Part shown: positions 1 to 64,000 of the stretch, in pieces | Layout: each line of letters opens with the position of its first letter | Position numbering within the stretch: the first letter of the stretch is position 1 | NCBI GenBank assembly: GCA_965237765.1 | Contig: OZ250157.1 | Coordinates: forward strand, 1,295,508 to 1,359,507 | From: Phototrophicaceae bacterium | Lineage (GTDB): Bacteria; Chloroflexota; Anaerolineae; Aggregatilineales; Phototrophicaceae | Direction of reading: 5' to 3' | Length of the DNA stretch: 64,000 nt | Translations under genes and position numbers: made by a program | The notes under the pieces: generated by a model | The model's input: the letters and a program-made list of their open reading frames with translations, nothing else | Databases searched by the model: none | What the model was told of the DNA's origin: nothing

Positions 1-893
1 TCGACGATGAAAGCCGCGTGCAGGGTGGGCAGCAGGTCAGCCGCTTCCGGCGCCGTGAGCGCGTCTTCCGGCCGCGGCTCGCGCAGGATGTGCTCGATTT
101 CGGCGCGCAGGCGGCTGCCGCTGAGGCGGGCCAGGATCGGTAACGATTCCTGCGCCCAGCGGGCCGTCTCTTCCTCCCAGCGCAGGCCGAGGCGGGCCGC
201 CAGCCGCAAACCGCGCAGGATGCGCGTCGGGTCGTCGCGGAAGCTGGCCGGGTGCAGGGCGCGCAGGCGTCGCTCTTGCAGGTCGCGCTGGCCGCCGCAA
301 GGGTCGAGCAGCTGCCCGAAGGCCGGCGGCGGGCTGAGCTGCAGGGCGAGCGCGTTGACGCTGAAATCGCGCCGCCAGAGGTCCTCTTCGGCCGTGCCGG
401 GGTAGGGCTGGGGCAGCTGGCCGGGGCGCGGGTAACGTTCGCGGCGCGCGTTGGCGAAATCGACCGCGATGTTCTCTATCGCCGCGATGTTCTCTATCGC
501 CGCGATGTTCTCTATCGCCGCGATGTTCTCTATCGCCGCGATGCCGCTCGGTGCCAGCCACTGCGCGGTGCCGAAGCGGGCGTGGGTTCGCAGCTCGCCG
601 CCGAGATCGGCCTGGAGGGCGCGGGCGAATTGGATGGCATCCTGGAGCGAAGGGCCGGCCAGCATCAGGTCCAGCTCATTTCCAGGATAGCCGAGCAGCC
701 AATCACGCACCACACCACCGACGAGGTAAAGGGGGCGCGTGCCGGCACTTCGCGGCCGTAAGAAGCGCGTGCCGGCACTTCGCGGCCGTAAGAAGCGCAC
801 GTCGGCGCGGGCGACGATCTCGAAGAGGAGGGCGGCGCGCTCCGGGCCGAGCTGCTGGCGAGCCTGGGCGTGGGTGAAGGTAGGGGTGATCAT
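1..893 (-). CDS. tRNA nucleotidyltransferase (CCA-adding) / poly(A) polymerase family protein; 3' end runs off the window
   Basis: Own minus-strand translation from ATG at 893..891: MITPTF...LYLVGGVVRDWLLG...FGTAQW...VDFANARRERY...RRDFSVNALA...FRDDPTRILRGLRLAARLG. Not in the supplied track because there is no stop in the window. Carries two in-frame repeat insertions (737-796 and 466-545). Confidence 0.8.
   Translation of the reverse strand, partial: MITPTFTHAQARQQLGPERAALLFEIVARADVRFLRPRSAGTRFLRPRSAGTRPLYLVGGVVRDWLLGYPGNELDLMLAGPSLQDAIQFARALQADLGGELRTHARFGTAQWLAPSGIAAIENIAAIENIAAIENIAAIENIAVDFANARRERYPRPGQLPQPYPGTAEEDLWRRDFSVNALALQLSPPPAFGQLLDPCGGQRDLQERRLRALHPASFRDDPTRILRGLRLAARLGLRWEEETARWAQESLPILARLSGSRLRAEIEHILREPRPEDALTAPEAADLLPTLHAAFIV
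466..545. repeat. 18-bp tandem repeat GCGATGTTCTCTATCGCC, about 4.4 copies, in-frame inside the CCA-enzyme gene (IAAIEN x4)
   Basis: Perfect units at 466-483, 484-501, 502-519 and 520-537, plus a partial unit. The unit has inverted ends GCGAT...ATCGC. Confidence 0.95.
737..796 (+). repeat. Dispersed 30-nt repeat, 2 tandem units (C:G variant), inside the CCA-enzyme gene
   Basis: GCGTGCCGGCACTTCGCGGCCGTAAGAAGC x2. Read on the gene strand as RFLRPRSAGT x2, directly before LYLVGGVVRD. Confidence 0.95.
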
Positions 894-1020
894 GGGGTTA
901 GGATAGCGGGCGATGCGTTGCATCGCAGGCCGGCGCTTTGTGACTGCAGTCGCCGTCGAGAAAAGGGTCAAAGAGCGCATGTTACAATGTGGCCGCGGCC
1001 AGCAATGGATGGGGGCCACT

Positions 1021-1560
1021 ATGGACGAACCGAGGCAAGAATTCAACCAGGCGAAAGCCCTGGCGGTCGTCCTGTATCTGGCGATTCGCACCCCTCGTCC
1101 CAGCTTCATGAGCATCGCCAAACTGATGTACTTCGCGGACAAAACCCATCTGGAGCGCTATGGCCGCCTGATCAGCAGCGATCACTATGTCGCCAGGCAA
1201 CACGGGCCGGTGCCGAGCAACACCTACCAACTGATGCGCGACTCCGGAATCTACAGCCCATATGGCTTTAAGGTCGTCGACGATTACTTCATCGAGGCGA
1301 TTGACGCCCCGGACCTGGGCGAACTGGCGGACCAGGAGGTCCAATGCCTGGATGAGATCATCGCGCGTTTCGGCGACGCGCCTACCTGGTACCTGCAGCA
1401 ACTGAGTCAGGATCGCGCCTGGCAGCGCGCCTGGCAGGGTGGGCAGGAGCAGGGCGAAGCGAGCCACCCGATTCCCGAAGCGGAGCTGCTCCGCATGTTG
1501 TTCGCGGACCAGGGCGAGCAATGGCCGTCCTTTATCCAGGAACTCCGGGACAACCTTTAA
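1021..1560 (+). CDS. Panacea/DUF4065 (SocA/GepA-like) domain protein, putative antitoxin
   Basis: IAKLMYFADKTHLERYGRLISSDHYVARQHGPVPSNTY matches the DUF4065 core as I remember it. The track ORF starts at 913, and ATG 1021 (MDEPRQEF) is my preferred start. Confidence 0.6.
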   Translation: MDEPRQEFNQAKALAVVLYLAIRTPRPSFMSIAKLMYFADKTHLERYGRLISSDHYVARQHGPVPSNTYQLMRDSGIYSPYGFKVVDDYFIEAIDAPDLGELADQEVQCLDEIIARFGDAPTWYLQQLSQDRAWQRAWQGGQEQGEASHPIPEAELLRMLFADQGEQWPSFIQELRDNL

Positions 1561-1976
1561 TGCCCCTCCGCGAGGCAAAAGCCTGGCGTGTCTTCCGTTA
1601 CCAGAATCCGGACGACGAACCGGATGGAGCGTTGATTCTCGCCTTGTGGGTGGCAAGTGACACCATCCATGGAGTCAGGATCCATGCCAAACCGGCGAGG
1701 ATCAAGCCCTTGCAGGAAAGCGAGACGCTCCTCACGCTGGATTTCCTGCCACGACCGCTGGCTTACATCCGTTTCGACACGCTATTCAGCGGCAGCTTCG
1801 AAGCGTTCACCTCGAGCGACCAGGAGAAGAATTGGGTGGTCACGGGCCGCGCGCGCTATCAGGTGCTGGCCAAAGCCCTCAGTCCCGAATCGCGCTTATC
1901 GGGCAGAGTGAAAGGACTTTTGCGGCAGGAAAACCTCGCGTTCTTGAACCATTGGGCGAAGCGATTGCGGCTCTAA
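1560..1976 (+). CDS. Hypothetical protein, candidate toxin partner of the Panacea-domain protein
   Basis: ATG at 1560 overlaps the upstream TAA (TAATG). The 138 aa contain no motif I recognise. The 3' end overlaps the convergent methyltransferase gene by 4 nt. Confidence 0.45.
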   Translation: MPLREAKAWRVFRYQNPDDEPDGALILALWVASDTIHGVRIHAKPARIKPLQESETLLTLDFLPRPLAYIRFDTLFSGSFEAFTSSDQEKNWVVTGRARYQVLAKALSPESRLSGRVKGLLRQENLAFLNHWAKRLRL

Positions 1977-3427
1977 TTTACTCCCGCATCCAACCGCCGC
2001 TGCCAGGCCTGCGGGCGCAGCAGCTCCAGCGTCTCGCCCGCGCCGACCAGCGGCGGTACCGGCGCGCCACGGCGCCCTTCCAGCCAATCCTCCACGCTCC
2101 AGACACCGATGCGCGGCCCGCTCCACCCATTCAGTTGCACGCGCTCCTGAGCGCCGAGGTGGCCGCGCAGTCTATCAGCGATGCGCTCTTCGAGGACAAC
2201 CAGCAGCCCCGCCGCGCAGCCGTTCATCGTGAGCGCGCCGTGGAAGGCATCCAGCACCGGCCGGCCGACCGTTTGCCCGCCTTTGACCTGGAAGCCGAAG
2301 AGCGGTTGCGGCCGTTTGGCGCTGGCGATGACGGCGCGCCCATCCAGCCCGCCATCACCGCTCTGCTTGAAATTCGGCTGGGCGCCGGGGATGAGGCGGA
2401 TCGCCCAGCGCTCGAATTCGTAAGGGGCATTGGCGGCGAGGCGCTGGGCCTGCTCGAAATCGTAGGGGATGCCGCGGATCTGCGGGTCGACGCCGCAACG
2501 GTCGCGCAGGCGGCGGGCCATCAGGTCGACGGCCAAGGGTTCGACATCGATGCCCAACCAGCGACGCCCGAGGTTCTGGGCGGCTTCGACGGCCGTGCCG
2601 CAGCCGCAGAAGGGATCGAGGACGAGGTCGCCCTCGTCGCTGCTGGCCTGGATGATGCGTTCGAGTAGGGCGAGCGGCTTTTGGGTGGGGTAGCCGAGGC
2701 GTTCTTTTGATCTAGAAGAGAGGGTGATCTGCCATACATTATCAATTCGCTTGCCGTCTGGATTTATGTAGTATTTCTTCCCATTATTGGTTCGATAAAT
2801 TCCAATCTCATCACTTTGCCATTTTCGCAGTGTTGTTTTCGGCCATTTCTCTCTTAATACATTGAAGCAGTTTTTTGATTCCTTAGCATAAAACAAAATG
2901 GTGTCCGTATTCTTGATGAAATGTCGCAGTGGGTTGCCAGATGATGTCTGATAATGCCAAATTACTTCGTTCCGAAACTGTCGCGTCCCAAACACCCCAT
3001 CCATCAACAGCTTCAAATAATGCCCGGCAGTCGGGTCGCAGTGCAGGTAAATGCTGCCGCTCTCTTTGAGGACGCGCTTGCAAGCCAGCAGGCGCGCGGC
3101 CATGTAAGCCAGGTAGGCGGGCAGGCCACCCCCGGCGGCGATGTTGCCCCCGGAAGCGAAATTGAGCAAAAAACCCAGCTGCTGGTAGAGGGTGGCGTCG
3201 CGCTCGGCGACGTAATCGAGGGCCTCGTCCTGAGTATCCGACCAGACCCAGGTATCCTGAAAGACGCTGGCCTGGGCCTTGCCGCCGAGCGGGATGTTGT
3301 AATCGCGCTTGGAGTTGAAGGGCGGGTCCAGGTAGATGAGGTCGACACTGGCGGCAGGGATGTCGTCTGTAAGGATGCGCAGGCAATCGCCATAGAAGAG
3401 GGTGTTTTCGGGAGTTGTGGCTTGCAT
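1973..3427 (-). CDS. DNA methyltransferase (N6-adenine/N4-cytosine, beta-class) fused to a C-terminal Mrr-like PD-(D/E)xK nuclease domain
   Basis: Motif IV is IYLDPPFNS and motif I is LDPFCGCGTAVEAAQNLGRRWLGIDV. The C-terminal GDGGLDGRAV...FGFQVKGG resembles the Mrr catalytic core. The central 2700-3010 segment is strikingly low in GC. Confidence 0.85.
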   Translation of the reverse strand: MQATTPENTLFYGDCLRILTDDIPAASVDLIYLDPPFNSKRDYNIPLGGKAQASVFQDTWVWSDTQDEALDYVAERDATLYQQLGFLLNFASGGNIAAGGGLPAYLAYMAARLLACKRVLKESGSIYLHCDPTAGHYLKLLMDGVFGTRQFRNEVIWHYQTSSGNPLRHFIKNTDTILFYAKESKNCFNVLREKWPKTTLRKWQSDEIGIYRTNNGKKYYINPDGKRIDNVWQITLSSRSKERLGYPTQKPLALLERIIQASSDEGDLVLDPFCGCGTAVEAAQNLGRRWLGIDVEPLAVDLMARRLRDRCGVDPQIRGIPYDFEQAQRLAANAPYEFERWAIRLIPGAQPNFKQSGDGGLDGRAVIASAKRPQPLFGFQVKGGQTVGRPVLDAFHGALTMNGCAAGLLVVLEERIADRLRGHLGAQERVQLNGWSGPRIGVWSVEDWLEGRRGAPVPPLVGAGETLELLRPQAWQRRLDAGVN

Positions 3428-3521
3428 AACTCCGCACTATATCGTGGCGGCCCTCCCACGCAAGTTGCCGCTGCCGTCAGCGCGCCGAAACGATAGGTAC
3501 GCGGATGCGTTCGTTTCGCCC

Positions 3522-4082
3522 TCAGCCCTCCTCGTATTCGCGCCAGGGGATGAAGCGCTCGCGGTAGACGAGGTCCTGCCAGTAGCGGCGTTTGGCGGGC
3601 TTCATCACGAAGGAGGGGTTGGGCTGCGGGTGCCCCACACAGAGCACGATCCAGGGCGTGAAGCGCGGCGGCAGGTTGAGGATCTTGCGCAGCGCGGGCA
3701 CGTTGAAGGAGGACACCGGTCCGCTCGCCAGGCCGATGGAATGCGCCGCCAGCGCCATGGTCTGCGCCGCCTGACCCACGTCCATCAGGAAGACGGGGTC
3801 ATCGGCCTCTTCGTCGATGTAGGTGGGGAAGTTGCGCCGGTCGACGCAGACGAAAATGTAGAGGGGCGCGTTCGAATAGATGCCCGGCGAGACGCGGCGA
3901 ATCAGCTCGATCAGCTCCGGGTCCTGCACCGCGAGGAAGCGGGTGGGCAGGTTGTTGCTGCCGGTCGGCGACCAGCGGCCGGCCTCCAGGATGGTCTCCA
4001 GGTCCTGCTGCGAGACCGGTTCGTCGGTCATTTCGCGCACGACGCGGCGCGTCTTGATGTTCTTCAGCACGGGGTTGCTCAT
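3522..4082 (-). CDS. Nitroreductase family protein
   Basis: MSNPVLKNIKTRRVVREMTDEPVSQQDLETILEAGRWSPTGSNNLPTRF is a typical nitroreductase N-terminus. Start chosen at ATG 4082 rather than the track's 4361. Confidence 0.85.
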   Translation of the reverse strand: MSNPVLKNIKTRRVVREMTDEPVSQQDLETILEAGRWSPTGSNNLPTRFLAVQDPELIELIRRVSPGIYSNAPLYIFVCVDRRNFPTYIDEEADDPVFLMDVGQAAQTMALAAHSIGLASGPVSSFNVPALRKILNLPPRFTPWIVLCVGHPQPNPSFVMKPAKRRYWQDLVYRERFIPWREYEEG

Positions 4083-4438
4083 GCTACACCTCCTGTCGGC
4101 CCGATGCTTCGCATCGGCAGTCCGGCGCGCGCGACCAGGCAATCGCCCAGCGCCTCGTTGAGCTCGACCACGATCGCCTTGTATTGGTCCGGCATACCAG
4201 TGATCGTGTGCGAGACCGGGATGCGCTCCAGGGCCACTTCCAGGAGCACCCGCACTTCCGGCGATACGTCGTCGATGACCATCGCGGCCAGGCGCTCGGC
4301 GGCAGTCAGCTGGCGCAGCGGCCCGTAAAGCGCCGGCTCGCGCAGCAACAGCAAGGAGCAACTCAAGAAGAGCGACATCATCTCGACGACCTGGTCTTCC
4401 GTCAGGAATTTCCGTTCCTCATCCATGGGCACCTCCAC
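4079..4438 (-). CDS. Hypothetical protein, translationally coupled to the nitroreductase gene
   Basis: ATGA overlap at 4079-4082 with the downstream nitroreductase start. Coding-like composition but no recognised motif. Confidence 0.5.
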   Translation of the reverse strand: MEVPMDEERKFLTEDQVVEMMSLFLSCSLLLLREPALYGPLRQLTAAERLAAMVIDDVSPEVRVLLEVALERIPVSHTITGMPDQYKAIVVELNEALGDCLVARAGLPMRSIGPTGGVA

Positions 4439-4541
4439 CGCTGCGCGGCACTGCGTTCACCCGGCAGTATAACACCGGCCGGCTGGGCGCTGCCACCGAT
4501 CTCGTTTCCCATACAATGCCTGTTATGTGGGTATTGGTGAG

Positions 4542-5939
4542 ATGAAGCGCGAGCCGGCACTTCGCGGCGCGAGCGGGCACTTCGCCGCCGTAAGAAGCCG
4601 TAAGAAGCGCGGGTGTGGCGGCTGCGTGCTGCTGTTGCTGCTCGTCGCGCTGGCGGTGGCGGTCTACCTGTTGGTGGCACGCAGCGAGGTGTCGTCCTTG
4701 CGCTGGCGGGTGGCGCTGCTCGGTCAGGGGGAGGCGCTGAACCGGCCGGCGGGCGCGGATGACACGCCGGTGCGCGTCCTGCTCCGCCCCGGGCAGAGCG
4801 CGCCGAGCCTGGCGGCGGCCTTGGCGGCAGCCGAGCTGATCCATTCCGAGCGCCTCTTCCTCGCCCATTTGCGCGCGGAGGGGTTGGATCGGCAGCTGGT
4901 CGCCGGCGAATACTACCTGGATTCGACGCGGAGCATCGTGGCGGTCGCGGCGGCGCTCGGCGCGCTCGGCAGCAGCCCCTTCCCGTATCCGTCCCTGGTC
5001 GCGCAGGACGCGGGGTCGCGCGTTCGCTTCACGGTGGCGGCGAGGGAGACGGTGGCGGGCATCGGTCAGCGCCTGCTCACGGCGGGTGTCATCGACGATG
5101 CGGCTTTCTTCGAGCGTTATGTGGCGCGCAATGGACTGGCGGCGGAAATCCAGCCGGCCATCTATTTCTTCTCACCCGCGCAGCATATTGGCGAGATCGC
5201 CCAGCGCCTGACGGACGCGGCCGCCAGCGTGATCCCGCTGCAGATCATGCCGGGGATGCGGCTGGAGGAGATCGCGCGCGCGCTGGATGAGAGCGCGCAC
5301 CCCTTCGCCTTCCGCGGCGCCGATTTCCTTTACTTAGTGGGGCAGGGCGCGGTGGTTGCGCCGGAATTTCGCGCGTTCGCCCAGTTGCCCACCGGCGCCT
5401 CGCTGGAGGGATTCTTCCTGCCGCAATTCCACCGCCTCAGCCCCGATATCAGCGCGCAGGAGCTGCGCGATCTACTGTTGGAGGCCTTCCCGCAGGCGCT
5501 GGCCGAGACGCCGCTGCCGGAAGAGGCGGCCGCGCAGGGCTGGACGATATACGAAGCGGTTACGCTGGCCGCGATTGTAGAGCGCGAGGCGATTTTCCCG
5601 GAGGAGTTTGCGGCGATCGCGGGGGTATACCGCAATCGGCTGGTGAACCGCTGGCGGTTGGAGGCAGACCCGACGGTGCAATACGCCCTGCAGGGCACGC
5701 GCGGGCGCTGGTGGCCGCAGATTTCGCCCGCCGATTACAGCAATGTCGTCTCCCCCTACAACACCTACCTGCAGACGGGCTTGCCGCCGGGGCCGATCGC
5801 CAGCCCGAGCCTGGCGGCCATCGAAGCGGCCCTGCGGCCCGAGCAATCGGATTATTTCTTCTTCCGCGCGCGCTGCGACGGGAGCGGCACCCATGCCTTC
5901 GCGGTTACCTACGAGGAGCACCTGGCGAATGGCTGCTGA
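4542..5939 (+). CDS. mltG: Endolytic murein transglycosylase MltG (YceG-like)
   Basis: YRNRL...LEADPTVQYAL...YNTYLQTGLPPGPIASPS...YFFFRA..GTHAF motifs. N-terminal TM segment. The cytoplasmic tail includes repeat-derived codons (4549-4608). Confidence 0.85.
   Translation: MKREPALRGASGHFAAVRSRKKRGCGGCVLLLLLVALAVAVYLLVARSEVSSLRWRVALLGQGEALNRPAGADDTPVRVLLRPGQSAPSLAAALAAAELIHSERLFLAHLRAEGLDRQLVAGEYYLDSTRSIVAVAAALGALGSSPFPYPSLVAQDAGSRVRFTVAARETVAGIGQRLLTAGVIDDAAFFERYVARNGLAAEIQPAIYFFSPAQHIGEIAQRLTDAAASVIPLQIMPGMRLEEIARALDESAHPFAFRGADFLYLVGQGAVVAPEFRAFAQLPTGASLEGFFLPQFHRLSPDISAQELRDLLLEAFPQALAETPLPEEAAAQGWTIYEAVTLAAIVEREAIFPEEFAAIAGVYRNRLVNRWRLEADPTVQYALQGTRGRWWPQISPADYSNVVSPYNTYLQTGLPPGPIASPSLAAIEAALRPEQSDYFFFRARCDGSGTHAFAVTYEEHLANGC
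4549..4608 (+). repeat. Dispersed repeat: 20-nt module (C:G) + 30-nt unit (G:C) + duplicated 10-nt tail
   Basis: GCGAGCCGGCACTTCGCGGC / GCGAGCGGGCACTTCGCCGCCGTAAGAAGC / CGTAAGAAGC. Confidence 0.9.
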
Positions 5940-5963
5940 GGGGGTGTGTTTGAGGGAGATGGG

Positions 5964-7622
5964 ATGGCGGCGCTCGCGAGCCTAGTATTCGCAAAGGCGG
6001 ATATCCTGCTTGCGCTACTGCTCTACCCGCTGCTCGGGTGGGTTTACTGGCGTTGGCTGCGGCCGCATTTGCCTGCGCCGGCGCGCTTTCTTTTTTACTC
6101 GCTCCTCGGCGGTCAGCTGTTGTTGCTGGTGGCTTTCGCGGCGACGTTAGAGCAGTACGGTAGTGACCTGCGCTGGTTGTGGCATCTCGATGGCGAATGG
6201 AATATCGTTGCGAGCTTCGCGGCGCTGCAGCTGGCACTCGTAGGTAGCCTGGCGCTGGTGGGCGCCCGGTCGCTATTCCCCCGGGGCGATTGGCGCTATT
6301 GGCTGGCCGTGAGCGTCAGCTTTTACCTGATGGCTGGCTATGAGTATTTATCGATACAAGCGGTGGCTCCTGCGACTATCCTGCGCGCTGTCCTGGGTGG
6401 AAGTGCGTTGGGGTTGGCGCTGGCGACGATCGTATGGTTGCCGCGTGTGGCAGGAGCACAGGCGCGTTTTGGCCGTTGGCTCGTCGCCGGCCTCGCGCTG
6501 AGCGTGTTGGGTGCTGAGATATTGGACCGTTTCGAGAACCTGTGTGTACCAGCGGGCATTTTAGGGGCGACGAAGCGTTGTGTGTGGCTTTTGCCGCTCG
6601 AAGAAGTGGCGGAAAACGCAGGTGCCCTGATCGCTGTGCTGGCGGCGCTGGGGATCACGCTGCATGCCCGGTCGGGCGCGGAATGGCGAGCGGTGGGGAA
6701 GCGTACGCTGGTGGCGCTCGGCCTGGCCGCACTGGTGCTCTACGCATTGGGCTGGCTAATCATGCCGCCGGCCCAACGCATTTTCCTGGATAACCGTCCG
6801 GCGATACTGACCGTACAGGGCGTTGAGCATGATCCTCTGGTCGCGGGAGAGGAGATAAAAATACAAGTTGAGCTAACGGCCCGCAAAGCGTTGCCGGCGC
6901 CGATCGGTTATTCGTTGCAGTTGACCGACTCTTTGAACGGAGAGGTGCTGGCATCTGTAGATCGGTGGTCGAAACGCCGGCCGGAGCGTTGGCCGGTGGA
7001 GGAGGTGGTAGCGCAGGAGCTGACGCTCCATATCCCAGAAGATGCGCCAGTGAACCGCGTGCTCTGGTTGGCGATGAGTCTCTGGTGGCATGATGGCGTG
7101 AATTTTTCGCCGCTGTCTCTTGACGCTGGCGAGTGGCAGCAAGTAACGGAGACACTCGTCAAGATCTCGGAAGTGATCTTGCAGGCGCCGACGGTGGAAG
7201 AGATGGAAGATGTGGGCAATACCTTCGCGACGGGTTTCACCCTTTTGCGCGCGGATTACCCCACTACAGCGCGGGCAGGGGAAGAATTTGCGGTCACTTT
7301 CCATTGGCAAGCGGAAGCGGCTGGGCAAGAAGATTGGCAACAGTTCTTGCATTTCACCCATGAAGAAAGCGGCGCGCTCTGGAATCACGACCAGCCGCCA
7401 CTCGGCGAACGCCTGCCGACGCACCTCTGGTATACGGGATTGGTAGACCAGGAGCGCTGGCAATTCACCCTGCCGGAAGATCTGGCGCCAGGTCGCTATC
7501 AGGTCCACACCGGCCTGTACCGTCTGTCGGATTTGCAGCGCGCGCCGGCCTGGGATGCGGCGGGGTTGCCCTGGCCGGAAGCGAAAGTAGCGCTGGGCAC
7601 GATCGAGATCGTCGCGCCTTGA
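5964..7622 (+). CDS. Integral membrane protein with a large extracytoplasmic C-terminal region
   Basis: Multiple hydrophobic segments in the N-terminal half. The C-terminal module (FAVTFHWQ...LPTHLWYTG...GRYQVHTGLYR) resembles the C-terminus of the DUF2723 protein at 41138-43123. ATG 5964 is preceded by GGGAG. Confidence 0.6.
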   Translation: MAALASLVFAKADILLALLLYPLLGWVYWRWLRPHLPAPARFLFYSLLGGQLLLLVAFAATLEQYGSDLRWLWHLDGEWNIVASFAALQLALVGSLALVGARSLFPRGDWRYWLAVSVSFYLMAGYEYLSIQAVAPATILRAVLGGSALGLALATIVWLPRVAGAQARFGRWLVAGLALSVLGAEILDRFENLCVPAGILGATKRCVWLLPLEEVAENAGALIAVLAALGITLHARSGAEWRAVGKRTLVALGLAALVLYALGWLIMPPAQRIFLDNRPAILTVQGVEHDPLVAGEEIKIQVELTARKALPAPIGYSLQLTDSLNGEVLASVDRWSKRRPERWPVEEVVAQELTLHIPEDAPVNRVLWLAMSLWWHDGVNFSPLSLDAGEWQQVTETLVKISEVILQAPTVEEMEDVGNTFATGFTLLRADYPTTARAGEEFAVTFHWQAEAAGQEDWQQFLHFTHEESGALWNHDQPPLGERLPTHLWYTGLVDQERWQFTLPEDLAPGRYQVHTGLYRLSDLQRAPAWDAAGLPWPEAKVALGTIEIVAP

Positions 7623-7723
7623 ACGGCACTGCCGGGGAAACGGTTGTTTGCCCAACCGGCCCGGTTGCCCAACCGACATGCATCCATATACTGAATCGGG
7701 AGTGGAAACGGAAGCAGCGGCAT

Positions 7724-8482
7724 ATGCCCGAAGAATTTGGCGGCTTCCCGGCCGCCAGCCAGCAATTCCTGGCGGAGCTGGCTGCCAACAACCGGCGCGA
7801 ATGGTTTCAGGAGCAGCGCGAGCGCTATCAGCGCGACCTGCTGGCGCCGGCGCAGGCCTTCTGCGTCGCCCTTGGTGAGCAGCTGCAAGCGATTGCGCCC
7901 GGCATCCGCTATGACCCGCGCGCGAATGGACAAGGCTCGCTGCTGCGCATCCAACGCGACACGCGCTTCTTACGGCCGCGAAGTGCCGGCACGCGCTTCA
8001 GCCGCGACAAATCGCCCTATAAGACCGTCGTCGGCATACTCTTTTGGGAAGGGCCGGGCAAGAAGATGGCACATCCCGCTTTCGGCTTTGAGTTGAGCGC
8101 GGCCGGCGCGCGCATGATGGCGGGCATGTTCGCCTTCGATAAAACGATGCTCGCCGCCTACCGCGCCGCCGTCGCTGATAGCCAGCGCGGTGCTGAATTG
8201 GAGAGGGCCATCGCCGCCCTGCGCGCCGCCGGCGAATATGAAATCAGGGGCGAGCGATACGCGCGGGTGCCGGCGGGGTATGCGGCCGACCACCCGCGCG
8301 CGGATTGGCTGCGCTATAAGAACCTGTACGCCGCTATGCCGCCCATCCCAGCGGCGCTCATCACGACGCCTGAATTGGTGGAGCATTGCCGCGTGCTCTG
8401 TGAAGGGGCGGCGCCCTTATTCGCCTGGCTGGTAGCGCTACAGTCGGGTACGGAAAATCATTTCATCGTAGGAGGTGGCTGA
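7724..8482 (+). CDS. DUF2461 (TIGR02453) family protein
   Basis: FGGFPAASQQFLAELAANNRREWFQEQRERY and RDTRF..SRDKSPYKT motifs. A 30-nt repeat (7965-7994) splits the RDxRFSxDKxPYK motif. Confidence 0.75.
   Translation: MPEEFGGFPAASQQFLAELAANNRREWFQEQRERYQRDLLAPAQAFCVALGEQLQAIAPGIRYDPRANGQGSLLRIQRDTRFLRPRSAGTRFSRDKSPYKTVVGILFWEGPGKKMAHPAFGFELSAAGARMMAGMFAFDKTMLAAYRAAVADSQRGAELERAIAALRAAGEYEIRGERYARVPAGYAADHPRADWLRYKNLYAAMPPIPAALITTPELVEHCRVLCEGAAPLFAWLVALQSGTENHFIVGGG
7965..7994 (-). repeat. Dispersed 30-nt repeat, single unit (C:G), in-frame inside the DUF2461 gene
   Basis: GCTTCTTACGGCCGCGAAGTGCCGGCACGC, flanked on both sides by ACGCGCTTC. Confidence 0.95.
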
Positions 8483-8910
8483 TGCGTCTCTGGCCGTTTA
8501 AACGACGCCGCGCGCTCCCAGCAGGCGCCGCAAGCGCATTGCGCGCGGGCGAATTCCCGCCGAATGAATGGCAAATCGGCGCCGATTTGGAGCAGTGGTT
8601 GCCGCAACGCGCCGCGCGATCGCAAACCAGGCGTGCCCAAGCGAGCAGCGGGCGGGGCTCCTCCATGGTTCTATTGCTGGTGCTCGTGGCGGTGGCCGCG
8701 CTGGTTTATTTTGTTTTCTTGGCGCCGGAGGGAGTGAACCTCTCGACCATCTGGAATAATATCATCACGGCCATCAGAAATATATTCTTGGGTCCGAGCG
8801 CTGACACCGAAGGCACAACCGAAACCGAAGCTGAGAAACATGTCGCGCCAGCCAAGCACGCGCCGCCCGCCCTGATCACCTCTACGCCGATACCCGCCGC
8901 CGAGAGCTGA
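8482..8910 (+). CDS. Hypothetical single-pass membrane protein
   Basis: TGATG overlap with the upstream gene. Central hydrophobic segment MVLLLVLVAVAALVYFVFL. Confidence 0.4.
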   Translation: MRLWPFKRRRALPAGAASALRAGEFPPNEWQIGADLEQWLPQRAARSQTRRAQASSGRGSSMVLLLVLVAVAALVYFVFLAPEGVNLSTIWNNIITAIRNIFLGPSADTEGTTETEAEKHVAPAKHAPPALITSTPIPAAES

Positions 8911-8917
8911 GCGCCAA

Positions 8918-9688
8918 TTGCGCGGGGAACGCTACGATAGCACGCGGCAGGCCTGGGAGGATATCTGGGCGAATGCCAACGTCCCACGCGAACTGGCGAC
9001 GATGCGTTACCCGCGCGCGCAGGAAATCCTCCGCGCGTACCTCCCCTGGTTGCCGCGCGATGGCGTCATTTTGGAGGCGGGTAGCGGCCTCGGCGCGGTG
9101 CTGCTGACCCTGCAGCCGCTGGGTTACCGCGTCCATGGTCTGGATTACGCATTGGGCGCGTTGCGCGCGACGCGGGAATACGAAGCGAGCCTGCCGCTCA
9201 CCGCCGGCGACGTGCACCAGCTGCCCTACGCGACGGGCTCGCTGGCGGCTTACCTTTCCTTCGGCGTGCTGGAGCATTTTGAGCAGGGGATGGCGCCGGC
9301 CTTACGCGAGGCTTATCGTGCCCTGCGGCCGGGCGGATTGCTCGTCTTGACGATCCCCTATCCGAATTGGTTGGAGCGCGCGGTGCGCTGGCGGAAGCGG
9401 CGGCGTGGTGGCAGCGGTTTGCGCGATGATGATTTCTACGAGAGCGCCTACGATGCGCGCCAGCTACGCGCTGAAGTGGAAGCGGCCGGCTTCACCATCC
9501 GGAAGGTCTTGCCGACCTCACACGCGTACACCTTTTGGGGGTTGGGGCCGCTCTTCCGCGCGCCGGGCTACTATGAGACGAATGGCCTGGCGCGGCTCTG
9601 CGGTCGCATTGCGCGCTGGCTCTTGCCCTGGCCGCTGAATTTTAACACACTGGTGCTTGCCGCGAAACCGGAAACGGACGTGTCTTAA
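8918..9688 (+). CDS. Class I SAM-dependent methyltransferase
   Basis: ILEAGSGLGAVLL (motif I) and LRPGGLLVLTIP. The start codon is uncertain (TTG in the track). Confidence 0.7.
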   Translation: MRGERYDSTRQAWEDIWANANVPRELATMRYPRAQEILRAYLPWLPRDGVILEAGSGLGAVLLTLQPLGYRVHGLDYALGALRATREYEASLPLTAGDVHQLPYATGSLAAYLSFGVLEHFEQGMAPALREAYRALRPGGLLVLTIPYPNWLERAVRWRKRRRGGSGLRDDDFYESAYDARQLRAEVEAAGFTIRKVLPTSHAYTFWGLGPLFRAPGYYETNGLARLCGRIARWLLPWPLNFNTLVLAAKPETDVS

Positions 9689-9895
9689 TGATTTAACGGT
9701 GATGTATTAACCTTTGCGCGGACCCACTTTGAACAGAACAACTGATCTTGCGCGCCTCGGGCGTGCTCCGCTCTCGCCCCACTCCTCCAAAAGAGCTAGT
9801 CAGTGTAGATAGCATGGGTGGTAGTATGGCGTCGCCCCTTTCCTTCGTTCGCGTCGGCCCGTGGCGCTTCCTCTCCGCGCTTTGTGGGGTTAATG

Positions 9896-10144
9896 TTAAG
9901 GCGTGTCCACTTCAGCGGATTTATATTTCAGCAAACGATAAAGCCCTTTAGATGGTTTGTAAATCTTGTCAGGATATTTTTCGATAAGTTTCCAGACGCA
10001 ACCGTTGATCGTCTTGGGATGAAAGGTGGGATCTGATTCCTTAATTATTGATAGCAGTACTGACCAACAGAGACCCTCTGGATGCTGTTCCAGCAACTCC
10101 AATGCTATTGCGTTTATGCGTCCTGTAACGGTGGATTTGTTCAT
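9896..10144 (-). CDS. Small winged-helix-like protein in an AT-rich islet
   Basis: 82-aa ORF in the low-GC segment 9690-10310. The pattern ALELLEQHPEGL...KGLYRLL is reminiscent of HARE-HTH / Mrr_N-type wHTH domains (tentative). Confidence 0.4.
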   Translation of the reverse strand: MNKSTVTGRINAIALELLEQHPEGLCWSVLLSIIKESDPTFHPKTINGCVWKLIEKYPDKIYKPSKGLYRLLKYKSAEVDTP

Positions 10145-10311
10145 TTTCTATAAAAAGGTTATCCATCACCATCTACCCGAAGTGCACACAACAACTTATA
10201 CCCCTATAACTATTCCTTGCCCGCCTTCTCTAAGTCAGCAATGATGAATTTATTCATCTTTCGGGTTTAGACTATCACCGGTTTCCTTTCAGAAGCGGCA
10301 GTTACATTTGA

Positions 10312-10396
10312 CGGAGAGGGTGGGATTCGAACCCACGACGGCTTTCGCCGTACTCGCTCTCCAAGCGAGCGCATTAGGCCTCTATGCTACCTCTCC
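10312..10396 (-). tRNA. tRNA-Ser (anticodon GGA)
   Basis: Hand-folded cloverleaf: acceptor GGAGAGG/CCTCTCC, anticodon stem CTCGC/GCGAG with loop TTGGAGA, long variable arm CGGC-GAAA-GCCG, T-arm GTGGG-TTCGAAT-CCCAC. No encoded CCA. Confidence 0.9.
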
Positions 10397-10479
10397 GTGA
10401 GCATTCGAGCATCGAATGCTGGAGCAATCTAGTGTCGATTGCCTCGCCATATTAGCAATGAGGCCACCACCGCGCTAGC

Positions 10480-10597
10480 GCGTGCTGGCACCATGCAGCC
10501 GTAAGAAGCGCGTGCTGGCACCATGCAGCCGTAAGAAGCGCGTGTTGGCACTTCGCAGCGCGAGCTGGCACTTCGCAGCCGCAAGACGCCGTAAGAC
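10480..10597 (+). repeat. Dispersed repeat array, 4 modules (all T:A variant), between tRNA-Ser and the CMD-like gene
   Basis: Two 30-nt units GCGTGCTGGCACCATGCAGCCGTAAGAAGC, one 20-nt module, and one module with two CAA-type tails. Confidence 0.9.
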
Positions 10598-10649
10598 GCA
10601 CGTGCTGGGGTATGCTTGTGCTGTGAGGGATCAAGAAGGGAGGCGCGGT

Positions 10650-11237
10650 ATGCCTTACATCCGACAGGTGAGTGACGCAGAGGCACAAGGCGCCGCCAAA
10701 CGTGAACTGGATGCGGCGCGGAAGCGTGCCGGTGGCCGCGTCTGGAATATCGTGCGCATCATGACGCCCAATCCCGCTGCCCTGCGCGCTTCCATGAGCC
10801 TCTATAGTGCGTTGATGTTCGGCGAATCGCCCCTGACTCGCGCGCAACGGGAGCTGCTGGCCGTCGTCGTCAGCCGCGCCAACGATTGCCGTTACTGAAT
10901 CCACGCCCATGCCCACGACCTCCGTGCAGAGGTGCCGGGCGAGGATGTCGAGGCGGCGGATGCCTTCGTGCACCAGGTCGCGCGGGATTGGCGCGGGGCG
11001 GAGCTAAGCGCGGCCGAGCGGTCGCTTTGCGAATTCGCGGAGCGCCTCTCGCAAGACACCGGCGCGATGGGCGAGGGTGATATCCAGGCGTTGCGCGCGC
11101 AGGGCTGGGATGACCGCGCCATCCACGACGCCACGCAAATCATCGCCTATTTCAATTACATCAACCGCGTGGCCGACGCGCTGGGGGTCGAGCCAGAAAT
11201 TTTCGTGCGCCCCTGGGGGGAAAGCGACGGTCGATGA
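10650..11237 (+). CDS. Carboxymuconolactone decarboxylase / AhpD-like peroxidase-related protein with in-frame TGA (candidate selenocysteine) at 10896-10898
   Basis: Track ORFs 10482-10898 and 10932-11237 share a frame. The TGA sits at the second Cys position of the redox motif: SRANDC-R-Y-[TGA]-IHAHAHDL. ATG 10650 is preceded by GAAGGGAGG. Confidence 0.65.
10911..10940 (+). promoter_or_regulatory. Candidate bacterial SECIS-like stem-loop
   Basis: Lower stem 10911-10914/10937-10940 and upper stem 10918-10922/10929-10933. The apical loop CGUGCA starts 25 nt after the UGA. Hand-folded only. Confidence 0.3.
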
Positions 11238-11652
11238 CCAGCATCGAGAACCCCGACGTCGCGCGGGTGTTCGACCGCTACCCGGAGCCCATGCGCAAGA
11301 AGCTGCTGCACCTCCGCCAGATCATTTTGGACACAGCGTCGGAGACAGAGGGTGTCAACGAACTGGAGGAGACCCTGAAGTGGGGAGAGCCCAGCTACCT
11401 AACAGAGGGCGGTAGCACAGTCAGAATAGGCTGGAAGAAAAAGGCGCCGGAGCAGTACGCGATCTATTTCAATTGCAACACTTCACTGGTCGACACGTTC
11501 AGAGGCGTCTACGGGAATACATTCAACTTTGAGGGCACCGAGCCATCGTCTTCGGTGAAACCGACGAGCTACCCACCGACGAGTTGAAGCACTGCATCTC
11601 ACTCGTTCTGACATACCATCGTGTGAAGCACTTGCCATTGCTGGGTGTTTGA
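11234..11652 (+). pseudogene. DUF1801/YdhG-like protein gene with an apparent frameshift near 11535-11540
   Basis: The track ORF ends at 11587 with a low-complexity tail (EPSSSVKPTSYPPTS). The alternative frame continues protein-like (RAIVFGETDELPTDELKHCISLVLTYHRVKHLPLLGV*) to 11652. The family call is tentative. Confidence 0.5.
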
Positions 11653-11669
11653 ACGCTCCGTGCGCCCCT

Positions 11670-11684
11670 GGGGGGGGGGGGGGG
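11670..11684. repeat. Homopolymeric G15 tract
   Basis: Counted directly. It lies in a duplicated copy of the CMD-gene 3' end, where the original copy has G6 (11215-11220). Confidence 0.95.
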
Positions 11685-11737
11685 AATCCGGACGTAGCAC
11701 TCGCGCAGCCGTCTGCACGCAAAATGTCGTTTAAGTC

Positions 11738-12656
11738 ATGGATGAGGAGATACTGATGAACGAGCCGGCCGGGAACATCCGCCCAGATTGGGTATCGGAC
11801 GAGATGTACCCGTTTGAAAGTCGTTTTTTCCACACGCTCGATGGTCATGAGCTGCATTACGTGGACGAAGGTGCCGGTGCGCCGATCGTATTCGTGCATG
11901 GCAACCCATCCTGGTCTTTTGAATTTCGGCACCTGATCCGGGGCTTGCGGTCTGATTTCCACTGTGTAGCGCCAGATCATATCGGTTTCGGGCTCTCCTC
12001 CCGCAGTGAGCGATGGGAGGATTACCACCCCAAGGCGCATGCGGAGCGGCTCGCCGCGCTGCTCGAACAACTAGATCTTCGGGAAATCACGCTATTCCTG
12101 GTGGATTGGGGTGGCCCGATCGGGTTGGATTTCGCACGGAAGCGGCCAGAGCGGGTCAAGCGGATTGTGATTGCGAACACTTGGTGCTGGCCTGTGGCGG
12201 ATGATCGATATTATGTGATGTTCAGCGCTTTCATGTCGAGCTGGATCGGGCAACTCTTCATCCAACGTTTCAATATGTTCGTGAATCAGGTCATGCCCAT
12301 GGCGGTCGGGAACAAAGGCTGCCTGACGGCGCCGGTGCTGGAGCACTATCGCCAGGCGCAACCGACACCGCAAGCGCGGCGCGGCTGTGCGGCCCTGCCG
12401 GGGCATATCGTGGGGGCGACGGATTGGTTGGCGAGCATCTGGGGTGAGCCGGGCGAAATTCGCGGGGAAGCCGACGCTCCTATTTTGGGGCTTCAAAGAC
12501 ATTGCGTTTCGGGAGAAGGAACTCGGGAGGTGGAAATCCGAGTTGCAGGATTACGAGTTACACGAATTCCGGGACTGCGGACATTTCCTGGCGGAAGAGG
12601 CGCCGGAGCGGATGCTGCCAGCACTGCGCTCATTCATGGAAGCGCGGGGTCGCTGA
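11738..12656 (+). pseudogene. Haloalkane dehalogenase-like alpha/beta hydrolase with an apparent +1 frameshift near 12440-12450
   Basis: HGNPSWSFEFRHLI and VDWGGPIG motifs lie in frame 1. The family C-terminus (KPTLLFWGFKDIAF...FRDCGHFLAEEAPE) lies in the track ORF 12387-12656 frame. The switch occurs at a CTGGGG run. Confidence 0.7.
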
Positions 12657-12657
12657 A

Positions 12658-13377
12658 TCAGCGGCGCAAAATGCGGTAGGCATTCAGCGCGCCGCTGGCG
12701 CCATCGGCCGCGAAGGATTGCGCCAGCGAGAGGCCGCTGGCGGCGACTAGTTCACGCTCCTCTGCTCCATCGAAGTGATGGCAATAGCGGATGGCGCCCG
12801 CGGCGACATCCCCCCAAGGCAGCAGGAAATCATTCGCTTCGACCTGATCGGCGAAGGCGGGCGGCCAGGGTAGGGTGCGGCCGCGGAGGCGTGGATCCGC
12901 ACCGAAACGCCAGAAAGTGACGATGAGGACGCCATCGGCGCTCAAGCGCTCCCCCAAGGCGCGCAACAGGGCGGCGCGGCGCGCGCGGGCCGGGATGTGG
13001 TGCAGGACGCCCAGCAGGGCGATGAGCGGATAGCGGCCGTGGCGCGGTGGGTCGCTGCTGATATCACGCCATTCGAGGCGAGTCTTCGCCATTGGGAAGG
13101 TGCGCAGGGCGCGGGCTGCTTCGCGCAGGAGGGGCAGACTGGCGTCGACGGCGTGGTAGTGGAGCGGCGCGCCGGCGGGGTTGGCGCCCGCCCAGAAGCG
13201 CCCGAAGCGGCCGTTGCCGCAACCGACATCGAGCAGGCGCGCGCGGCCGCGGAGCAGGGGGAGCAGCTGTTGCCAGCCGGCCCAGGCCTGGCGGCGCGTG
13301 CGCGCGAAATCGGCCGCGTGGCGCTGGTAAAAGGAGCGGTTGATGGCCAGCAGGCGGCGGGCGGTGTCGATATTCAT
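12658..13377 (-). CDS. Class I SAM-dependent methyltransferase
   Basis: LLDVGCGNGRFG motif I, and a full-length ORF with coding-like composition. Confidence 0.75.
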   Translation of the reverse strand: MNIDTARRLLAINRSFYQRHAADFARTRRQAWAGWQQLLPLLRGRARLLDVGCGNGRFGRFWAGANPAGAPLHYHAVDASLPLLREAARALRTFPMAKTRLEWRDISSDPPRHGRYPLIALLGVLHHIPARARRAALLRALGERLSADGVLIVTFWRFGADPRLRGRTLPWPPAFADQVEANDFLLPWGDVAAGAIRYCHHFDGAEERELVAASGLSLAQSFAADGASGALNAYRILRR

Positions 13378-13404
13378 ACAGGAAGTGTAGTACGGGCGGC
13401 GCGT

Positions 13405-14784
13405 TTATCCCGAAATCGTCTCGTAGATCAGCGGCGGCGGGTCAGCACGGGTCTCGCCGATGGTGAAAGGCGAGCCGGTCGAATCGTGCGAGTTTGAGGA
13501 AGCGCTCCCTTCCCCACCGGAGAGCATCCGGCGCGCCGCGGCCAGCTGCCCTTCATCGTTGGCGTGTATTGTCAACAACGGTGCGCCTTTTTCCACCATA
13601 TCGCCCAGCTCCGCGCGCATCACCAGGCCGACGGCGGGGTCGATCACATCTTCTTTGCGCAGGCGGCCGGCGCCCAGCGCGGTGCAGGCGCGCCCGAGCA
13701 CAGGCGCATCGATCGCGTTCAGGTAGCCGCTGGCGGGGGCGGGGAAATCCTCGCGCAGGCGTGCCTGGGGCAGGCGGTGCATGTCCTCTAGCTGGCGCGG
13801 GTCGCCGCCCTGGGCGGCCACCAACTGCTGCAATTTCTCGAAGGCGCTGCCATCAGCCAGGCGCGCTTCCAGCTCGGCGCGCGCATCTTCTGGGCTTACT
13901 TTGCGCGCTTCTTGCGGCCGCGAAGTGCCGGCACGCGCCAGTTGCAACATAGCGGCGGCGACGATGAGGCAATGTTCGCGCAGGCGGGTGGGCGGATTGT
14001 GGCACAGGGTGCGGCAGGCCTCGGCCACCTCTAGCGCGTTGCCGACGGCGCGGCCGAGTGGCTGGTTCATGTCGGCGATTAAGGCGACCATATCGCGCCC
14101 GGCGGCGTGCCCGACGGCCACCATCTCCTGGGCGAGCTGACGCGCCTCGGCATATTCGGCGGTGAACGCGCCACTGCCCACTTTGACATCCAGCACGATG
14201 CCCTGTGCGCCGCCGGCCAGCTTTTTGCTCATGATGCTGGCGGCAATCAGGGGGATGCTGTTGACGGTAGCCGTCACGTCACGCAGGGCGTAGAACTTGC
14301 CATCGGCCGGCGCGAGGTCGGCGCTTTGTCCGGCGAGGGCGAGGCCGACTTTCTCCACCTGTGCGCGCATCTCCGCCACGCTGAGCTGGTGACGGAAACC
14401 GGTGATCGCTTCGATCTTATCCAGCGTGCCGCCGGAGTGGCCGAGGCCGCGGCCGCTCATCTTGACGACGGGCACGCCACAGGCGGCCACCAGCGGCAGA
14501 ACGACCAGCGTGGTCGTATCGCCCAGGCCGCCGGAAGAATGTTTATCGACGGCGTAGGGGAGCAGGTCGGACCAATCCAGCTGCTCACCGGAGGCGGCCA
14601 TGGCGGTGGTGAGGGCAGCAGTCTCGGCGCTGGTCATGCCGCGCAGGAAGACGGCCATGAGGAAGGCGGCGGCCTGGTAATCGGGCAGCTCGTCACGCGC
14701 GTAGGCCTGCACGAAATGGGAGATTTCGCTATCGCTGAGGGGGTGGCCATCGCGCTTGCGGGCGATGATATCGGTGGCTTGCAT
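13405..14784 (-). CDS. Thymidine / pyrimidine-nucleoside phosphorylase
   Basis: IIARKRDGHPLSDSEISHFV...AAFLMAVFLRGMT...DKHSSGGLGDTT...SGRGLGHSGGTLDK. Contains a 30-nt repeat insertion (ARAGTSRPQE). Confidence 0.9.
   Translation of the reverse strand: MQATDIIARKRDGHPLSDSEISHFVQAYARDELPDYQAAAFLMAVFLRGMTSAETAALTTAMAASGEQLDWSDLLPYAVDKHSSGGLGDTTTLVVLPLVAACGVPVVKMSGRGLGHSGGTLDKIEAITGFRHQLSVAEMRAQVEKVGLALAGQSADLAPADGKFYALRDVTATVNSIPLIAASIMSKKLAGGAQGIVLDVKVGSGAFTAEYAEARQLAQEMVAVGHAAGRDMVALIADMNQPLGRAVGNALEVAEACRTLCHNPPTRLREHCLIVAAAMLQLARAGTSRPQEARKVSPEDARAELEARLADGSAFEKLQQLVAAQGGDPRQLEDMHRLPQARLREDFPAPASGYLNAIDAPVLGRACTALGAGRLRKEDVIDPAVGLVMRAELGDMVEKGAPLLTIHANDEGQLAAARRMLSGGEGSASSNSHDSTGSPFTIGETRADPPPLIYETISG
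13907..13936 (-). repeat. Dispersed 30-nt repeat (C:G) in-frame in the phosphorylase gene, tail variant CAA instead of TAA
   Basis: GCTTCTTGCGGCCGCGAAGTGCCGGCACGC. The gene reads it in the one repeat frame that normally contains TAA. Confidence 0.95.
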
Positions 14785-14847
14785 GGGAGGTATCCGTGGC
14801 TGAGTTGCGTAGGATTGTTAATGATAGCGCGAGTCGGAATTTGCGGC

Positions 14848-14923
14848 GCGTGCTGGCACTTCGCAGCCGTAAGAAGCGCGAGCGATGTCCTTTATCGCCC
14901 GGCACTTCGCAGCCGCAAGAAGC
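14848..14923 (+). repeat. Dispersed repeat: one intact unit (T:A) plus one unit interrupted by a copy of the 18-bp element
   Basis: GCGTGCTGGCACTTCGCAGCCGTAAGAAGC, then GCGAG-[GCGATGTCCTTTATCGCC overlapping]-CGGCACTTCGCAGCCGCAAGAAGC. The 18-mer at 14882-14899 matches the 466-545 unit at 16 of 18 positions. Confidence 0.9.
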
Positions 14924-14944
14924 GGGCCGCTAAAAAAGCGGCGC

Positions 14945-16168
14945 TCATAAAAACCGCACGGCTACCCCTTCGCCACAGGCGCGCCAGGCCAGCGCCAAGG
15001 CCATCACCGTGTCATCGTGCGCGCCGCCGGCCGCGCCGTAGCGATAACCGCCCAGCGGCAGGCGCTCCTGCTGGTAGGCCGCCAGCTCCGCCAGCAGCGT
15101 CGGCTCGGGTTGGATGCGCAAATCATCCCGCTCGAGCGCCAGGGCCAGCGCCTCGATCAGCGGCGGCTTGTTGCGCGCCGTCGTGTAGAAGGGGCGGATG
15201 GGCAAACCCTCGTGCTGCAGCGCTTCCAGGTTGGGCTCGCCGATGCTATTCGCCTCCGCCAGCAGCAGGGCCGGCCGCCAGCGTTCGGTGAGAGCCAGGA
15301 TGCGCGAGCGCTGCAGCTCCCAGCCGATTTCGCGGAACCGTTCCAGGGCGACCATGCGGGTGACCGCTGGTGCCCCGCCCGCGCTCTCATGGGGGATTTC
15401 CAGCACGACCACGGCGGTGTAGTCATGGCTGCGGCCCCAATCGATACCGGCGACGTAATGGCCGCTGGCGCGCGGGGCGGTTGCCATGGGCGCGCTGGCG
15501 GCGCGGGCCGGTTCGCGAAAGACGCCCGCTTCGCCCGGCAGGAATTCGGCCAGGTATTCGCGGCGGAAGGTGGTATCGCGCGTGTGGCGGCGCAGCGAAT
15601 CCAACTCGGCGCGGGTGATGCGCGGGTTGTCGTAACTGGTGAAATGGAAGCTGCGCCATTCGCGCTCCGCCGGGTCTTGTCCGCGCGCGTAGCATTTGTG
15701 GAACCAGTTCAAGCCGTTGGGAGTGGAGAGCAGGAGGACGCTGCCGCGGCGGTCGATGAGCATGGGGCGGAGGATGTCTTCCCAGAGAGGCTGCGGCACG
15801 TGAGCGGCTTCGTCTACGACGAGGAAATCCAGGCCGGCGCCGCGCAGGGAATCGTGGCTGCGGGCGCTGCGGACGAGGATGGAGCCGCCGCCGGGGAAAT
15901 CCAGCCCGCGTTCGGATTGGGCGATGGTGGCGCCGCTGGTGGCCGCTTCCGCGCAGAGGGCGCGCCAGACCTGCAATGCGTTGTCGTAGGTGGGCGCCAC
16001 CCACCAGCATTCCTTTTTTCGCCGCGCCCGGGCGAATATCGCTCGCAGGCCGACGGTCGTCTTGCCGAAGCGCCGCCCGCAGGCGACGACGCGGAAGCGC
16101 TCGTCCGCGCTGGCGATTTGTTTCTGCGCGGGGTGCAGGGTGACATGGGGGAATCTGCGCGATGCCAT
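14945..16168 (-). CDS. Phage terminase large subunit-like protein (orphan)
   Basis: Walker A CGRRFGKTT, Walker B DFLVVDEAAH, and an RNaseH-like nuclease region YVAGIDWGRSHDYT...GAHDDTVMALALA. No other phage structural genes in the window. Confidence 0.8.
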   Translation of the reverse strand: MASRRFPHVTLHPAQKQIASADERFRVVACGRRFGKTTVGLRAIFARARRKKECWWVAPTYDNALQVWRALCAEAATSGATIAQSERGLDFPGGGSILVRSARSHDSLRGAGLDFLVVDEAAHVPQPLWEDILRPMLIDRRGSVLLLSTPNGLNWFHKCYARGQDPAEREWRSFHFTSYDNPRITRAELDSLRRHTRDTTFRREYLAEFLPGEAGVFREPARAASAPMATAPRASGHYVAGIDWGRSHDYTAVVVLEIPHESAGGAPAVTRMVALERFREIGWELQRSRILALTERWRPALLLAEANSIGEPNLEALQHEGLPIRPFYTTARNKPPLIEALALALERDDLRIQPEPTLLAELAAYQQERLPLGGYRYGAAGGAHDDTVMALALAWRACGEGVAVRFL

Positions 16169-16228
16169 GGCCCAGTATGGGGCGTGAGGCGGCGGGAGCG
16201 GTTGGGGGGAATTGGCCTTAGTTGGGGG

Positions 16229-18895
16229 TTAGGAGTTGGTAGCGCTCAACACGCGCTGGCGCTGCTCATCGGTCAAGCCGTAGAGCGAGCAGACGGCAAC
16301 GTCGATTTCGGCGTCGAGAGCGGCCAGCTGGCGGCTCAGCGATAATTGCTCGTTGCTGCCTTTAAAGGCGGCGGCCGCCTTTGGCGCGAGGACCAGGGCC
16401 CACTTCACGGCGCGCTCGATCGTTTGCCGCCGCTGGTCGTCCGCTGCCGCGCGCGGGATGGGGATGCGGGAGACGTGGACACTGCGCCATTCCAACCAAC
16501 CACCTTCATTGCCGCCGCCACCACCCAGGGCAGATGCGTGGTATTTGAAGTAATGAAATATTGGACTGGAATTGAGGACGCCCAATAAATAGGCATCATC
16601 TACAGGTATGAAGAACAATTTGTTGTTGAGGAAATAGCCTTCGGCATCCAGCGTGAAGCGACTTTCTCTGGCGATCTCGGGGTAGACAATTTTGTGCGAG
16701 TGAAACTTTTCCAAATACGCGCAGGCTCTTAGCTCCCACCAGAACTCACCTTTGTCTTGTCGGCGCCGGGCGCGCTCCACAAATGGTTCCAGGTGTTGCA
16801 TGAGCGCTGGATGATTTGCGCGCATCCATTCTTCAGGGTCAGCATCGCCGCAATATTCCCGCGTCCAGCCCTTGGGAATGTTGATGAGATAACGCCCCCT
16901 ATCGCTTACGGTAAAGCGTTGTACATCTTCGCCACCCAGTACTTGGTGTATGAGCGGCGTGCTTTGTGGGTTCAGGCGTACGATGCGGTCGCGCGTGCTC
17001 TTCCCGATGATGAAGGCTTCGTTGTAACCAGTTTTTGTGCCAAGATAAATTTTGAAATTACTACTCAGATATTCCTCCAGTGGCACGCCAACTTTGTGCA
17101 TCCGTAGGAAGATGTCCATGTCCTCTTTAGGCGCCAGCGCCCAGCTGTCACCCTGCAGCGAGCGCTCGTCCAGCACCGTGCCGTATTCGTTGACGGCCTC
17201 GTCCAGGTTGCCTTGGGATAAGTCGTTGACGGGCGCGTAGATAAAATCTTGCTTTTCGGGACGGCTTTCGGCCTTTTGCGTGATGACAATGGAGGTATAA
17301 GCGGCCACGCCCTCAAACACCGGCAAGCGGCCGAAGTCGATGATTTCTTCCAGATTGGTCACTTCCAGTAAATACTCACGCAGCCCTTTACCATAGGCGG
17401 CGCGCAAGAATTTGTTGGAGGAAATGAAGCTGAAGTAACCACCGGGCCGCAGCAGCTCGTGCGCGCGCTCGTAAAAGCAGACATAGAGATCGGCGCGGCC
17501 CGTGTAGCTGCGGTATTTCCTACGCGCATATTGCTTGAATTGGGACGGTTGCGCTTCCTGCCGCACATAGGGCGGGTTGCCGATGACCACATCGAAACCA
17601 CCGCCAGCTAAGGCTTCTGGGAATTCTTCGGGCCAATCGAATTCCTCGTCGATCAGGCTATCGCCATGGTGGATGTTCGGGATATCGGGCAGCCTGGCGC
17701 GCTGATCCACCGCCCGCAACCAGAGGTTCAGCCGCGTAACAGCGATAGCCTGCGGGTCCTTATCGACGCCATACAGGTTTTCGCGCAGGATGTGCTGTTT
17801 GCGTTGCGAAGTTTCGCGTAGCGTCGGGTCGTTATCCCGCAGCCATTCATCGATCACGTCAAAAGCGGCGATGAGGAAAGAGCCCGAACCGCAAGCCGGG
17901 TCCAGCACACGGATCTGGCGGGCGGCCGCGATTCCGCCGCGTTCAAAGGCCGCATCCAGCGCTTTGACGACCGTGTTGCGCACGATATAGCGGACAACGA
18001 AGCGCCGCGTGTAGTAGATGCCCTGTTGTTTGCGGTGTGCCTGCTTCGATTGCGCCAGTGACAGGTATTGCTCGTAAATGGTGCCGAGCACATCGGCGCC
18101 GATGACCGAGAAATCGTAGGGTATCAACGCCTTTTGGATGTGATAGTTGCGGTAGTGTAGACCATTGACAATATCCTGCAACAGCTTGGCGGAGCCTCCA
18201 TAATCCTCGAAAAAATAATTCTCACAATAGTGCTCCGCAAAGAGTTGGGCGTTGTAGATGGCATCCAATTCCCGGAAGAGGGATAAGAGGTGAGCGGGTA
18301 GTTTAGATACCGCCCGTCCTTCCAGCTGGCGCAAAACGGGGAGCAGCAGGGGATCCTCAATTTCTCGGTCCTCCACGTTGCGGATGAAGATGAGGCGATT
18401 GAGGATCAGTTGCACGGCCTCTTCGCGCTGCTCTTCGGTCCAGTCAGGGAGAAATTCGCGGAGGTTGGCGAGCAGGTCTTGTCGCCAACCGGCCAGGTCT
18501 TCGTAGAGTTGTTTGTCGACGGGTTGGCGGCGCGGGATGCCGACGGCACGTTCTTGGAGTTCGCGCGCTGTCATGGAAACTTTGCTGAGTAGCCAGAGCT
18601 TGTCGAAGCGGCACAGGAATTCCTCATGCCCCAGCGAGATGAAGGGGATGATGTGATGGGAGTACCGGCTGACGTAGTAGAGTTTCAGCTCACAGAAGTT
18701 GGTCAGCACGGCCCAATCGACGCCACGATTCCAGGCGTAATCGGTCGCTTGCCGGGCGTAATCGGGATTGGCGAGTTCGGCATCGAGGTTTTTCGCTTCG
18801 AGCAGGAAGCGCGTCACCCCTTTGATTTTGAAGGCATAATCGACGCGCTTGCGGCCGCTGGCTTCTTCGCGGGTGACTTCGGCGTTGTGGTGCAT
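16229..18895 (-). CDS. Type IIG restriction-modification enzyme (Eco57I-like: PD-(D/E)xK nuclease + N6-adenine methyltransferase + specificity region)
   Basis: DYAFKIKGVTRFLLEAKN (nuclease), VLDPACGSGSFL (motif I), VVIGNPPYV (motif IV). The same frame stays open and protein-like upstream to about 19060 with no in-frame start codon, so the true 5' end is uncertain. Confidence 0.85.
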   Translation of the reverse strand: MHHNAEVTREEASGRKRVDYAFKIKGVTRFLLEAKNLDAELANPDYARQATDYAWNRGVDWAVLTNFCELKLYYVSRYSHHIIPFISLGHEEFLCRFDKLWLLSKVSMTARELQERAVGIPRRQPVDKQLYEDLAGWRQDLLANLREFLPDWTEEQREEAVQLILNRLIFIRNVEDREIEDPLLLPVLRQLEGRAVSKLPAHLLSLFRELDAIYNAQLFAEHYCENYFFEDYGGSAKLLQDIVNGLHYRNYHIQKALIPYDFSVIGADVLGTIYEQYLSLAQSKQAHRKQQGIYYTRRFVVRYIVRNTVVKALDAAFERGGIAAARQIRVLDPACGSGSFLIAAFDVIDEWLRDNDPTLRETSQRKQHILRENLYGVDKDPQAIAVTRLNLWLRAVDQRARLPDIPNIHHGDSLIDEEFDWPEEFPEALAGGGFDVVIGNPPYVRQEAQPSQFKQYARRKYRSYTGRADLYVCFYERAHELLRPGGYFSFISSNKFLRAAYGKGLREYLLEVTNLEEIIDFGRLPVFEGVAAYTSIVITQKAESRPEKQDFIYAPVNDLSQGNLDEAVNEYGTVLDERSLQGDSWALAPKEDMDIFLRMHKVGVPLEEYLSSNFKIYLGTKTGYNEAFIIGKSTRDRIVRLNPQSTPLIHQVLGGEDVQRFTVSDRGRYLINIPKGWTREYCGDADPEEWMRANHPALMQHLEPFVERARRRQDKGEFWWELRACAYLEKFHSHKIVYPEIARESRFTLDAEGYFLNNKLFFIPVDDAYLLGVLNSSPIFHYFKYHASALGGGGGNEGGWLEWRSVHVSRIPIPRAAADDQRRQTIERAVKWALVLAPKAAAAFKGSNEQLSLSRQLAALDAEIDVAVCSLYGLTDEQRQRVLSATNS

Positions 18896-19151
18896 ATCCC
18901 AACCGAGCGCGGCGAAGAGCGGGTCGATGAAATTGGTACGTGTGGAAGTTTCGGTATAGTCGCTGCGCGCGGCGCGGCTGAGATTCTGATACGATTCGAC
19001 GAGTTCCTTAATTACGTTGGCGGGCGGCTTCCTGCATGCGGCCTTTCCTCTGTTGCTGGAGGAACAGTATAGCGCGCTGCTACGCTCCTCACGGCCGCAT
19101 AAGACCCACCCGCGCTATAATTAACCCCATCCACCAACAGAGAGGTTCTCC

Positions 19152-19847
19152 ATGTTTGCTACGCTCCATTACCACGGCCATTCCACCTTTTCGCTCGTGT
19201 TGAGCGGGGGCACGGTCGTTTTTGACCCCTTCCTGACCGGTAACCCGGCCGCCGTGGCCAATGTCTATGACCTCGCTGCCGACCTCATCTGCGTCTCCCA
19301 CGCGCATGGCGACCACGTCGCCGACGTCGCCGCCCTCGCCGGGCATACCGGCGCCACCGTCGTCTCCAATTTTGAAATCGCCAATCACTTCGCCAACCAG
19401 GGCATCGAAAACACCGTCGGCGTCAACCCGGGCGGCACCTACGACGCCGGCTTTTGCCGCGTGAAATGGACGATTGCCTTCCATTCCTCCTCCTTCGATG
19501 ACGGCAGCTACGGCGGCGAGGCCAACGGCATCCTGCTCACGACCGAATCGCTGCGCCTCTATTTCGCGGGCGATACGGCGCTCTTCAGCGATATGCGGCT
19601 CATCGGCGCCGGCAACCTGGATGTGGCGCTCCTGCCCATCGGCGACCATTTCACCATGGGCGTCGAAGATTCGCTGCAGGCGATCCGCTTCCTCGAGACG
19701 CGCATAGCCGTGCCGATGCATTACAACACCTTCCCGCCCATCGCGCAGGACGCGGCGGCCTGGGCGCGGCGCGTAGAAGCAGAGACGGATGCGCATCCGC
19801 TCGTCCTGCAGCCCGGCGCGAGCGCAGATTTGAGCGTCGGAGGCTGA
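19152..19847 (+). CDS. UPF0173-type metallo-beta-lactamase fold hydrolase
   Basis: LHYHGHSTFSL, FDPFLTGNP and CVSHAHGDHVAD motifs. Confidence 0.8.
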   Translation: MFATLHYHGHSTFSLVLSGGTVVFDPFLTGNPAAVANVYDLAADLICVSHAHGDHVADVAALAGHTGATVVSNFEIANHFANQGIENTVGVNPGGTYDAGFCRVKWTIAFHSSSFDDGSYGGEANGILLTTESLRLYFAGDTALFSDMRLIGAGNLDVALLPIGDHFTMGVEDSLQAIRFLETRIAVPMHYNTFPPIAQDAAAWARRVEAETDAHPLVLQPGASADLSVGG

Positions 19848-19877
19848 ATATGGCTATACTGAGCGTGACAATTATGA

Positions 19878-22184
19878 ATGATGGGGAGCGAGATGAGCGT
19901 CGCAAATAGCGAATCCACTGTCCTCGGCCAATCGTTGCGCTTGCAAGAAGGGCGCGAGAAGATCACCGGCCGCGCCCGTTACACACATGATCTGAAGCTG
20001 CCCGGCATGCTGCACGCGCGCCTGGTGCCGAGCCTCTACGCGCACGCCAACCTGCGCGGCATCGACGCGAGCGCCGCTTTGGCGCGCGAGGGCGTTGTCG
20101 CCGTCCTGACGGCCGAGGATATGCCCGATATCGAGCCGAGCAGCCGCTACCTGTTGCTGCTGGCGCGCGACCGCGTCATCTTCGCCGGGCAACCGGTAGC
20201 GTTGGTCCTGGCAGAAGACGAAGGGGCGGCGGAAGATGGCGCTTCCCTGGTGCAGGTGGATTATGAGGTGCTACCGGCAGCCATGAATATCGATGAGGCG
20301 CTGGCGGAAGGCGCGCCGCTGGTCTGGCCGGATGGCGTGCCGGGCCTGGATGCCGCCGCCGCCGAAGCTCATGGCGCCGCCGTTGCCGAGGGCGAAGAAG
20401 AGGCGGCCGCCCCCAGCAATCTGGCCGGCGAAACGGTGATGGAGAAGGGCGATGTGGCGGCGGGCTTCGCGGAAGCGGAGCACATCGTCGAGCGTGTTTT
20501 CGATACGCCGATGGTGCACCAGAACAGTTTGGAGACGCATGCCGTCATCTGCCAGCCGAATCCGCTCACCGGAGGAATGCAGGTTTGGGCGAGCACACAA
20601 GCGCCTTTCGGGATCCGTCAGATCGTTTCGTCGATTTTGGGCGTGCCGGAGAGCGATGTCACGGTGACGCCAGCGACGATCGGCGGCGCCTTTGGCGCGA
20701 AATTCGGCCTGTATGAACCGCTGGTAGCCATGGCGGCACACGCGCTGGGGCGGCCGGTGCGCCTGGCCCTGACGCGCAGCGAGGAACTGGCAGCCACCAA
20801 CCCGGCCCCGCCGATGCGGCAGCGCATCCGTATGGGCGCGCGCGCCGATGGTAGCCTGTGCGCGCTCGATGCGGAGATCATGGTGGAATCCGGTTGTTAC
20901 CCCTTCGGTCTGGGCGGGCTCATCTCGCTCATGGTGGGTAGTTTTTATCCGGTAGAGAACTCGAGCGTGGTAGCGCGGGAGGTATTGAGCTTCAAACAAT
21001 CGACGGGCGCCTACCGCGCGCCGGGGGCGACGGCCGTCATCTACGCGCTGGATACGGTGATGGATGAGCTGGCGGCGCAACTGGGCGAGGACACGATCGA
21101 ATACCGGCTGCGCCACTGCGCGCGCGCCGGCCAGCCGATGATGAACGGCGCCCCCTGGCAGAGCCTGGGCATGGCCGAAACGCTGGAGGCGCTGCGCGAC
21201 CACCCCGCCTGGCAGAAGCGCGAAGCGGCGCGGGCGCAGGGGCGTGGCGTCGGCATCGCCGTCGGCGGTTGGGCGGGGGCGACCGAGCCGGCCGCCGCCG
21301 TCTGCCAGTTGAACCGCGATGGAATGTTACACATTCATGCCGGCGCGGTGGATATCAGCGGCACGAACACCGGTTTCGCCATATTGGCGGCGGAGGCCTT
21401 TGGTGTTTCACCAGACCAAGTGCGCGTGCTCACCGGCGACACCAGTTACGCGCCTTATTCCGGCGGCAGCGGCGGCAGCAAGGTGACCTATAACACCGGC
21501 GCGGCCGTCCTTTTGGCGGCGCAGGCGGCGCGGCAGCAGGTGCTGGAGATCGCGGCCAACCAATTCGAGGCAGCGCCAGAAGATCTGGAGATCGTCGATG
21601 GCGCGGTGCGCGTCAAGGGCGTGCCGGATCAATCGATCACGCTCAGCAAGATCGCCGGTGGGGCGATGCGCTTCGCCGGCAAATACCCACCAATTCAGGC
21701 CAGCGGGCGCGTGGCCGTCACGGACCTTTCGCCGGCCTTCAGCGCGCAATTGGCTGAGGTATCGGTGGATGCGGATACGGGCGAAGTCACCTTGCACCGC
21801 CTGGTCATTGTGCAGGACGTGGGGCGGGCGCTGAACCCGGCGGCGATCGGCGGGCAGATGATGGGCGGCGCGGTGCAGGGCATCGGCTGGGCGCTGCACG
21901 AGGACCTGGCGTATGACGAAGGCGGCCAGCTCATCGCCGGCAGCTGGATGGATTATTCGGTCCCGGATGTGCTGCAGGTCGCGCCGGACCTGGATGTGGT
22001 GATCATCGAAGTGCCCTCGGAGCATGGCGTGCTGGGGATCCGCGGGGTCGGCGAAGCGCCGGTGGTGCCGACGCCGGCCGCGATCGCCAACGCGATCGCC
22101 GACGCGAGCGGCGCGCGCATGACGCGACTGCCGATCACCGCGCCGGCCCTGCGCGCGGCGCTGAATGGCAACGGCCGCGCGTAG
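19878..22184 (+). CDS. Xanthine dehydrogenase / aldehyde oxidase family molybdopterin-binding large subunit
   Basis: 768 aa. LRLQEGREKITGRARYTHD, QNSLETH and GGAFGAK-type motifs. No adjacent FeS or FAD subunit genes. Confidence 0.85.
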   Translation: MMGSEMSVANSESTVLGQSLRLQEGREKITGRARYTHDLKLPGMLHARLVPSLYAHANLRGIDASAALAREGVVAVLTAEDMPDIEPSSRYLLLLARDRVIFAGQPVALVLAEDEGAAEDGASLVQVDYEVLPAAMNIDEALAEGAPLVWPDGVPGLDAAAAEAHGAAVAEGEEEAAAPSNLAGETVMEKGDVAAGFAEAEHIVERVFDTPMVHQNSLETHAVICQPNPLTGGMQVWASTQAPFGIRQIVSSILGVPESDVTVTPATIGGAFGAKFGLYEPLVAMAAHALGRPVRLALTRSEELAATNPAPPMRQRIRMGARADGSLCALDAEIMVESGCYPFGLGGLISLMVGSFYPVENSSVVAREVLSFKQSTGAYRAPGATAVIYALDTVMDELAAQLGEDTIEYRLRHCARAGQPMMNGAPWQSLGMAETLEALRDHPAWQKREAARAQGRGVGIAVGGWAGATEPAAAVCQLNRDGMLHIHAGAVDISGTNTGFAILAAEAFGVSPDQVRVLTGDTSYAPYSGGSGGSKVTYNTGAAVLLAAQAARQQVLEIAANQFEAAPEDLEIVDGAVRVKGVPDQSITLSKIAGGAMRFAGKYPPIQASGRVAVTDLSPAFSAQLAEVSVDADTGEVTLHRLVIVQDVGRALNPAAIGGQMMGGAVQGIGWALHEDLAYDEGGQLIAGSWMDYSVPDVLQVAPDLDVVIIEVPSEHGVLGIRGVGEAPVVPTPAAIANAIADASGARMTRLPITAPALRAALNGNGRA

Positions 22185-22205
22185 GAAAAAGCCGCTGCGC
22201 AATCG

Positions 22206-22236
22206 AATCGCCCCCGGTGTTGCTTGGGGGGCGATT
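22206..22236 (+). terminator. Stem-loop downstream of the Mo-hydroxylase gene
   Basis: AATCGCCCCC (22206-22215) pairs with GGGGGCGATT (22227-22236). There is no clear T-tract. Confidence 0.35.
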
Positions 22237-22270
22237 GATGTCATGATGAGGCTGAGTCGGGGAGGGTAGC

Positions 22271-22510
22271 ATGTCCATTATCGATATCCTCACCAACATC
22301 TTCATGGATATCGGCATAATGGGTCGATTCGGAAAGAACGTAGACAGACTTGCGCACTCCACCAAGTCCACCAAGCATGATCCCAATCGCAGACAACAGA
22401 AATCCGCCGTACAAGCCGACATACGCGAGAAGGCCGCCGACGACCTGGTCAAATCTTTAGCGAGGATTGCGAAGCGTCACGAACGCCACCAGGACAGCAA
22501 TCTAACTTGA
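22271..22510 (+). CDS. Hypothetical small protein in a low-GC spacer
   Basis: 79-aa ORF with GGGGAGGG 5 nt upstream of the ATG. No recognisable motif. Confidence 0.3.
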   Translation: MSIIDILTNIFMDIGIMGRFGKNVDRLAHSTKSTKHDPNRRQQKSAVQADIREKAADDLVKSLARIAKRHERHQDSNLT

Positions 22511-22668
22511 CCCATCCACGCAATTCGAATCACACGAATTACATTGCCTGGTTTTACATACGCGGGCAACGTATTGGGATCACACGTGTATTTTGATGCA
22601 ATGCTTCACAGTTTTAATATTGCACCGCTTTCCACGCTTGCCGAGATGAGTGATTTCAAGCCGGTTTC

Positions 22669-22697
22669 TTGGAAAAAAAATACTATCCTGTTATAAT
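22669..22697 (+). promoter_or_regulatory. Sigma70-like promoter for the ABC importer operon
   Basis: TTGGAA (22669-22674), a 17-nt spacer, then TATAAT (22692-22697), about 68 nt upstream of ATG 22765. Confidence 0.5.
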
Positions 22698-22764
22698 TTC
22701 AAGGTGTGCTCGCGCGGGATGTCTGCGCGCGCGCCAGAACGCAAGATACAGCCTAGGAGGGCAG

Positions 22765-24363
22765 ATGATGAGAAAGAATGCGATGAGACTTTTGTTTGGG
22801 GCCCTGTTTTTGCTCCTGTTCGTTGGAATTGTTGGGGCGCAGGAGCCGGTATCCGGTGGCTCCCTGACCGTAGTGTTTTCTTCCGAGTGGGGCGTCTTGG
22901 ACCCAGCCGCCAACACCAATACCTTTGGCCGCAACATCATGCAGTTCATATACGACCCCTTGTTGCGCAAGCATCCCACAACGGGGGATATCGGCCCCGG
23001 ACTGGCGGAATCCTTCTCCTTCAGTGACGATGGCACGGTCATTACCCTGAACCTGCGCCAGGGCGTCACTTTTCATGATGGCACGCCCTTCAACGCAGAT
23101 GCGGTGCGCTTCTCCTTTGAGCGCATCAGCGATCCGGAACTGGCTTCGCCCTGGGCGGCCGCCATCGTCGGGCCGGTGGAGAGCATCGAGACGCCTGATG
23201 AGCACACCGTCGTGATGACCCTCAAAGAGCCCTTCGCTCCCTATCTCGATTCGCTGACGCAGATCGGCCTCGCGCCGGTTTCACCAGCGGCCGTGGCAGA
23301 GCATGGCGACGATTATGGGCTGAACCCCGTCGGCACCGGCCCCTTCCGCTTCGTCAGCACATCACCGGATGAAGAGGTCGTGATGGCGCGCAACGAAGAC
23401 TACAACTGGGCGCCGGATTATTATGACCATCAGGGCCCGGCCTATCTAGAAGAGTTGATCGCCCTCCATGTCGGCGAAGATAGCACCCGCATGGCGCTGG
23501 TGGAGACTTTCGAAGTTGACGTCGTCTACAGCCCGCTGGCGAGCCAGCTGCCGTTCTTCCAGGACGATCCGGATTTCTATGTGCCGACGGCCGCGCGCAC
23601 CGGCGTGCCGCGCATCCTGGTGCTGAATACGGAACGTTTCCCCTTCGATGATGCGGCCACCCGCCGTGCCGTCGCCTGGGCAGTCGACCGCGAGCGTATC
23701 CTGCACGAAGTCTTCGGTAGCATCGGCGCCGTCCCGCAGGCCATCCTGACACCCGGTCTCTTCGGCTACTGGAACGCGGGTATGGACCAGTGGCCCGGCT
23801 ACGATACCGGGATGGCGGCGTCCCTGCTGGCGGAAGCCGGCTGGGGTGATGCAGATGGCGATGGCATCCTGGATAAGGACGGACAAGCCTTCAGCATCAC
23901 CTACGGCATCAGCCCGGGCTTCCCCTTCGACCAATATGGCCAGATCGTCGTCAATGACCTGACGCAGCTGGGCATCGAAATCACGGTGGAGACGGAAGAA
24001 ATCGGCGCTTACCTGGCCGATATGCGCGCTGGCAAGTGGGAACTCGCCGGCATGCTCTTCCCAGCGACCGACCCCGATGTCTTCAACATCATCGCGCATT
24101 CTTCCTCGATCGATGCGGCCTGGAATACCGCGCGCTTCAATAACGCGGAGGTGGATGGGCTCATCGAAGAGGGGCGGCGCACGTTGGATCTGGACGCGCG
24201 AGCGGCCATCTACCATCGGATTCAGGAGATCATGCTCGACCAGATGCCCTATATCCCCTTCTACGTGATCGAGAACGCCTTCGTCGTCAATTCCCGCGTG
24301 CAGAACTTCCGCACCAACGCACAGGGCTTCTTCGATTTTTATGACACCTACGTCTCTGGCTGA
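22765..24363 (+). CDS. ABC transporter substrate-binding protein, peptide/nickel (family 5) type
   Basis: Signal peptide MMRKNAMRLLFGALFLLLFVGIVGA and family-5 SBP-like sequence throughout. AGGAGG lies upstream of ATG 22765. Confidence 0.9.
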   Translation: MMRKNAMRLLFGALFLLLFVGIVGAQEPVSGGSLTVVFSSEWGVLDPAANTNTFGRNIMQFIYDPLLRKHPTTGDIGPGLAESFSFSDDGTVITLNLRQGVTFHDGTPFNADAVRFSFERISDPELASPWAAAIVGPVESIETPDEHTVVMTLKEPFAPYLDSLTQIGLAPVSPAAVAEHGDDYGLNPVGTGPFRFVSTSPDEEVVMARNEDYNWAPDYYDHQGPAYLEELIALHVGEDSTRMALVETFEVDVVYSPLASQLPFFQDDPDFYVPTAARTGVPRILVLNTERFPFDDAATRRAVAWAVDRERILHEVFGSIGAVPQAILTPGLFGYWNAGMDQWPGYDTGMAASLLAEAGWGDADGDGILDKDGQAFSITYGISPGFPFDQYGQIVVNDLTQLGIEITVETEEIGAYLADMRAGKWELAGMLFPATDPDVFNIIAHSSSIDAAWNTARFNNAEVDGLIEEGRRTLDLDARAAIYHRIQEIMLDQMPYIPFYVIENAFVVNSRVQNFRTNAQGFFDFYDTYVSG

Positions 24364-24472
24364 GGCAGCTCAGCTTTAACCCCGACTGGAGCTCGGTCGA
24401 GGCACCTTCACGGTGCCTTGGCCGGGCTCTTATCTCACTAACACTCGCCCGGCGAAATAGGAGCCCCGTGGC

Positions 24473-25465
24473 GTGACCGTATACCTCATCCGCCGCTTGC
24501 TGGCTTCCATCGTGATCCTGCTGGGCGTCAGCGTATTGATCTTCTTGATGATCCACCTGGTGCCAGGCGACCCGGTGGCCATCATGCTGCACGAGGTGAA
24601 ATCCGGCCCCGGCGCCATCGAGGAGATGCGCCGTAACCTTGGCCTCGACCGGCCGCTCACCGAGCAATACCTCTTCTGGCTGCTCGGTAATGATTATGTG
24701 CGGGTGGATACCGATGGCGATGAGGTGGCCGATTCTTTCGGCACGCGGCACGGCGTCCTGCGCGGCGATTTTGGCCGCTCCATCTTCAAGCGCGCGCAGG
24801 TGAGTGACATCATCGCCAGCAAGTTCCCCGCCACGCTCAAGCTGACGCTGGCGGCGCTGTTCTTCGCGCTGCCGGTTGGCCTCTTCGCCGGCATCGTCTC
24901 CGCGGTGAAACGGGAGACGTTCTACGATTACACGACGATGCTCGGCGCGCTGGTGGGCGTTTCACTGCCGCCATTCTGGCTCGGCTTGATGCTGATGTAT
25001 GCGTTCGGTGTGGAGTTGCGTTGGGTGCGCCCCTTCGTCGGCGATCGCGGTTGGATCACACTGATTCTGCCCACCATCACGCTGGCGGCGCCGACGGTGG
25101 CCGTCATCGCGCGCCTTACACGCTCCAGCATGTTGAATGTGTTGGGCGAGGATTACGTCCGCACGGCGCGCGCCAAGGGGGTGCACGAGCGCCGCGTGCT
25201 GACGCGCCACGCCCTACACAACGCCATCATCCCCGTCCTCACCATCCTGGGTTTGCAATTCGGTTATTTGTTGGGTGGGGCGGTGATCGTGGAGACGGTG
25301 TTCGTTTTCCCGGGGCTGGGGCGCGAGGTGGTCACGGCGATCATCAACCGCGATTTCCCGCTGGTGCAGGGGGTGACGCTCTTCTCGGCGACGCTCTTCG
25401 TGATCATCAATTTCGCCGTCGATATGCTGTATACGGCAGTAGATCCGCGAATTCGCTATGCCTGA
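24473..25465 (+). CDS. ABC transporter permease (DppB/OppB-like)
   Basis: N-terminal YLIRRLL..I..L.GVS...F and the EAA-type loop YVRTARAKGV. Confidence 0.9.
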   Translation: MTVYLIRRLLASIVILLGVSVLIFLMIHLVPGDPVAIMLHEVKSGPGAIEEMRRNLGLDRPLTEQYLFWLLGNDYVRVDTDGDEVADSFGTRHGVLRGDFGRSIFKRAQVSDIIASKFPATLKLTLAALFFALPVGLFAGIVSAVKRETFYDYTTMLGALVGVSLPPFWLGLMLMYAFGVELRWVRPFVGDRGWITLILPTITLAAPTVAVIARLTRSSMLNVLGEDYVRTARAKGVHERRVLTRHALHNAIIPVLTILGLQFGYLLGGAVIVETVFVFPGLGREVVTAIINRDFPLVQGVTLFSATLFVIINFAVDMLYTAVDPRIRYA

Positions 25466-26390
25466 GAGCGCGCCACGAAGGGCGCGGCGCGTGCGCCCGG
25501 TCGTCCAGACGCTGACCGTTCCCCACACGCAGAATCAGTGGTTCTTCATCCGCCGGCAATTGCAGCGAGACAAGGCGGCGCTGGCGGGCGGCGCGTTGCT
25601 CCTGGTGATCATCGCGCTGACTTCGCTGGCGGCTCTCGTCGCCCCTTATGACCCGCTGGAGCAAAGCACGGATAGCGCGGACCTGCTCACACCGCCCAGC
25701 GCGCAGCATTGGATGGGCACCGACGATTTGCGGCGCGATGTTCTATCGCGCGTGCTGCATGGCGGACGGACGACCATCAGCGTCGGCGTCATCTCCATCA
25801 GCGCGGCGGTCAGCGTCGGCTTGGTGCTGGGCTTGGTGTCCGGATATTTCGGCGGCTATGTCGATGATGTCATCAGCCGCCTCCTCGATGTCCTGTTGAC
25901 GTTACCGGCGATCCTGTTGGCCATCGTCGTGATAACCATCCTCGGCGCAGGGCTGCAGAACGCGATGTTGGCCGTCGGCATCGCCAGCATGCCGGCCTTC
26001 GCGCGCCTGGTGCGCGGGGACACGCTGGTCGAGAAGAACAAGACCTATGTCGAAGGCTCGCGCGCGATGGGCGCCTCACACTGGCACATCATGTGGCAGC
26101 ATATTCTGCCGAACGTGCTCTCGTCGGTGATCGTCGTCAGCACCCTGCGCGTCGCCAGCGCCATACAGATCGCCGCCGGGCTCAGCTTCCTCGGGCTTGG
26201 CGCGCAGATTCCCCACCCCGAATGGGGGGCGATGCTCAGCCTGGGCCGCAATTACATGCGCTCCGGCCAATGGTGGATGACCGTCTTCCCCGGCCTGGCG
26301 ATTTTCATCACCGTGATGTGCATCAATTTGCTCGGGGATGGGCTGCGAGACGCCCTGGACCCGCGCTTGCGAGGGACGGATGGCGCATAG
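25458..26390 (+). CDS. ABC transporter permease (DppC/OppC-like)
   Basis: HWMGTDDLRRDVLSRVLHGGR and the YVEGSRAMGAS loop. Overlaps the upstream permease by 8 nt. Confidence 0.9.
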   Translation: MPESAPRRARRVRPVVQTLTVPHTQNQWFFIRRQLQRDKAALAGGALLLVIIALTSLAALVAPYDPLEQSTDSADLLTPPSAQHWMGTDDLRRDVLSRVLHGGRTTISVGVISISAAVSVGLVLGLVSGYFGGYVDDVISRLLDVLLTLPAILLAIVVITILGAGLQNAMLAVGIASMPAFARLVRGDTLVEKNKTYVEGSRAMGASHWHIMWQHILPNVLSSVIVVSTLRVASAIQIAAGLSFLGLGAQIPHPEWGAMLSLGRNYMRSGQWWMTVFPGLAIFITVMCINLLGDGLRDALDPRLRGTDGA

Positions 26391-26416
26391 GATGCGGGCT
26401 GCATGAGAGGCGGGGT

Positions 26417-27448
26417 ATGAAATTCATCTTTGGCGCCAAGCCGAAAGCGCCCATCACCAACTTCACGCGGCTCGTGCAGCTGGGCGAAAGCCTCGGCTAT
26501 GACGCCGCTTGGATCCCCGATCAGACCTTCTTCCCGGACCCTTTCGTGACGCTGGCCGTCGTCGCCAGCCAGACCGAGCGCATCGAGCTGGTCATTGGCG
26601 TCGCCAATCCTTATACGCGCCACCCTGTGCAGGTCGCCCGCGCGGCCGCCACCCTGGATGATCATTGCCCCGGCCGGGTCGCCCTCGGTTATGGCGCCGG
26701 CAACCGGCGCGAGCTGATCGTACCGCTCGGCGGCGAGCAGGAGCAGGCGGCCGCCCACTGTCGCGAGGCGCTGCAGCTGTGCCGTCGCTTGTTGCGCGGG
26801 GAATTCCTGCACCACCGCGGGGAGCACTTCATCGCCGATGGCGTCGAGCTGGAGATGGCGCCGCATCCGGATGTGCCGCTCTATCTGGCGGCGCGCGGCC
26901 CGCTGGTCTTGCAGGTGGCCGGCGAGCTTGCCGACTGCGCGGTGATCGGCGCGTTATTGGATGAGGGGGCGCTCGCTTGGTCGCTGGAACAGGTCGCCAT
27001 CGGGGCGCAAAAGAGCGGCCGCAACCTGGAAGAAATCGGGCGGATGATCTGGATCACCTGCCACATCACCGAGGACGCGCCGCAGTCTTACGGCCGCAAA
27101 GGGACGGCACGCGCCTGGCTGGATCATTGCCGCCCTTCGGCCGCGCATATCCTGGCCGGGGCGCCGCCCGCCGTCTTTGAAGCGTTGCGCTTGACGGATC
27201 GCTTTCGCGATGAATTGAAAGCAGTTTATGGGGAGCGCGGCAGCGATGGGGCCGCCTCGCTCGTCTCCGATGATCTGGTGCAGCGCTTGATGGCGATCGG
27301 CCGCCCGGAGGAGGTCGCGGCGCAGCTGCAGGCGGCAATCGATACGGGCATCAACGAGATCGGCATCCTCGTCAATGCGCCGACCGTCGCTGAATCCGAA
27401 GCGGCGATTCAACGCTTCGCCGATGAGGTGATGCCGCGCCTGTGCTAA
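26417..27448 (+). CDS. LLM-class flavin/F420-dependent oxidoreductase
   Basis: MKFIFG...LGYDAAWIPDQTFFPDPFV...IGVANPYTRHPV...GYGAGN. Paralog of 32132-33136. Start at ATG 26417, not the track's 26093. Confidence 0.85.
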   Translation: MKFIFGAKPKAPITNFTRLVQLGESLGYDAAWIPDQTFFPDPFVTLAVVASQTERIELVIGVANPYTRHPVQVARAAATLDDHCPGRVALGYGAGNRRELIVPLGGEQEQAAAHCREALQLCRRLLRGEFLHHRGEHFIADGVELEMAPHPDVPLYLAARGPLVLQVAGELADCAVIGALLDEGALAWSLEQVAIGAQKSGRNLEEIGRMIWITCHITEDAPQSYGRKGTARAWLDHCRPSAAHILAGAPPAVFEALRLTDRFRDELKAVYGERGSDGAASLVSDDLVQRLMAIGRPEEVAAQLQAAIDTGINEIGILVNAPTVAESEAAIQRFADEVMPRLC

Positions 27449-27491
27449 TCTCACCTGCGCGCGTGATCCCTCCCCGCCAGCCCCAACAGAA

Positions 27492-27525
27492 AGCCACCGC
27501 TCGCAATGAGCGGTGGCTCTTTTTC
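27492..27525. terminator. Bidirectional rho-independent terminator
   Basis: AGCCACCGCTC-GCAAT-GAGCGGTGGCT followed by CTTTTTC. It lies between convergent genes. Confidence 0.7.
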
Positions 27526-27544
27526 CTCTTCGAGCTTCTAGCTG

Positions 27545-28039
27545 TTACGGCGACGAAGTCGGCTCTGGCGAGAGAGTGCTCTCCCAAATACCCGCGCGAT
27601 TCGTTGCAGGCACCCCTCCTGAAGGTTTCGGCGGCTGGACAGGTTTTGGTGGATAGGGTATCGGAAAACCGCAGAGACGAAATTCTGGCTGCATTACAAC
27701 CGCGACCCAACTCGCCTCAGCAGGGGGAAGAAAATAGAAGAAATCCCAAAAAAGACCACCATTCTCCCAAGTAGCGCAGGGCGCGTCTGGGTAGGACTCC
27801 GCATATGCTGGATACGATCCTGGGCTATATTCAAATGGTGACATTGATTTCTCTGGGAAGAACAACGGTTGATCGACATGCGGCGGTGGCACTTGCCCAA
27901 GCGGGAATGAAGTCAGCGTCGGTGTCGCAAGCGGTGTGGAAGTACCAATGATAACCCCGAAAAGAACGTAACCAACCACCGATACAGCCATTACCGAGAA
28001 AAGCAAAAGCAGCAGGCCAACCTCTTTTTTGCCAAACAT
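27545..28039 (-). CDS. Membrane-anchored secreted protein, conserved Cys-containing C-terminal domain (paralog of 58196-58612)
   Basis: N-terminal TM segment and Pro-rich linker. Motifs shared with the paralog: YPAYAE.YPDAPCATW.NGGL and QPE.R.CGFP.PYP.KP. Confidence 0.55.
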   Translation of the reverse strand: MFGKKEVGLLLLLFSVMAVSVVGYVLFGVIIGTSTPLATPTLTSFPLGQVPPPHVDQPLFFPEKSMSPFEYSPGSYPAYAESYPDAPCATWENGGLFWDFFYFLPPAEASWVAVVMQPEFRLCGFPIPYPPKPVQPPKPSGGVPATNRAGIWESTLSPEPTSSP

Positions 28040-28051
28040 GGATACCCTTTC

Positions 28052-28309
28052 TTATGGGCTACAGTTTGAACTGAGGCATGGTTTATAAGCTGCATGGCCA
28101 CAAGGAGACTGATCGTAACACCAACATGTCCAGTATCCGCTTCCGGTTTCATAGTTCGTCGTAACAAAAACCAGAGTACAACGAATGGCGCTACCACCAG
28201 GACCGCCTGGATCAAGCGCTTTTGTCTTCACTTGCGCGAAAACCACTGCTGCTGAAATCGCAGACAGCAACAACACAACCACCAACAATCCCAAAGCTAA
28301 ACGCTTCAT
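28052..28309 (-). CDS. Small secreted Cys-rich peptide (about 85-aa precursor)
   Basis: Signal peptide MKRLALGLLVVVLLLSAISAAVVFAQ, then 6 Cys (IRCT...YWTCWCYDQSPCG...PCLSSNC). GGGAGG lies 7 nt upstream of ATG 28309. Confidence 0.5.
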   Translation of the reverse strand: MKRLALGLLVVVLLLSAISAAVVFAQVKTKALDPGGPGGSAIRCTLVFVTTNYETGSGYWTCWCYDQSPCGHAAYKPCLSSNCSP

Positions 28310-28382
28310 GAGAAACCTCCCTTTCATTGATGCCCACACTATTATATCGTGGATGTACTGAACGATAACTCATTGGTATTGA

Positions 28383-28415
28383 GCCGCCGAAGTAAAATAC
28401 AGCGAAATCGGCGGC
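28383..28415 (-). terminator. Stem-loop downstream of the M24 peptidase gene
   Basis: GCCGCCGA (28383-28390) pairs with TCGGCGGC (28408-28415). Weak T-tract context. Confidence 0.3.
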
Positions 28416-28462
28416 ATATTAGGGCTTTTTTGAAATGAGCGGCGCGCTCCCCTCGCGCGGCT

Positions 28463-29557
28463 CTAATCCACGATGCGCAACTCACGCGGGAAGTGATTCA
28501 GCCTTTCGGCGCCGGTCGCGGTCACGGCGACGATGTCCTCAATCCGCACGCCATATTTACCCGCCAGGTAGATGCCCGGCTCGATGCTGAAGGTCATCCC
28601 TTCTTCCAGGACGGTCGTATCCCCCTGCACGAGGTAGGGGTATTCGTGGCCATCGAGGCCGATGCCGTGGCCGGTGCGGTGCAGGAAGGCGGGCCCGTAG
28701 TCCTGCGCGGTGATGTAATCGCGCGCGACGGAATCGATCTGCGCGGTCGTCACCCCGGGGCGGACCGCTTCGAAGGCGAGTTGCTGGGCTTCCTGGGTGA
28801 TCTGGTAGATGCGGCGGAACTCAGGAGGCGGCTCGCCGACATGGAAGCTGCGCGTGATGTCGGAACGGTAGCCGCGCCAGCCGCCGCCAAAATCGATGAC
28901 GATGGCATCACCTTTGGCCAGGCGCCGCTCACTCGTCTTGTGGTGCGGCGAAGCGCTATTCGGCCCCGCGCCGACGATGCCACCGCCGCTCAGCTCCAAC
29001 CCGCGCTCCGCCAGGCCGCGGTGCAGGAAGCGGAGCACTTCCAGCTCCGTTTTGCCGACGATGGGCTGGGATAGCAGGGAGGCGAGCGCGTCTTCGGTCT
29101 TCGCCGCGGCATCGCGCAGGGCATCGATTTCAGAGGCGGTCTTGACCATACGGATGCGGGCCAGGACGTGGTTGCCTTCCAGCCAGCTGGCGCCAGCCAG
29201 GGCGGCCTGCAGGCGCAGGGTGAAGACGGTGTGCAATTGGTCGGCGATGGCGATCGTTTGCCCCGCGCCAGCGCCGACGACTTCGCGGACTTTCGCCACC
29301 GGGTCTTCGGTTTCTTCCCAGCCGATCAGGTCAAAGAAGCTCGCATAGGGCTGGAAGACGGGGATTTCGAAGGCGGGGACGACCATCTTCGCGCGCCCTT
29401 CGCGCGGCAGCAGGAAGAGCGCCAACCGTTCGCTGGGCCGTTTGGTGAAGCCGATGAGGTAGAGCAAGTCGGTGGAATGCGAGGCAAAGAGCCAGTCGCA
29501 ACCCGCCGCCGCCAGCGCGCCCTGGGCGCGCGCGCAACGTTCCGCATATTCGTTCAT
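28463..29557 (-). CDS. M24 family metallopeptidase (Xaa-Pro aminopeptidase/dipeptidase-like)
   Basis: DFGGGWRGYRSDITR, HRTGHGIGLDGHEYP and SIEPGIY metal-ligand motifs. Confidence 0.85.
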   Translation of the reverse strand: MNEYAERCARAQGALAAAGCDWLFASHSTDLLYLIGFTKRPSERLALFLLPREGRAKMVVPAFEIPVFQPYASFFDLIGWEETEDPVAKVREVVGAGAGQTIAIADQLHTVFTLRLQAALAGASWLEGNHVLARIRMVKTASEIDALRDAAAKTEDALASLLSQPIVGKTELEVLRFLHRGLAERGLELSGGGIVGAGPNSASPHHKTSERRLAKGDAIVIDFGGGWRGYRSDITRSFHVGEPPPEFRRIYQITQEAQQLAFEAVRPGVTTAQIDSVARDYITAQDYGPAFLHRTGHGIGLDGHEYPYLVQGDTTVLEEGMTFSIEPGIYLAGKYGVRIEDIVAVTATGAERLNHFPRELRIVD

Positions 29558-30765
29558 CAGAATTCAGCGATGTACAGCTCTTTGGGGAAAAGGCTGAGGA
29601 TTTCGCAGCCGTCTTGGGTAACCAGGAGGATATCCTCCAGCGCGAAATTGCCGATGACGTGCTCCGGCCGGTCCCAGTAGATCGGCTCGACGGTGAGCAC
29701 CATATTGGGCTGGATGACCAGGTTGCTGCCTTTGGCGAGCGAGGGCGGCTCGTGGACATCGAGGCCCAGCCCGTGGCCGACGCGTTCCAGGCCGGGGACG
29801 TGTTCTTTCATGCCATGTTCCATGAGTACGTTGTAGCAAGCGGCGAAGATCTCGTGCGCGGTGGCGCCCGGCTTGACGGCAGCGACGCCGGCCTTTTGCG
29901 CGGCGAGGTTGGCATCGAAGAAGCGGCGCTGCTCGGCGCTCGGCTCACCCATGGAGGCCATGCGCATGTAATCCGACCAGTAGTAGTGGTAATTGGCGCC
30001 AGCATCGACGACGATCAGCTCGCCGGGCTGGATCGCGCGTTCGAAGGGCTCGACGTTTACCATGCCGTATTTCTCCACGCCAGAGCGCACCATGATGAAG
30101 CCGGGCATCTCGCCAGTTTGCAGGACCATCTCGGAGAGGAGCAGGCTGCCCAGTTCGCGCTCGGTCATGCCGGGGCGTAGCTCGGCGAAAGCGCGTTCGT
30201 AGGCGCGCGTCGTCGCATCGGCGGCTTTGCGGAGCTTCTCGACTTCGCGCGGTGATTTGATCATGCGCAGTTCCCACATCAGCGGGCCGACATCGACGAA
30301 GGTGGCCTTGCTGAAACGGCCGGTCAGGTCCTGTAAATCCGCCTGCGACATGGCGATGCGCTGCCCATAACCCAGCTCGAGGCCAATCGTGCCATCCGCC
30401 ACGCCGAGCTGTTCGCAGGCATCGTAAATTGCCGTCAGCGGGTCGGGCGCGGCGTCGGCAATGCGCCAGCCGCCCCAGGGGCGCACCTCTTCGATCCATG
30501 AGGATTCATAAGCGACATCGAAAAGGCTTTCGGCGACGACGCTGATGACGGGCTTGCTGTTGTCCTGCGGCACGATGATGCCCAGCGGGCGATGCTTCGA
30601 ATTCCAGCCGATGGTGCGGATGCCGGAGAAATAGATGCCATTTTCTTTGGCGGTGAGGATGATGACGTCGATGCCGCGCGCGGCCATCCGTTCGCGCGCG
30701 CGTTCGACGCGGCTCAGGTATTCCTCGGTCGGAAACATGGCGTAGTTGGGTTCACGGTGAGACAT
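29557..30765 (-). CDS. M24 family metallopeptidase (creatinase/prolidase-like)
   Basis: VDAGANYHYYWSDYMR, GHGLGLDVHEPP and TVEPIYW. 1-nt stop/start overlap with the downstream M24 gene. Confidence 0.85.
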   Translation of the reverse strand: MSHREPNYAMFPTEEYLSRVERARERMAARGIDVIILTAKENGIYFSGIRTIGWNSKHRPLGIIVPQDNSKPVISVVAESLFDVAYESSWIEEVRPWGGWRIADAAPDPLTAIYDACEQLGVADGTIGLELGYGQRIAMSQADLQDLTGRFSKATFVDVGPLMWELRMIKSPREVEKLRKAADATTRAYERAFAELRPGMTERELGSLLLSEMVLQTGEMPGFIMVRSGVEKYGMVNVEPFERAIQPGELIVVDAGANYHYYWSDYMRMASMGEPSAEQRRFFDANLAAQKAGVAAVKPGATAHEIFAACYNVLMEHGMKEHVPGLERVGHGLGLDVHEPPSLAKGSNLVIQPNMVLTVEPIYWDRPEHVIGNFALEDILLVTQDGCEILSLFPKELYIAEF

Positions 30766-30795
30766 GCAAAATCTCCTCTCTTTTTTCCGAACGAA

Positions 30796-32106
30796 TCAAA
30801 CGGGAGCGAACTTCGGGTGGTAGCGCTGCCGAAAGCGCCAGCCGGTGAGCAGCGCCCGCACGAACATCTGCAGGAACATCGCCGACCAGACGCCCATCAG
30901 CCCCCAACCCAGGACGCCCGTGAACAGGACGATCAGCGGCAAGGAGACAAGCCAATGGCCAAAAATCGTCACCCGCATCGGGTAGCGTGTATCGCCCGCG
31001 CCGCGCAGCGCGCCAGTCAACACTTGGTTGATGGCCTCCAGCGGCACCGCGAGCAGCACCAGGCGCAGACCCGGCAGGGCCGCCGCCCGCACCACTTCAT
31101 CGCTAGAGAATAGACGAGTTACGCCCGGCCATGCAAAGAAGAGCAGCGCCAAACCGCCCATCACGAACCAGGCCTGGAGCTGCAATTGCGAAGCGCTGCT
31201 GTAGATCTGTTCGGTCTGGTCAGCGCCGGTCAGCTGGCCGATGATGGTGAGCGAGGCCAGCAAGAAACCCAGCCCCAGCATCAGGATGATGGAGAGGGTG
31301 TGGGAAGTTACGGCATAGGCGGCCAGGGCGGCCACACCGAGCTCGGTAACTAGGCGCAGCTGCAGCAGGCGGGCGCCGCGAATCGCCAGTTGTTCCAGGC
31401 CGACGGGCGTACCCAGGCGCAGCAGCCCTTGCATCGCGCGCCAGGAGGTCTGCCAGCCACGCCAGCGCAACGCGGCCGTGCCGCGCCAGAGCCAGAATCC
31501 CAGCAAGAGTAGACCGGCGACGCGGCTGACGAAATTGGCGAGCGCAAGACCCAGCAGGCCGACATCCAGCGCGAAGACCAGCAGCAGGGCCAGGGCGACG
31601 TGCAGGCCATTGGCCAATCCCATCACCATCAGCGGTCGACGCGCATCACCCGCGCCGCGCAGGCAGCCGTTGGCGCTCAAGAGCAGGAATTGCAGCGGCA
31701 AGGCGAGCGATAACGCGCGCATATAGGGGGTGCCCAGCTGCGCGACTGAACTCGAGACACCCATCAGAGCCATGAGCTGCGGGCTGAATGCCCAGACCAG
31801 CAGCATCACCCCGAAGCCGACGGCCAGGGAGAGCAGCGAGGCGCTGCGCAGGGTGAGCTCCGCGTCCTCCTCGTCGCCGCGGCCGATAGACTGGGCCACC
31901 AAGATCGAGCCGCCGATCGCGGTGATCTGGAAGAGCACTGCGGTCATCTGGACCAGGCGGGCGACGACGATCTGAGCGGCGAGCGGATCGACGCCCAATT
32001 GCCCCGCCAATACCGCATCGAAGAGGATGACGCCGTAAAGCAGCGTCTGCTCCACGGCCATCTGCAACGCGAGCGGTAGGGTCTTTCGGTGGCAGGCGAT
32101 CACCAA
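30796..32106 (-). CDS. MATE family efflux transporter
   Basis: 436 aa and about 12 hydrophobic segments. Typical GCLRGAGDARRPL / GALRGAGDTRYPM duplicated motifs. Confidence 0.85.
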   Translation of the reverse strand: MVIACHRKTLPLALQMAVEQTLLYGVILFDAVLAGQLGVDPLAAQIVVARLVQMTAVLFQITAIGGSILVAQSIGRGDEEDAELTLRSASLLSLAVGFGVMLLVWAFSPQLMALMGVSSSVAQLGTPYMRALSLALPLQFLLLSANGCLRGAGDARRPLMVMGLANGLHVALALLLVFALDVGLLGLALANFVSRVAGLLLLGFWLWRGTAALRWRGWQTSWRAMQGLLRLGTPVGLEQLAIRGARLLQLRLVTELGVAALAAYAVTSHTLSIILMLGLGFLLASLTIIGQLTGADQTEQIYSSASQLQLQAWFVMGGLALLFFAWPGVTRLFSSDEVVRAAALPGLRLVLLAVPLEAINQVLTGALRGAGDTRYPMRVTIFGHWLVSLPLIVLFTGVLGWGLMGVWSAMFLQMFVRALLTGWRFRQRYHPKFAPV

Positions 32107-32131
32107 TCCGCGCTAGCGGAAATGCGCCGCA

Positions 32132-33136
32132 TTAACTGAAATGCGGCATCACGTCGCGGGCGATCCGCTCCAGCACGCGGCAATTGCTACCGGCATCTGC
32201 GCCGGTGAGCAAAATGCCGATCTGCCCGACGCCGCGCGCCGCCAGCCGTTCGCAAGTTTCGCGCACCCGCGCGGCGTTGCCCACGATGGTGAGCATATTG
32301 ATCTCACGCCGGGTAACCAGGGGTGCTGCGCCGGCCGGGCCGCCCTGGGCGTAGGCGCGTTTCAGGGCGTCGATCGTCCCTTCTTCCATGCCGATAGCCC
32401 GCAACAGTGATAAGGGCGCGCCGCCGATGATGTGCGCCACGCTGGGTTTGAGGCGCTCGTGGGCGGCCTCCTCGTCATCCTCCACACGGCAGGTTACCCA
32501 GCTGACGATTTCTAGCTCGCTCAGATTACGGCTCGAGCGAGCAGCGCCGCGTTCCAGCGCCGAAAAGGCGTAATCCAATCCGGCTTCGGAGACGAGTGCG
32601 CCGATGGCCGCGCCATCAGCCAGCTCGCCTGCCACTTCCAGCATGCGGGCGCCGCGGGCGGCAATGTAGATCGGGATGGCCGCGCGCTCCGGTTGCCAGG
32701 AAAGCTGCAGGTCCCTGGCGGTTACGTAGCTGGATTCATGTTGCAAGGTCTCCCCCTGCAGCAAGGCGCGCACCAGGGTCAGCATCTCCCGCGTGCGCGC
32801 CGCCGCGGCGTCCTGCTCGTAACCCATGGGCAGCAGTAGTTCGCGCCGATTGCCGCTGCCGATGCCCAGGTGGGCGCGGCCGCCGCTGATCTCGTCCACC
32901 GTCGCGATGGCGCGGGCGACCTGGGCCGGGTGGCGCGTATAGGGGTTGGTCACGCCGATCATGAGCTGGATGTTTTCAGTCGCCTGCGCCCAGTGGGCCA
33001 TCACCAGGAAAGGATCACGGAAGAAGGTCTGGTCCGGGATCCAGGCCATCTCGTAACCCAGCTGCTCGCCCCATTGGACGACGCGCAGGCCTTCCGAGAG
33101 CGGTTGGGTGGGTACGAAACCAAAGCCGAAGCGCAT
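32132..33136 (-). CDS. LLM-class flavin/F420-dependent oxidoreductase
   Basis: MRFGFGFVP...LGYEMAWIPDQTFFRDPF...IGVTNPYTRHPA...GIGSGN. Confidence 0.85.
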   Translation of the reverse strand: MRFGFGFVPTQPLSEGLRVVQWGEQLGYEMAWIPDQTFFRDPFLVMAHWAQATENIQLMIGVTNPYTRHPAQVARAIATVDEISGGRAHLGIGSGNRRELLLPMGYEQDAAAARTREMLTLVRALLQGETLQHESSYVTARDLQLSWQPERAAIPIYIAARGARMLEVAGELADGAAIGALVSEAGLDYAFSALERGAARSSRNLSELEIVSWVTCRVEDDEEAAHERLKPSVAHIIGGAPLSLLRAIGMEEGTIDALKRAYAQGGPAGAAPLVTRREINMLTIVGNAARVRETCERLAARGVGQIGILLTGADAGSNCRVLERIARDVMPHFS

Positions 33137-33173
33137 CTATACCTACTCCTTTGTGGGATTAATCCGGACGGAC

Positions 33174-34304
33174 TCAGTCCGGGTGAACTTCGAAGGAATC
33201 GATCTGGTAGCGGGCGACCTGGTCGGGGTCCAGATCACCACCGAGGCCGGGGCCCTGCGGCACGACCAGCGCGCCATCCTCGAAGGGGACGGGCTCCGCG
33301 CTCAAGTCGGCTTCGAGCAGGAATTGGCCGCCCATCTCGCAGCCCCAGGTCACGTTCGGTGTGGAGGCGGCGAAATGCAGGCAGGCGCGCGTGGCGATGG
33401 CCCCTTCGAGGGCGCCGCCGACGTAGCAACCGATGCCGGCCGGCTCGGCGACGATGGCCATCTTCTTGGCGTTGATGATGCCGCCACCGTTGTTGATGTA
33501 GACGCTGATGAGGTCGCAGGCGCGCTTCTTGGCGAGCTCCAGGACGTCGCGCGGGGAATTGGCGCTCTCGTCGGCCATGATGTAGGTGTTGGTGGCGCGG
33601 CGCACCTCGGCCATGCCGTCCAGATCCCAGACCTTCACCGGTTGCTCCATGAAATCCAGGCCGCTTTCGGCGAGGGAGTTGATGACGTAGATGGCTGTAT
33701 TGACATCCCAGGCCTGGTTGGCGTCGGCGCGCAGGCTGACCTCGTCGCCGGCGACGGCGCGGACGCGGCGCGTGCGCTCGATGTCGTGGTCGGGGTCTTC
33801 GTGGCCGGTCTTCATTTTGAGGATGCGGACGCCGCGGGAGATGGCCATTTCGGCATCTTCTGCGGCATGGTCGTGGTCGGTGATGGGGATGGACCAGCTG
33901 AGCGGGATGCGGTCGCGCACGATGCCACCGAGCAGGTTGTAGACTGGCGTATTCAGGGCCTTGCCGACGATGTCATAAAGGGCGATGTTGATGGCGCTCT
34001 TGGCGCGCGGGTTCCAGGGCAGGGCGCGCTCCATATCCAGCTGGCGCGCTTCGATCTCGCGCGGGTCTTTGCCGAAAACGGCGGGCAGCAGGCGCTCGCG
34101 CAGCTGGAGGGCGACGGTCGCTTGCGTCTCCCCCGCGCCGGAAAAGCCCGCCATATGTGGTGCCTCGCCCAGCCCTACGATCCCCTCGTCAGTATGCAGG
34201 CGCAGGTAGACGCATTCTTGATGGCGCGTCGTGGCGAAGGACATGCGGTGCGAGCGCACGGTCGGCACTTTGGTCAGAATCAGTTCGGCATGCGTAATTT
34301 TCAT
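33174..34304 (-). CDS. Enolase superfamily enzyme (mandelate racemase / muconate cycloisomerase family)
   Basis: ILKMKTG (KxK), RADANQAWD, FMEQP and MADES metal-ligand pattern. Confidence 0.85.
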   Translation of the reverse strand: MKITHAELILTKVPTVRSHRMSFATTRHQECVYLRLHTDEGIVGLGEAPHMAGFSGAGETQATVALQLRERLLPAVFGKDPREIEARQLDMERALPWNPRAKSAINIALYDIVGKALNTPVYNLLGGIVRDRIPLSWSIPITDHDHAAEDAEMAISRGVRILKMKTGHEDPDHDIERTRRVRAVAGDEVSLRADANQAWDVNTAIYVINSLAESGLDFMEQPVKVWDLDGMAEVRRATNTYIMADESANSPRDVLELAKKRACDLISVYINNGGGIINAKKMAIVAEPAGIGCYVGGALEGAIATRACLHFAASTPNVTWGCEMGGQFLLEADLSAEPVPFEDGALVVPQGPGLGGDLDPDQVARYQIDSFEVHPD

Positions 34305-34353
34305 GGAGCTCCCTTTCTTGCGAAGTTACCTATTACTTCGCCAGTCTTCCAGA

Positions 34354-35550
34354 TCAATCCAGATGGGCGAGTAAGGTGCGCGCGGCCGCGCCGCGTTCGC
34401 GGATGAGCTGCCCGGCCCCTTCCAGGAAAATTTCCAGCAAGGTGACCAGCGCGAGCAGGAAAGTCGGTTGCGCCGAATGGCCGAGGATGCCCACACGCCA
34501 GATTCTGCCGCGCAATTCGCCCAAGCCGCCACCGATATCGATGCGGTAGGGCGCCAACAGCTGCTGGCGGATGGCTTCGGCGTCCACCCCGGCGGGCACT
34601 TGGATGGCGGTGACGGTCGGCAGGCGGAAATCGAGCTGCGCGTAGACAGCCAGTCCTAGCTCCTCGATGGCGGCGACCAGCGCATCGCGCCGGTTCACCA
34701 TGCGGTCGGCGCGGTAGGCCATCCCCTGCTCGGAGATCAGCTGGAGCAGCTCGGTGAGGGCGTAGACGATGGGCGCGGGCATGGTCTGGGCGGCGCGCTC
34801 ATCTTCGCGGAAGCGGCGCAGCTGCGCCAGATCCAGCGAAGGACTGCGGACGGGCTGCTGGCGCTCGGCGTAAGCGGCCGCCGCGCGCTCGCTGAAGCTG
34901 ATCAGGCCCAGCCCGGGGTAGGCGCTGATCGCTTTCTGGCTACCGGCGACGCAAATGTCGATGCCCAGCGCGTCGAGCGGCACATCGACCGCGCTCAGCG
35001 TCCAGCGGGAATCGACCAGGAGCAGGGCGCCGTGCGCGTGCGCCAGCTCGCCCAGTCCCGCCAGGGGCTGCTGGACGCCGGTCGAGCCTTCACCGTGCAG
35101 GGTGGCAAGCAAGCGCGTCGGTTGTCCGCTGAGGGCTTCGCGCAGGGCAGCCTGCGAGACGGCTTCCCCCGGCGGCGCCACGACGCGGATGACGTTGGCA
35201 CCGCAGCGCTCGGCCGCATCCGCCAGCCGTTCGCCGAAGAAGCCGCTGCTGGCGACGACGGCCGTTTCGCCCGGTTGCAGCGCGTTCAGCAGGGCCGCTT
35301 CGAGCGCCGTCTCTTCGGAGCCGGGGATCAGGAAGGTATCTGCGTTCTCCGTGCGCCAGAGGTGGCGCAGCCGCGCGATCGCTTCCTCCAACACCGCCAG
35401 GAAGCTGGGGTCGTTGGCGCCTTCCAGGACGCCAATCAAACCCTGGCGCGCGCGCGGCGAAGCGTTGCTGAGGTCCGGGCCGAGGAGGGTGCGTTCCGGC
35501 GGGTTGAGGCGCCGGTAGGGGAGGGGTGGGGGCGCGGCGTCGTCACTCAT
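34354..35550 (-). CDS. Class V aminotransferase (alanine-glyoxylate / serine-pyruvate type)
   Basis: VAGSQKAISAYPGLG (PLP lysine) and a general AGXT-like layout. Confidence 0.85.
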   Translation of the reverse strand: MSDDAAPPPLPYRRLNPPERTLLGPDLSNASPRARQGLIGVLEGANDPSFLAVLEEAIARLRHLWRTENADTFLIPGSEETALEAALLNALQPGETAVVASSGFFGERLADAAERCGANVIRVVAPPGEAVSQAALREALSGQPTRLLATLHGEGSTGVQQPLAGLGELAHAHGALLLVDSRWTLSAVDVPLDALGIDICVAGSQKAISAYPGLGLISFSERAAAAYAERQQPVRSPSLDLAQLRRFREDERAAQTMPAPIVYALTELLQLISEQGMAYRADRMVNRRDALVAAIEELGLAVYAQLDFRLPTVTAIQVPAGVDAEAIRQQLLAPYRIDIGGGLGELRGRIWRVGILGHSAQPTFLLALVTLLEIFLEGAGQLIRERGAAARTLLAHLD

Positions 35551-36590
35551 TGCAGCTCAGGGATCAGGAATTGGCCCGCTTCCATAACCTGCAAGTCATC
35601 GAGCCAGATGCTCTTGTTGCGGCAGGGGAAATCCATATGCGCTTTGGAGACATTCTGGCCGCGGAAGATGGCCGTATTAGCGCCGAAGGCGATCTGCATG
35701 TTGCCATAGTAGGCTTCCTGATCCTGCACAGCGCCTTCCATCAAATACGCACCCATGCGGTTCCAATCGGCGCGGTGCTCGCAACCCCAGCCGATGTGGG
35801 CGATGCGGTAGGCCGTCTCGTCGTTGAAGGCGGCGAACCAATCCTCCAGCAGGCGCGCATCCAGGCCGCCCTCGATCTTGACGATGAGACCATCACGCAG
35901 CGTCATCTTCACGGGCGCGGTTACGTAGCGCCCCAGCCGCAAAATCACATCGTTGATATCGAGCACCAATGTCCCGTTGGCGCTGAATTCATCCGGGCCG
36001 ACGGTTACCATGCCGCTCGGCCAGTTGTCCCAGCGCCCGGGCTCATCGGCGAGGCTATAGAGGCCCAAAACGACGCGGTCTTTGACATTGCAGGTCAGGT
36101 CCGTACCCATGGCGGAAGTAACGCGCATCGTCTCTGCCTGGCGCAGCAAGTTGGCGCCGGCCAACGCGCGGCGGCGGATGACGGGATCCGGCGCCAGGCG
36201 CATCAGGACATCTTGGGGTTGTCCGCAACGGAGGACGCGGCCGCCATTCTCGAGCGCTGCCGCGTTGAGTAGCGAATAGGCGTGGGCGACGGTGCTGACC
36301 AGATCGATCACCATATCAACACCGGCCCAGATATCGGCGACGATGCCGCGGTCGTTCTCCGGCACGGTGGTGGGTACGGTGACCTGGAAGGCCTCCACGC
36401 CCAGATCCAGCGCTGCGCCCAGGGCGGCGGCCGGATAATGCGGCGAGGTGTGCGTGTCGCAGTAGATGAGCAACGTCTCGCCCGCGTGCAGGTTGCACAG
36501 CTCGAAGCTGCGCTTGAACAGGGGGATCAACTCCGTCGATGCGCTGTAATTCAGTGGAAATTTCTTCACTATCGCCTCACTTTTGGCCAA
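35547..36590 (-). CDS. NicX-like (2,5-dihydroxypyridine dioxygenase / aminopeptidase-T fold) protein, paralog 1
   Basis: DEPGRWDNWPSG, IAHIGWG and AHMDFPCRN..IWLDD resemble NicX as I remember it. 4-nt overlap with the aminotransferase gene. Confidence 0.65.
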   Translation of the reverse strand: MAKSEAIVKKFPLNYSASTELIPLFKRSFELCNLHAGETLLIYCDTHTSPHYPAAALGAALDLGVEAFQVTVPTTVPENDRGIVADIWAGVDMVIDLVSTVAHAYSLLNAAALENGGRVLRCGQPQDVLMRLAPDPVIRRRALAGANLLRQAETMRVTSAMGTDLTCNVKDRVVLGLYSLADEPGRWDNWPSGMVTVGPDEFSANGTLVLDINDVILRLGRYVTAPVKMTLRDGLIVKIEGGLDARLLEDWFAAFNDETAYRIAHIGWGCEHRADWNRMGAYLMEGAVQDQEAYYGNMQIAFGANTAIFRGQNVSKAHMDFPCRNKSIWLDDLQVMEAGQFLIPELQ

Positions 36591-36654
36591 CTCGCTGGCG
36601 CGAATTATACTCGGGCACAGCGGGTGGCCGCAAACGAGAGGGGCGGGAGGATTT

Positions 36655-37701
36655 ATGTTTCACTGGACATACCGCGATTCTGGCGGGGCGACGACGGACT
36701 TGATTCCGCTCTTCCAGCACACGCTCCAGCTCTGCAACCTGCGCGAGGGCGAGCAGGTGATGGTCTATGGCGACCACCACACGCCGATGCACTACGCCAA
36801 GGCGGCCATGGCCGCGGCGCAGAACGCTGGCGCGCAGGTCTTCCAGCTGGAGGTGCCCACCGAAGGGGGCGATATCCTCTCCGGCCCGGTCTGGGATATC
36901 TGGCATGCGGTGGATTTGGTGGTGGATCTGGAATCGATCGGCACGAGCATTTACCGGCCGCTGCGGGTCAGCGCGCTGGAGGCGGGCATTCGCGTCTTGC
37001 GGGTGACCCAGCCGGAGGATGTGCTCTTCCGCCTCAAGCCCTTACCCGTGTTGCGGGACCGCGTGCGCCGCTGCGAGGCCCTATTGGCCGCGGCACGTGA
37101 GCTGCGGGCCACCTCGCCAGCGGGGACGGATCTGGTGTTGAATACCGCCGATCGTAAGGCTTTTGGGCTCTGGGGCGCGGCCGATCAACCCGGCAAGTGG
37201 GATCACTGGTCGGTGGCGGTCGTCGTCGGGGGCGCCAGCCGCCCGCGCAGCAATGGGCGCCTGGTGATCGATGTCGGCGATATCATCCTCGGCATGCGGC
37301 GCTACGCGACCACCCGCATCGATCTCATCATCGAGGAAGGCATCATCACCCGCATCGAGGGCGAGGGCCTGGACGCGCATTTGTTGCGGAATTGGTTCGC
37401 CAGCTGGGGCGACGAGCGCGCCTATCATATTTCGCATGTCGGTTGGGGCTGTGATGAGCGCGCCGATTGGGGGCGGATGGCCGGGCCGACCGGCGGCATC
37501 GGCGACGCGGAATCCTACCCGGGCGTCTTCCAGATCGCCTTCGGGCGCGATACCTCTTGGTATATCGGCGACGGCACCAACGACGTCGTCGCCCATATCG
37601 ATTTCAACGGGCTAGCGCATAGCATCACGCTGGATGGCGTGCCGATCACGGAAAATGGGCGCTTCGTGCACCCGGATTTGGCTCATATCACGATCGATTG
37701 A
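36655..37701 (+). CDS. NicX-like protein, paralog 2
   Basis: DQPGKWDHWS, ISHVGWG and AHIDFNG. GGGAGG lies upstream of ATG 36655. Divergent from paralog 1. Confidence 0.65.
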   Translation: MFHWTYRDSGGATTDLIPLFQHTLQLCNLREGEQVMVYGDHHTPMHYAKAAMAAAQNAGAQVFQLEVPTEGGDILSGPVWDIWHAVDLVVDLESIGTSIYRPLRVSALEAGIRVLRVTQPEDVLFRLKPLPVLRDRVRRCEALLAAARELRATSPAGTDLVLNTADRKAFGLWGAADQPGKWDHWSVAVVVGGASRPRSNGRLVIDVGDIILGMRRYATTRIDLIIEEGIITRIEGEGLDAHLLRNWFASWGDERAYHISHVGWGCDERADWGRMAGPTGGIGDAESYPGVFQIAFGRDTSWYIGDGTNDVVAHIDFNGLAHSITLDGVPITENGRFVHPDLAHITID

Positions 37702-37737
37702 GTGCGGTCGCCGACCGACGACGACTGAGCAGTCGCC

Positions 37738-38826
37738 CTAGATTCGCTCGCCCGTTTCCAGGTAGTGCAACAATTGCTCGCGGTTCATGCCGGCGATGCC
37801 CATCGCTGCGGCGTTGCGCCCTGTCGCCCAATAATCCTCTTCTTCCGTAACGCAGAAGAGGTGATTGATGCTGTCGTTGATGGGCGTCGGTACCTCGAGC
37901 AGGCGCCCCAGCGACGAATAGAGCACCGAGCCATAGGGCACGTCTTCGGTGATGTAGCGGTCCCAGATGCGGTCACGCAAGTTGAAGGGTTCTCCCTGTA
38001 CGCGGTAGACATGGGGGCCGCTGCCAGTTTGGCGGTAGAGGTCATCGATGAATACGACCTCCAGCCCCAGCGCGCGCTGCAAGGCCATCTTCTCCTCATC
38101 GACGGCATCCAGCAGGCGCAGCACGCCGGGCGTCATCCCTTCGTTCATGATGGAGAGGTAGCCATCCTGGCGTTCGACGGCGGCGTAATTCAGCAACATC
38201 GGCGCGGGGTGGATCATGAAATTGGGGTTGTTGAGGCCGGGATCCAGCACGTTGGGTTTGGGGATGAGGCGCAATGTATCGCCCAGCCGCTCCATCAGCC
38301 GCTCGGTATTGCGGCCGGGGAAGGCGGCGCAGCGCAGGTTGGACGGCAGGCGGATGCGCAGCTTGCCGGGGCCGACCATGCGCGCTGATTGCGGCAGGGT
38401 GACGGTTTCGCCCAGCAGGATGTCATCCAGGCTGTGGCCGGCCGCGCGCAGCAGCGGCGCCAGCTCCAGCGAGCCGGCCGAGCCGGTGAGTAGCAGGATG
38501 ATCTGCCCGGCGCGCAGGTAGGGCAAACAGGCCTCCAGCATCGGTTTTTGCCCGTAGGCGGGCACGGCGATGAGGATCAGATCGACATCCGCCATAGCCG
38601 CGGCGATGTCGGTGGTAATCAGGGCGAGCGGCACCAGCTCCTCGGCCTCGTCCCCGCCGACCAAATCCCCTTCGATTACGACGCCGCCCTGCTCGAGGAT
38701 GGCCGCGATGCGCTCGCGGGTGCGGTTGTAGAGGTGGACGGTATAACCACGGCGGGCGAGGGCAGCGGCGGCTGCCATGCCCCCCGGGCCAGCGCCCATC
38801 ACCAGGATGCGTTCGATCGCGCTCAT
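37738..38826 (-). CDS. NAD(P)-dependent octopine/nopaline (opine) dehydrogenase family protein
   Basis: Rossmann motif MGAGPGGMAAAAALARRG. C-terminal NNPNFMIHPAPMLLN...EGMTPGVLRLLDAVDEEKMAL is typical of the family. Confidence 0.75.
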   Translation of the reverse strand: MSAIERILVMGAGPGGMAAAAALARRGYTVHLYNRTRERIAAILEQGGVVIEGDLVGGDEAEELVPLALITTDIAAAMADVDLILIAVPAYGQKPMLEACLPYLRAGQIILLLTGSAGSLELAPLLRAAGHSLDDILLGETVTLPQSARMVGPGKLRIRLPSNLRCAAFPGRNTERLMERLGDTLRLIPKPNVLDPGLNNPNFMIHPAPMLLNYAAVERQDGYLSIMNEGMTPGVLRLLDAVDEEKMALQRALGLEVVFIDDLYRQTGSGPHVYRVQGEPFNLRDRIWDRYITEDVPYGSVLYSSLGRLLEVPTPINDSINHLFCVTEEEDYWATGRNAAAMGIAGMNREQLLHYLETGERI

Positions 38827-39953
38827 GGGTGCAAGATCTGCAATTCGTGTGTGCTCTGATTGAAACGGCGCGCGCCGTCGGCCGTCACGGTGACGATGTC
38901 TTCGATGCGCACGCCGAAGCGCCCTTTCAAGTAGATGCCGGGTTCGATGCTGAAGACCATCCCTTCGCGCAGGACGGTGGTATCGCCCTGGACGATGTAA
39001 GGCGCTTCGTGGATATCGAAACCGAGGCCGTGGCCGGTGCGGTGCAGGAAAGCCTCGCCATAGCCCGCTGCGGTGATATGCCCGCGAGCGACGGCATCGA
39101 TCGATTCGGCCGTCACGCCCGGCCGCACCGCCTCGAAAGCGAGTTGGTTAGCTTCGTTGACGGTGTCATAGACACGCCGATATTCCTCCGAGGGCGGGCC
39201 GACGTGGAAGCTGCGCGTCATATCGGACCAGTAGCCATTCACGGAGCTACCGAAATCGATGACGACGGCATCGCCCGGCGCGATGCGGCGCGGGCCGACG
39301 TGGTGGTGCGGCGAAGCGCCGTTCTCGCCGACGCCGACGATGGCGCCGGCCGGGGCGCCACTATCGTGGCCGTGTTGCGGCAGGAGCGCCATCAGTTGCT
39401 GCTTGACTTCGGCTTCGCTCATGCCGACCAACGGCAGCTCCAGCAGGGCGAGGTAAGTGCGGTCGGCCGCGGCGCCCGCCTGGGTCAGGTATTCCAGCTC
39501 GCGCGCTTCTTTGACCATGCGGATGGGGTTGAGCAAGGCGCCGCCGGGCACGAATTCGGCTTCGGATGCGGCGGCCTGCAGGCGATAGAGGAAATGCGAG
39601 AAGATCTGGTCGGCCACGCCCAGGCGCAACGCTCGCCCATGGGGAGCGTCGGGCAGCGAGGCGGCGAAACGCTCGAAGGGGCTTTCAGTTTCTTCCCAGG
39701 GGATGAGGTCGAAGAAATGCGCTAGCGGCTCCGCCAGAGCCGTCTCGAAGCTGGGGAGGAGGAGGCGTGGCCTTTCACTTTCGGCGGCGGGCAGGATGAA
39801 GAGCGTCAGACGCTCGGATTGCGGTCGGCTCAGGCCGATCAGGTAGAAGAGGTCGCTCGAGGGGCCGACGAGCAAGGCATCGGCGCCCGCGGCGCGCAGG
39901 CCCTCTTGTACCCGCTGGCAGCGCGCCGCGTAATCAAAAGGTTGGTTATCCAT
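38823..39953 (-). CDS. M24 family metallopeptidase (Xaa-Pro aminopeptidase-like)
   Basis: DFGSSVNGYWSDMTR, HRTGHGLGFDIHEAP and SIEPGIY. 4-nt overlap with the opine dehydrogenase gene. Confidence 0.85.
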   Translation of the reverse strand: MDNQPFDYAARCQRVQEGLRAAGADALLVGPSSDLFYLIGLSRPQSERLTLFILPAAESERPRLLLPSFETALAEPLAHFFDLIPWEETESPFERFAASLPDAPHGRALRLGVADQIFSHFLYRLQAAASEAEFVPGGALLNPIRMVKEARELEYLTQAGAAADRTYLALLELPLVGMSEAEVKQQLMALLPQHGHDSGAPAGAIVGVGENGASPHHHVGPRRIAPGDAVVIDFGSSVNGYWSDMTRSFHVGPPSEEYRRVYDTVNEANQLAFEAVRPGVTAESIDAVARGHITAAGYGEAFLHRTGHGLGFDIHEAPYIVQGDTTVLREGMVFSIEPGIYLKGRFGVRIEDIVTVTADGARRFNQSTHELQILHP

Positions 39954-39971
39954 GGCTGTTTTGCAACCGCA

Positions 39972-41030
39972 TCAACCGGGGCGGGTGCCGTGGCCGGTCT
40001 GCGTGCCGCCGGTTTCCGTGGTGATACCGACCTCGCCTTGGTGGCGCAGCTCTTCGCGCACGAATTCGCCGTTCTCCATGATGTGGATGTCATCCACCCA
40101 GTAGCTGTTGTTGAGGCAGGGGAAATCGATATGCGAATTGGTGAGGGTAGTGGCGCCTTTGAAGATGCCGATGTTGGAGCCGAAGGCGATCTGCATGTTG
40201 GCGTACATGCACTCGTTATCCTGCCCGGGGATGAGCCAATTGGCGCGCTTCTCGCAACCCCAGCCGACGTGGGCGATGCGGTAGGAATCTTCCGAATTGA
40301 ATTGCGCGAACCAGCGCTTGAGCAGTTCGGCTTGCATGCCGCCTTTGATGCTGGTGATGCGGCCGTCTTCCATTTCCAGATGGACGGTATCGTGAACGTA
40401 TTGATTGAGTACGAGCATGTAATCACCCGGGGAAAGCACGAGGACACCGCCGCCTTTGTGCTCTTCCGGCGCGCAGCAGACCATCCCGCTCGGCCAGATA
40501 TCCCAACGGCCGGGGACGTCAGAGACGCTGTAGATGCCCATCGGGTCGCGCCCTTCTTTATGGAAGGTGAGGTCCGTGCCGCCGGGGGAAGTGATGCGCA
40601 TGGTGCTGGCGGCCTGCATGAGTTTTTGGCCGGCGAGGACGCGCTCTTTCAGTTCGGTCGTGGGGAAGAGGCGGCGCATGGTGTTGACGGGCACGCCGAT
40701 GCGCTGCAGGCGCGTGTTGGCTTCGATGGCATCGCGCATGATGGTGCCGTAGGCGTGTGGCCCGGAGGAGACATCGATGACCAGGTCGGCGCGCCTCCAG
40801 GCGTCGACGACCGCTGTTTCTTCGCGGTTGGGGTGCACGATCTGGAAGACATCGGCGCCGAGCTGAATCGCGGCACCCATGTAGGCGGCGGCGTAGTGGG
40901 GATAGCTGCCCGGGTCGGTATGGATGAGGACATGTTCGCCGGGTTGCACCTGGCATAGTTCGAGGTGACTCCGGAACATCTCCACCAATTGCGTGCTCGC
41001 CGCGTAATTCAGAGCCAGCCGTTCTACCAT
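39972..41030 (-). CDS. NicX-like protein, paralog 3
   Basis: DVPGRWDIWPSG, IAHVGWG and SHIDFPCLN..YWVDD. Confidence 0.65.
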   Translation of the reverse strand: MVERLALNYAASTQLVEMFRSHLELCQVQPGEHVLIHTDPGSYPHYAAAYMGAAIQLGADVFQIVHPNREETAVVDAWRRADLVIDVSSGPHAYGTIMRDAIEANTRLQRIGVPVNTMRRLFPTTELKERVLAGQKLMQAASTMRITSPGGTDLTFHKEGRDPMGIYSVSDVPGRWDIWPSGMVCCAPEEHKGGGVLVLSPGDYMLVLNQYVHDTVHLEMEDGRITSIKGGMQAELLKRWFAQFNSEDSYRIAHVGWGCEKRANWLIPGQDNECMYANMQIAFGSNIGIFKGATTLTNSHIDFPCLNNSYWVDDIHIMENGEFVREELRHQGEVGITTETGGTQTGHGTRPG

Positions 41031-41137
41031 GTTATATCTCCTAAATTAATCCTAAACGTGCCCCGCAAGATAGCACGAAGCGCGTACGGAATTCAAATTA
41101 CCGCAGCGCCGCGAGCGAAGGCATCCACTCAGGATAC

Positions 41138-43123
41138 TTACTGGCAATCCGGGTAGATCTCGTACGAGAGCGTATCCTCATACTCACCCGGCGCGGCCGT
41201 TCGGTAAAGACCGTAGCGGATGAGCGAGACGCTCTCTGGAGCGGCGGCCAGCGGGTAGATATCGTGGATCGATTCACCAGCGAGCCAGCTCGTGAGGGGG
41301 CGCCAACCATATACCGGCGCGACTTGATCGCCCTGCGCCACCAGTTCCCCGGCAGGGTCGTAAGCCTTGACGAAAACGCTCAGGTTTTCTTCCGGTATGG
41401 TCGCACCCGTCTGCCAGGTTACCGCGAGCGAAAGGCTGCCTTCCTCACAACGCACGGATGCCGATTGGGCGCGCAGCGGCCCGGCCGCTGGCAGCGATAA
41501 CTGTGGCGTGATGGAGATCTGTGCCAGCTGCGGCGCGGCGGCCTGGAGGTATATCGGCCGCGCGAGGGTCCTGGCCCACCAGTCAGGCGGATGGTTGAAG
41601 AATGTGTAGGCGGGTGTGACGAGCGTGCCGCGGGCAACGATTGTGGCTAGGTCGCTTTTGTCGTTGACCAGCGTGATATGATCGAGCCGGTCCAGGTAGA
41701 GCTGCCCGGCCGCCGCGGCAAAATAGCGCGTCCCCCAGGCCAGCATCACGGTGGAATCCCGTGGCGCTGCCGCGAGCGTATCGATCGTTTCAAAGCCGGT
41801 GGTGTCGGTCGTCAAATCCTGAATATGGGGGAAATTCTGGCGAATCAGGAATGCCGCCACGCCGATGACGAGGATGGTGAGGGCGCCCTTCGCGGCCGGG
41901 CTTTCGTGCGCGGCGCGCAACAGCGCATCGCTCAGGAAGAGCCAACCAAAGGCCAGGCTGAATGTTATGGGCAAGAGCAGCGCCACGAGTACGTCATGGT
42001 ACCAGAGCACATGGAAGACCCAGGCGGCGAGCGCGTTCAGCGCCAGGGGCAAGGCGAATCGCTGCCGACGGCGCAGGGCAATCGCAAGGCCGACGATGCC
42101 CAGGAATAACCCCGGCAGCGTCAGATTGGCAATCAGCGCGTGGTTGACCGTCTGGAAATTCTCGAACAGGGCGGGTAACGACGCCGGCCGGCCGATATAG
42201 ACGGCGGCTTCCGCGCCGACGATCTCATCCCAGACGCCACGCAGGCTCCCTGGCTGGCCATATATCCAGTCCGCGCCGGCTCGCGCGCGCAGGATCAGCC
42301 AGAGGTATTGGCTGAGGCCGAGCGAACCCAGCAACAGGCTGCCGCCCAGCGTACGCAGCGCGCGGCGAAATGAGCCATGTGCGGCGCGCCATCGCGCCTC
42401 CGTTATGTCTGCAGCAGTGAATGCTGCGTCTGTAGTCAATACTGCGCCCGCAGTTAATGTTGCGGCAAGCAGAGCGGGGATACTTGTGACGATGGCGCGA
42501 TGATGGAAGAGCGCGAAGCCGCCGAGCAATGCCAGTGTGTAGACGCGGCCGCGCCCTCCGCCCTCCGCCAGCAAAAATAACAGCAACAGTAGCAAGAGCG
42601 TAAACGTGTAGATTTCGGCGATGACGGCATGTAACCAGTAATCGCGCGTGAGGCCAAAGAGCAGTAACATCCCGGCTGCCAACCAGGGTCGGAACGTCAG
42701 TCGCAGGGCCAACAGGTACACCAGGGCCAGAGCGAGCAACCCCCAGAATAAGGAGACCAGCGCCGCGGCGAAGATGGGTCCGACGCCGAACCAACCGGCG
42801 AAAGTGGTCAGGATGTTGCCGCTGATGACGTAGAGCGGGTAGCCCGTCGCATGCAGGCTGCCCCATTCGTTCAGGACGATTTGCGCTTCGCCCACATCCA
42901 CCATGAAACGCTGGCTGGAACCGTTGGGAATGGTCTGGAGGGTGGGCAGGTAGCAGGCGAGCAGGATGATGAGGGCAGCGATCGCCGGCAGCCAGTCTTC
43001 CTTTTGGTTGGATATTCGCGCCCGCGCCGCCTTCATCCAGCGATTTGACCCATGAGCGGCGCGCCTGATGATCGCGCCGGATTGCCAACGGGCGATAGGA
43101 GGCACAATGTGCGCCGGTGGCAC
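41138..43123 (-). CDS. DUF2723 (TMEM260-like glycosyltransferase fold) membrane protein
   Basis: RFMVDVGEAQIVLNEWGSLHATGYPLY N-terminal motif and many TM segments. The start may be the internal ATG 43036. Confidence 0.7.
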   Translation of the reverse strand: MPPAHIVPPIARWQSGAIIRRAAHGSNRWMKAARARISNQKEDWLPAIAALIILLACYLPTLQTIPNGSSQRFMVDVGEAQIVLNEWGSLHATGYPLYVISGNILTTFAGWFGVGPIFAAALVSLFWGLLALALVYLLALRLTFRPWLAAGMLLLFGLTRDYWLHAVIAEIYTFTLLLLLLLFLLAEGGGRGRVYTLALLGGFALFHHRAIVTSIPALLAATLTAGAVLTTDAAFTAADITEARWRAAHGSFRRALRTLGGSLLLGSLGLSQYLWLILRARAGADWIYGQPGSLRGVWDEIVGAEAAVYIGRPASLPALFENFQTVNHALIANLTLPGLFLGIVGLAIALRRRQRFALPLALNALAAWVFHVLWYHDVLVALLLPITFSLAFGWLFLSDALLRAAHESPAAKGALTILVIGVAAFLIRQNFPHIQDLTTDTTGFETIDTLAAAPRDSTVMLAWGTRYFAAAAGQLYLDRLDHITLVNDKSDLATIVARGTLVTPAYTFFNHPPDWWARTLARPIYLQAAAPQLAQISITPQLSLPAAGPLRAQSASVRCEEGSLSLAVTWQTGATIPEENLSVFVKAYDPAGELVAQGDQVAPVYGWRPLTSWLAGESIHDIYPLAAAPESVSLIRYGLYRTAAPGEYEDTLSYEIYPDCQ

Positions 43124-43124
43124 G

Positions 43125-43559
43125 TCACAATTTTTCCCGACAATCCGCGCAATGGGCGTAAAACTCGAGCAGGTGTCCGCGCATCGTCACGCCGTAGTCG
43201 CGCTCCAGTTGATAAGTCAACGCCGCCAGGCCGCAATCTTCGAATTCGAACACGCGCTGGCAGCTGATGCAGACCACGTGGTGGTGGTGGCCGCCATCCA
43301 AACGCACGTAGACCGGCGCCTGGCTGCCATGCAGGTAGGTGGGGCGGATGAAGGCGAGGCGCGTGAACAGGTCCAGCGCGCGGAAGACGCTGGCGCGGCC
43401 CACCGTCGGCGCCCGCCGCTGCACGCGCGCCAGGATATCGGCGGAATTCCGATGGTCGCCATCGTCGGCGAAAATCGTATCCAGCACCGTCTGCCGTGCC
43501 CGCGTGAGGCGATGCCCCGCGGCGCGCAAGCGGTCTGCGTAGCTGTCCTGCGTTGTCAT
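43125..43559 (-). CDS. Fur family transcriptional regulator
   Basis: RLTRARQTVLDTI...RASVFRALDLF...HHHHVVCISC...CADC (winged helix plus metal sites). The stop lies 1 nt from the downstream DUF2723 gene start. Confidence 0.85.
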   Translation of the reverse strand: MTTQDSYADRLRAAGHRLTRARQTVLDTIFADDGDHRNSADILARVQRRAPTVGRASVFRALDLFTRLAFIRPTYLHGSQAPVYVRLDGGHHHHVVCISCQRVFEFEDCGLAALTYQLERDYGVTMRGHLLEFYAHCADCREKL

Positions 43560-43638
43560 TGGGGTCGTACAGGTTCTAGATTCATAGCCAGAATGTAACC
43601 CACGGCGCGCGTATGGTCTATATCATCGCGTTGCGCGC

Positions 43639-43845
43639 TCATAAGAATCGCTTCACCAGGGCCAGCGCCCTCTGCTTCCAGGGTTGGCGATGACCGATGC
43701 CCGCGCCGCCTGCGAATTGCGCCCGGTTTGTCACGAACCAATCGTAATTCCGGATCAGGGCCTCGCGGTTGGAATAACGCGGCGCGTAGCCCAGGCGCTC
43801 CTCGGCGTCGCTATCACCTGTAGCGGCCGCTATTTCGGTAGCCAT
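43639..43845 (-). pseudogene. 3' fragment of an NAD-dependent epimerase gene (diverged duplicate of the 3' end of 45843-47009)
   Basis: [54 protein letters not shown] aligns with [54 protein letters not shown]. Confidence 0.6.
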
Positions 43846-43975
43846 AGTAAAATATAGCGCAGGCGTGTGCTGAGGCGAAATTCTTCATGGAATACCCTAT
43901 CCAGCCCGATTCCCTGTACTATGGCGATTGTCGCGAAGCGGTTGCCGCGAAAGGAAAAGTCATGCCGAGCGCGCT

Positions 43976-44003
43976 CTCTTACGGCTGCAAGTGCCAGCAC
44001 GCG
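43976..44003 (-). repeat. Dispersed repeat copy (T:A), slightly degenerate
   Basis: CTCTTACGGCTGCAAGTGCCAGCACGC. Confidence 0.85.
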
Positions 44004-44004
44004 C

Positions 44005-44245
44005 ATGGCGGGGGATCTGGGTTTTCGCGTGGTTGTCGTGGCGGACGCCACCGCCGCGCACGAGGCATACAGCTATGATGGCCGTCCGACCCAATGGGGT
44101 CGGCACTACTCGGCGCAGACGGTGCACGAGGTGGCGCTCTCTTACGGCTGCGAAGTGCCAGCACGCGCTGGCGAACCTGAACGGGGAATTCGCCACCATC
44201 CAGACGACCGAGCAGCTGATCGCGGCGGTGGGCGACTTCGGTTGA
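44005..44245 (+). pseudogene. Isochorismatase/cysteine-hydrolase family 3' fragment, frame broken by a 31-nt repeat insertion
   Basis: GDLGFRVVVVADATAAH...TVHEVAL | repeat | ANLNGEFATIQTTEQLIAAV. The two halves lie in different frames. Confidence 0.5.
44135..44166 (-). repeat. Dispersed repeat copy (T:A); the net insertion is 31 nt
   Basis: GCTCTCTTACGGCTGCGAAGTGCCAGCACGC, bracketed by GCGCT. Confidence 0.9.
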
Positions 44246-44319
44246 CAGCGCCCTTTCGGTGTGAATCGTATGGGTGTTTATTTCGGAGGGGAAGTCGTAG
44301 AGTCTATTTCCAAGCGCCT

Positions 44320-44955
44320 CTAATTCCGAGACTCGTATTCCTGCAAGTAATCGATCGCATTTTGTAAGTGATTCTCCCCATTCTTAAAACGCCCTAAACC
44401 GGTGTTACATGAATCGCAAATGATTCCTCTTGGTTGTCGACGCTCTTGATCATGATCCACCACTAAATTAGCGGTCACATTGGCAATCGTTATCTTTCGA
44501 CATACCGGACATTGCCAACAATCGCCCTTATCTGGTGCGCCAACGGATTCTTTGAATCTTACTTTAACTCTGGTGGAGAGAGGTGGCCCGCTTTCCAACT
44601 CATAACATTCTTTACAGCGTGGTCGTGTAATTGGACCGAGGCGGTTATTTTGGTTTAATGGAAATTCACTTAAGCTTTTTAGCCGATGGCAAGATAAACA
44701 TATCTTTGGATCTGTTCGCGGGCCACTGGTAGTAGGGTCAAAAGTCTCAATATCCTCATTGTTGACTAGATACTCCCTTTGTTTCCCTAGAATAAACACA
44801 ACACTGCGTTGCGAGCCAACTTTAACACGGTAACCGATTGACATCGCACCAAAATTTTCTGGCGGATTTATCCCAGGTCGACGATTATCATTTGGCCAAC
44901 CTAGTCCATTTCTGATGAGTACGCAGTCCTCACGCTGAAAGAGGCTCAATGTCAC
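44320..44955 (-). CDS. Putative restriction endonuclease with a His-Me finger (endonuclease VII / HNH-like) domain
   Basis: VVDHDQERRQPRGIICDSCNTGLGRFKNG matches the EndoVII-type DHDxxxGxxRGxLCxxCN motif. Low GC. 4-nt overlap with the upstream methyltransferase gene. Confidence 0.6.
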   Translation of the reverse strand: MTLSLFQREDCVLIRNGLGWPNDNRRPGINPPENFGAMSIGYRVKVGSQRSVVFILGKQREYLVNNEDIETFDPTTSGPRTDPKICLSCHRLKSLSEFPLNQNNRLGPITRPRCKECYELESGPPLSTRVKVRFKESVGAPDKGDCWQCPVCRKITIANVTANLVVDHDQERRQPRGIICDSCNTGLGRFKNGENHLQNAIDYLQEYESRN

Positions 44956-45830
44956 AGTAAAAATTTCCTCAACCGTTTCTCTGCTATGTCAATATACTCA
45001 CTCGCAATATCAATTCCGATGTATCGTCGTTTGTTCAGCATCGCCATTTTGCAAGTTGTGCCTGAGCCGCACATCGGATCCAGGACGATTTCCCCGGGGT
45101 TGCTCCAGGATAAGATATGATCCTCAGCCAACCGTTCTGGGAATACGGCCGGATGCTGGAAGGCGATCTTATCCCTTGTCGTCCCGCCAAGACCTACCGC
45201 ATAAGACCAGATATTGGTGAGAGTCTTCTCCCGTTTCAGCATGGCACGCCGTTTCTTATTGATACCATCCGGCAATTTGTTGTGTGTTAACATCTCTTCA
45301 CCGCTGCGCACTGTCGGCGCTTTCAGCGGGTTGAACGTCTTGGGCGGGCCACCCTTCGAAAGCACCACCATCAATTCGTAAGCATTGGTGTAGGCGTTTG
45401 AGCGCATAAATGGTGTGTTCTTCTTTTGGTATATCATCACATCATGGACTGTAAAACCAATTTCTTGAAAATGAATGGCTTGCCGGAAACTCGTTAGTGT
45501 GCGGCCACCATTGATTTTGTCTCCTACAACCCATACAACGACACCACCTTTTTTGGTGACACGGAATAGCTCAGCAGCAATACCTTCGAAGTCAAATTGA
45601 TAACCCTCATAATTTCGCAATGTGTCGTAGGGTGGTGACGTTACCGTCAAATCAATGCAATTATCCGACCAGCGTGACATAACATCCACACAATTGCCGT
45701 GATAAAGTGTATCGACTGAAAAAACCCTTTTACGCTTAATTTTCGCTGGGGATGAAATGACTGTACTTACCATAGTTGGCCACCCCAATATGATTGCTTG
45801 TATACTTGTTCTATAAATAATATACAACAA
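44952..45830 (-). CDS. DNA methyltransferase, beta-class, probably N4-cytosine (SPPY)
   Basis: Motif IV is LTVTSPPYDT and motif I is LDPMCGSGTTCKMAMLNKRRYIGIDI. Low GC. Confidence 0.85.
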   Translation of the reverse strand: MLYIIYRTSIQAIILGWPTMVSTVISSPAKIKRKRVFSVDTLYHGNCVDVMSRWSDNCIDLTVTSPPYDTLRNYEGYQFDFEGIAAELFRVTKKGGVVVWVVGDKINGGRTLTSFRQAIHFQEIGFTVHDVMIYQKKNTPFMRSNAYTNAYELMVVLSKGGPPKTFNPLKAPTVRSGEEMLTHNKLPDGINKKRRAMLKREKTLTNIWSYAVGLGGTTRDKIAFQHPAVFPERLAEDHILSWSNPGEIVLDPMCGSGTTCKMAMLNKRRYIGIDIASEYIDIAEKRLRKFLL

Positions 45831-45842
45831 TTACATAGTTTC

Positions 45843-47009
45843 TCAAAAAAACCGCTTCGCCAGCGCCAAGGCCCCCTGCTTCCACGGCTGGCGGTGGCCG
45901 ACACCGGCACCACCCTCGAATTCGGCGCGATTCGCCACGTACCAATCGTAATTGCGAATCAAGGCATCGCGGTTCGAATAACGCGGCGCGAAGCCCAGGC
46001 GCTCCTCGGCGCGGGCGATGCTGATGAAGGAATCCTTGGCCACGGTCTCATACACCCATTTGTAGAGCGGCGAAAGCCCCAGCTTCTCCAGCGCGCGCAG
46101 GGTCCAGATCGCCGGCATGACCGGCAGGGAGCGGACGCGCTTCCCGTGCCCCGCGTGGTCGAGCAGGGCCTGGAAATCCTCACGCACGGTGCCGAATTCG
46201 CGGGCGCCGATGTTGAAGGTCGCCTCGGCCCGTTCACGCGGCAAGGTCGCGCAGAGCCAGATGGCCACGCAAAGGTCTTCGACATCCAGATATTGGTAGC
46301 GGTTGCGCCCATTGCCGAGGATGGGGAAGCCATGGCCATCGGCGGCCCATTCGTAGAGCAGGGCGAAGACGCCGAGGCGCTCTTTGCCGATGAAGGTCTT
46401 GGGGCGGAGGATGGGCACGACGAAGCCTTCGTCCCGCGCAGCGCGCGCCAGCTTTTCCGCCTCGATCTTCGCTTCGCCATAAGGGCCGACGCCGACGAGT
46501 GGGTCGCCTTCGTGCAGCGGGTGGTGGTCGGGGATGCCATAGACGGCCGTGCTGGAAATGTGCACGATGCGTTGGCAGCCGGCGCGGCGTGCTTCTTCCA
46601 GGACGCGGCGCGTGCCTTCGATTTCGGTGGAGAAGATGTCGGCGCGCGAGTACAGGGGCAGGGCGGCGGCGCAGTGGACGACGATATCGACCCCCGCCAG
46701 CGCGGCGCGCAGATCCTCCCGCCGCCGGATGTCGCCCGTGAAGATGGTGACACGTTCCCGTTCTGGATAATCGAAGGGCGCGATGTCTAACGAGGCGACG
46801 TGTTGCCCGCGCGCGAGTAGGTAACGGGCCAGGTTGATGCCCAGGAAACCGGCGCCGCCAGTGATGAGGAAGCGCGTGCGGGCACTTCGCCGCCGTAAGA
46901 AGCGCGTGCGGGCACTTCGCCGCCGTAAGAAGCGCGTGCGGGCACTTCGCCGCCGTAAGAAGCGCCGCGCTGTTTCCGCCGCATCGGCCGGCTCTCCGTT
47001 AACTGGCAT
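45843..47009 (-). CDS. NAD-dependent epimerase/dehydratase with three repeat units in its N-terminus
   Basis: [17 protein letters not shown] Rossmann motif, preceded by [10 protein letters not shown] x3. No in-frame start lies between the repeats and the Rossmann motif. Confidence 0.85.
46874..46963 (+). repeat. Dispersed 30-nt repeat, 3 perfect tandem units (G:C variant)
   Basis: GCGTGCGGGCACTTCGCCGCCGTAAGAAGC x3. Confidence 0.95.
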
Positions 47010-48240
47010 AGTTCGGCCCGAAGAGCTGGCTCATCAGTTGCCACATCAACAATTGATCCGGCACGAGCACGTGCTGGCCATCTTCGGGGCGGACCCAGTC
47101 AGTTACGTAAGGCGCTCGGAGCACGGCGGTCTCGATATTCTCCGCGGAAAAATCCTTGAGGTACCAGGCGAGAGAAACCATATCATCCAGATCCAGGTTG
47201 GTATACAGGGAATCGCGCAGGTTGGCGAGCAGGCTGGGGATGCGGGCCAGCAAGACAGGCAACAGGCGCAAGCGCTGGATGCGCTCACGCAGGGCGAAGA
47301 GCACCTGTTGTTGGCGGGCGGAGCGTTGCATATCGCTGCCGCCATGGCGCGTGCGCGCGAATTTCAGCGCGTCTTCGCCATCCAGATGATGGGCGCCGGC
47401 CGAGAGGTAAAAGGGGTCGTAGCCGCGGTAAAGGTCCGGGTAGGCGGGGTCGTCGATGGCTTCTTCGAGGATGACGTCGATGCCGCCCACGGCATCCACC
47501 AGGGCGATGAAAGCCGAGAAATCCAGCAGAGCGTAAGCGTGCACGCGGATGCCCAGGTTGGCCTGCACGGTCTGGAGCAGCAAAGTGGGCCCATAGCCCC
47601 GCCACTGGGTCTCGCCGAAGAAAAGGGCCGCGTTGAGGCGTTGCTCTTCGTAGTTGGGGATGTGGACGTACAAATCACGCGGGAGGCTGAGGATGCCGAT
47701 GCGCTCGCTTTCGGGGTCGATGCTGATGAGCATCATGGAATCGGTGCGGAAAGCGAGGCCGCCCTCGTCGGGCCGGCGGTCGATACCAGCGACGAGCAGG
47801 GTGAAGCGCGAGCGGCCATCCCAGGCTTGCAGGGCGATTTCGCGGCCATCGTCCAGGGTGAGGAGGGGCGGCGGCGCTGCTGCGTCGAACGTGGCGGAGC
47901 TATCGCCGCCGGTGGGTAAGACGCGCACACCGAGGACGGGCGTGGGCATGGCAGCGGCGACCTGGATGGCCGGCGCGGCGGCCGGCGTGATGTCTGAGGG
48001 CGCGCGTTCCAACCGCGTGACGAATAGGGCGAGGGCGCCGAGGGCCAGGATGGCGAGGATGAGCGCCGCGCCCGCCACAGCGAGTAGCAGGGCGGCATGC
48101 CAGAGGCGGAAGCGCGTGCGGGCACTTCGCCGCCGGCGGCGGACGAGCTTTCGGGCGGCTGGCTGCACGCTATACTCGGCGGCGCGTGCGGGCACTTTGC
48201 CGCCGTAAGAAGCGCGCGCCGATGAGGCGGGAGGTGTCAT
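46999..48240 (-). CDS. LCP (LytR-CpsA-Psr) family protein
   Basis: [30 protein letters not shown]...[13 protein letters not shown]-terminal TM segment. The cytoplasmic tail contains repeat-derived codons. Confidence 0.85.
48114..48213 (+). repeat. Two dispersed-repeat copies (G:C): a truncated one at 48114-48134 and a full one at 48184-48213
   Basis: GCGTGCGGGCACTTCGCCGCC and GCGTGCGGGCACTTTGCCGCCGTAAGAAGC. Confidence 0.9.
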
Positions 48241-48362
48241 CGGTTGGCGGGAACCCTCTTAGCGTGACAGACGGATAGTGAATCTCCAGTATAGGGAGGC
48301 GGCGGGAACGCGCTAGCAGAGCCGCGCTAGGGGTTAGGGACATTGAGGGTGAAAGGCTAAAG

Positions 48363-49193
48363 ATGGCGTCACCAGATGCGCCGCGCTGGCATTTGATCCT
48401 GGATGGCGCGCATGGCGGCGCGGCGAATATGGCGCGCGATGAAGCGTTGCGGGAAGCCTGCTGGCAAGCGGGCGGCGCGCCCATCCTGCGCCTGTATGGC
48501 TGGCGGCCGCCCTGCCTTTCGTTGGGTTATGGGCAACGGGCGCGCGTGGTAGATGAGGAACGTTGCCGGGCGCGCGGCTGGCAGGTCGTGCGGCGGCCCA
48601 GCGGCGGCGGCGCCTTGCTGCATGCGGCCGAGCTGACCTATTGCCTCGTGTTGCCGCCGCAGCATCCGCTCCAGCGGGGCGATATCGTCTCCAGTTATGC
48701 GCGCTTGCGGCAGGGGTTGGTAGCTGGGCTTGTGCGCCTCGGCGTCGTGGCGGATGCGGGAGGCGAAGGCGCCGTGGGCGCGCGTCCCAACGAGGCGATT
48801 TGCTACCTACAGCCGGCCGCGCACGAGATCTGTGTGGGTGGGCGCAAGCTGATCGGCAGCGCGCAACTGCGGCGACGCGGTGTCCTCTTGCAGCACGGTA
48901 GCCTACCGCTCGGGGCGGATATCATGGCCATCGCCGACGCGCTGGTGTATGAGAACGAAGCGGCGCGCGCGGCAGCGAAGGGGGAATTGCGGCGCGGCGC
49001 CTGTTCGTTGGCGGAGGTTTTGGGCGGATCGGCGCCGGGTTGGGCGGAAGCGGCGGCGGCAATGGCGGCGGGTTTTACGGACGCTTTCGGGATTCGTTGG
49101 GAGGAGCGGGGGTTGAGCGGCGAGGAGGAAGCGCGCGCGCGGGAGCTCGCGGCGGCCCGCTATGGCGATGCGGCCTGGACGGCGCGGCGGTGA
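48363..49193 (+). CDS. Biotin/lipoate A/B protein ligase family protein (LplA/LipM-like)
   Basis: LRLYGWRPPCLSLGYGQ, VVRRPSGGGALLH and KLIGSAQLRRRGVLLQHGSL. Confidence 0.7.
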   Translation: MASPDAPRWHLILDGAHGGAANMARDEALREACWQAGGAPILRLYGWRPPCLSLGYGQRARVVDEERCRARGWQVVRRPSGGGALLHAAELTYCLVLPPQHPLQRGDIVSSYARLRQGLVAGLVRLGVVADAGGEGAVGARPNEAICYLQPAAHEICVGGRKLIGSAQLRRRGVLLQHGSLPLGADIMAIADALVYENEAARAAAKGELRRGACSLAEVLGGSAPGWAEAAAAMAAGFTDAFGIRWEERGLSGEEEARARELAAARYGDAAWTARR

Positions 49194-49221
49194 AGTAGTG
49201 TTCTGCCCTACCTAACCGCTT

Positions 49222-49968
49222 TTATTGGAAAGCCGCCGCTTCGATGATCGCGCTCAGTTGCGCGAAGTTGGGCGCGCCTTGTGCTTGCGTGATCTGGCCA
49301 TCGCGATAGCGGAAGGCCACTGAGGGCGTCCCGCGGACGCCGATGCTCGCCCCCAATTGCGTATCCACCGAGACTTGCCGCACCGACTGCGTGCAGTCGA
49401 GCAGTTCGTTATATGCCAGTCCCGTCTCTTCCGCGAGCAGGCGACCGGTGTCGTCGGAATAGAGACGGCCGCTGCTGCCGCGCGCGAAGAGGAACTCATG
49501 CGCCACCCAGAAGCGCTCGTCGGCCAATTCGCCCACGCAGGCGGCCAGCTTGGAGTGGTAGCCGCCGGTGCGCTGGTCGGTGGTGGGGAAGAAGCGATAT
49601 TCAAAGCGGGCGCGACCGGTCGCCACGTAGATTTCGATCACCCGGGCGATTTCGCTCTCGTAAGCCTGGCAATGGGAGCAGGCGAAATCTTCGAAGGCGA
49701 CGACGGTGATGGGCGCGCTCGGAAAGCCGAGCACGAAACCGCCATCGGGCAATCGCTGATGCGGGATGACTCCTTCGCTCGGCGCGCTGACCAGCTCGCT
49801 TTCCGATAGTTCGCTGAGCGAGCGGATCGAATAATCGCCGACGATAGCGGGCGGGCCGCCCTGGTTGGATATCACGACGATGATCACGGCGATGATGGCC
49901 AGAATCCCCGCGCCCGCCAACCAGAGCATGATCGGGTTCTTCTGCATTTGTTTGCGCAGGTCTTTCAT
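49222..49968 (-). CDS. DsbA-family thioredoxin-fold protein, membrane anchored
   Basis: N-terminal TM segment, the CSHC redox motif (FEDFACSHCQAY) and GTPSVAF. Confidence 0.7.
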   Translation of the reverse strand: MKDLRKQMQKNPIMLWLAGAGILAIIAVIIVVISNQGGPPAIVGDYSIRSLSELSESELVSAPSEGVIPHQRLPDGGFVLGFPSAPITVVAFEDFACSHCQAYESEIARVIEIYVATGRARFEYRFFPTTDQRTGGYHSKLAACVGELADERFWVAHEFLFARGSSGRLYSDDTGRLLAEETGLAYNELLDCTQSVRQVSVDTQLGASIGVRGTPSVAFRYRDGQITQAQGAPNFAQLSAIIEAAAFQ

Positions 49969-50275
49969 GGGCGGGCGCCTCCTATCGGCGAGGTAGCGCT
50001 TTCTGAGCGATTCCTTCGGGGTAACCTGCCCGCATTCTAATCTTGGCTGGCCGGCGCTGCAAGATACCCCTGAGGCGGCCCCACAGCCACCGATGATGAT
50101 TCCTATTTCACCGCAAAATCACTAAGGAGATGGAGAATTGCGACGGAATCGCCGATGGAATCGCACTAATTTCCGCATCCCGCGGGTATACCTGCCCCAT
50201 TTCCGCAACAGAGTTGCTAGGCGCGCGGAATTGCGTCATCTTTATGTCAGATACATACCTAAGAGAGGTCTATCC

Positions 50276-51145
50276 GTGAAAACCAAGTTATTGGCAGCCA
50301 TGATAGTAGTGTTTATGCTGCACAGTGTGGCATCGGCGCAGGAGGATTATTACATACGCACCGATTCGCGAATCAATTTGAGGGCTACCTATAGCATCGA
50401 AGGGGAAAAAGTGGAGACAGTCCCCGAAGGCACCACCCTGCAAGTCGTTGGCAGGTTTAACCGATGGCTGAAGATCGACCGAAACGGGGACGTATTGTGG
50501 ATGGCAGATTGGGTAAATTACACCCGCGTGGACAACGGCGGCAGCCAAGAACAAACTCGATCACTAGATCAATTTGATCCAGAATCACATCAAGTGGTGG
50601 ATAATTGTTGTCAAGTGGATCGGCAATGCAATACCGAACAGGATTGGACCAGCGGATATTGGGCTTTTCAGAACAATCATTGCAGTGCGCCTGTACAATC
50701 CACCGTGAGCGGGGTGTTAATAGAAGGCACAGAAATCTTTGTGAACTAGGTGAATAGAGCGCTCGATCTGCTGAAAAACCGAGCTCCGGAGTGGTATGCA
50801 TACGCGACCAGTGGGCTGTCTAGGATCAGAGAGGTGACAGAGTCGAACGGTGCCGGTGTTTGGGTGCAATTTAGAAGATTTGATATAACCCCAGGACATG
50901 CTTTTAGCGGGGGAACAACCGGCGAATCTTCCCTAATTTGGCTGACCGGCGTAATTGTTCATGATGCCTGCCATGTGCACCTATATGAGGCCGGGGCGAC
51001 ACATGGTGGTTTAGAAGGAGAGCGAGCCTGCCTACAAGCAAACATTGAAGCGCTGGAAGCAATTGATCCTAATGATCGGTTCACTTCTTCGCTTCGAAAC
51101 CTACTTGCAAATATCGAAAATCCGGAATATCAGTGGTGGCATTAG
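50276..51145 (+). pseudogene. Secreted SH3-like + Cys-rich linker + HExxH-like domain protein, interrupted by in-frame TAG at 50747-50749 (paralog of 51209-52090)
   Basis: Same architecture as the downstream paralog. The TAG aligns with CAG (Gln) in the paralog, and the motif here is HDACH rather than HEACH. GTG start 50276 follows AGAGAGG. Confidence 0.6.
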
Positions 51146-51208
51146 TATCCGCGCCTGCGAACCAAGCGGGTGAGCCAAGCTGTACTATCAAATAAAAGGG
51201 GTCTATCC

Positions 51209-52090
51209 GTGAAAACCAAGTTATTGGCAGCCATGATAGTAGTGTTTATGCTGCACAGTGTGGCATCGGCGCAGGAGGATTATTACATACGCACCGATTC
51301 GCGAATCAATCTGAGGGCTACCTATAGCCTCGAAGGGGAAAAGGTTGAGACGGTACCAGAAGGCACAACCCTGCATGTCGTTGGCCGGTTTAATCGCTGG
51401 CTGAAGATCGACCGAAATGGGGACGTATTGTGGTTGGCGGATTGGGTAAATTACACCCGCGTGGGCAACGGCGGCGGCCAAGAATCATCTCAGACACAAG
51501 AAGAATCTCAGTCAGAATCACCTCAAATTGTTGATAATTGTTGTTTCGTAGATCGGCAATGCCATACCGAACATGAATGGACAAGTGGGTATTGGGCTTT
51601 TCAGAATAATCATTGTAGCGCGCCGGCACGATCCACTGAGAGCGGGATAGTCATAGAGGGTTCAGAAACCTTTGCGATCCAGGTGGAAAGAGCGCTCGAC
51701 ATACTGAAGAACAGAGCTCCGATGTGGTATGCATACGTGATCGGTGGATTGGCTAAGATCAGAGAGGTGCCGTTATCGCAAGGTACGGGCGTAAATCCGG
51801 ATAGAAGGATATTTAGTTTGGGACCAAACCACGCTTTTTTGCCTGGATTTTCCAGCGAATCGGGCATCATCTGGCTGGCCGGTGTACTGGTTCATGAAGC
51901 CTGCCATGTACACCGGTATCGAGCCGGGTTTGTTGGCCGAACAGAATTCGAAGGGTTTAGAGAAGAGGTCGTGTGTCAGCAAATACAAATTGATGCGTTG
52001 GAAGTATTCGATCCTCAAAGACGATTCAACCAATATCTTCGAGGACTGATCGATGATTTCTTCAGTCGGGGATACACGTTATCCAATTAA
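51209..52090 (+). CDS. Secreted SH3-like + Cys-rich linker + putative HExxH metallopeptidase-like domain protein
   Basis: Signal peptide KTKLLAAMIVVFMLHSVASA, SH3b-like YYIRTDSRINLRATYS...WLKIDRNGDVLWLADWV, CCFVDRQCHTEHEWTSGYWAFQNNHC, and LVHEACHVH. Confidence 0.65.
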   Translation: MKTKLLAAMIVVFMLHSVASAQEDYYIRTDSRINLRATYSLEGEKVETVPEGTTLHVVGRFNRWLKIDRNGDVLWLADWVNYTRVGNGGGQESSQTQEESQSESPQIVDNCCFVDRQCHTEHEWTSGYWAFQNNHCSAPARSTESGIVIEGSETFAIQVERALDILKNRAPMWYAYVIGGLAKIREVPLSQGTGVNPDRRIFSLGPNHAFLPGFSSESGIIWLAGVLVHEACHVHRYRAGFVGRTEFEGFREEVVCQQIQIDALEVFDPQRRFNQYLRGLIDDFFSRGYTLSN

Positions 52091-52156
52091 CTCCTTAACG
52101 CCGTCGCGCTCGGGGCCAGCGGGTAGCGCCCAGGGCTCGGTTAGGCTGGCTCCCCC

Positions 52157-52186
52157 GCTTCTTACGGCTGCGGAGTGCCAGCATGC
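52157..52186 (-). repeat. Dispersed 30-nt repeat, single copy (T:A), just upstream of the Nfu_N-like gene
   Basis: GCTTCTTACGGCTGCGGAGTGCCAGCATGC. Confidence 0.9.
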
Positions 52187-52206
52187 GCTTTGCTACAATG
52201 CCGGCC

Positions 52207-52488
52207 ATGTCTGAATACGTCAGCTTCGAGTTCGAGATGAGTGCGGATCCGCTCGTCGCCGAAGTCTTCATCAACCAACCGCTCACCGCGGGCGCGACGG
52301 AGCGCTATGCCGATTATGCCGCCGGCGACGAAGGCTCCCCGCTCGCGCAGTTGCTCTTCAACGCCGTCGCGGGAATCGCCGCGCTGACCATCACGCCGGA
52401 CACGCTGCGAATCGAGCGCGAACCGACGGTGGAATGGGAAGCGCTGTTGGATGATTTGCGGGCCGCCCTGCGCGATTTTTTCTTGTAA
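52207..52488 (+). CDS. NifU/Nfu N-terminal-domain-like protein
   Basis: About 93 aa. The pattern DPLVAEVF...SPLAQLLFNAVAGIAALTITPDTLRIER....WEALLDDL resembles the Nfu_N domain (tentative). Confidence 0.55.
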   Translation: MSEYVSFEFEMSADPLVAEVFINQPLTAGATERYADYAAGDEGSPLAQLLFNAVAGIAALTITPDTLRIEREPTVEWEALLDDLRAALRDFFL

Positions 52489-52521
52489 CTGGCACAGCCG
52501 CTAGGCTGCAGCCAGCCGGTA

Positions 52522-53601
52522 TCAGAGCGAGAAGAGAGAATCTTCCCAATCGATGGGCGCGATCGTGTCCTCGCGTTCGGGTTGGCCGCCGCGCGTTTGC
52601 CAGGGCATGGCGCCCTCGCGGCTCCAATCGATGCGGCGGGCGTAGGCGCGGCCGGCATCTTCCAACAGATCCAGCGCGGCCGGCTTGGTGCTATCCAGGC
52701 CAATGAGGGCGGGCTCCGGCCGACCAGCGACGGTGACGCCCAGGTTGCGCGACAGGCTTTCGCGCGTGAAAAGCGGGTTGTAATAGCGGAAATCCAACCG
52801 TTGCCCATAGAGACGGCGCGTCGTGCTGACTTGTTGCTGGTTTGCTTGCGAGAAGCCGATTTGGAAGGCGTAAAAGGCCCAATCGAGCAGGTGGAAGCGG
52901 CGCGCGGCGCCATCGGCATAGAGTTCTGGCGTGTAACCGCTGCCCAACGTGATCAGGATGACCTGGCCATCTTGAAAGCCCTCGGCGGCGCCCAGGTATT
53001 CCATCGCTTCGATGGCCGCGGATAGGCAGGGGTTGAAATGCACGCCGACACCGCCATCGATGAGGTTGCCGCGCACCGGCGGGAAGAAGACGGGTGCCGC
53101 CGCGCTGGCCGCCACCGCCCCCGCTAAGGGCCAATTGGCGAAGCGCGCCCGCCCCGGCCCGCGCGAAACGATGTAATAGGTGTTGCCGGTGCGCGTGTCT
53201 GTCGTCGTCAGCAGCAAGATCGGCGCTTCGATATCGCCGACGCGTAGGTTGGCCACATAGGGCGAGAGGATGCGCGCGAATGGTTCCAGCGAATACATGT
53301 GGCGCGTGCCGCGCAGCAGGAAGCGCAACCAGAAACCCAGCCCGCGCCGCCCGAAGGCCCGCGGCAACGCCTCGCGGTAGATTTCGTTCAGGATGCGCTC
53401 GGCGCTCATGCCGACGGCGAAACCGGCGGCCATCAGCGCGCCCGTGCTCGTGCCGGCGATCATATCCACCTGTTCGTAGATGGGCCGGCCGCTGTAGCGC
53501 TCGAGCTCGGCCAGCATCGCCAGGCTGATCAGGCCGCGCATGCCGCCGCCGGAGAGCGAGAGGATGACCTTTTTTCCCTGGGGGTTGAAGACGCCGGGCA
53601 C
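52522..53601 (-). CDS. Patatin-like phospholipase
   Basis: LSGGGMRG oxyanion motif, GTSTG nucleophile elbow, and the DGG motif (LIDGGVG). Confidence 0.85.
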   Translation of the reverse strand: MPGVFNPQGKKVILSLSGGGMRGLISLAMLAELERYSGRPIYEQVDMIAGTSTGALMAAGFAVGMSAERILNEIYREALPRAFGRRGLGFWLRFLLRGTRHMYSLEPFARILSPYVANLRVGDIEAPILLLTTTDTRTGNTYYIVSRGPGRARFANWPLAGAVAASAAAPVFFPPVRGNLIDGGVGVHFNPCLSAAIEAMEYLGAAEGFQDGQVILITLGSGYTPELYADGAARRFHLLDWAFYAFQIGFSQANQQQVSTTRRLYGQRLDFRYYNPLFTRESLSRNLGVTVAGRPEPALIGLDSTKPAALDLLEDAGRAYARRIDWSREGAMPWQTRGGQPEREDTIAPIDWEDSLFSL

Positions 53602-53727
53602 CGCAGCTCCTTGTCAGACGGTTTGGGCGCGCGGCGCAGGCGAGCGACCGACGTTCCCCTGAGCGTCAGTATGGGCGCGGTATGGAGGGGCGCAAATTGC
53701 GCGCGCAATTTGTGGCGGGGCTGGTGT

Positions 53728-54342
53728 TTAGCGCGGCGTTGTGGTGGCTTCCGGCCAGGGGGCGCCGGTGTAGTGGTCGCGCAGGCCCTGGCGCTCAGCG
53801 AATTGGCGCCAGAGGGCGGCGCGCCTTTGTTGAAAGTGGGCGATGGCGGGCGCATCCAGATCCAGGCGCATGGTGAAAGCGTCTTCTGAATCGGCGTAAT
53901 AACGCGGGCGGCGCTCGGTGATGGCGAAGCCATTTTTGCGGTAGAGCGCCTGAGCGATGAGGTTGGAAACACGAACTTCCAACACGATATAGCTGGCGTC
54001 TGCGGTCAACGCGCGTTGGATGAGCGCTGTGAGCAGCAGTTCGCCCCAGCGCTCCCCGCGCTCGCTCGGCTGCACGGCCAGCGTGCTGATATGCCCCTCG
54101 TCTTCGATGACCCAGAGTCCGCCATAGCCGCCGGGTTGGGCGGGGGTATGGCGGCGCCGGAGCCGCCAGGGCCGCCATTCTTGCCAGCCGCGCTCGCTAG
54201 GCTGGGGCGAGGAGCTTTCCAGGATGAGCATGTAGGAATAATTGGAAGTGCAGACTTCGTGGCGGAAGGCGGACGCCGACCAGGGGGTGGCGAAGGAGAG
54301 GCGGTCGAGGGCGACGACGGCCGGGATGTCGGCGGCGACCAT
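53728..54342 (-). CDS. rimI: Ribosomal-protein-alanine N-acetyltransferase RimI
   Basis: MVAADIPAVVALDRLSFATPWSASAFRHEV...LAVQPSERGERWGELLL...LEVRVSNLIAQALYRKNGF. The ORF stays open upstream to 54591 through the repeat array, and the conservative start ATG 54342 is used. Confidence 0.8.
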   Translation of the reverse strand: MVAADIPAVVALDRLSFATPWSASAFRHEVCTSNYSYMLILESSSPQPSERGWQEWRPWRLRRRHTPAQPGGYGGLWVIEDEGHISTLAVQPSERGERWGELLLTALIQRALTADASYIVLEVRVSNLIAQALYRKNGFAITERRPRYYADSEDAFTMRLDLDAPAIAHFQQRRAALWRQFAERQGLRDHYTGAPWPEATTTPR

Positions 54343-54358
54343 CGGGCGGAGGGCGAGG

Positions 54359-54578
54359 GCGTGCTGGCACTTCGCAGCGCGTGCGGGCACTTCGCCGCCG
54401 TAAGAAGCGCGTGCGGGCACTTCGCCGCCGTAAGAAGCGCGTGCGGGCACTTCGCCGCCGTAAGAAGCCGCAAGACGCCGTAAGAAGCGCGTGCCGGCAC
54501 TTCGCGGCTGTAAGAAGCGCGTGCCGGCACTTCGCGGCGCGTGCTGGCACTTCGCAGCCGCAAGACGCCGTAAGAAGC
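54359..54578 (+). repeat. Largest dispersed-repeat array: 7 hairpin modules with all three variants, plus duplicated tails (220 bp)
   Basis: Units at 54359-78 (T:A), 54379-408, 54409-38 and 54439-68 (G:C). Tails at 54469-88. Then 54489-518 and 54519-38 (C:G) and 54539-78 (T:A). No spacers. Confidence 0.95.
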
Positions 54579-54587
54579 GCGCGTCAC

Positions 54588-55373
54588 TCACCCGACCGTC
54601 TCCTCAGCCGCGTAGATGGGCCGGATTGCCTCGGGCGGAAAGGCCAGGCGAGGCTCCTGCCCGGCCGCCATTGCTGCTCGCAGGCGTTGCCAGGCTAGCT
54701 CGGCCAGGTAGCCCGCGCGCCGCAGGTTCGCCGCTGGCGGGTAGCGATAGGGCCGCGCTTCGTCGATGCCCGCGTCCGCGTCGCTCATCGCCGCCATATC
54801 CCACTCGCCGATGAGGGCGTCATCGGCTGTGCAGCGGGCGCGCAGCTCCGCGCCGGTCAGCCGCAGCAAGGGGCCGTCCTCGCGCCAGGTGCCCGCTCGC
54901 CACAGGTAGCAGCGCGCGTAGAGGCGCCCTCGCCCCGCCGGCACGACCGCCCAGAGCCGCCCCGCGCGCGCGCCGCAAGACGCCACCAGCGCCGCGTGCG
55001 CGCCGATACCCACTAGCGGCAGGCCGCGCGCCTCTTGCGTCTTGCGGCTTCTTACGGCGGCGAAGTGCCCGCACGCGCTGCGAAGTGCCAGCACGCGCTG
55101 CGAAGTGCCAGCACGCGCCTCAGCCAGGCCCTGCGCCAGCCCAATGCCGCTGCGCAGCCCTGTATATGAGCCGGGGCCGAGCGAAACAGCCAGCGCGCCC
55201 AGCGCCGGGGCGCCGCCGAAAGCCGCCAGGCTGCGCGCCACGGCCGGCGCCAATTGCGTGGTCGGTTGCCGCGCGGCGCGCCAGCTGTGCTCGGCCAGGA
55301 GCGCTGCGCCATCATGCAGGGCGAAGCTGAGCGTATCGCCCGCCGTATCCAGCGCGAGGAGCAGCCCGTTCAT
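54588..55373 (-). CDS. tsaB: tRNA threonylcarbamoyladenosine biosynthesis protein TsaB, carrying an 87-nt repeat insertion
   Basis: LLLALDTAGDTLSFAL...GPGSYTGLRSGIGLAQGLAEA-[29 aa]-RGLPLVGI. Confidence 0.85.
   Translation of the reverse strand: MNGLLLALDTAGDTLSFALHDGAALLAEHSWRAARQPTTQLAPAVARSLAAFGGAPALGALAVSLGPGSYTGLRSGIGLAQGLAEARAGTSQRVLALRSACGHFAAVRSRKTQEARGLPLVGIGAHAALVASCGARAGRLWAVVPAGRGRLYARCYLWRAGTWREDGPLLRLTGAELRARCTADDALIGEWDMAAMSDADAGIDEARPYRYPPAANLRRAGYLAELAWQRLRAAMAAGQEPRLAFPPEAIRPIYAAEETVG
55027..55113 (-). repeat. Dispersed repeat: 3 modules (20+20+30 nt plus CAA-type tails) in-frame in tsaB
   Basis: Period of 87 nt between identical CGCGCCTC at 55027-55034 and 55114-55121. Encodes [29 protein letters not shown]. 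Confidence 0.95.
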
Positions 55374-55873
55374 GCGCGAGCCACCTCCAGCGCCGCCAGG
55401 CGTTGCAGGAGCGCACCGGCCTCGCCGCCATAGGCGCGCAACGTGAGCAGCCGTCCGCCGGTTTCGGGTTCGCTGAAAGAGATTGTGAGGCGCTCCGCCG
55501 GCAGGGCGTTACCGAAATGTTCCGGCCATTCCACGAGCAGGATCGCGTCGCCCGCCAGCAGCTCGTCAATGCCCAGGGCGCTTGCCTCGGATGGTGATTC
55601 CAGGCGGTAGCCATCCAGGTGGTAGAGGCGCTGCCCATCCTGGGCGCGTCGGTGTTCGTGGAGCAGGGTGAAGGTGGGGCTGGTGAGCGGGGTTTCGCTG
55701 CCCCAGCGGCGCCCGAAGGCGGCCGCGAAAAACGTCTTGCCGGCGCCGATCGGGCCACAGAGGGCGATCAGGGCGCGCTGGCCCTCGCAGGCATCCGCCA
55801 GGCGGGCGGCTACAACCTCCGTCGCGGCGGGGTCAGCGCAGGTGTAGCTCCGGGAGAGAGATTCGGTAGCCAT
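55370..55873 (-). CDS. tsaE: tRNA threonylcarbamoyladenosine biosynthesis ATPase TsaE
   Basis: LCGPIGAGKTFF (P-loop), TSPTFTLLHEH, LYHLDGYRL and LLVEWPE. Start at ATG 55873. Confidence 0.85.
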   Translation of the reverse strand: MATESLSRSYTCADPAATEVVAARLADACEGQRALIALCGPIGAGKTFFAAAFGRRWGSETPLTSPTFTLLHEHRRAQDGQRLYHLDGYRLESPSEASALGIDELLAGDAILLVEWPEHFGNALPAERLTISFSEPETGGRLLTLRAYGGEAGALLQRLAALEVARA

Positions 55874-55916
55874 CAGCGCGGGGATGGTAGCACAGAGGCG
55901 GCGCTCGTTCCGCCGC

Positions 55917-56645
55917 TCAGTCGAGCAGGGCGCCCAATTCGTGGAAGGAATCGACGAGCACATCTGGCTGCGCGGCGCGCAAATCCTCACGCGGCGAATA
56001 GCCGGTGGTGATGGCGATGGCGCGGGCCTGGATGGCGCGGGCGCAGGCGATATCGGCGGGCGTATCGCCGATGACGAAGACACGCTCGCGGGCGAATTCC
56101 TGGCCGCGCCATTCGGAAGCGCGTTTCAGGGCGAGCTGGGCCAGGCGATCGCGCTGCGGCGCTTCGTCGCCATAAGCGCCGATAGGGAACCAGGCCGGGT
56201 CGATCCGGGCGGCGCGCAATTTGACCGGGGCGCTGGCGTGGCTGTTGCCGGTGAGCAGGCCCAGCAGCACGTCGCTGCGGGCGCGCCACTGCGCGAGCCT
56301 TTCCAGGACACCGGGCAAGGCGCACACCTGGCGTCCCGGGATGATGCGGGCCATCTCCCGCGCCAGGGTGGCCGTGAATTGCGGTAGGTGAGCGTCGATG
56401 GTGGTGCTGGTGATCCCCAGGGGCAGCAGCAGCTCGCGCAGGGTTTGCGAATCCGGCTTACCGCCGAAGGAATGGCTATCGATATCGGCGCGCGCGCCTA
56501 CCTCGCCAAAGACGAGGCGCAGGCTGCTCTCCATCGCGGCGCGGCCGGCGCCATCGGCATGCAGCAGGGTGCCGTCGATGTCGAGGAGGATGAGGGCCGA
56601 TCGATGATCGGTCGCCCGGTGGGCGGTCGCCGCTGGGCGGGACAT
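55917..56645 (-). CDS. HAD-IA family hydrolase (phosphoglycolate phosphatase-like)
   Basis: LLDIDGTLL motif I, LLTGN, and VIGDTPADI motif IV. Confidence 0.8.
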   Translation of the reverse strand: MSRPAATAHRATDHRSALILLDIDGTLLHADGAGRAAMESSLRLVFGEVGARADIDSHSFGGKPDSQTLRELLLPLGITSTTIDAHLPQFTATLAREMARIIPGRQVCALPGVLERLAQWRARSDVLLGLLTGNSHASAPVKLRAARIDPAWFPIGAYGDEAPQRDRLAQLALKRASEWRGQEFARERVFVIGDTPADIACARAIQARAIAITTGYSPREDLRAAQPDVLVDSFHELGALLD

Positions 56646-57679
56646 CAGCGGGAACCGGGTAGGGTCACAGGGGCCGTCGGTGCGGCGGGTGGTTTCGATT
56701 TCGATCGGATCGCGCGCGTTTCACTGATGACGACGTAGAGCACGCCGGCCACCAGGATGAAGCTGCCCAGCGATTCGCTGCCTGTTGGCAATTCGGCGAA
56801 GAGGTAGTAGGCCACCACCGCGCTGCCCACCGTGATGACCGGCCCCATCATCGCCAGCAAGGTCGCCGGGAAGTAGACGATGCAGTAAGTGATGATGCCA
56901 TGCCCGACCAATTGGGTGAGCAGCGTCATCACCACCAGCCAGAAATAGGCGCTGTGGGAATGGCCAAAGAAAGAGGAGCCGCTCGCCAGCAGCGCCAGCG
57001 TCGACGAAAGCGCGGCGAAACCCATCACGAGCCAGAGGTAGGTGAGCAAGGGAACGGTCTTGCGCAGGCTGCGACCGACGATCATGTAAACGGCGAAGCC
57101 GAGCGTACTCAGCAGGGCGAAGCCGACGCCGGGCAGCGAAGAGACGCCGGCCGAGCCGCCCACCTGGCCGATGCTGGCCGCGGCGACCACCAGGCCACCG
57201 GACACCGAAATGCACAGGCCGATCCAGACCCCCTGCCGCAGGTGCTCGCGCAGGATGCTCACCTCCAGCAACGCGATCCAGAGCGGGCCGGTGTTGATGA
57301 TGGCTTGCGTGACGAGCACGTCGGTGGCTCGTAAGGCGAGCGACATCATCGCGAAATAGAGGCCGAGCAAGACGCCGCCGAGCGCGCCCAGGGCCAGCTG
57401 GCGTCGGCTCAGTTGGCGCAAGGCGGCGCGCTCAGCCGGCCGGCGCAGCAGGATGACGCTGAGGATGACCAGGGCGAGGGTGGGCCGGCCGGCGGCGACG
57501 GCCATGGGCGGTAGGCCAGCATCGAGCGTTATGCGCACCAGGGGGCTGGCGAAGACGAAGATGACGATGCCGATGCCGAGCGATATGTAAGCCAGGCGCG
57601 GGCGGGCGCTTTCGCTTGGTGCGGTGGGCTGCGGGTGAGCTGGGGCGATCGCTGTGGAAGCGATGGGTGGCGTGGGCAT
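56645..57679 (-). CDS. DMT superfamily (EamA-like) transporter
   Basis: About 10 hydrophobic segments and a two-EamA-repeat layout. Confidence 0.8.
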   Translation of the reverse strand: MPTPPIASTAIAPAHPQPTAPSESARPRLAYISLGIGIVIFVFASPLVRITLDAGLPPMAVAAGRPTLALVILSVILLRRPAERAALRQLSRRQLALGALGGVLLGLYFAMMSLALRATDVLVTQAIINTGPLWIALLEVSILREHLRQGVWIGLCISVSGGLVVAAASIGQVGGSAGVSSLPGVGFALLSTLGFAVYMIVGRSLRKTVPLLTYLWLVMGFAALSSTLALLASGSSFFGHSHSAYFWLVVMTLLTQLVGHGIITYCIVYFPATLLAMMGPVITVGSAVVAYYLFAELPTGSESLGSFILVAGVLYVVISETRAIRSKSKPPAAPTAPVTLPGSR

Positions 57680-57841
57680 CAGGCGGCGCCACTGGTGGCG
57701 TCATTCATCGGGACATCATAGCAGAGTCCGCCCGGTCGGATATGGACGCTTTTCATGTGCTCCTCAGTCCGGCCATGCAAGAAACCAGGGTCTTTACCTT
57801 TTTCACATCACATTCCACTCGACTTGGTGTTAATGGACTGG

Positions 57842-57869
57842 TTGACAACCGAGATAGGGAGAATATAAT
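57842..57869 (+). promoter_or_regulatory. Near-consensus sigma70-like promoter for the Cys-rich peptide cassette
   Basis: TTGACA (57842-57847), a 16-nt spacer, then TATAAT (57864-57869). GAGGAGGG RBS before ATG 57903. Confidence 0.55.
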
Positions 57870-57902
57870 TAACCTTGTCTGTATTGTGAGGAGGGAATGA
57901 TC

Positions 57903-58187
57903 ATGAAGAGATTTAGTTTCATATTTCTGCTGGTAGTGGTGTTGCTACTGGCTGTCGTTCCCGCGCTGGGTGTGGGAGAGAATGCTGGGTTTTGTATAGA
58001 CTAGGAGCGCGACGGTGGTGTCGGGGCGAGGTGTACCACCAACTGCGGCGGTTCCAACGGTAGCGATTGGGTCATAAGGTGCACAGTGCGTCATCATTGG
58101 GATCGAGGGTATTTTTGTACGTGTTGGTGGTGTAACAACAATACAGCGCCCGGTGGATGCGGTGCGGCCAGACCGTGTCCGATTTAG
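57903..58187 (+). pseudogene. Small secreted Cys-rich peptide gene (paralog of 28052-28309) with in-frame TAG at 58002-58004
   Basis: Own translation: MKRFSFIFLLVVVLLLAVVPALGVGENAGFCID*ERDGGVGARCTTNCGGSNGSDWVIRCTVRHHWDRGYFCTCWWCNNNTAPGGCGAARPCPI*. Not in the supplied track. Confidence 0.4.
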
Positions 58188-58195
58188 GGGATGCG

Positions 58196-58612
58196 ATGAC
58201 CAGTAAAAGGCTGCTGATCCTGCTGATGGTGGCGGTAGTTATGGTGGTGGGGTGTAACTACTTTGGGAAGAGATCTGATACGCCACCATCGCTTTCACCT
58301 TCTTCATCGTCAACGTCTGTGCCGCGCACTCTGCAACCGCCGCCAGCGGTGGATCGGCCGCTTTATTATTCAGAGAGCACGCTCGATAGTGGGATTCTGG
58401 TGTACGGGCCAGACCTTTATCCTGCCTATGCGGAGGCTTATCCCGACGCGCCCTGTGCGACCTGGGATAACGGTGGTCTCAATTGGGTTTATCTCGATAT
58501 GCCACCTGAAGAAAGGGGTTGGTTCGTTGAATTGAAACAACCCGAATATCGTTTTTGTGGCTTTCCGTCGCCATATCCGGAGAAACCAGCGGAGCCGACG
58601 GCGGCGCCATGA
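58196..58612 (+). CDS. Membrane-anchored secreted protein, paralog of 27545-28039
   Basis: MTSKRLLILLMVAVVMVVGC (TM segment or lipobox-like) and a Ser/Pro linker. Shared motifs YPAYAEAYPDAPCATWDNGGL and QPEYRFCGFPSPYPEKP. Confidence 0.55.
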   Translation: MTSKRLLILLMVAVVMVVGCNYFGKRSDTPPSLSPSSSSTSVPRTLQPPPAVDRPLYYSESTLDSGILVYGPDLYPAYAEAYPDAPCATWDNGGLNWVYLDMPPEERGWFVELKQPEYRFCGFPSPYPEKPAEPTAAP

Positions 58613-58874
58613 GTGAGGCATTCAGGCACTACCGAACACCGTCCGTATCAGCGGGCGGTGTCTTTTTTTGATGATGAGAACTTGGGATGCTTTTCGCCGG
58701 CATCAAGATGCGCGACTCCAGCAGCAATGGAGGGCCTGCGGGCCGCGGAATTCGTGGCCGTTGGGTCAGGCGCGCGCGGCCGCCTCAGCAATCGTCAACC
58801 AGGATATCATCCTGCAGGATGTCATCCTGCCATTCGGGCTGCGCTGGTTTGTCGCTAGACCCTCGGCTTAGCGA

Positions 58875-60218
58875 TCAACCCGCAGCCCGCGTGATCGCAT
58901 CGCCCATCGTATTGATGACGATATCGACCTCATCCGCTGTGATGCAAAGCGGTGGCGAAAAGGCGATCGTCCCGCCTAGTGGGCGCGCCCGCAAGCCCAT
59001 CTCCAACGCCAAATCGCTGATGATAGCTGCCGTAGCCGCATCCTCTGCACGACTTTCCTTATTGACGACGACGTCAATGCCCGCCAGCAAACCCACGCCG
59101 CGCGCATTGTCAATGTTCGGGAATTCATCCACCAAACCCTGCAAACCTTCCAGCAAACGCGCGCCCATATCCGCGCTGTTCTGCAGCAAACCATCGCGCT
59201 CGATGATATCGATATTGGCGATGCCCACCGCACAAGCCGCCGCATGACCGGAGTAGGTATATCCATGCATCCAGCTTTGATCGGCCGGCGCATTCAATAT
59301 CACATCGCGAATGGCATCCGTCACCTGCATACCGCCCAGCGGGATATAACCGCTCGTCACGCCTTTGGCAAACTGCATGATATCCGGCGCAATCGCGTAC
59401 TGATCACTACCAAACCAGGTGCCGGTGCGCCCAAATCCAGTAATCACCTCATCCACAATCAGCAAGACCTCGTATTTTTGGCAGATGTCCTGCACCAGAT
59501 CAAAATAACCCTCGTCCGGCAGCACCAAACCACCGGCGCCTTGAATCGGCTCGGCAATGAATGCCGCGACCGTGTCAGGTCCCTCGCGGATAATTGTCTC
59601 TTCCAAAGCGCGCGCCGCTGCTTGCGCCACCGACTCTCCCTCGTTGATGTCGCCGGCGTAACGATAGCCGTTCGGGTTAGGAATATGGATGAAGCCGTCA
59701 ACCAGCGGACCGAACATGCTGTGATATTTGCTGATGCCCGTCGCGCTCATGGCAGCCATCGTAATCCCGTGATAGCCAAACAAGCGCGAGATGATCTTGG
59801 TTTTGTCCATCTTACCCAACTGACGCCAATAAAATCGAGCCGTCTTGAACGAGGTGTCGCTCGATTCGGAGCCGCCCGAAGTAAAATAGGTGAAGTTCAT
59901 ATTGGGACGGAAGAAACCCGCCAGTTTGTCCGCCAGCATCGACGAGGGCGGATTGCTCATGCCGGCAAAACCCGCCGTATAGGGCAGATCAAGCATCTGC
60001 TCATAAGCGACCTTTGGCAATTCGGCGTTGCCATAGCCGATATTCACATTCCATAAGCCCGCCATGCCGTCGAGGATCTTCTTGCCATCCGTGGTATAGA
60101 GCCAAACCCCGTCCGCTTTGTTGACCATCGCCGGATTCTCCACACGCGAGGGATGGTGCAGCCCATGCAGCTGGTGCCTGTCCTGTTCAATCAATGTAGC
60201 GTGGTGATAATCGCTCAT
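58875..60218 (-). CDS. Class III (omega) aminotransferase
   Basis: GMAGLWNVNIGYG, DEVITGFGRTGTWFG and FAKGVTSGYIPLG (PLP lysine). Start at ATG 60218, with alternatives upstream. Confidence 0.85.
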   Translation of the reverse strand: MSDYHHATLIEQDRHQLHGLHHPSRVENPAMVNKADGVWLYTTDGKKILDGMAGLWNVNIGYGNAELPKVAYEQMLDLPYTAGFAGMSNPPSSMLADKLAGFFRPNMNFTYFTSGGSESSDTSFKTARFYWRQLGKMDKTKIISRLFGYHGITMAAMSATGISKYHSMFGPLVDGFIHIPNPNGYRYAGDINEGESVAQAAARALEETIIREGPDTVAAFIAEPIQGAGGLVLPDEGYFDLVQDICQKYEVLLIVDEVITGFGRTGTWFGSDQYAIAPDIMQFAKGVTSGYIPLGGMQVTDAIRDVILNAPADQSWMHGYTYSGHAAACAVGIANIDIIERDGLLQNSADMGARLLEGLQGLVDEFPNIDNARGVGLLAGIDVVVNKESRAEDAATAAIISDLALEMGLRARPLGGTIAFSPPLCITADEVDIVINTMGDAITRAAG

Positions 60219-60404
60219 CTCATCTCTTTTCTTTTCTCGCAGTTTGATAGTAGACATAAGAATACTGGATTGCGCCTCTTCCCCCAAGAATCGGTGGCGG
60301 CGCATGATCTTATAGCCGTCTGCATCGTCATTGGCGGCATCCCAATTAAGCGTGTCGCTGGCTGGCTGGGGCCGGGGCGACGACCGTGGCGACGGGCGCC
60401 GGTA

Positions 60405-61616
60405 TCAAGATGCGCGCTCCCAGCAACAATGCAAGGCGCGCGGGCCGCGGAATTCATGTCCGCGTGGGCGCGCCCGCTCGGCCGCCTCTTCATCGTCGCG
60501 CAGGCGCAGATTCGGCAACGCTTTGAAGAGCGCGCGCAGCCCGAGCTGCCCCTCCAGCCGCGCCAGCGCCGCCCCCAGGCAATAGTGCGGGCCGATGGCG
60601 AAGGAGAGGTGATCGCCCGCCCGCGCCCGGCGGATATCGAAACGCTCTGGCTCGGTGAAATGCGCCGCGTCGCGGTTGGCGGCGGAGAGAATGCATTGCG
60701 CCACCTCGCCGGCGGCCAAATCCACACCGCTCAGCGTCGTCGGCCGCGTAATATGGCGGGTGGCCGTTTGCACGGGCGCCTCCCAACGCAGGGCTTCCTC
60801 CAGCGCGTTTGGCAACAGCGACCAATCGGCGCGCAGGGCGGCGAGTTGGGCCGGGTGTTGCAGCAGCGCCCAGATCGTGTTGCCCAGCATGGCGGCCGTC
60901 GTCTCCCGGCCGCCGAAGATGGTCAGGATGGTGTTGGCGACGATGGCGTCTTCATCCAGGTGGTGCTGGGGGTGGCAGGCGATGGCGCTGAGCGTGGATT
61001 CATCCGGTTCATCGGCGAGGCGTTGCAGGTGCGCGCGGATCTCCGCGCCGAAGGCTTGGGTGGCGGCGCGGCCGCGGGCGCGGATTTCCTCGTCGCGCGT
61101 GAAGTTGGCGAGGGCGGCGGCGATGTCGTCATACCAGGCGCGGAACTGGTCGAGATCGGCCAACGGCAGGCCGAGCACCTGCGTGACGCTAATGATGGCG
61201 AGCGGGTCGCAGAATTCGCTCATCAGATCGCCTTCGCCGCGCGCCGCGAATTGACTGATGAGCGAGGCGACCAGCTCGCTGATGCCCTCGGTATGGAGGC
61301 GGCGCAGGCGGCGCGGTTGGTAGGCTTCGGCGAAAGGCGCGCGCTGACAGCGGTGCGCTTCGCCGTCGAGAGAGAGCATCATCTCGCCGATCGTGTCGCG
61401 TAGGAGCGAATGGGGGGAGGCGACGGTGTAGGTTGCCGTGTCGTAGAGCACGGTGAGGATGTCTTCGCGCCGGGTGACGTACCATTGTTGGGTTTCGCCG
61501 ACCCAGCTGATGGGCTCGCGCGCTTGTAGTTGTCGGTAATAGGGGTAGGGGTTCTCGGCGAGTTGAGCGAGGCGAATCCGGTCGCCGAGGGGGAATTGGC
61601 GCGCGCGCGGGTTCAT
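60405..61616 (-). CDS. Cytochrome P450
   Basis: Heme-binding loop FAIGPHYCLGAALARLE, the EALRWEAP (ExxR) motif, and FGGRETTA in the I-helix. Start at ATG 61616. The track extension to 61814 runs through repeats. Confidence 0.9.
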   Translation of the reverse strand: MNPRARQFPLGDRIRLAQLAENPYPYYRQLQAREPISWVGETQQWYVTRREDILTVLYDTATYTVASPHSLLRDTIGEMMLSLDGEAHRCQRAPFAEAYQPRRLRRLHTEGISELVASLISQFAARGEGDLMSEFCDPLAIISVTQVLGLPLADLDQFRAWYDDIAAALANFTRDEEIRARGRAATQAFGAEIRAHLQRLADEPDESTLSAIACHPQHHLDEDAIVANTILTIFGGRETTAAMLGNTIWALLQHPAQLAALRADWSLLPNALEEALRWEAPVQTATRHITRPTTLSGVDLAAGEVAQCILSAANRDAAHFTEPERFDIRRARAGDHLSFAIGPHYCLGAALARLEGQLGLRALFKALPNLRLRDDEEAAERARPRGHEFRGPRALHCCWERAS

Positions 61617-61631
61617 CTGGCGGAGTATAGC

Positions 61632-61765
61632 GCGTGCCGCCGATCCTCGGATCGGCACTTCGCGGCGCGTGCTGGCACTTCGCAGCGCGTGCGTAAGATG
61701 CCGCCTGTTGCCGTCACTTCGCGGCCGTAAGAAGCGCGTGTGGGCACTTCGCCATCGTAAGAGAG
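61632..61765 (+). repeat. Dispersed repeat cluster, about 4 modules (C:G with a nested 15-nt palindromic insert, T:A, one degenerate, G:C)
   Basis: GCGTGCC-[GCCGATCCTCGGATC]-GGCACTTCGCGGC, then GCGTGCTGGCACTTCGCAGC, a degenerate unit, then GCGTGTGGGCACTTCGCCATCGTAAGAGAG. Confidence 0.85.
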
Positions 61766-61866
61766 TGGCGCGGCGCGCAGAGCGCCTGTGGCACGCCACC
61801 CGAAATTGTCCCACTTAGGCAAAATGCTGGCATTTATAGAAAATATATTCTATTATCCAGCGCGCC

Positions 61867-63081
61867 ATGATGAGGAGCCCCACCATGCCGCGCACGATCC
61901 TGCACATCGATATGGATGCTTTTTATTGCGCGGTGGAGGAGCGCCGCGACCCGGCGCTGCGCAGCAAAGCCTTCGCCGTCGGCGGGCCGTCGTCACGCAG
62001 CGTCGTCGCCAGTTGTTCTTATCCGGCGCGACACCGTGGCGTGCGCACGGCCATGCCGTCGGGCCAGGCCCGCCGTATCTGTCCGGAGCTCATCTTCATC
62101 CGCGGCGATTACGAGGATTTCGTCCACACATCCAGGCAGATCCGGCGGATTCTGGCCGATTATTCCCCTCGGCTGGAGCCGCTCTCGGTGGATGAAGCCT
62201 GGTTACAGGTGGATGGCGACGCCAAGGCGGGGGAAGCGATCGCGCGAGCGCTGCGGGAGCGCATCAACCGCGAATTACGCCTGCCTTGCTCCATTGGCCT
62301 TTCCACTAACAAACTGGTGGCCAAGATCGCTTCCGGTGTGGGCAAGAAGCGCAAAGCCCGTTATTTTCCGCTGCGTTACCCCAACACGCTGGAGATCGTG
62401 CCGCCGGGCGAGGAGGCAGACTACCTCGCGCCCTTGCCCATTGAGGTGATCTGGGGCATCGGGTCACGCAGCGCTCCACGCTTGCATGCCCTCGGCATCC
62501 GTCGCATTGAGGAGCTGCGCACCCTCAGCCAGTTCACGCTACAGCGCGAATTCGGCGCCAGCGGCCGCGGTTTTTGGGAGCGCGCGCGTGGCATCGACGA
62601 CAGCCCGCTCATCACTGAGCCGTCTCCCAGCAAGTCAGTTGGCCGGGGGCGGACCTTCCCCTACGACCTGCGCCAGGAGAGTGACTTGCGCGAGCAACTG
62701 CGTTTGCTGGGGATGGATGTGATGAAACGCTTGCGGGGCGGGGAATTACGCGGCCGCGTTGTGTGTCTCAGCCTGCGCTGGTCTGATTTCACATCTTGCC
62801 AGCGTCAACGGCGGTTGCCCGCCCTGTGTGATGACCCGGATACTTTCCTGGCGATCGCGCAGCAGCTATTCACTGAGCTTTGGCAGCCCGGCCGGCCGGT
62901 GCGTAAGTTGACGGTGAGGATGGCCGCTTGTGTGCGAAGCAACCGGCTCTCCTGGGCGGGTACACTCTGGGATCTTCGGAGGGGCGGCGCAGCGCAGGCG
63001 CGAGATGACCGGCGCGGCGGGCAGATAGGGCGAGCGATGATGGTAGGAAGGGGAACCACCTGTTTTCACCATTTGGTATAA
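61867..63081 (+). CDS. dinB: DNA polymerase IV (Y-family)
   Basis: ILHIDMDAFYCAVEERRDP, SVDEAWL and GLSTNKLVAKIAS. The start may be ATG 61885. Confidence 0.9.
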   Translation: MMRSPTMPRTILHIDMDAFYCAVEERRDPALRSKAFAVGGPSSRSVVASCSYPARHRGVRTAMPSGQARRICPELIFIRGDYEDFVHTSRQIRRILADYSPRLEPLSVDEAWLQVDGDAKAGEAIARALRERINRELRLPCSIGLSTNKLVAKIASGVGKKRKARYFPLRYPNTLEIVPPGEEADYLAPLPIEVIWGIGSRSAPRLHALGIRRIEELRTLSQFTLQREFGASGRGFWERARGIDDSPLITEPSPSKSVGRGRTFPYDLRQESDLREQLRLLGMDVMKRLRGGELRGRVVCLSLRWSDFTSCQRQRRLPALCDDPDTFLAIAQQLFTELWQPGRPVRKLTVRMAACVRSNRLSWAGTLWDLRRGGAAQARDDRRGGQIGRAMMVGRGTTCFHHLV

Positions 63082-63082
63082 T
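63074..63082 (+). promoter_or_regulatory. Extended -10 promoter element (TGgTATAAT) upstream of the cfa-like gene
   Basis: TGGTATAAT at 63074-63082 overlaps the dinB stop codon. AGGGAGG RBS at 63103-63109, ATG at 63115. Confidence 0.35.
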
Positions 63083-63114
63083 TAGCACGATAAGCGATGT
63101 GTAGGGAGGCGGCC

Positions 63115-64000
63115 ATGGCAGAAATGAGCAGAACGATGGTCGCCAGTCAGGACCGCCATGCGCGTATTGCCCTAGATTTCCTACAGAACGTGCTTGGCGA
63201 TTATCACCCGCGCAATTTCGCCGTCGAACTCTGGGACGGCACGACCTGGGAAGCAGAGACGGGTAAGCCACTGTTCACCATCGTCCTCAAGCACCCCGGC
63301 GCGCTGCGGCGCATGTTCCTGCCGCCGAACGAGCTGACGATGGGCGAGGCTTATATCTTCGGCGATTTCGAGGTGCGCGGCTCGCTCCATGATATGATGC
63401 GATTGGCCGAATTCCTGCTCGACGAGCAAGAGTGGGGTCTGTGGCAACAGCTGAGCGCCGCCTGGTCGCTATTGCGGTTACCACGCGCTTTGCCCGTTGC
63501 CACCGAACACCGCGCCGAGCTCGGTGGCGAACAGCATTCCATCACGCGGGACCGCCAGGCCATCCGTTATCACTACGATGTCAGCAACGAGTTCTATTCC
63601 CTTTTCCTCGATGAGCGCATGGTCTATTCCTGCGCCTATTTCGCCGATGCCGAGGAAAGCCTGGATGCCGCGCAGGCGCGCAAGCTGGATTACATCTGCC
63701 GCAAATTGCGCTTGCAACCGGGCGACCGCCTGCTGGATATCGGCTGCGGCTGGGGCGCGCTCGTGATGCACGCCGCGCAGTACTACGGCGCATACGCGCA
63801 TGGCATCACCCTCAGCGAGCGCCAGGCCGATCTGGCCGAGGAGCGCATCGCCGCTGCCGGCCTCAGCGACCGTTGCCGCGTGGAAGTTCTCGATTACCGC
63901 GAGATCGAAGAAGAAGGTGGCTATGACAAGCTGGTGAGCGTCGGCATGGTCGAGCATGTGGGCTCACAGGCGTTGCCGATCTATTTCGCACAGGCCTGGC
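63115..64000 (+). CDS. cfa: Cyclopropane-fatty-acyl-phospholipid synthase family methyltransferase; 3' end runs off the window
   Basis: Own translation: IRYHYDVSNEFYSLFLDERMVYSCAYF...LDYICRKLRLQPGDRLLDIGCGWGAL...DKLVSVGMVEHVG. Not in the supplied track because there is no stop in the window. Confidence 0.85.
   Translation, partial: MAEMSRTMVASQDRHARIALDFLQNVLGDYHPRNFAVELWDGTTWEAETGKPLFTIVLKHPGALRRMFLPPNELTMGEAYIFGDFEVRGSLHDMMRLAEFLLDEQEWGLWQQLSAAWSLLRLPRALPVATEHRAELGGEQHSITRDRQAIRYHYDVSNEFYSLFLDERMVYSCAYFADAEESLDAAQARKLDYICRKLRLQPGDRLLDIGCGWGALVMHAAQYYGAYAHGITLSERQADLAEERIAAAGLSDRCRVEVLDYREIEEEGGYDKLVSVGMVEHVGSQALPIYFAQAW

Follow-up and report, generated by a model that had tools for sequence, protein, structure and literature searches.

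The window, meaning the whole 64,000-nucleotide stretch of DNA analysed here, carries genes for a CCA enzyme, MltG, a DUF2461 protein, thymidine phosphorylase, TsaB, an epimerase and others that contain copies of a modular repeat of 20-40 bases, scattered across the genome of this uncultured Chloroflexota bacterium. The first-pass annotation of this DNA missed that about half of the loci are intragenic and in frame with their host ORFs, which read through them. The repeat unit comprises a 20-nt head (blocks A and B) followed by zero to three 10-nt tails (block T). Block A is GCGTGC-X-GGC, block B is ACTTCGC-Y-GC and block T is CGTAAGAAGC; the head contains a short inverted repeat, GCXG-N8-CX'GC. 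The blocks keep a strict 10-nt register, and the modular units with variable tails proposed earlier obey the array grammar (A B T*)n.

Searching the window with the pattern GCGTGCNGGCACTTCGCNGC at up to two mismatches returned 27 near-exact modules, where shuffles predict 0.03, which bears out the dispersed family that the first-pass annotation had described. Adding two B-variant modules (10480 and 10510), two "long-A" modules (14878 and 61632) and degenerate copies at 27093, 43976, 61687 and 61736 gives about 35 modules at 15 loci, in agreement with the roughly 34 first counted. Every one of the 14 loci first listed is real, but the span given as 61632-65 should read 61632-61765, and one degenerate locus (27083-27112, - strand) is added. 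The near-exact modules are of three X/Y types, C/G (7), G/C (10) and T/A (10), with X=A in none of the 27. All intact modules in the window are X/Y-complementary, the interrupted copy at 14878 being the sole clear exception. The same family occupies orthologous positions in ERZ25067264, ERZ28763718, ERZ26167216, ERZ23491400 and the SPAdes MAG WTGJ01, which are independent assemblies made with different assemblers from different samples, and the repeat is therefore not the assembly artefact considered at first.

Copies within and between genes

An ABT-ABT array of C/G type (60 nt; 737..796, +) is inserted in frame in a - strand gene of the CCA-adding/poly(A) polymerase family, where it encodes RFLRPRSAGT twice, directly ahead of the conserved PLYLVGG motif. 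The ortholog in L064 is without this array, and the two orthologs carry independent inserts at different sites. In the MltG/YceG gene (4542-5939, +), an AB(C/G)-AB(G/C)-T-T array (60 nt; 4549..4608, +) follows codon 3 in frame; it is the same in L101, a relative with 93-97% DNA identity to the window, and L103 is empty, its protein starting MKRGCAL. Two single ABT units of C/G type, 30 nt each, are absent from L101. One (7965..7994, -) is inserted in frame into the DUF2461 gene (+ strand) and interrupts the protein's RDT|RFSRDK motif; the empty site in L101 reads GAAGC|GCGTG. The other, with a CAA tail (13907..13936, -), keeps the frame of the thymidine/pyrimidine-nucleoside phosphorylase gene (13405-14784, -), where it encodes about ARAGTSRPQE at a gap position relative to PDB 7m7k; no such insert occurs in P0002/L101, P0007, P0009, P0012 or P0014.

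In the NAD-dependent epimerase gene (45843-47009, -), the N-terminal part contains, in frame, an (ABT)x3 array of G/C type (90 nt; 46874..46963, +) that encodes a 10-residue unit three times ahead of an 11-residue segment; L146, L147, L148 and L150 have one copy and the outgroup L151 has none. The N-terminal region of the LytR-CpsA-Psr gene (46999-48240, -) holds an AB module (G/C), 40 nt of other sequence, then a B-like block and ABT (G/C) (48114..48213, +), with an extra ABT in L146 and a degenerate C/G-type copy at the same place in L151. Inside tsaB (54588-55373, -), the array AB AB AB T T' T'' (87 nt, its last T short by 3 nt; 55030..55116, -) is in frame, and an AlphaFold2 model of TsaB has low confidence exactly at residues 91-115, the insert being its main low-confidence segment. 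The newly recognized degenerate ABT (27083..27112, -) lies inside a luciferase-like monooxygenase ORF (26093-27448, +). Two ABT-like copies of T/A type accompany an isochorismatase-like gene remnant: one with a 1-nt deletion at its 5' edge (43976..44003, -) and one of about 31 nt that shifts its frame (44135..44166, -).

In intact genes, the length of the copies is always a multiple of 3 nt without stops, and length differences there are 30, 30, 30/60/87/90, 30 versus 90, 60, 60 and 45 nt; between genes, the differences include 46, about 80, 19 and 31 nt. Wherever TAA would be in frame, the tail has the CAA form, which is present in intergenic arrays too. Within an intact gene, an array survives only if its total length is divisible by 3 and it has no in-frame stop; it is then translated in steps of 10 aa, located in loops or N-terminal tails.

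Next to a tRNA gene (10312-10396, -) lies the T/A-type intergenic array A B' T A B' T A B A B T' T (10480..10599, +), in which B' is ACCATGCAGC; the array measures only about 40 nt in L101. At 14848..14923 (+, intergenic), ABT (T/A) is followed by a long-A module (GCGAGCGATGTCCTTTATCGCCCGGC), B and T; in L101 the long unit is repeated in tandem once more, adding 46 nt. A single ABT of T/A type with the variant GCATGC...ACTCCGC (52157..52186, -) sits just upstream of an Nfu_N gene. An array of mixed type (54359..54578, +; 22 blocks, 220 nt, all three X/Y types) fills the gap from the tsaB stop codon to the rimI start codon; it ranges from 170 to 460 nt in relatives, and in the outgroup L151 the two genes overlap without a spacer. 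The intergenic locus upstream of a P450 gene (61632..61765, +) reads long-A + B, AB, a degraded unit, BT and an old degenerate AB, its long-A module being GCGTGC C GCCGATCCTCGGATC GGC.

Such positions could suggest a function selected in the host, either as an RNA hairpin (terminator, stabiliser or processing site) or as a series of protein-binding sites phased at 10 bp. The register of 10 nt corresponds to one turn of the helix, some arrays lie at operon junctions or 5' regions (tsaB-rimI, upstream of P450, Nfu_N, tRNA), and published REPs can serve as RNA elements (PMC3733652). However, copies stand in both orientations relative to their host genes and in five reading frames of unrelated proteins, their presence and copy number differ among near-identical strains, and the same loci in outgroups are without repeats. 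There is no folding signal, and nothing in the window except the tRNA reaches an Rfam gathering score, all of which makes a host function very improbable.

Gain of copies and insertion sites

Strains that are 93-97% identical differ in the presence and number of copies. The tsaB insert measures 0 nt in P0126-129, P0133, P0135 and all outgroups, 30 nt in P0125 and P0131, 60 nt in P0123 and 87/90 nt in the window and P0122, and apart from the insert the TsaB proteins are 94-99% identical. In syntenic DNA of the outgroups L151 and L153, the family is absent or nearly so. The comparison among relatives that the first-pass annotation had called for thus reveals recent gains: units are newly gained at new chromosomal sites, for which outgroups and near-identical strains have clean empty sites. 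Once present, arrays grow and shrink in whole blocks, as in the multi-block change to [AB AB T' T] x4 in L150.

Insertion prefers sites similar to the tail|head junction of the element itself, (G)AAGC|GCG(T)G. The left flank matches GAAGC with at most one mismatch at 43% of sites (background, 2%), and the right flank matches GCGTG equally closely at 28% (background, 2.8%). Empty sites often match the junction GAAGC|GCGTG. In the DUF2461 gene the site has this very sequence, formed by native codons of the RDTRF motif; others read GGAAGC|GCGTGCC (L064 versus L103), GAGGC|GCACG (tsaB) and GAAAC|GCGGC (MltG). The thymidine phosphorylase and CCA enzyme sites have little junction similarity, and these, like the 10480 and 14848 arrays, match at GC or AGC only. 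The window holds 18 unoccupied GAAGCGCG 8-mers, and, with respect to the leading strand, the two orientations occur at a ratio of about 8:7. No transposase, RAYT or other HUH gene appears among the window ORFs scanned, in line with what was first reported for transposase and RAYT-like genes, or in gene tables of about 170 kb of related DNA.

Alternatively, units may spread by homology-primed copying, with no dedicated enzyme. In this process, a nascent strand at a GAAGCGCG-like junction would switch to a distant array, copy at least one whole period and return to its original template. This would amount to slipped-strand mispairing between distant sites or to short-tract gene conversion, with the small hairpin merely promoting polymerase stalling. 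Since both flanks resemble the element's ends, such copying fits them at least as well as an IS608-like cut does. It also agrees with flanking direct repeats of 2 to 12 nt that are the junction rather than a fixed-length target duplication, with inserts of whole periods (30, 46 or 60 nt), with the flank-adjacent tail in tsaB, where the GAGGC of the target takes the place of GAAGC, with multi-block slippage in arrays, and with the lack of both a transposase in the scanned ORFs and a strand-orientation bias. We nevertheless consider it rather unlikely. Arrays nearly always start at the first base of A, where copy-choice predicts every circular permutation; four sites offer a GC or AGC match only, and the 18 vacant 8-mers are still empty. 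On its own, moreover, homology-primed copying leaves X/Y complementarity without a reason.

Complementarity in the stem

Among the relatives' modules, 120 of 132 (91%) are X/Y-complementary, and so is the long-A form, as C/G at 61632 and in L102 and as G/C in L064. Across 26 distinct variants, 96.2% of stem cells are paired compared to 84.6 +/- 2.3% in shuffles, none of 500 shuffles matches the observed pairing, and pair 7:18 is CG in 8, UA in 8, GC in 6 and other in 4. The claim that positions 7 and 18 are complementary well beyond chance therefore holds. The further claim of a selected ssDNA or RNA hairpin fares less well, as the 4-bp stem, folded either as DNA or as RNA, gains nothing over shuffles (z = +0.5 to +0.8). 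The other stem pairs are almost invariant, so that the evidence for pairing consists of a few compensatory switches between subfamilies. Non-complementary pairs, whose frequency had been proposed as a test, persist in 12 of the 132 modules, mostly as G/A, and in one of them, inside tsaB, X is a silent third codon position; these copies give no sign of pairing selection at present sites.

The first-pass annotation had itself named the alternative that the three types are clonal subfamilies. They would then descend from three master units in a dispersed minisatellite (VNTR), and the pairing would have no structural role. The three variants do behave largely as subfamilies: tails are partly type-specific (T/A often with no tail or T'T, G/C and C/G with a single T), the remaining stem positions hardly vary, the stem is thermodynamically insignificant, and G/A, G/G and T/C copies persist. 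However, the sole two strongly polymorphic positions face each other in states that, where common, are all Watson-Crick, at a level of pairing that the shuffles never reach. The long-A background is complementary in both of its forms, the orthologous LCP (LytR-CpsA-Psr) module is G/C in the window and C/G in L151, one old copy has changed C6:G19 to T6:A19, and the secondary variants T4A, C15T, G3A and C6T occur on at least two X/Y backgrounds. A purely clonal origin thus appears improbable.

Our preferred reading, held with about as much doubt as belief, is that the miniature repeats of this uncultured Chloroflexota clade are non-autonomous and mobile, a REP-like and lineage-specific family in which arrays lengthen by slippage. 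With about half of the copies in frame inside protein genes, the family resembles bacterial REP-type selfish repeats with unusual habits. Dispersal may involve recognition of the X:Y stem in a single-stranded intermediate, and a trans-acting nuclease or transposase would cut and join at the GC|GC junction. The natural candidate would be an HUH/Y1 enzyme (RAYT or IS200/IS605-like), none of which is seen in the DNA sampled. Copy-number change within arrays would be ordinary replication slippage or unequal exchange. Propagating subfamilies would keep X and Y complementary because the stem is required, and resident copies would be free to decay. Points against this mobile, REP-like reading are a stem no more stable than shuffles, the lack of a transposase, RAYT or HUH gene in the window and related DNA, the slight junction similarity at some sites and the 18 empty 8-mers. 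IS200/IS605-type elements have a strong orientation bias, and the ratio of about 8:7 speaks against that route.

Comparison with known systems

REP/BIME and REPIN-RAYT systems are GTAG- and CGTC-tagged palindromic repeats (PMC3733652, PMC6006769), and published REP families include subfamilies with alternative complementary stem residues and are also found within genes (PMC3733652). Like these, the repeats described here are short, GC-rich and lineage-specific, with a small stem-loop and high copy number; they form subfamilies by complementary stem residues and clustered mosaic arrays, some copies add tens of amino acids inside ORFs, and they are presumed to be non-autonomous and mobilised in trans. 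Reported REP stems span 5-13 bp (PMC3733652), and the 4-bp stem here (6 bp with the bulge) is shorter than any. Two further differences, the lack of a GTAG/CGTC tag and units that run strictly head-to-tail instead of in inverted pairs, also count against the REP-like reading. The separate 10-nt tail block, the intragenic position of about half of the loci, insertion sites that mimic the unit junction, and the absence of a RAYT gene from the window and the related DNA inspected set the family apart as well.

Rickettsia palindromic elements (RPE) and Coxiella QMITEs are selfish DNA found in frame within protein genes. The repeats here likewise enter unrelated, often essential genes in frame, where they are tolerated as additional stretches of peptide, and related genomes differ in having or lacking them. 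RPE and QMITEs are at least 100-150 bp, clearly palindromic or bounded by terminal inverted repeats, and inserted as single copies, whereas arrays of the present repeats lengthen in 10-aa increments. The tsaB-rimI array is reminiscent of MIRU-VNTR loci, which are dispersed direct tandem repeats of strain-variable copy number, some between operon genes. MIRU units are 40-100 bp and intergenic; we know of no reported hairpin covariation in them, nor of their colonising ORFs.

A possible working model is a system in which an ssDNA hairpin is recognized and cut at a short specific sequence, with insertion on the 3' side of a favoured short motif (RGC/GAAGC in this case) and without fixed-length target duplication. 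Compared to such a system, the element here is smaller by a factor of about 50, contains one hairpin and lacks a transposase gene; its right flank is constrained too, and it has no orientation bias relative to replication. Yeast mitochondrial mobile GC clusters and Magnusiomyces "byp" elements are 30-50 nt, GC-rich and hairpin-forming and belong to organellar, AT-rich genomes. Like them, the present repeats spread within a genome and can occur inside coding sequence. Byp elements are skipped by the ribosome; unlike them, the present inserts are read through, as their frame and stop-codon constraints show.

Block structure and distribution of the repeat family

The dispersed repeat described in the first-pass annotation is real: a 20-nt pattern (GCGTGCNGGCACTTCGCNGC, up to two mismatches) matched the window 27 times against 0.03 matches expected, and every listed locus was read. 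Reading these loci and decomposing the window into 10-mers defined three blocks: A (GCGTGC-X-GGC), B (ACTTCGC-Y-GC) and a tail, T (CGTAAGAAGC; variants T' CGCAAGACGC and T'' CGCAAGAGGC). A and B form a 20-nt module, in which A can carry an internal insert (long-A). Array structure is (A B T*)n, in strict 10-nt register and always head-to-tail, with units of 20-46 nt. Once variant and degenerate copies are counted there are about 35 modules at 15 loci, compared with the roughly 34 modules at about 14 loci counted initially; the additional locus lies at 27083-27112 (minus strand). A CRISPR-like array was rejected, as there are no spacers. A literature search with the sequence itself returned primers and unrelated matches only, with no earlier description found, and the only Rfam match in the window to reach the gathering score was a tRNA gene (10312-10396, minus strand; 59.8 bits), about 85 nt from the array at 10480.

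Independent assemblies of relatives carry the same family at orthologous sites, including some decayed copies; an assembly artefact is therefore ruled out. Among the relatives used, L101 and L147 (two parts of one 2.67-Mb contig) share 93-97% DNA identity with the window over most of the common region and 87.5% in one block. Loci L146, L148 and L150 represent further strains, L102 and L103 are more distant, L064 and L097 belong to the MAG 'Chloroflexi bacterium CO36387bin_22', and L151 and L153 are outgroups with a TsaB identity of about 70%. The window clade carries 0.2-1 modules per kb, a density that drops in L064, L097 and L103 and reaches about 0 in the outgroups. Among the matches listed from a 20-mer scan of the genome collection, almost all were chance single matches (Streptomyces and others), and the only real relatives were L064 and L097. 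A 30-mer scan of the JGI metagenomes gave no matches, and the clade seems to be absent from that collection; an identical thymidine phosphorylase was present on an ENA metagenome contig, and named homologs are Chloroflexota of the Anaerolineae or Thermoflexia type. The viral collection (IMG/VR, L105-L145) yielded 41 contigs with single matches, all of which reflect a single conserved stretch of phage coding sequence that contains the 20-mer. These were rejected as relatives, since X/Y is T/C or T/T, non-complementary, and no tail is present; they serve as a negative control for the element.

Strain-variable gene content was also observed beside two lower-GC islands (44320-45830 and 16229-18895; about 49% GC at 44-46 kb). 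These carry restriction-modification genes, namely an N6/N4 methylase with an endonuclease VII/His-Me protein, and a fused enzyme of MmeI/Eco57I-like type, and their neighboring genes vary in L146, L147 and L150.

The first-pass annotation further proposed that X (module position 7) and Y (position 18) change together and face each other in a selected hairpin. The first part holds: every intact module in the window is C/G, G/C or T/A, and in a census of 132 modules from 11 loci, 120 (91%) were complementary (46 G/C, 37 C/G, 37 T/A). The others were G/A (8) and G/G, T/G, C/C and T/C (1 each), and X was never A. The hairpin interpretation is partly supported. The stem GCXG/CYGC (4 bp, 8-nt loop, with 2 bp more if T4 bulges) is part of the minimum-free-energy fold, and across 26 distinct variants 96.2% of the cells of the stem (positions 5-8/17-20) pair, compared to 84.6 ± 2.3% after shuffling (0 of 500 shuffles as high); covariation measures were far lower in slid registers. 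Pair 6:19 includes two U:A and two U:G variants. Long-A modules are found as both C/G and G/C, the window has G/C and outgroup L151 has C/G at the orthologous module of the LytR-CpsA-Psr (LCP) gene, and secondary variants are present on several X/Y backgrounds. However, folding energy as DNA or RNA was no better than that of shuffled sequences (z = +0.5 to +0.8), mismatched copies persist (e.g., in the L147 tsaB, in which X falls on the silent third base of a codon), and the usual tail depends on the X/Y type, as expected of subfamilies. No covariation was detected when the target flank was compared with the four bases 5' of the stem, or the GAAG of the tail with loop variants (CTTC to CTCC or CTTT). 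Our reading is that pairing matters for propagation and not where copies now reside.

Insertions in reading frames and their turnover among strains

What the earlier account of the family missed is its location: about half of the loci lie inside ORFs and are read through in frame. Translating ORFs across the arrays and scanning them against Pfam placed seven loci within intact ORFs and two further copies within a decayed gene. The arrays encode RFLRPRSAGT twice before PLYLVGG in a CCA-adding/poly(A) polymerase family gene (737-796), follow codon 3 of an MltG/YceG gene (4549-4608), split RDT|RFSRDK in a DUF2461 gene (7965-7994), add about ARAGTSRPQE to thymidine phosphorylase (13907-13936), and form a degenerate ABT in a luciferase-like monooxygenase gene (27083-27112). 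In an epimerase, 30 amino acids precede an 11-residue segment (46874-46963), the N-terminal region of the LCP protein has two module groups (48114-48213), and TsaB gains 29 amino acids (55030-55116). The intergenic arrays lie at 10480, 14848, 52157, 54359 and 61632, and the 220-nt array at 54359 exactly fills the space from the tsaB stop to the rimI start.

Inserts in intact genes measure 30, 30, 30, 60, 60, 87 and 90 nt, all multiples of 3 without an in-frame stop, whereas intergenic arrays and differences between strains are not so bound (220, 76, 46, about 80, 19 and 31 nt). ORFs stay open through the arrays and host Pfam domains are intact on both sides; as far as predicted translations go, the inserts sit in frame in functional genes and enter the protein. 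Purifying selection maintains frame inside genes. Removal by splicing or ribosomal bypass was rejected, since the constraints on frame and stop codons show that inserts are read through. A CAA tail is present where TAA would be an in-frame stop, in thymidine phosphorylase and in tsaB of L147; because intergenic arrays have CAA tails too, selection probably sorts existing tail variants. Five of the six frames and both orientations are used, so no particular peptide is selected, and a protein-coding repeat under selection was rejected on the same grounds. Searching proteins with a synthetic repeat peptide gave a single match.

The isochorismatase-like gene (43640-44420) is a C-terminal fragment only, with one copy at its 5' edge; of the copies at 43976 and 44135, one is a 31-nt element that shifts the frame, and insertions are therefore not always harmless. 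The CCA-enzyme gene also contains an 18-nt tandem repeat, ATCGCCGCGATGTTCTCT, in 4.7 copies (459-543) that encode IAAIEN repeats; the ortholog in L064 has only about 15 nt at this region. Beside thymidine phosphorylase lies a terminase-large-subunit-like gene (Terminase_6N; 14945-16168, minus strand) that is kept in relatives, with no other phage genes noticed nearby.

Turnover is clearest in tsaB, whose proteins are 94-99% identical outside the insert. The site is empty (AEAHE|LPLL) in six close relatives (P0126-129, P0133, P0135) and all outgroups, and holds 30 nt (ABT) in P0125 and P0131, 60 nt (ABABTT) in P0123, 90 nt (ABABABTTT) in P0122, and 87 nt in the window, where the last T of ABABABTTT lacks 3 nt. 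When the window TsaB was modeled with AlphaFold2 (mean pLDDT 74.9), low confidence fell mainly on residues 91-115, which are the insert. Six sequences carry the thymidine phosphorylase insert, which P0002 (92-94% identical), P0007, P0009, P0012, P0014 and all distant homologs lack and which is a gap relative to the solved structure 7m7k. One lineage has the long-A form at this site and another a 24-nt deletion beside the insert. In L102 (1240-1330) and L103 (8530-8600), eight neighboring native codons are lost, for a net gain of 2 or 7 amino acids, which suggests that the enlarged loop was trimmed secondarily.

Similar differences recur elsewhere: a clean 30 nt in DUF2461 between the window and L101; an epimerase insert of 90 nt in the window that measures 30 nt in four strains and is lacking in L151; an MltG insert of 60 nt in the window and none in L103; and a CCA enzyme in which the window and L064 each have an insert at a site empty in the other. 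Between tsaB and rimI, which overlap in an outgroup, the window clade has arrays of 170-460 nt with obvious tandem duplications of multi-block segments; a 46-nt unit is present once or twice, depending on the strain. These alleles show gain at new sites and block-wise array dynamics. Calls for rimI vary accordingly between 240, 270, 292 and 316 amino acids (360 in the error-prone L149 assembly). Several ENA long-read assemblies labeled 7-8x (P0005, P0010, P0013 and L149) have frame-shifted conserved genes and out-of-register arrays, so single-base differences there are unreliable; L149 (labeled 8x, with arrays out of register) was excluded from inference.

Target sites and putative mobilization

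Comparing unique array flanks with the ends of the element revealed a resemblance to its own tail-head junction. Every left flank has a purine (A or G) at position -3, the terminal dinucleotide is GC in 19 of 23, and 43% are within one mismatch of GAAGC, the end of T (background, 2%); 28% of right flanks are within one mismatch of GCGTG, the start of A (background, 2.8%). Empty alleles carry this similarity, which therefore predates insertion: GAAGC|GCGTG in DUF2461, GGAAGC|GCGTGCC in L064 (where L103 has a 46-nt insert), GAGGC|GCACG in tsaB, GAAAC|GCGGC in MltG and GAATC|GTTTC in the epimerase. At DUF2461 the empty site consists of native codons of the RDTRF motif in the center of the domain, which Pfam matches in the window as two stretches flanking the insert. 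The thymidine phosphorylase and CCA-enzyme sites match the junction poorly, and 18 GAAGCGCG 8-mers in the window are unoccupied, so the junction is favored but does not suffice as a signal. Taken across flanks and empty alleles, the comparison shows that junction-like targets are preferred.

Flanking identity varies from 2 to 12 nt. The main rival to an enzymatic mechanism needs no enzyme: copy-choice, primed by homology, would link a junction-like site to an array elsewhere. It would account both for variable-length direct repeats and for the constraint on both flanks, but leaves unexplained why arrays start at A and why X and Y are complementary; we consider it unlikely. We give an even chance to the proposal that the element is REP-like and mobilized in trans, in which case the hairpin would be recognized on single-stranded DNA and cutting and joining would occur at GC|GC. 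REPIN-RAYT systems have a cognate RAYT (Y1 transposase) gene that the repeats flank. Consistent with the initial annotation, the Pfam scan of window ORFs found no transposase- or RAYT-like gene in the 64 kb, and none was found in about 170 kb of related loci. A DinB/Pol IV (IMS family) gene (61867-63081) lies directly beside the array upstream of a P450 gene; this adjacency is probably coincidental, though relevant to template-switching ideas. A bolder and rather unlikely proposal is that these 20-46-nt units are the smallest self-propagating DNA yet described. They would integrate at matches to their own tail-head junction by an uncharacterized mechanism, either unit-length single-stranded circles with an unrecognized nuclease or polymerase-driven copy-choice between distant sites, and so generate 10-amino-acid insertions in essential proteins.

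Small repeats residing in bacterial genes are a rarity about which little is understood. In this family, a 30-nt element is caught in the act, with 0, 10, 20 or 30 extra residues in one loop of the essential TsaB among close strains, and the rule for insertion sites, the element's own junction, is clear. Complete MAGs and long-read population data already available therefore allow direct tests of the mobilization mechanism. In addition, the copies amount to a natural set of peptide insertions across known enzymes, and the arrays can serve to distinguish strains of an uncultured Chloroflexota lineage at high resolution. At arrays, as at rimI, annotation pipelines will assign wrong gene starts and lengths.

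Comparison with known small repeats

RPE-like elements are 100-150 bp long with a long palindromic structure. The element shares with them in-frame insertion into functional genes, seen here from sequence, and differs in its far smaller 20-46-nt units and its structure. IS200/IS605-type elements insert 3' of a specific short target, with an unconstrained right flank and a strong orientation bias relative to replication. Here, left flanks are GC-ended (19/23), often GAAGC, the right flank is also biased, and orientation is about 8:7, without bias, in a stretch of uniformly positive GC skew. Like MIRU-VNTR loci, the arrays are dispersed direct tandem repeats of strain-variable copy number (tsaB-rimI, 170-460 nt; tsaB, 0-90 nt; epimerase, 30 versus 90 nt), though with units of another size and structure. 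Terminal inverted repeats and a fixed-length target-site duplication, as in MITEs, are absent; the ends GCGTGC... and ...AAGAAGC are not mutual inverted copies.

REP super-families have GTAG or CGTC tags, stems of 5-13 bp and a clustered arrangement; their subfamilies differ by complementary stem residues, intragenic copies encode tens of residues, and head-to-tail dimers are rare (Di Nocera et al. 2013, PMC3733652). The conserved tag lies at one end, 5' of the hairpin foot (PMC3733652, PMC6006769). The four bases 5' of the stem here are instead GCGT (GCGA, GCAT), or TACG on the other strand, and the stem has 4 bp. Subfamilies with alternative complementary stem residues (C:G, T:A, G:C at 7:18) are a shared property, and the overall logic is that of REPs. 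REPs are mostly extragenic inverted (head-head or tail-tail) pairs, whereas copies of this element run head-to-tail, with the tail as a distinct block; they occur in ORFs unusually often, and their target is the element's own junction. In Thermomicrobium roseum, a member of the Chloroflexi, small CCGSSCC-N3-4-GGSSCGG palindromes have been noted (PMC3733652), which the CCGATCC..GGATCGG hairpin within the long-A module resembles. A perfect 18-nt hairpin, CCGATGC-TTC-GCATCGG (4101-4118), is absent from the 93-97% identical L101, and similar CGAT(G)...(C)ATCG mini-hairpins constitute the long-A inserts (14882-14898, 61639-61656) and occur at 910, 25733 and 37793. These hairpins may represent another family of very small palindromic insertions, comparable to those of T. 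roseum (PMC3733652). The element itself fits best as a new form of REP-like small mobile repeat, set apart by its in-frame colonization of ORFs and its junction-mimicking targets.

Follow-up and report, generated by a model that had tools for sequence, protein, structure and literature searches.

A modular 30-nt repeat found in frame inside conserved genes of an environmental Chloroflexota lineage

We found that a short modular repeat has repeatedly entered conserved genes, in frame, in the 64-kb stretch of DNA analysed here (the window). In behaviour it resembles Rickettsia palindromic elements (RPEs) and MIRUs, though it is a member of neither family; it is a new, small variant of the in-frame-inserting repeats known from Rickettsia and mycobacteria. 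On balance, we lean towards describing it as a lineage-restricted, dispersed, modular minisatellite that acts like a tiny non-autonomous mobile sequence.

The 30-nt unit consists of module A (GCGCGTGCNGGCACTTCGCN, 20 nt) and module B (GCCGTAAGAA, 10 nt). With up to two mismatches allowed, module A occurs in 28 copies in the window, against 0.04 expected by chance from shuffles. The repeat occupies 919 nt at ~16 loci (0.25 loci per kb), at least 8 of which lie inside conserved, functional coding sequence. Copies are highly conserved in sequence and are arranged head to tail, and the arrays contain higher-order superunits of 30 and 60 nt. Spacers are absent, whereas a CRISPR array is recognized by unique spacers of similar length, and no inverted termini of the kind that mark MITEs were found in the unit. 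The repeat has a very narrow distribution, restricted to one lineage. Copies associated with conserved genes of the window were as follows.

735-794, plus strand: A-B-A-B, 60 nt (RFLRPRSAGT twice), in a tRNA nucleotidyltransferase gene (minus strand, start codon at 893, continuing past the window start).
4547-4606, plus strand: A-A-B-B, 60 nt, after codon 3 of mltG/YceG (plus strand, ATG at 4542).
7967-7996, minus strand: A-B unit, 30 nt, in a DUF2461 gene (7724-8482, plus strand).
13909-13938, minus strand: unit of 30 nt in a pyrimidine-nucleoside/thymidine phosphorylase gene (13405-14784, minus strand).
27085-27114, minus strand: degenerate in-frame unit (SYGRKGTARA) in a gene for a luciferase-like, Mer-related oxidoreductase (26420-27448, plus strand).
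46872-46961, plus strand: three A-B units, 90 nt, in an NAD-dependent epimerase gene (45843-47009, minus strand).
48112-48211, plus strand: two repeat-derived segments in the gene of an LCP (LytR-CpsA-Psr) protein (46999-48240, minus strand).
54357-54576, plus strand: array of 220 nt from the tsaB stop to the conserved start of rimI (GNAT).
55032-55118 (start approximate), minus strand: insert of 87 nt in tsaB (54588-55373, minus strand).

Close relatives with 79-99% protein identity provided empty, shorter or otherwise variable alleles of the DUF2461, tsaB, tRNA nucleotidyltransferase, mltG, epimerase and LCP genes. In DUF2461, the 30-nt insert claimed by the first-pass annotation interrupts the conserved RDTRFSxDK motif and is missing from a 99% identical orthologue (P0001), as well as from L002-L004; the alleles carry either 0 or 10 extra residues, and the empty site reads ACGCGCTTC. 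The inserted residues form a loop with pLDDT below 50 in the AlphaFold2 model. In the tRNA nucleotidyltransferase, the insert lies between helix 1 and the LYLVGGVVRD strand, and the number of units is zero in L002, one in L003 and two in the window; relatives also carry the repeat at other sites of this gene, and site 3 of the gene is flanked on both sides by GCGCTTC. The 60-nt insert thus stands as described, and the name 'CCA enzyme' given to its host was refined to class II tRNA nucleotidyltransferase, whose best structural relatives are A-adding enzymes. The phosphorylase insert, which is also borne out, is fixed in the clade (five of five strains) and forms an extra loop of 9 residues relative to solved structures (PDB 7m7k and 1brw). 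It uses the stop-containing frame of the unit, with TAA changed to CAA (peptide ARAGTSRPQE). The oxidoreductase copy, missing from the earlier list, is an insertion of 10 residues relative to PDB 1f07 and 8qq8.

In tsaB, the 87-nt insert is composed of A A A B B' and a 7-nt truncated B, and separates the GLAQGLAEA helix from the LPLVGIG strand. As had been proposed, each of its three A modules is translated in a different frame, with a net in-frame result. Relatives have alleles of 0, +10, +12, +20, +29 and +30 residues, the empty site being GAGGCGCA, and the AlphaFold2 model shows a low-confidence insert on an intact core. The neighbouring tsaB-rimI array, which the first-pass annotation omitted, differs in length in each strain. 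On the gene strand it lies within an ORF that begins at a GTG, which overlaps the stop codon of tsaB, and continues into rimI. The distance from this GTG to the rimI ATG is 249, 264, 339 or 489 nt, all divisible by 3, and 248 nt in one further allele, so that the ORF into rimI is kept in four of five alleles; the 30- and 60-nt superunits alone can explain this retention of frame.

Three genes carry the repeat at their N-terminal end. The mltG insert lies in the cytoplasmic tail ahead of the membrane helix; the site is empty in L002 and L003 (at GAAGCGCG) and holds 60 nt in the window and L004 and 90 nt in L001, with one ATG common to empty and filled alleles. The LCP segments (A alone, then A-B) likewise lie in a cytoplasmic N-terminal tail and are read in two frames. 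This tail has one more unit in L007 and another arrangement in L008, all in frame with the membrane helix. In the epimerase, a 10-residue peptide is repeated three times in an N-terminal extension immediately ahead of ITGGAGFLG, as first described, and relatives L007-L010 and L012 have one unit. The repeat-derived codons reported in the mltG and LCP tails are thus real, and the idea that the true starts lie downstream of the repeats fared badly. No start codon exists between the epimerase repeat and the Rossmann strand, and in-frame starts after the repeat in mltG and LCP occur only at or inside the membrane helix, so their use would drop the N-terminal tail. Judged from sequence, the N-terminal inserts are probably translated.

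Together, these comparisons bear out the view that the segments are insertions: close and distant orthologues have no residues at the insert positions, and the solved PyNP, Mer, YeaZ and A-adding enzyme structures are gapped exactly there. The remaining folds of the DUF2461 and tsaB models are confident. Presence/absence polymorphism between strains was found for DUF2461, tsaB, tRNA nucleotidyltransferase and mltG, and new copies occur in one strain while missing from its 95-99% identical relatives. Between strains we counted 29 repeat-associated indels, mostly of 10, 20, 30 or 60 nt. The host genes are not pseudogenes, as they evolve under purifying selection (dN/dS 0.11-0.49).

Copies in live genes are always stop-free, their summed length is a multiple of three, and they are located at N-terminal tails or between secondary-structure elements. 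The 30-nt unit is indeed open in five of six reading frames, as noted before, but this is unremarkable because 68% of unit shuffles show at least five open frames. Gene-borne copies occur in both orientations and use all six frames, and the repeat-encoded peptide as such is therefore not selected. Being in frame reflects which insertions survive selection and is not a property of the insertion process.

The cost of the repeats is seen in an isochorismatase remnant, correctly recognized earlier as a dead gene containing an out-of-frame insertion, which has two copies.

43976-44004, minus strand: hybrid repeat copy, the scar of a ~440-nt deletion in the isochorismatase gene.
44138-44168, minus strand: 31-nt copy, a B module with one extra base, which frameshifts the C-terminal end of the remnant.

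The 31-nt copy is common to the window and L012, and its removal restores ...HEVALANLNGEFATIQTTEQ. The deletion, whose scar was not mentioned in the earlier description, took the N-terminal two thirds of the gene. In L012 the gene is full and has a repeat copy at each of the two deletion end points; the deletion arose by recombination between two such copies.

Four further loci are intergenic.

10477-10597, plus strand: array flanked by a tRNA gene (10312-10396, minus strand) and a small CMD-like gene, with the order A B A B A A B' B'; shorter in L002-L004.
14846-14921, plus strand: A-B and a degenerate copy in the gap that separates the phosphorylase start from the stop codon of a terminase-like gene; one additional 30-nt unit in L002-L004.
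52159-52188, minus strand: one degenerate unit immediately upstream of an Nfu_N-domain gene; kept in L007 and L009.
61665-61753, plus strand: degenerate array in the region from which a P450 gene (minus strand), whose conserved start (MNPRARQFPLGD) is downstream of the array, and a dinB/IMS gene (plus strand) diverge.

Every site for which an empty allele is available already matches the B|A junction of the unit (GAAGCGCG) at 6-10 bases, and at filled sites the junction sequence borders the new unit on either side. The short direct repeats that had been reported to bracket the inserts are therefore present, but they are not arbitrary target sequence, since they match the unit's own junction. 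These flanks would represent homology to that junction rather than a classical target-site duplication, although homology-guided insertion and site-specific duplication look alike. Approximately 17-20 of the window's GAAGCGCG sites have no insert, and targeting is thus not efficient.

A self-templating dispersed minisatellite, with selection as a filter, could account for these features. New copies may be seeded by microhomology-primed copying, in which a strand end that terminates in this motif would pair with a copy elsewhere, copy one or more units and return. Arrays would tend to grow because the target is re-formed on either side of every unit that goes in, and stalling and slippage may be favoured by a 4-bp hairpin (positions 7-10 of A with 19-22). 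Selection would then purge copies that frameshift, bring stops or disrupt structure, so that functional genes show in-frame copies alone. Where homology spans 6-10 nt, however, templated insertion is normally rare, and microhomology alone does not account for this sequence reaching ~0.25 loci per kb.

The hairpin has some support from covariation. Positions 9 and 20 of module A covary as Watson-Crick pairs (C-G 53, T-A 53, G-C 35, other 9), with mutual information of 0.74 bit versus 0.21 for the next non-adjacent pair, and some covariation is also seen at positions 8 and 21. Such covariation suggests that a single-stranded hairpin is recognized, as is commoner in enzyme-driven elements. An HUH/Y1-type nuclease (IS200/IS605- or RAYT-like) or another site-specific enzyme might recognize the hairpin and GAAGCGCG and move or copy 30-nt units beside the same motif, arrays forming since each unit ends in its own target. 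That the target is identical with the end of the unit itself, a feature also of IS200/IS605-type elements, and the narrow lineage restriction both fit such transposition. We nevertheless hold it to be somewhat unlikely. The predicted stem has only 4 bp, and single-strand DNA folds of three variants on both strands revealed no stable palindromic stem-loop, being weaker than shuffles (z = +1.0 to +1.8). The 10- and 20-nt modules come and go independently of each other, which suits slippage better, and we know of no described mobile element as short as 30 nt. Moreover, gene calls and scans covering the window and ~150 kb of related loci, equal to ~6% of a single genome, revealed neither a RAYT (Y1 transposase) gene nor any other gene for a mobile-element enzyme.

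A bolder reading, to which we give a slightly lower and rather small chance, is that the unit is the smallest known mobile DNA, with a payload of ~22 nt and an 8-nt end that recreates the target. It would be either moved single-stranded by a putative dedicated enzyme that reads the covarying 4-bp hairpin, or synthesized on an RNA or DNA template by a polymerase for which GAAGCGCG provides the primer, and would so seed and extend arrays in essential genes of a bacterium that is free-living and has a genome of 2.7 Mb.

Alternatively, the repeat could be a selected DNA- or RNA-level signal, such as a nucleoid or regulatory protein binding site or a translational-coupling spacer, with the copies in genes being overprinting kept by selection. 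The very high conservation of copies, the 9/20 covariation, the phasing of modules at 10 nt, the position of several copies at gene starts or operon junctions and the rimI ORF would all suit such a signal. We consider it improbable, however, as presence and number vary between 95-99% identical strains, both orientations and all frames are in use, copies mediate gene deletion, no Rfam match was found for the repeat, and the rimI frame can result from superunits alone. That the segments are ancestral protein parts or independent local duplications, a reading favoured by nothing beyond the open reading frames themselves, is refuted by the orthologues and solved structures that have no such segments, and by the same 30-nt DNA occurring in unrelated genes, different frames and intergenic DNA. 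An assembly or sequencing artefact (adapter-like sequence or long-read error), to which isolated 1-nt frameshifts away from the repeats in some low-coverage relatives might point, is equally refuted, because the repeat recurs across assemblies made independently from five or more ENA samples, and also in a separate GTDB MAG of short-read style, with copies that are in frame, polymorphic by module and bordered by junction homology.

We compared the repeat with known systems. RPEs are ~100-150 bp long and palindromic, occur as single copies and form families encoding a conserved peptide. They are dispersed repeats of non-coding origin, often in frame inside unrelated metabolic or housekeeping genes, where the added peptide is compatible with the fold (PMC10969869, PMC3184786). 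Like RPEs, our repeat inserts in frame into unrelated genes, and orthologues without the insert exist. Unlike them, it has a non-palindromic unit of 30 nt (20 + 10) with 10- and 20-nt modules, forms tandem arrays of up to ~490 nt, is read in all frames and is found at sites matching its own junction. The parallel with RPEs drawn previously thus holds for behaviour, but not for length, palindrome or tandem arraying.

MIRUs are 40-100 bp long and mostly intergenic. MIRU-VNTR loci are short GC-rich units at many loci in variable-number tandem arrays, some at gene starts in operons with a repeat ORF coupled to flanking genes (PMC12548453, PMC3184786). Our repeat shares the dispersed tandem arrays whose copy number differs between strains, and one locus, tsaB-rimI, looks like the MIRUs that are coupled to flanking genes through a repeat ORF. 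It differs in the 30-nt unit, the intragenic position of most other loci and the independent gain or loss of sub-unit modules. REP/BIME sequences and REPINs with RAYT are 20-40 nt, GC-rich and present in hundreds of copies per genome, sometimes clustered; REPs are imperfect palindromes with a 5' GTAG, are extragenic and are thought to be mobilized single-stranded through a hairpin. The repeat is similarly very short and GC-rich, but has a 4-bp covarying stem, no GTAG (module B has GTAAG), direct tandem arrays and frequent copies in genes. IS200/IS605 elements insert beside a short specific sequence that is also present at the element end, make no arbitrary target duplication and have a small hairpin. 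They are a mechanistic analogue only, the own-end target being a likeness deduced from junction sequences alone, and differ by the 30-nt unit and by no transposase gene being known here.

The arrays have practical consequences, since they mislead gene callers into long false N-termini and split genes, are usable as strain-typing markers and are likely trouble spots for assembly. For the genome itself, the repeat carries costs, through frameshifts and DNA deleted by recombination between copies. The allelic series (tsaB, tRNA nucleotidyltransferase, mltG, DUF2461 and others) constitute a natural insertion scan of positions that tolerate 10-30 extra residues. In-frame colonization of genes thus reaches beyond intracellular bacteria to an environmental Chloroflexota lineage, with a unit five times shorter than RPEs. 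Should an enzyme or a templating mechanism underlie this targeting of self-junctions, it could offer a new means by which short sequences are written at defined positions.

The repeat is built from two modules, A (20 nt, GCGCGTGCNGGCACTTCGCN) and B (10 nt, GCCGTAAGAA), which are usually arranged as a 30-nt A-B unit; A-A, B-B and A-A-B-B arrangements also occur. We found 28 copies of module A with at most two mismatches in the window (63% G+C), against 0.04 expected from dinucleotide shuffles. Copies of the repeat occur on both strands at about 16 loci (0.25 per kb) and together span 919 nt. As stated in the first-pass annotation, five of the unit's six reading frames are open, but this is typical of its base composition, because five or more open frames also occur in 68% of shuffles of these 30 bases; it was therefore rejected as a special property.

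The proposal that the genic copies are insertions held for every gene originally listed: orthologues or solved structures lack the segment, or strains differ in the number of units. Comparison with relatives of 79-99% protein identity, one of them on a circular 2.67-Mb contig, and with solved structures showed the following (empty, without insert; filled, with insert):

DUF2461 gene: 30 nt inside the invariant RDTRFSxDK motif; filled in the window and related locus L001, empty in the 99%-identical protein P0001 and in loci L002-L004.
tsaB: alleles of several lengths at a single site; 232 aa when empty, then +10, +12, +20, +29 (window) and +30 aa.
tRNA nucleotidyltransferase gene: 0 (L002), 1 (L003) or 2 (window) units before LYLVGGVVRD.
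mltG: 0, 60 or 90 nt immediately following codon 3; ATG identical in all alleles.
Epimerase gene: three units in the window, one in relatives.
LytR-CpsA-Psr (LCP) gene: strain-variable tail, in frame with the membrane helix throughout.
Phosphorylase gene: copy fixed in the clade; a 9-residue gap in alignments to solved pyrimidine-nucleoside phosphorylase structures.
27085-27114, luciferase-like, Mer-related oxidoreductase gene: degenerate in-frame copy SYGRKGTARA, overlooked by the first-pass annotation.

The last of these adds 10 residues compared with Mer structures (PDB 1f07). The nucleotidyltransferase of relatives has independent insertions at three further sites, in other frames. The N-terminal copies also stand as described: there is no start codon between the repeat and the Rossmann strand of the epimerase, and empty and filled mltG alleles start at one ATG. 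A separate 18-nt tandem repeat (459-543, 4.7 copies) lies in the head domain of the nucleotidyltransferase and adds AIENIA four times (24 aa), exactly between residues 95 and 96 of PDB 3h37; relatives without it read SGIAVDFANARRE.

The host genes are not pseudogenes. With the insert columns taken out, dN/dS between strains was 0.11-0.49: 0.11-0.18 for the epimerase, DUF2461, phosphorylase, mltG and LCP genes, 0.29 for the tRNA nucleotidyltransferase and 0.29-0.49 for tsaB, whose neighbour tsaE gave 0.26. The inserts sit between blocks aligned to solved structures, and AlphaFold2 models of DUF2461 and TsaB have confident cores, the insert forming a segment with pLDDT below 50. All six reading frames of the repeat are in use in genes. 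In tsaB, three successive 20-nt A modules are indeed read in three frames, and the phosphorylase copy is read in the stop frame, its TAA changed to CAA. The repeat is not under selection for any one peptide. Isolated 1-nt frameshifts of mltG, away from repeats, were noted in L001 (about 20100-20160, reverse strand) and L004 (about 7150-7200) at 5-8x coverage; these are probably assembly errors, and such low-coverage frameshifts call for caution with frame arguments resting on single contigs.

The one out-of-frame copy had been placed in a dead gene, and our analysis agrees: a C-terminal isochorismatase fragment is put out of frame by the 31-nt copy (44138-44168). The fragment's Pfam match is weak (E = 0.0014, short of the gathering score), which is unsurprising for 70 residues. 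Related locus L012 (protein P0265) has kept the full-length gene, with repeat copies after codon 5, in mid-gene, at the position of the 31-nt copy and close to the stop codon. Against this gene (window 43560-44400 versus L012 1481-2600), about 440 nt are gone from the window, both end points falling within repeat copies, and the deletion left a hybrid copy at 43976-44004. In alleles P0264 and P0266 the central part of the gene is missing, between a different pair of repeat sites. Some genes therefore tolerate the repeat, yet it also drives deletions.

The 3′ end of the epimerase gene (45842-46011) has a 170-nt duplicate at 43638-43807 (81% identity), beside the FUR gene, and FUR directly follows LCP in the distant relative L011; the block of epimerase, methylase/endonuclease and isochorismatase genes thus looks like an inserted island. 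Restriction-modification genes at 16229-18895 and 44320-45830 (MmeI-like, N6_N4 methylases and a His-Me/Endonuclease VII protein) vary in presence, fusion and splitting at matching positions across the window and related loci L001-L004 and L007-L010.

Every site with a known empty allele already matches the B|A junction, that is, the unit's own end:

mltG: empty site GAAGCGCG.
DUF2461 gene: empty site GAAGCGCGT (9-10 nt).
tsaB: empty site GAGGCGCA.
Nucleotidyltransferase gene, site 3: empty site GAAGCGC.

Filled alleles have the B|A junction on both sides of the unit. The direct repeats reported to bracket the inserts are thus present, but they match the end of the unit and are not arbitrary target duplications. 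The window also has about 17-20 GAAGCGCG sites without a repeat, so either targeting is inefficient or most events are lost.

Between strains we counted 29 repeat-associated indels, mostly of 10, 20, 30 or 60 nt, and arrays contain superunits of 30 nt (A B) and 60 nt (B′ B A A). Between the GTG that overlaps the stop codon of tsaB and the ATG of rimI, the tsaB-rimI array spans 249, 264, 339 or 489 nt in four strains, each keeping the frame, and 248 nt in a fifth. Four of five alleles being in frame (p ~0.045) is suggestive of translation or coupling, though arrays consist largely of the 30- and 60-nt superunits, which keep frame automatically and could account for the retention. Gene callers lengthen rimI by 80-160 repeat-encoded residues from this GTG in the window (54340-54591, − strand) and in L007-L010; in the repeat-free L011, 33 nt separate tsaB from the start of rimI, whose N-terminus reads LAPLTLRPM. 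Another array, intergenic (10477-10597), is directly adjoined by a tRNA gene (10312-10396, − strand). A run of 15 G at 11670-11684, where gene calls of relatives differ (DUF1801, hydrolase), could be a genuinely variable tract or a weak spot of the assembly.

A stable palindrome or hairpin was ruled out, since single-strand folds of the repeat are weaker than those of shuffles; covariation backs a 4-bp stem only. No Rfam family reached the gathering score anywhere in the window, and none was found at E ≤ 1 over 54250-55200 (tsaB-rimI array and tsaB insert). Positions 9 and 20 of module A covary as C-G (53), T-A (53) and G-C (35), with 9 exceptions, and no other non-adjacent pair of columns comes close (0.74 bit versus 0.21 for the runner-up). 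The adjoining pair 8/21 occurs as C-G, T-A and T.G. The 4-bp stem (7-10 with 19-22 of module A) therefore likely matters in single-stranded form. Units with G and A at 9/20 exist too and are amplified in some arrays. The Watson-Crick covariation at 9/20 is not accounted for by simple slippage.

As to how the repeat spreads, we infer, with moderate confidence, that existing copies would serve as the source for copying primed by microhomology; slippage and unequal recombination would then alter the copies, and purifying selection would filter the products. The main rival, a dedicated HUH/RAYT-type enzyme acting on single strands, is less likely; no such gene, nor any other linked mobile-element enzyme, was seen among the genes called or scanned, whether in the window or in about 150 kb of related loci.

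The distribution of the repeat is very narrow. Within the window, no copy occurs over about 15 kb around a paralogous cluster at 28463-41030 (three M24 peptidase/creatinase-like genes with repeated segments of families D7, D12, D17 and D20). Exact-protein look-ups found near-identical DNA on ENA long-read metagenome contigs, of which L006 is 99.96% identical to the window. The closest named relatives of the DUF2461 protein, in a cluster with about 81% identity to it, are labelled Chloroflexota or Anaerolineaceae MAGs. In the remoter L011 (TsaB about 70% identical), 20.7 kb contain no copy. Among 185,579 GTDB species representatives there was one weak match; JGI metagenomes, IMG/VR, plasmids and phages gave none, a shorter search pattern gave only chance matches, all without module B, and the unit sequence was found in no published paper. 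Worldwide, a census by repeat-encoded peptides recovered only 19 representative protein clusters and 112 word candidates. Most of them were rimI extensions, array-only ORFs or isochorismatase alleles; this census misses single-unit host proteins as their scores are too low.

The parallel drawn with Rickettsia palindromic elements, which enter unrelated genes in frame (PMC10969869, PMC3184786), stands for behaviour, the present repeat being likewise inserted in frame in unrelated genes, but not for length or palindrome, which define those elements. The repeat resembles mycobacterial interspersed repetitive units, which form scattered tandem arrays of variable length coupled to neighbouring ORFs (PMC12548453, PMC3184786), in being dispersed, tandem and variable. 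It lacks the palindrome, GTAG and extragenic location of REPs, the inverted termini of MITEs and the spacers of CRISPR. The original observation is confirmed, and its interpretation is supported with the caveats described. The repeat is a new variant among the known small dispersed repeats that insert in frame, and extends a known theme with an example well documented by natural presence/absence alleles.

Follow-up and report, generated by a model that had tools for sequence, protein, structure and literature searches.

The window analysed here (the whole 64,000-nucleotide stretch of Phototrophicaceae DNA) carries 2 forward-strand genes, panA (positions 1021–1560) and panT (1560–1976), which encode a 179-aa Panacea-domain (DUF4065) putative antitoxin and a 138-aa basic putative toxin, respectively, as well as a reverse-strand gene (1973–3427) for a 484-aa protein in which an N6/N4 DNA methyltransferase is fused to an Mrr_cat (PD-(D/E)xK) nuclease domain (MTase-Mrr). 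The Panacea assignment, already made in the initial annotation, was confirmed by a match of PanA residues 33–135 to the Pfam profile SocA_Panacea (PF13274; 66.3 bits versus a cut-off of 25.7, E = 5.9e-18), and MTase-Mrr matched the Pfam profiles N6_N4_Mtase (1.1e-47) and Mrr_cat (5.8e-06) and the PADLOC profile MTase_II (3.1e-64). The gene junctions are likewise as first described. The sequence TAATG at 1558–1562 is a stop/start overlap of the kind associated with translational coupling, in which base 1560 is common to the panA stop codon TAA (1558–1560) and the panT start codon ATG (1560–1562), and the 138-aa open reading frame adjoins the convergent methyltransferase-nuclease fusion gene with a 4-nt overlap (1973–1976).

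A search of the genome to which the window belongs identified panA as its sole Panacea gene. The product is acidic (pI 4.7, with a range of 4.7–5.8 among homologues), lacks a DNA-binding domain and has an acidic, conserved C-terminal tail ending in WPxFIxELRE(S/N)L in the homologue alignment; the pairwise dN/dS values of 0.09–0.32 indicate purifying selection. Assignment to the SocA equivalog was rejected, as PanA scores 33 bits on the NCBIfam model NF047745, for which the cut-off is 190. Gene callers at times place the start at ATG 913, yielding a 215-aa product (P0019), but we favour the start at 1021 based on the aligned N-termini of the homologues and a conserved Shine-Dalgarno sequence (GAGGAGG); the window has a Shine-Dalgarno-like GGATGGGG at 1008–1015 (GAGGAGGG in relatives; aligned upstream sequences of 8 loci). 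Farther upstream, TGTTACAATG (980–989, forward strand) is a candidate extended −10 promoter element (TGnTACAAT) of the panA-panT operon, which lies 32 nt before the panA ATG and in which all 8 aligned upstream regions are identical bar 1 base, with variable flanks. A two-hexamer sigma-70 scan yielded no promoter match upstream of panA, because no −35 element is present, and it is from the alignment that we infer a promoter role for the extended −10 at 980–988. The element is bracketed by an imperfect inverted repeat (975–992, arms 975–980 and 987–992), with 85% of cells paired across the 8 loci and changes on both sides in 2 of the pairs; this level of covariation was reached by 16 of 500 shuffles and weakly suggests a possible operator or RNA hairpin. 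The only terminator-like site detected lies inside panA, at chance level, with none between the convergent panT and MTase-Mrr genes, and an Rfam search gave no credible match.

The initial annotation had allowed for the 1560–1976 frame being non-coding. A chance open frame would be in keeping with the commonness of spurious ORFs in GC-rich DNA and with the lack of a family match for PanT, yet the conservation pattern already refutes this reading, to which we attach next to no probability. Namely, 13 homologues (58–90% identity) align over the full length with 40 invariant residues, pairwise dN/dS is 0.11–0.40, well below 1 and with dS up to saturation, indicative of purifying selection, the predicted fold is confident, and the overlap with panA is conserved. 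Indeed, the stop/start overlap is kept at all 8 loci with an extracted junction, as TAATG in the window and TGATG in the other 7, and the gene coordinates of a ninth locus (L066) give the same 1-nt overlap. An in-frame ATG is also found at 1521, but position 1560 is the likely start, given that the ATG within the overlap is the first codon of all homologues, whose N-termini share a conserved MP(I/L)RE. The product is basic (pI 10.0 in the window), and the range across the homologues is 9.9–11.3. The 13 homologues are the total from 5.8 billion clusters, and a phmmer search over 1.84 billion representatives recovered only 3 real PanT clusters. P0017 (1202 aa) proved to be a low-complexity repeat artefact, and P0018 a frameshifted fragment in which the end of PanA is fused to the start of PanT.

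The statement in the initial annotation that the partner of PanA is unrecognisable and may represent a new toxin family stands in part. At the level of sequence families it holds: PanT matched nothing in Pfam, NCBIfam, PADLOC or PHROGs at E ≤ 1, the best hit of a PDB profile search (E = 0.64) was noise, and tblastn against phage and plasmid collections returned no match. Structure prediction, which had been proposed as a check, points instead to a known fold. The AlphaFold2 model of PanT (pLDDT 84.4, pTM 0.79), computed from a shallow alignment (Neff 1.8) in a first run in which 3 of the 5 models were of low confidence, shows a MazF/PemK/CcdB-like beta-barrel spanning residues ~9–106 and a C-terminal helical extension (~113–137). 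In Foldseek searches with this model, almost all of the 40 best PDB matches were MazF, MoxT and EndoA toxins; CcdB and ToxN/CptN were also retrieved, as were PemK-like proteins from the viral library. The most divergent (49%-identical) member served as the seed for a second model, which had a pLDDT of 72 and whose top 31 matches were all to MazF or CcdB. The best MazF matches are modest in significance (E = 4–5e-3), with TM-scores of 0.58–0.70 when normalised by the target and ~0.5 when normalised by the query. Thus, PanT is predicted to adopt a MazF/CcdB-type beta-barrel followed by a C-terminal helix.

Profile comparisons connect the PanT family to PemK in a transitive manner only. Direct hhalign comparison of the 138-aa family (A1) with 27 canonical PemK proteins gave 0.3%, and the Pfam profile PemK_toxin (PF02452) matched neither P0002 (E ≤ 1) nor P0015 and P0016 (E ≤ 10). 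The link runs through a cyanobacterial family of PanA partners (A5), which aligns with the 138-aa family at 59.7% (E = 8.9e-5, 112 columns) and, unlike the latter, is clearly linked to the 27 canonical PemK/MazF proteins (90.7%, E = 1.3e-6, 110 columns), with reversed and unrelated controls at ≤1.7%. As in the case of panT, the genes for A5 proteins (119–151 aa; Spirulina sp. CCY15215 and Cyanobacteria bacterium UBA12227 provide examples annotated as hypothetical) follow immediately after panA genes, the 2 reading frames either overlapping by 1 nt or standing 14 nt apart, and the neighbouring PanA proteins are 37–42% identical to that of the window. Although the identity between A5 and PanT is only ~17%, the 2 families have the same order of motifs, namely, a KxKF-hydrophobic strand, GFFINS and LxxDSxV; the residues invariant in A5 are Lys21, Lys23, Asn40, Ser41 and 2 cysteines. 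PanT is predicted to be a highly diverged representative of the MazF/PemK/CcdB fold superfamily, and such sequence-orphan putative toxins may be tied to PemK via an intermediate family of PanA partners. A canonical PemK is present elsewhere in the genome of the window.

A survey of homologue neighbourhoods, also proposed initially, revealed a panA gene directly upstream of panT, with a 1-nt overlap, in all 9 contexts read, which represent at least 2 unrelated flanking contexts; no panT without an adjacent panA was found among them. By contrast, an orphan PanA paralogue without a partner (PanA2) is encoded at locus L055, and this asymmetry, with an orphan of PanA existing and an orphan of its partner never seen, is typical of toxin-antitoxin pairs. 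At yet another locus (L056), a 52%-identical PanA is followed by a 100-aa coiled-coil-like protein with a hydrophobic N-terminus that is unrelated to PanT, so that partner swapping occurs even between closely related PanA proteins. The PanT family is confined to one genus-level lineage of Chloroflexota: the genus has 3 species, 2 of which carry panT, and the gene is absent from all 58 other relatives searched. Of 401 genomes sampled from the phylum, 4 encode PanA relatives. The locus has a GC content of ~0.59–0.62, compared with 0.65–0.73 in the flanks, and G002 has nothing at the syntenic site. Sister species differ in what the hotspot contains, be it nothing at all, a restriction-modification enzyme of Type ISP, or PanAT together with MTase-Mrr; the locus is a clear-cut natural case of a defence hotspot with exchanged content.

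MTase-Mrr adjoins PanA(T) in 3 different genomic contexts. The first, between the CCA-enzyme and nitroreductase genes, is shared by the window and loci L010, L011 and L052. In the second, between DUF6092 and YceG (L055), the orphan PanA2 is accompanied by a 65%-identical MTase-Mrr. In the third, between the peptidase S9 and GT4 genes (L001 and G001), MTase-Mrr is represented by a relic only, ~130 nt of its 3′ end having moved with the pair. PanAT exemplifies a toxin-antitoxin pair that travels along with a restriction-modification-type gene and survives its loss.

The initial reading of the genes as a toxin-antitoxin pair of PanA type, set in a defence-like neighbourhood, is favoured by their strict linkage and translational coupling, the complementary charges of the 2 proteins, the patchy occurrence and the orphan-antitoxin paralogue. 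We prefer, at a probability of roughly 65%, to explain the pair as a type II toxin-antitoxin operon of the PanAT kind, in which the toxin is cryptic and has the MazF fold. The domain identity of PanA, the coupling, linkage and purifying selection, the predicted fold of PanT and its remote profile link to PemK were all computed here; toxicity of PanT, its neutralisation by PanA, RNase activity and a trigger are what we infer for the pair. One transcript, probably initiated from the conserved extended −10, would encode the acidic PanA first, and the TAATG overlap would couple translation of the basic PanT to that of PanA. Freed PanT would most likely arrest growth by RNA cleavage and a translation block, as MazF does, and PanA would most probably counteract it by binding to it directly, perhaps via the conserved acidic C-terminal tail. 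The module lies in the variable defence hotspot and has moved jointly with the restriction-modification-type gene, with abortive-infection defence and/or stabilisation of the islet as its likely roles. Counting against this explanation, the lack of a DNA-binding domain in PanA leaves autoregulation unaccounted for.

The candidate active-site residues bear on 2 alternatives. The catalytic residues of MazF, an arginine (R25 in Bacillus subtilis, R29 in Escherichia coli) plus Thr/Ser, form a pair that is not evident in the PanT alignment; in the chained alignment, consisting of 2 low-identity profile alignments that may be off by a few positions, the arginine falls on PanT position 24. This position is occupied by lysine in 11 of the 13 members, by threonine in P0005 and by alanine in the window, where, in addition, the conserved INS motif of the relatives is replaced by IHA (His42-Ala43), with the candidate residue Ser43 changed to alanine. 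The PanT of the window, the only one of the 13 without both Lys24 and Ser43, could therefore be a weakened allele, or even belong to a disarmed, domesticated module that has lost its catalytic residues and toxicity and is kept for another role or by inertia. The Lys-to-Ala change requires 2 base changes (GCG at 1629–1631) and hence is no simple sequencing error. However, besides the uncertain residue equivalence, the panT ORF, panA and the coupling are all intact, dN/dS between the window allele and its relatives is 0.20–0.34, and the 90%-identical P0004 retains Lys24, so that we regard full disarmament as improbable. Whatever its activity, this natural Lys24Ala/Ser43Ala allele lends itself directly to testing which residues are important in the PanT family. 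MazF and CcdB have one common fold, and it is conceivable that PanT belongs to a toxin-antitoxin module but poisons DNA gyrase, like CcdB, or acts on another non-RNA target. The unclear conservation of the MazF catalytic pair and the CcdB chains among the fold matches (7epj at rank 32 for the first model and 4elz_D at rank 11 for the second) speak for this mode of action, which we nevertheless consider quite unlikely: MazF-type RNases outrank CcdB in both searches, the sequence chain ends at PemK/MazF, the strongly basic character of PanT (pI 10–11) suits RNA binding, and inhibition of translation is the effect of the MazF-like PanTs that have been validated (Kurata et al. 2022, PMC8832971).

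The recurrent association with MTase-Mrr raises the question of whether the 3 genes form a single functionally coupled defence unit. In such a unit, the toxin-antitoxin pair could guard the restriction-modification enzyme and fire when a phage disables it (cf. PrrC with EcoprrI), or serve as an addiction module keeping the enzyme gene in place, or else PanA might regulate the nuclease. The convergent arrangement in 3 different contexts and the absence of a terminator between the genes are compatible with coupling, and DNA-modification enzymes and nucleases are among the occasional third genes of PanAT systems (Kurata et al. 2022, PMC8832971). On the other hand, the cases are all from a single genus-level lineage, in which common descent rather than selection may account for the linkage; the genes are convergent and not co-transcribed; the more distant cyanobacterial PanA-partner pairs have no MTase-Mrr neighbour; and PanAT is intact and under purifying selection where MTase-Mrr has been deleted (G001/L001) or apparently disrupted (L007). 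We therefore view a coupled unit as unlikely. Slightly less probable still is its most elaborate form, in which the Panacea protein would sense the state of the enzyme or a phage anti-restriction factor and set free the MazF-like toxin to provide a second line of defence of the abortive type, the Ala24 allele then being a disarmed variant. The persistence of the 3 genes or their relics together through at least 2 rearrangements is consistent with this scenario, as is the location of the orphan PanA paralogue, again next to an MTase-Mrr paralogue.

SocAB is a type VI toxin-antitoxin system of Caulobacter, of which SocA is the founding Panacea protein. The antitoxin of the window pair has the same SocA/Panacea domain, but PanT is unrelated to SocB and there is no sign of a ClpXP-adaptor mechanism; membership in SocAB was rejected given the subthreshold SocA equivalog score and the absence of a family match for PanT. 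With canonical MazEF, PemIK and Kid-Kis, the pair shares the SH3-like barrel plus helix (predicted for PanT) and an antitoxin-first bicistronic operon encoding an acidic antitoxin and a basic toxin. However, its antitoxin is a Panacea protein rather than a MazE/AbrB-type or RHH one, and PanT differs in having no PF02452 match and no evident Arg/Thr catalytic pair. CcdB of CcdAB belongs to the fold superfamily predicted for PanT, but ranks lower than MazF and has no sequence link to PanT. The closest counterparts are found among the PanAT systems, where PanA proteins paired with MazF-like toxins lacking a CDD match have been validated and the toxins shown to inhibit protein synthesis (Kurata et al. 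2022, PNAS, PMC8832971). The MazF-like PanT pairs of that study are in the order antitoxin then toxin (A|T) with a gap of −1 (Dataset S1), and its cryptic MazF/PemK-like PanTs form clusters T5 and T6, including the validated pair of Pseudomonas moraviensis and that of Bifidobacterium ruminantium (Kurata et al. 2022, PMC8832971). As in T5/T6, the window pair is a small mobile 2-gene unit, with a stand-alone Panacea antitoxin upstream and, overlapping it by 1 nt, a putative toxin with no domain-database match and predicted MazF-type structural similarity, the toxins being likened here by their descriptions. Unlike in T5/T6, the family of the window reaches PemK only through an intermediate family, its 138-aa putative toxin has an extra predicted C-terminal helical extension, and its distribution is limited to the one Chloroflexota genus-level lineage. 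What is new about PanT is its sequence family, restricted to one lineage, and not the class of toxin. The window pair leaves the current picture of PanAT systems unchanged and adds a predicted sequence-orphan branch to the MazF-like toxins neutralised by Panacea antitoxins.

The putative antitoxin gene panA (1021-1560, + strand) encodes a 179-aa protein matching the Pfam profile SocA_Panacea (E = 5.9e-18; 66.3 bits versus a cut-off of 25.7), in agreement with the initial annotation, which had placed a Panacea-domain (DUF4065) gene at this locus. Base 1560 is common to its TAA stop codon (1558-1560) and the ATG of the partner gene panT (1560-1976, + strand), and the latter, translated as a 138-aa ORF, shares 4 nt with the convergent gene MTase-Mrr (1973-3427, - strand), in which Pfam recognizes an N6_N4 DNA methyltransferase and an Mrr_cat nuclease domain. 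Both overlaps, including the TAATG at 1558-1562, had been pointed out previously and are present; the junctions extracted from 7 other loci read TGATG. PanA is acidic (pI 4.7-5.8), whereas PanT is strongly basic (pI 9.9-11.3). The partner had been described as unassignable to any family, and by sequence libraries it is, with no match in Pfam, NCBIfam, PADLOC, or PHROGs.

The partner ORF is a genuine gene, and its family is very small. When 5.8 billion protein clusters were searched with a word index, 13 PanT-family proteins of 138-140 aa (58-90% identity) were recovered, none of which carries a Pfam domain or name, and an exhaustive phmmer search of 1.84 billion representatives recovered only 3 genuine clusters, the remaining matches being a repeat artefact and a fragment. 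The alternative that 1560-1976 is non-coding is contradicted by these 13 homologues, which align over their full length with 40 invariant columns, and by pairwise Nei-Gojobori estimates across 8 loci (dN/dS 0.11-0.40 for panT and 0.09-0.32 for panA, with dS often near saturation). Among whole genomes, 2 of the 3 species in the genus carry panT, against none of the 58 other relatives searched, and PanA relatives turned up in 4 of the 401 genomes sampled from the phylum.

Reading the neighborhoods of the homologues revealed recurrent pairing: in all 9 whose context was read, panA lies directly upstream of panT with a 1-nt stop/start overlap. The PanAT (Panacea antitoxin and toxin) pair occupies at least 2 unrelated genomic contexts: in one, which is that of the window, it adjoins a CCA-adding-enzyme-like (PolyA_pol) gene, and in the other it is flanked by peptidase S9 and glycosyltransferase (GT4) genes (contigs L001-L006 and the related genome G001). 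An orphan PanA paralogue (57% identity) without a partner gene is present on a contig that also carries a complete pair (L055, 3001-5191), but PanT without PanA was not seen among the homologue contexts read, an asymmetry expected if PanT were harmful alone. In a mosaic operon (L051, 169-1145), PanA is 89-90% identical to its relatives on L007 and L053 (dS 0.5-0.6), whereas PanT is only 47-49% identical, with saturated dS and low dN/dS, which suggests allele exchange by recombination at the gene junction. Elsewhere (L056, 456-1264), a PanA 52% identical to that of the window has a 4-nt overlap with the gene of an unrelated protein of 100 aa, the N-terminus of which is hydrophobic and the tail charged and coiled-coil-like; partners are therefore swapped even among fairly close PanA relatives.

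Structure prediction, which the initial annotation had proposed for the 138-aa protein, gave a MazF/CcdB-type fold in 2 AlphaFold2 models. The model of PanT itself (pLDDT 84.4, pTM 0.79; 13-sequence input alignment, only 2 of 5 models confident) has an N-terminal beta-barrel-like core (strands 9-14, 24-31, 35-42, 55-59, and 67-79), followed by one helix (96-106) and an additional helical extension (115-137). MazF, MoxT, and EndoA endoribonuclease toxins make up nearly all of its top 40 Foldseek matches in the PDB (E approximately 5e-3; TM 0.5-0.55 query-normalised, 0.6-0.7 target-normalised), followed by CcdB and the type III toxins ToxN/CptN, and PemK-like proteins were matched in a viral library. 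For the second model (pLDDT 72), which was built from P0016, at 49% identity the family member that diverges most, the top 31 matches are all MazF or CcdB.

Direct profile comparison of the PanT family with 27 canonical PemK/MazF proteins of the same order was null (0.3%). Distant PanA genes (37-42% identity) on metagenome contigs L057-L061 are followed by genes for 124-151-aa proteins, and the family built around these (A5, named members of which are cyanobacterial) aligned with both the PanT family (hhalign, 59.7%, E = 8.9e-5, 112 columns) and the canonical PemK set (90.7%, E = 1.3e-6, 110 columns); reversed-sequence and unrelated-family controls reached at most 1.7% (E ≥ 0.03). Predicted fold and chained profile comparison agree and argue that PanT is probably a very divergent member of the MazF/PemK superfamily. 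In the chained alignments, which could be shifted by a few positions, the catalytic Arg of MazF (in K-T-R-P) falls on an invariant Lys of A5 and on position 24 of the PanT family. At position 24, 11 of 13 members have Lys, 1 has Thr, and the window protein has Ala (GCG, 1629-1631); the conserved I-N-S motif (41-43) is I-H-A in the window. Given the low similarity and possible shift, these substitutions are not taken as evidence of inactivation.

Upstream of panA, TGTTACAATG (window 980-989) is near-invariant in 8 regions and fits an extended -10 element (TGnTACAAT), which would act as a promoter; a generic promoter scan gave no match because no -35 is present. A Shine-Dalgarno sequence lies 3' of the -10-like element (GAGGAGGG in relatives, GGATGGGG in the window). 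The -10-like element itself is flanked on both sides by the arms of an imperfect inverted repeat, which shows 2 compensatory changes, with weak statistical support. No terminator was found between the convergent panT and MTase-Mrr genes.

Between the CCA-enzyme gene and the nitroreductase-DUF6092-YceG block lies a variable defence hotspot (window 894-4500), the contents of which differ among sister genomes (the window, L048, L049, L053, L011, and L012). It is empty in the related genome G002, in which the CCA-enzyme and YceG genes are direct neighbors, holds a 1,047-aa Type ISP restriction-modification enzyme in G001, and contains PanAT and MTase-Mrr in other relatives, some with Tsp45I, GmrSD, HNH, or DUF7380/DUF4209 genes nearby. 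The neighborhood is defence-like, as had been claimed. The CCA-enzyme gene itself contains short in-frame repeats (466-545 and 739-798). One is an 18-nt unit (x4.4) that specifies IAAIEN, and the other is a 30-nt unit, present twice, that specifies RFLRPRSAGT; the latter also forms an array filling the spacer 5' of panA on L010 (5038-5358) and recurs in other window genes (e.g., 7619-8482).

PanA(T) and MTase-Mrr have moved as a block: beside the relocated PanAT, between the peptidase S9 and GT4 genes, approximately 130 nt from the 3' end of MTase-Mrr remain (L001 6452-6580, equivalent to G001 C31 and L050 5872-5973), and a distance of 10 nt separates the orphan PanA2 of L055 from a convergent paralogue of MTase-Mrr (65% identity). 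A functionally coupled unit is nevertheless improbable. PanAT is intact where MTase-Mrr is deleted (L001) or apparently disrupted (L007 6511-7944, a homologue with 75% identity by tblastn not called as a single gene; the call in the sister sample L008 is truncated to 279 aa), which argues that PanAT is maintained on its own. GC content over the pair (0.59-0.62) is slightly below that of the flanks. Within the window's MTase-Mrr gene, otherwise at 0.6-0.7, GC falls to 0.47 at 2600-3000; this stretch, between methyltransferase motifs IV and I, is likely the target-recognition region, and the dip is consistent with specificity-domain exchange.

We estimate a probability of about 0.65 that the window pair functions as a PanAT module whose toxin belongs to the MazF superfamily. 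Linkage and overlap uphold the PanA-type toxin-antitoxin pair suggested initially, but the predicted MazF-type fold and the chained PemK link speak against a new toxin class. PanAT systems have been defined with 88 predicted toxin clusters, of which T5 and T6 are MazF/EndoA/PemK-like (Dataset S1), and among the validated pairs are toxins without domain-database matches that HHpred identifies as MazF-like and that inhibit protein synthesis (Kurata et al. 2022, PMC8832971). In the P. moraviensis pair, the antitoxin precedes the toxin with a gap of -1 (Dataset S1), and some systems have a third gene, DNA-modification enzymes and nucleases being among those noted (Kurata et al. 2022, PMC8832971). 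For stand-alone Panacea, direct neutralisation and perhaps a sensor role have been proposed (Ernits et al. 2023, PMC10440598). Compared with these systems, the window pair is of a kind already known, whereas the member is new and narrowly distributed.
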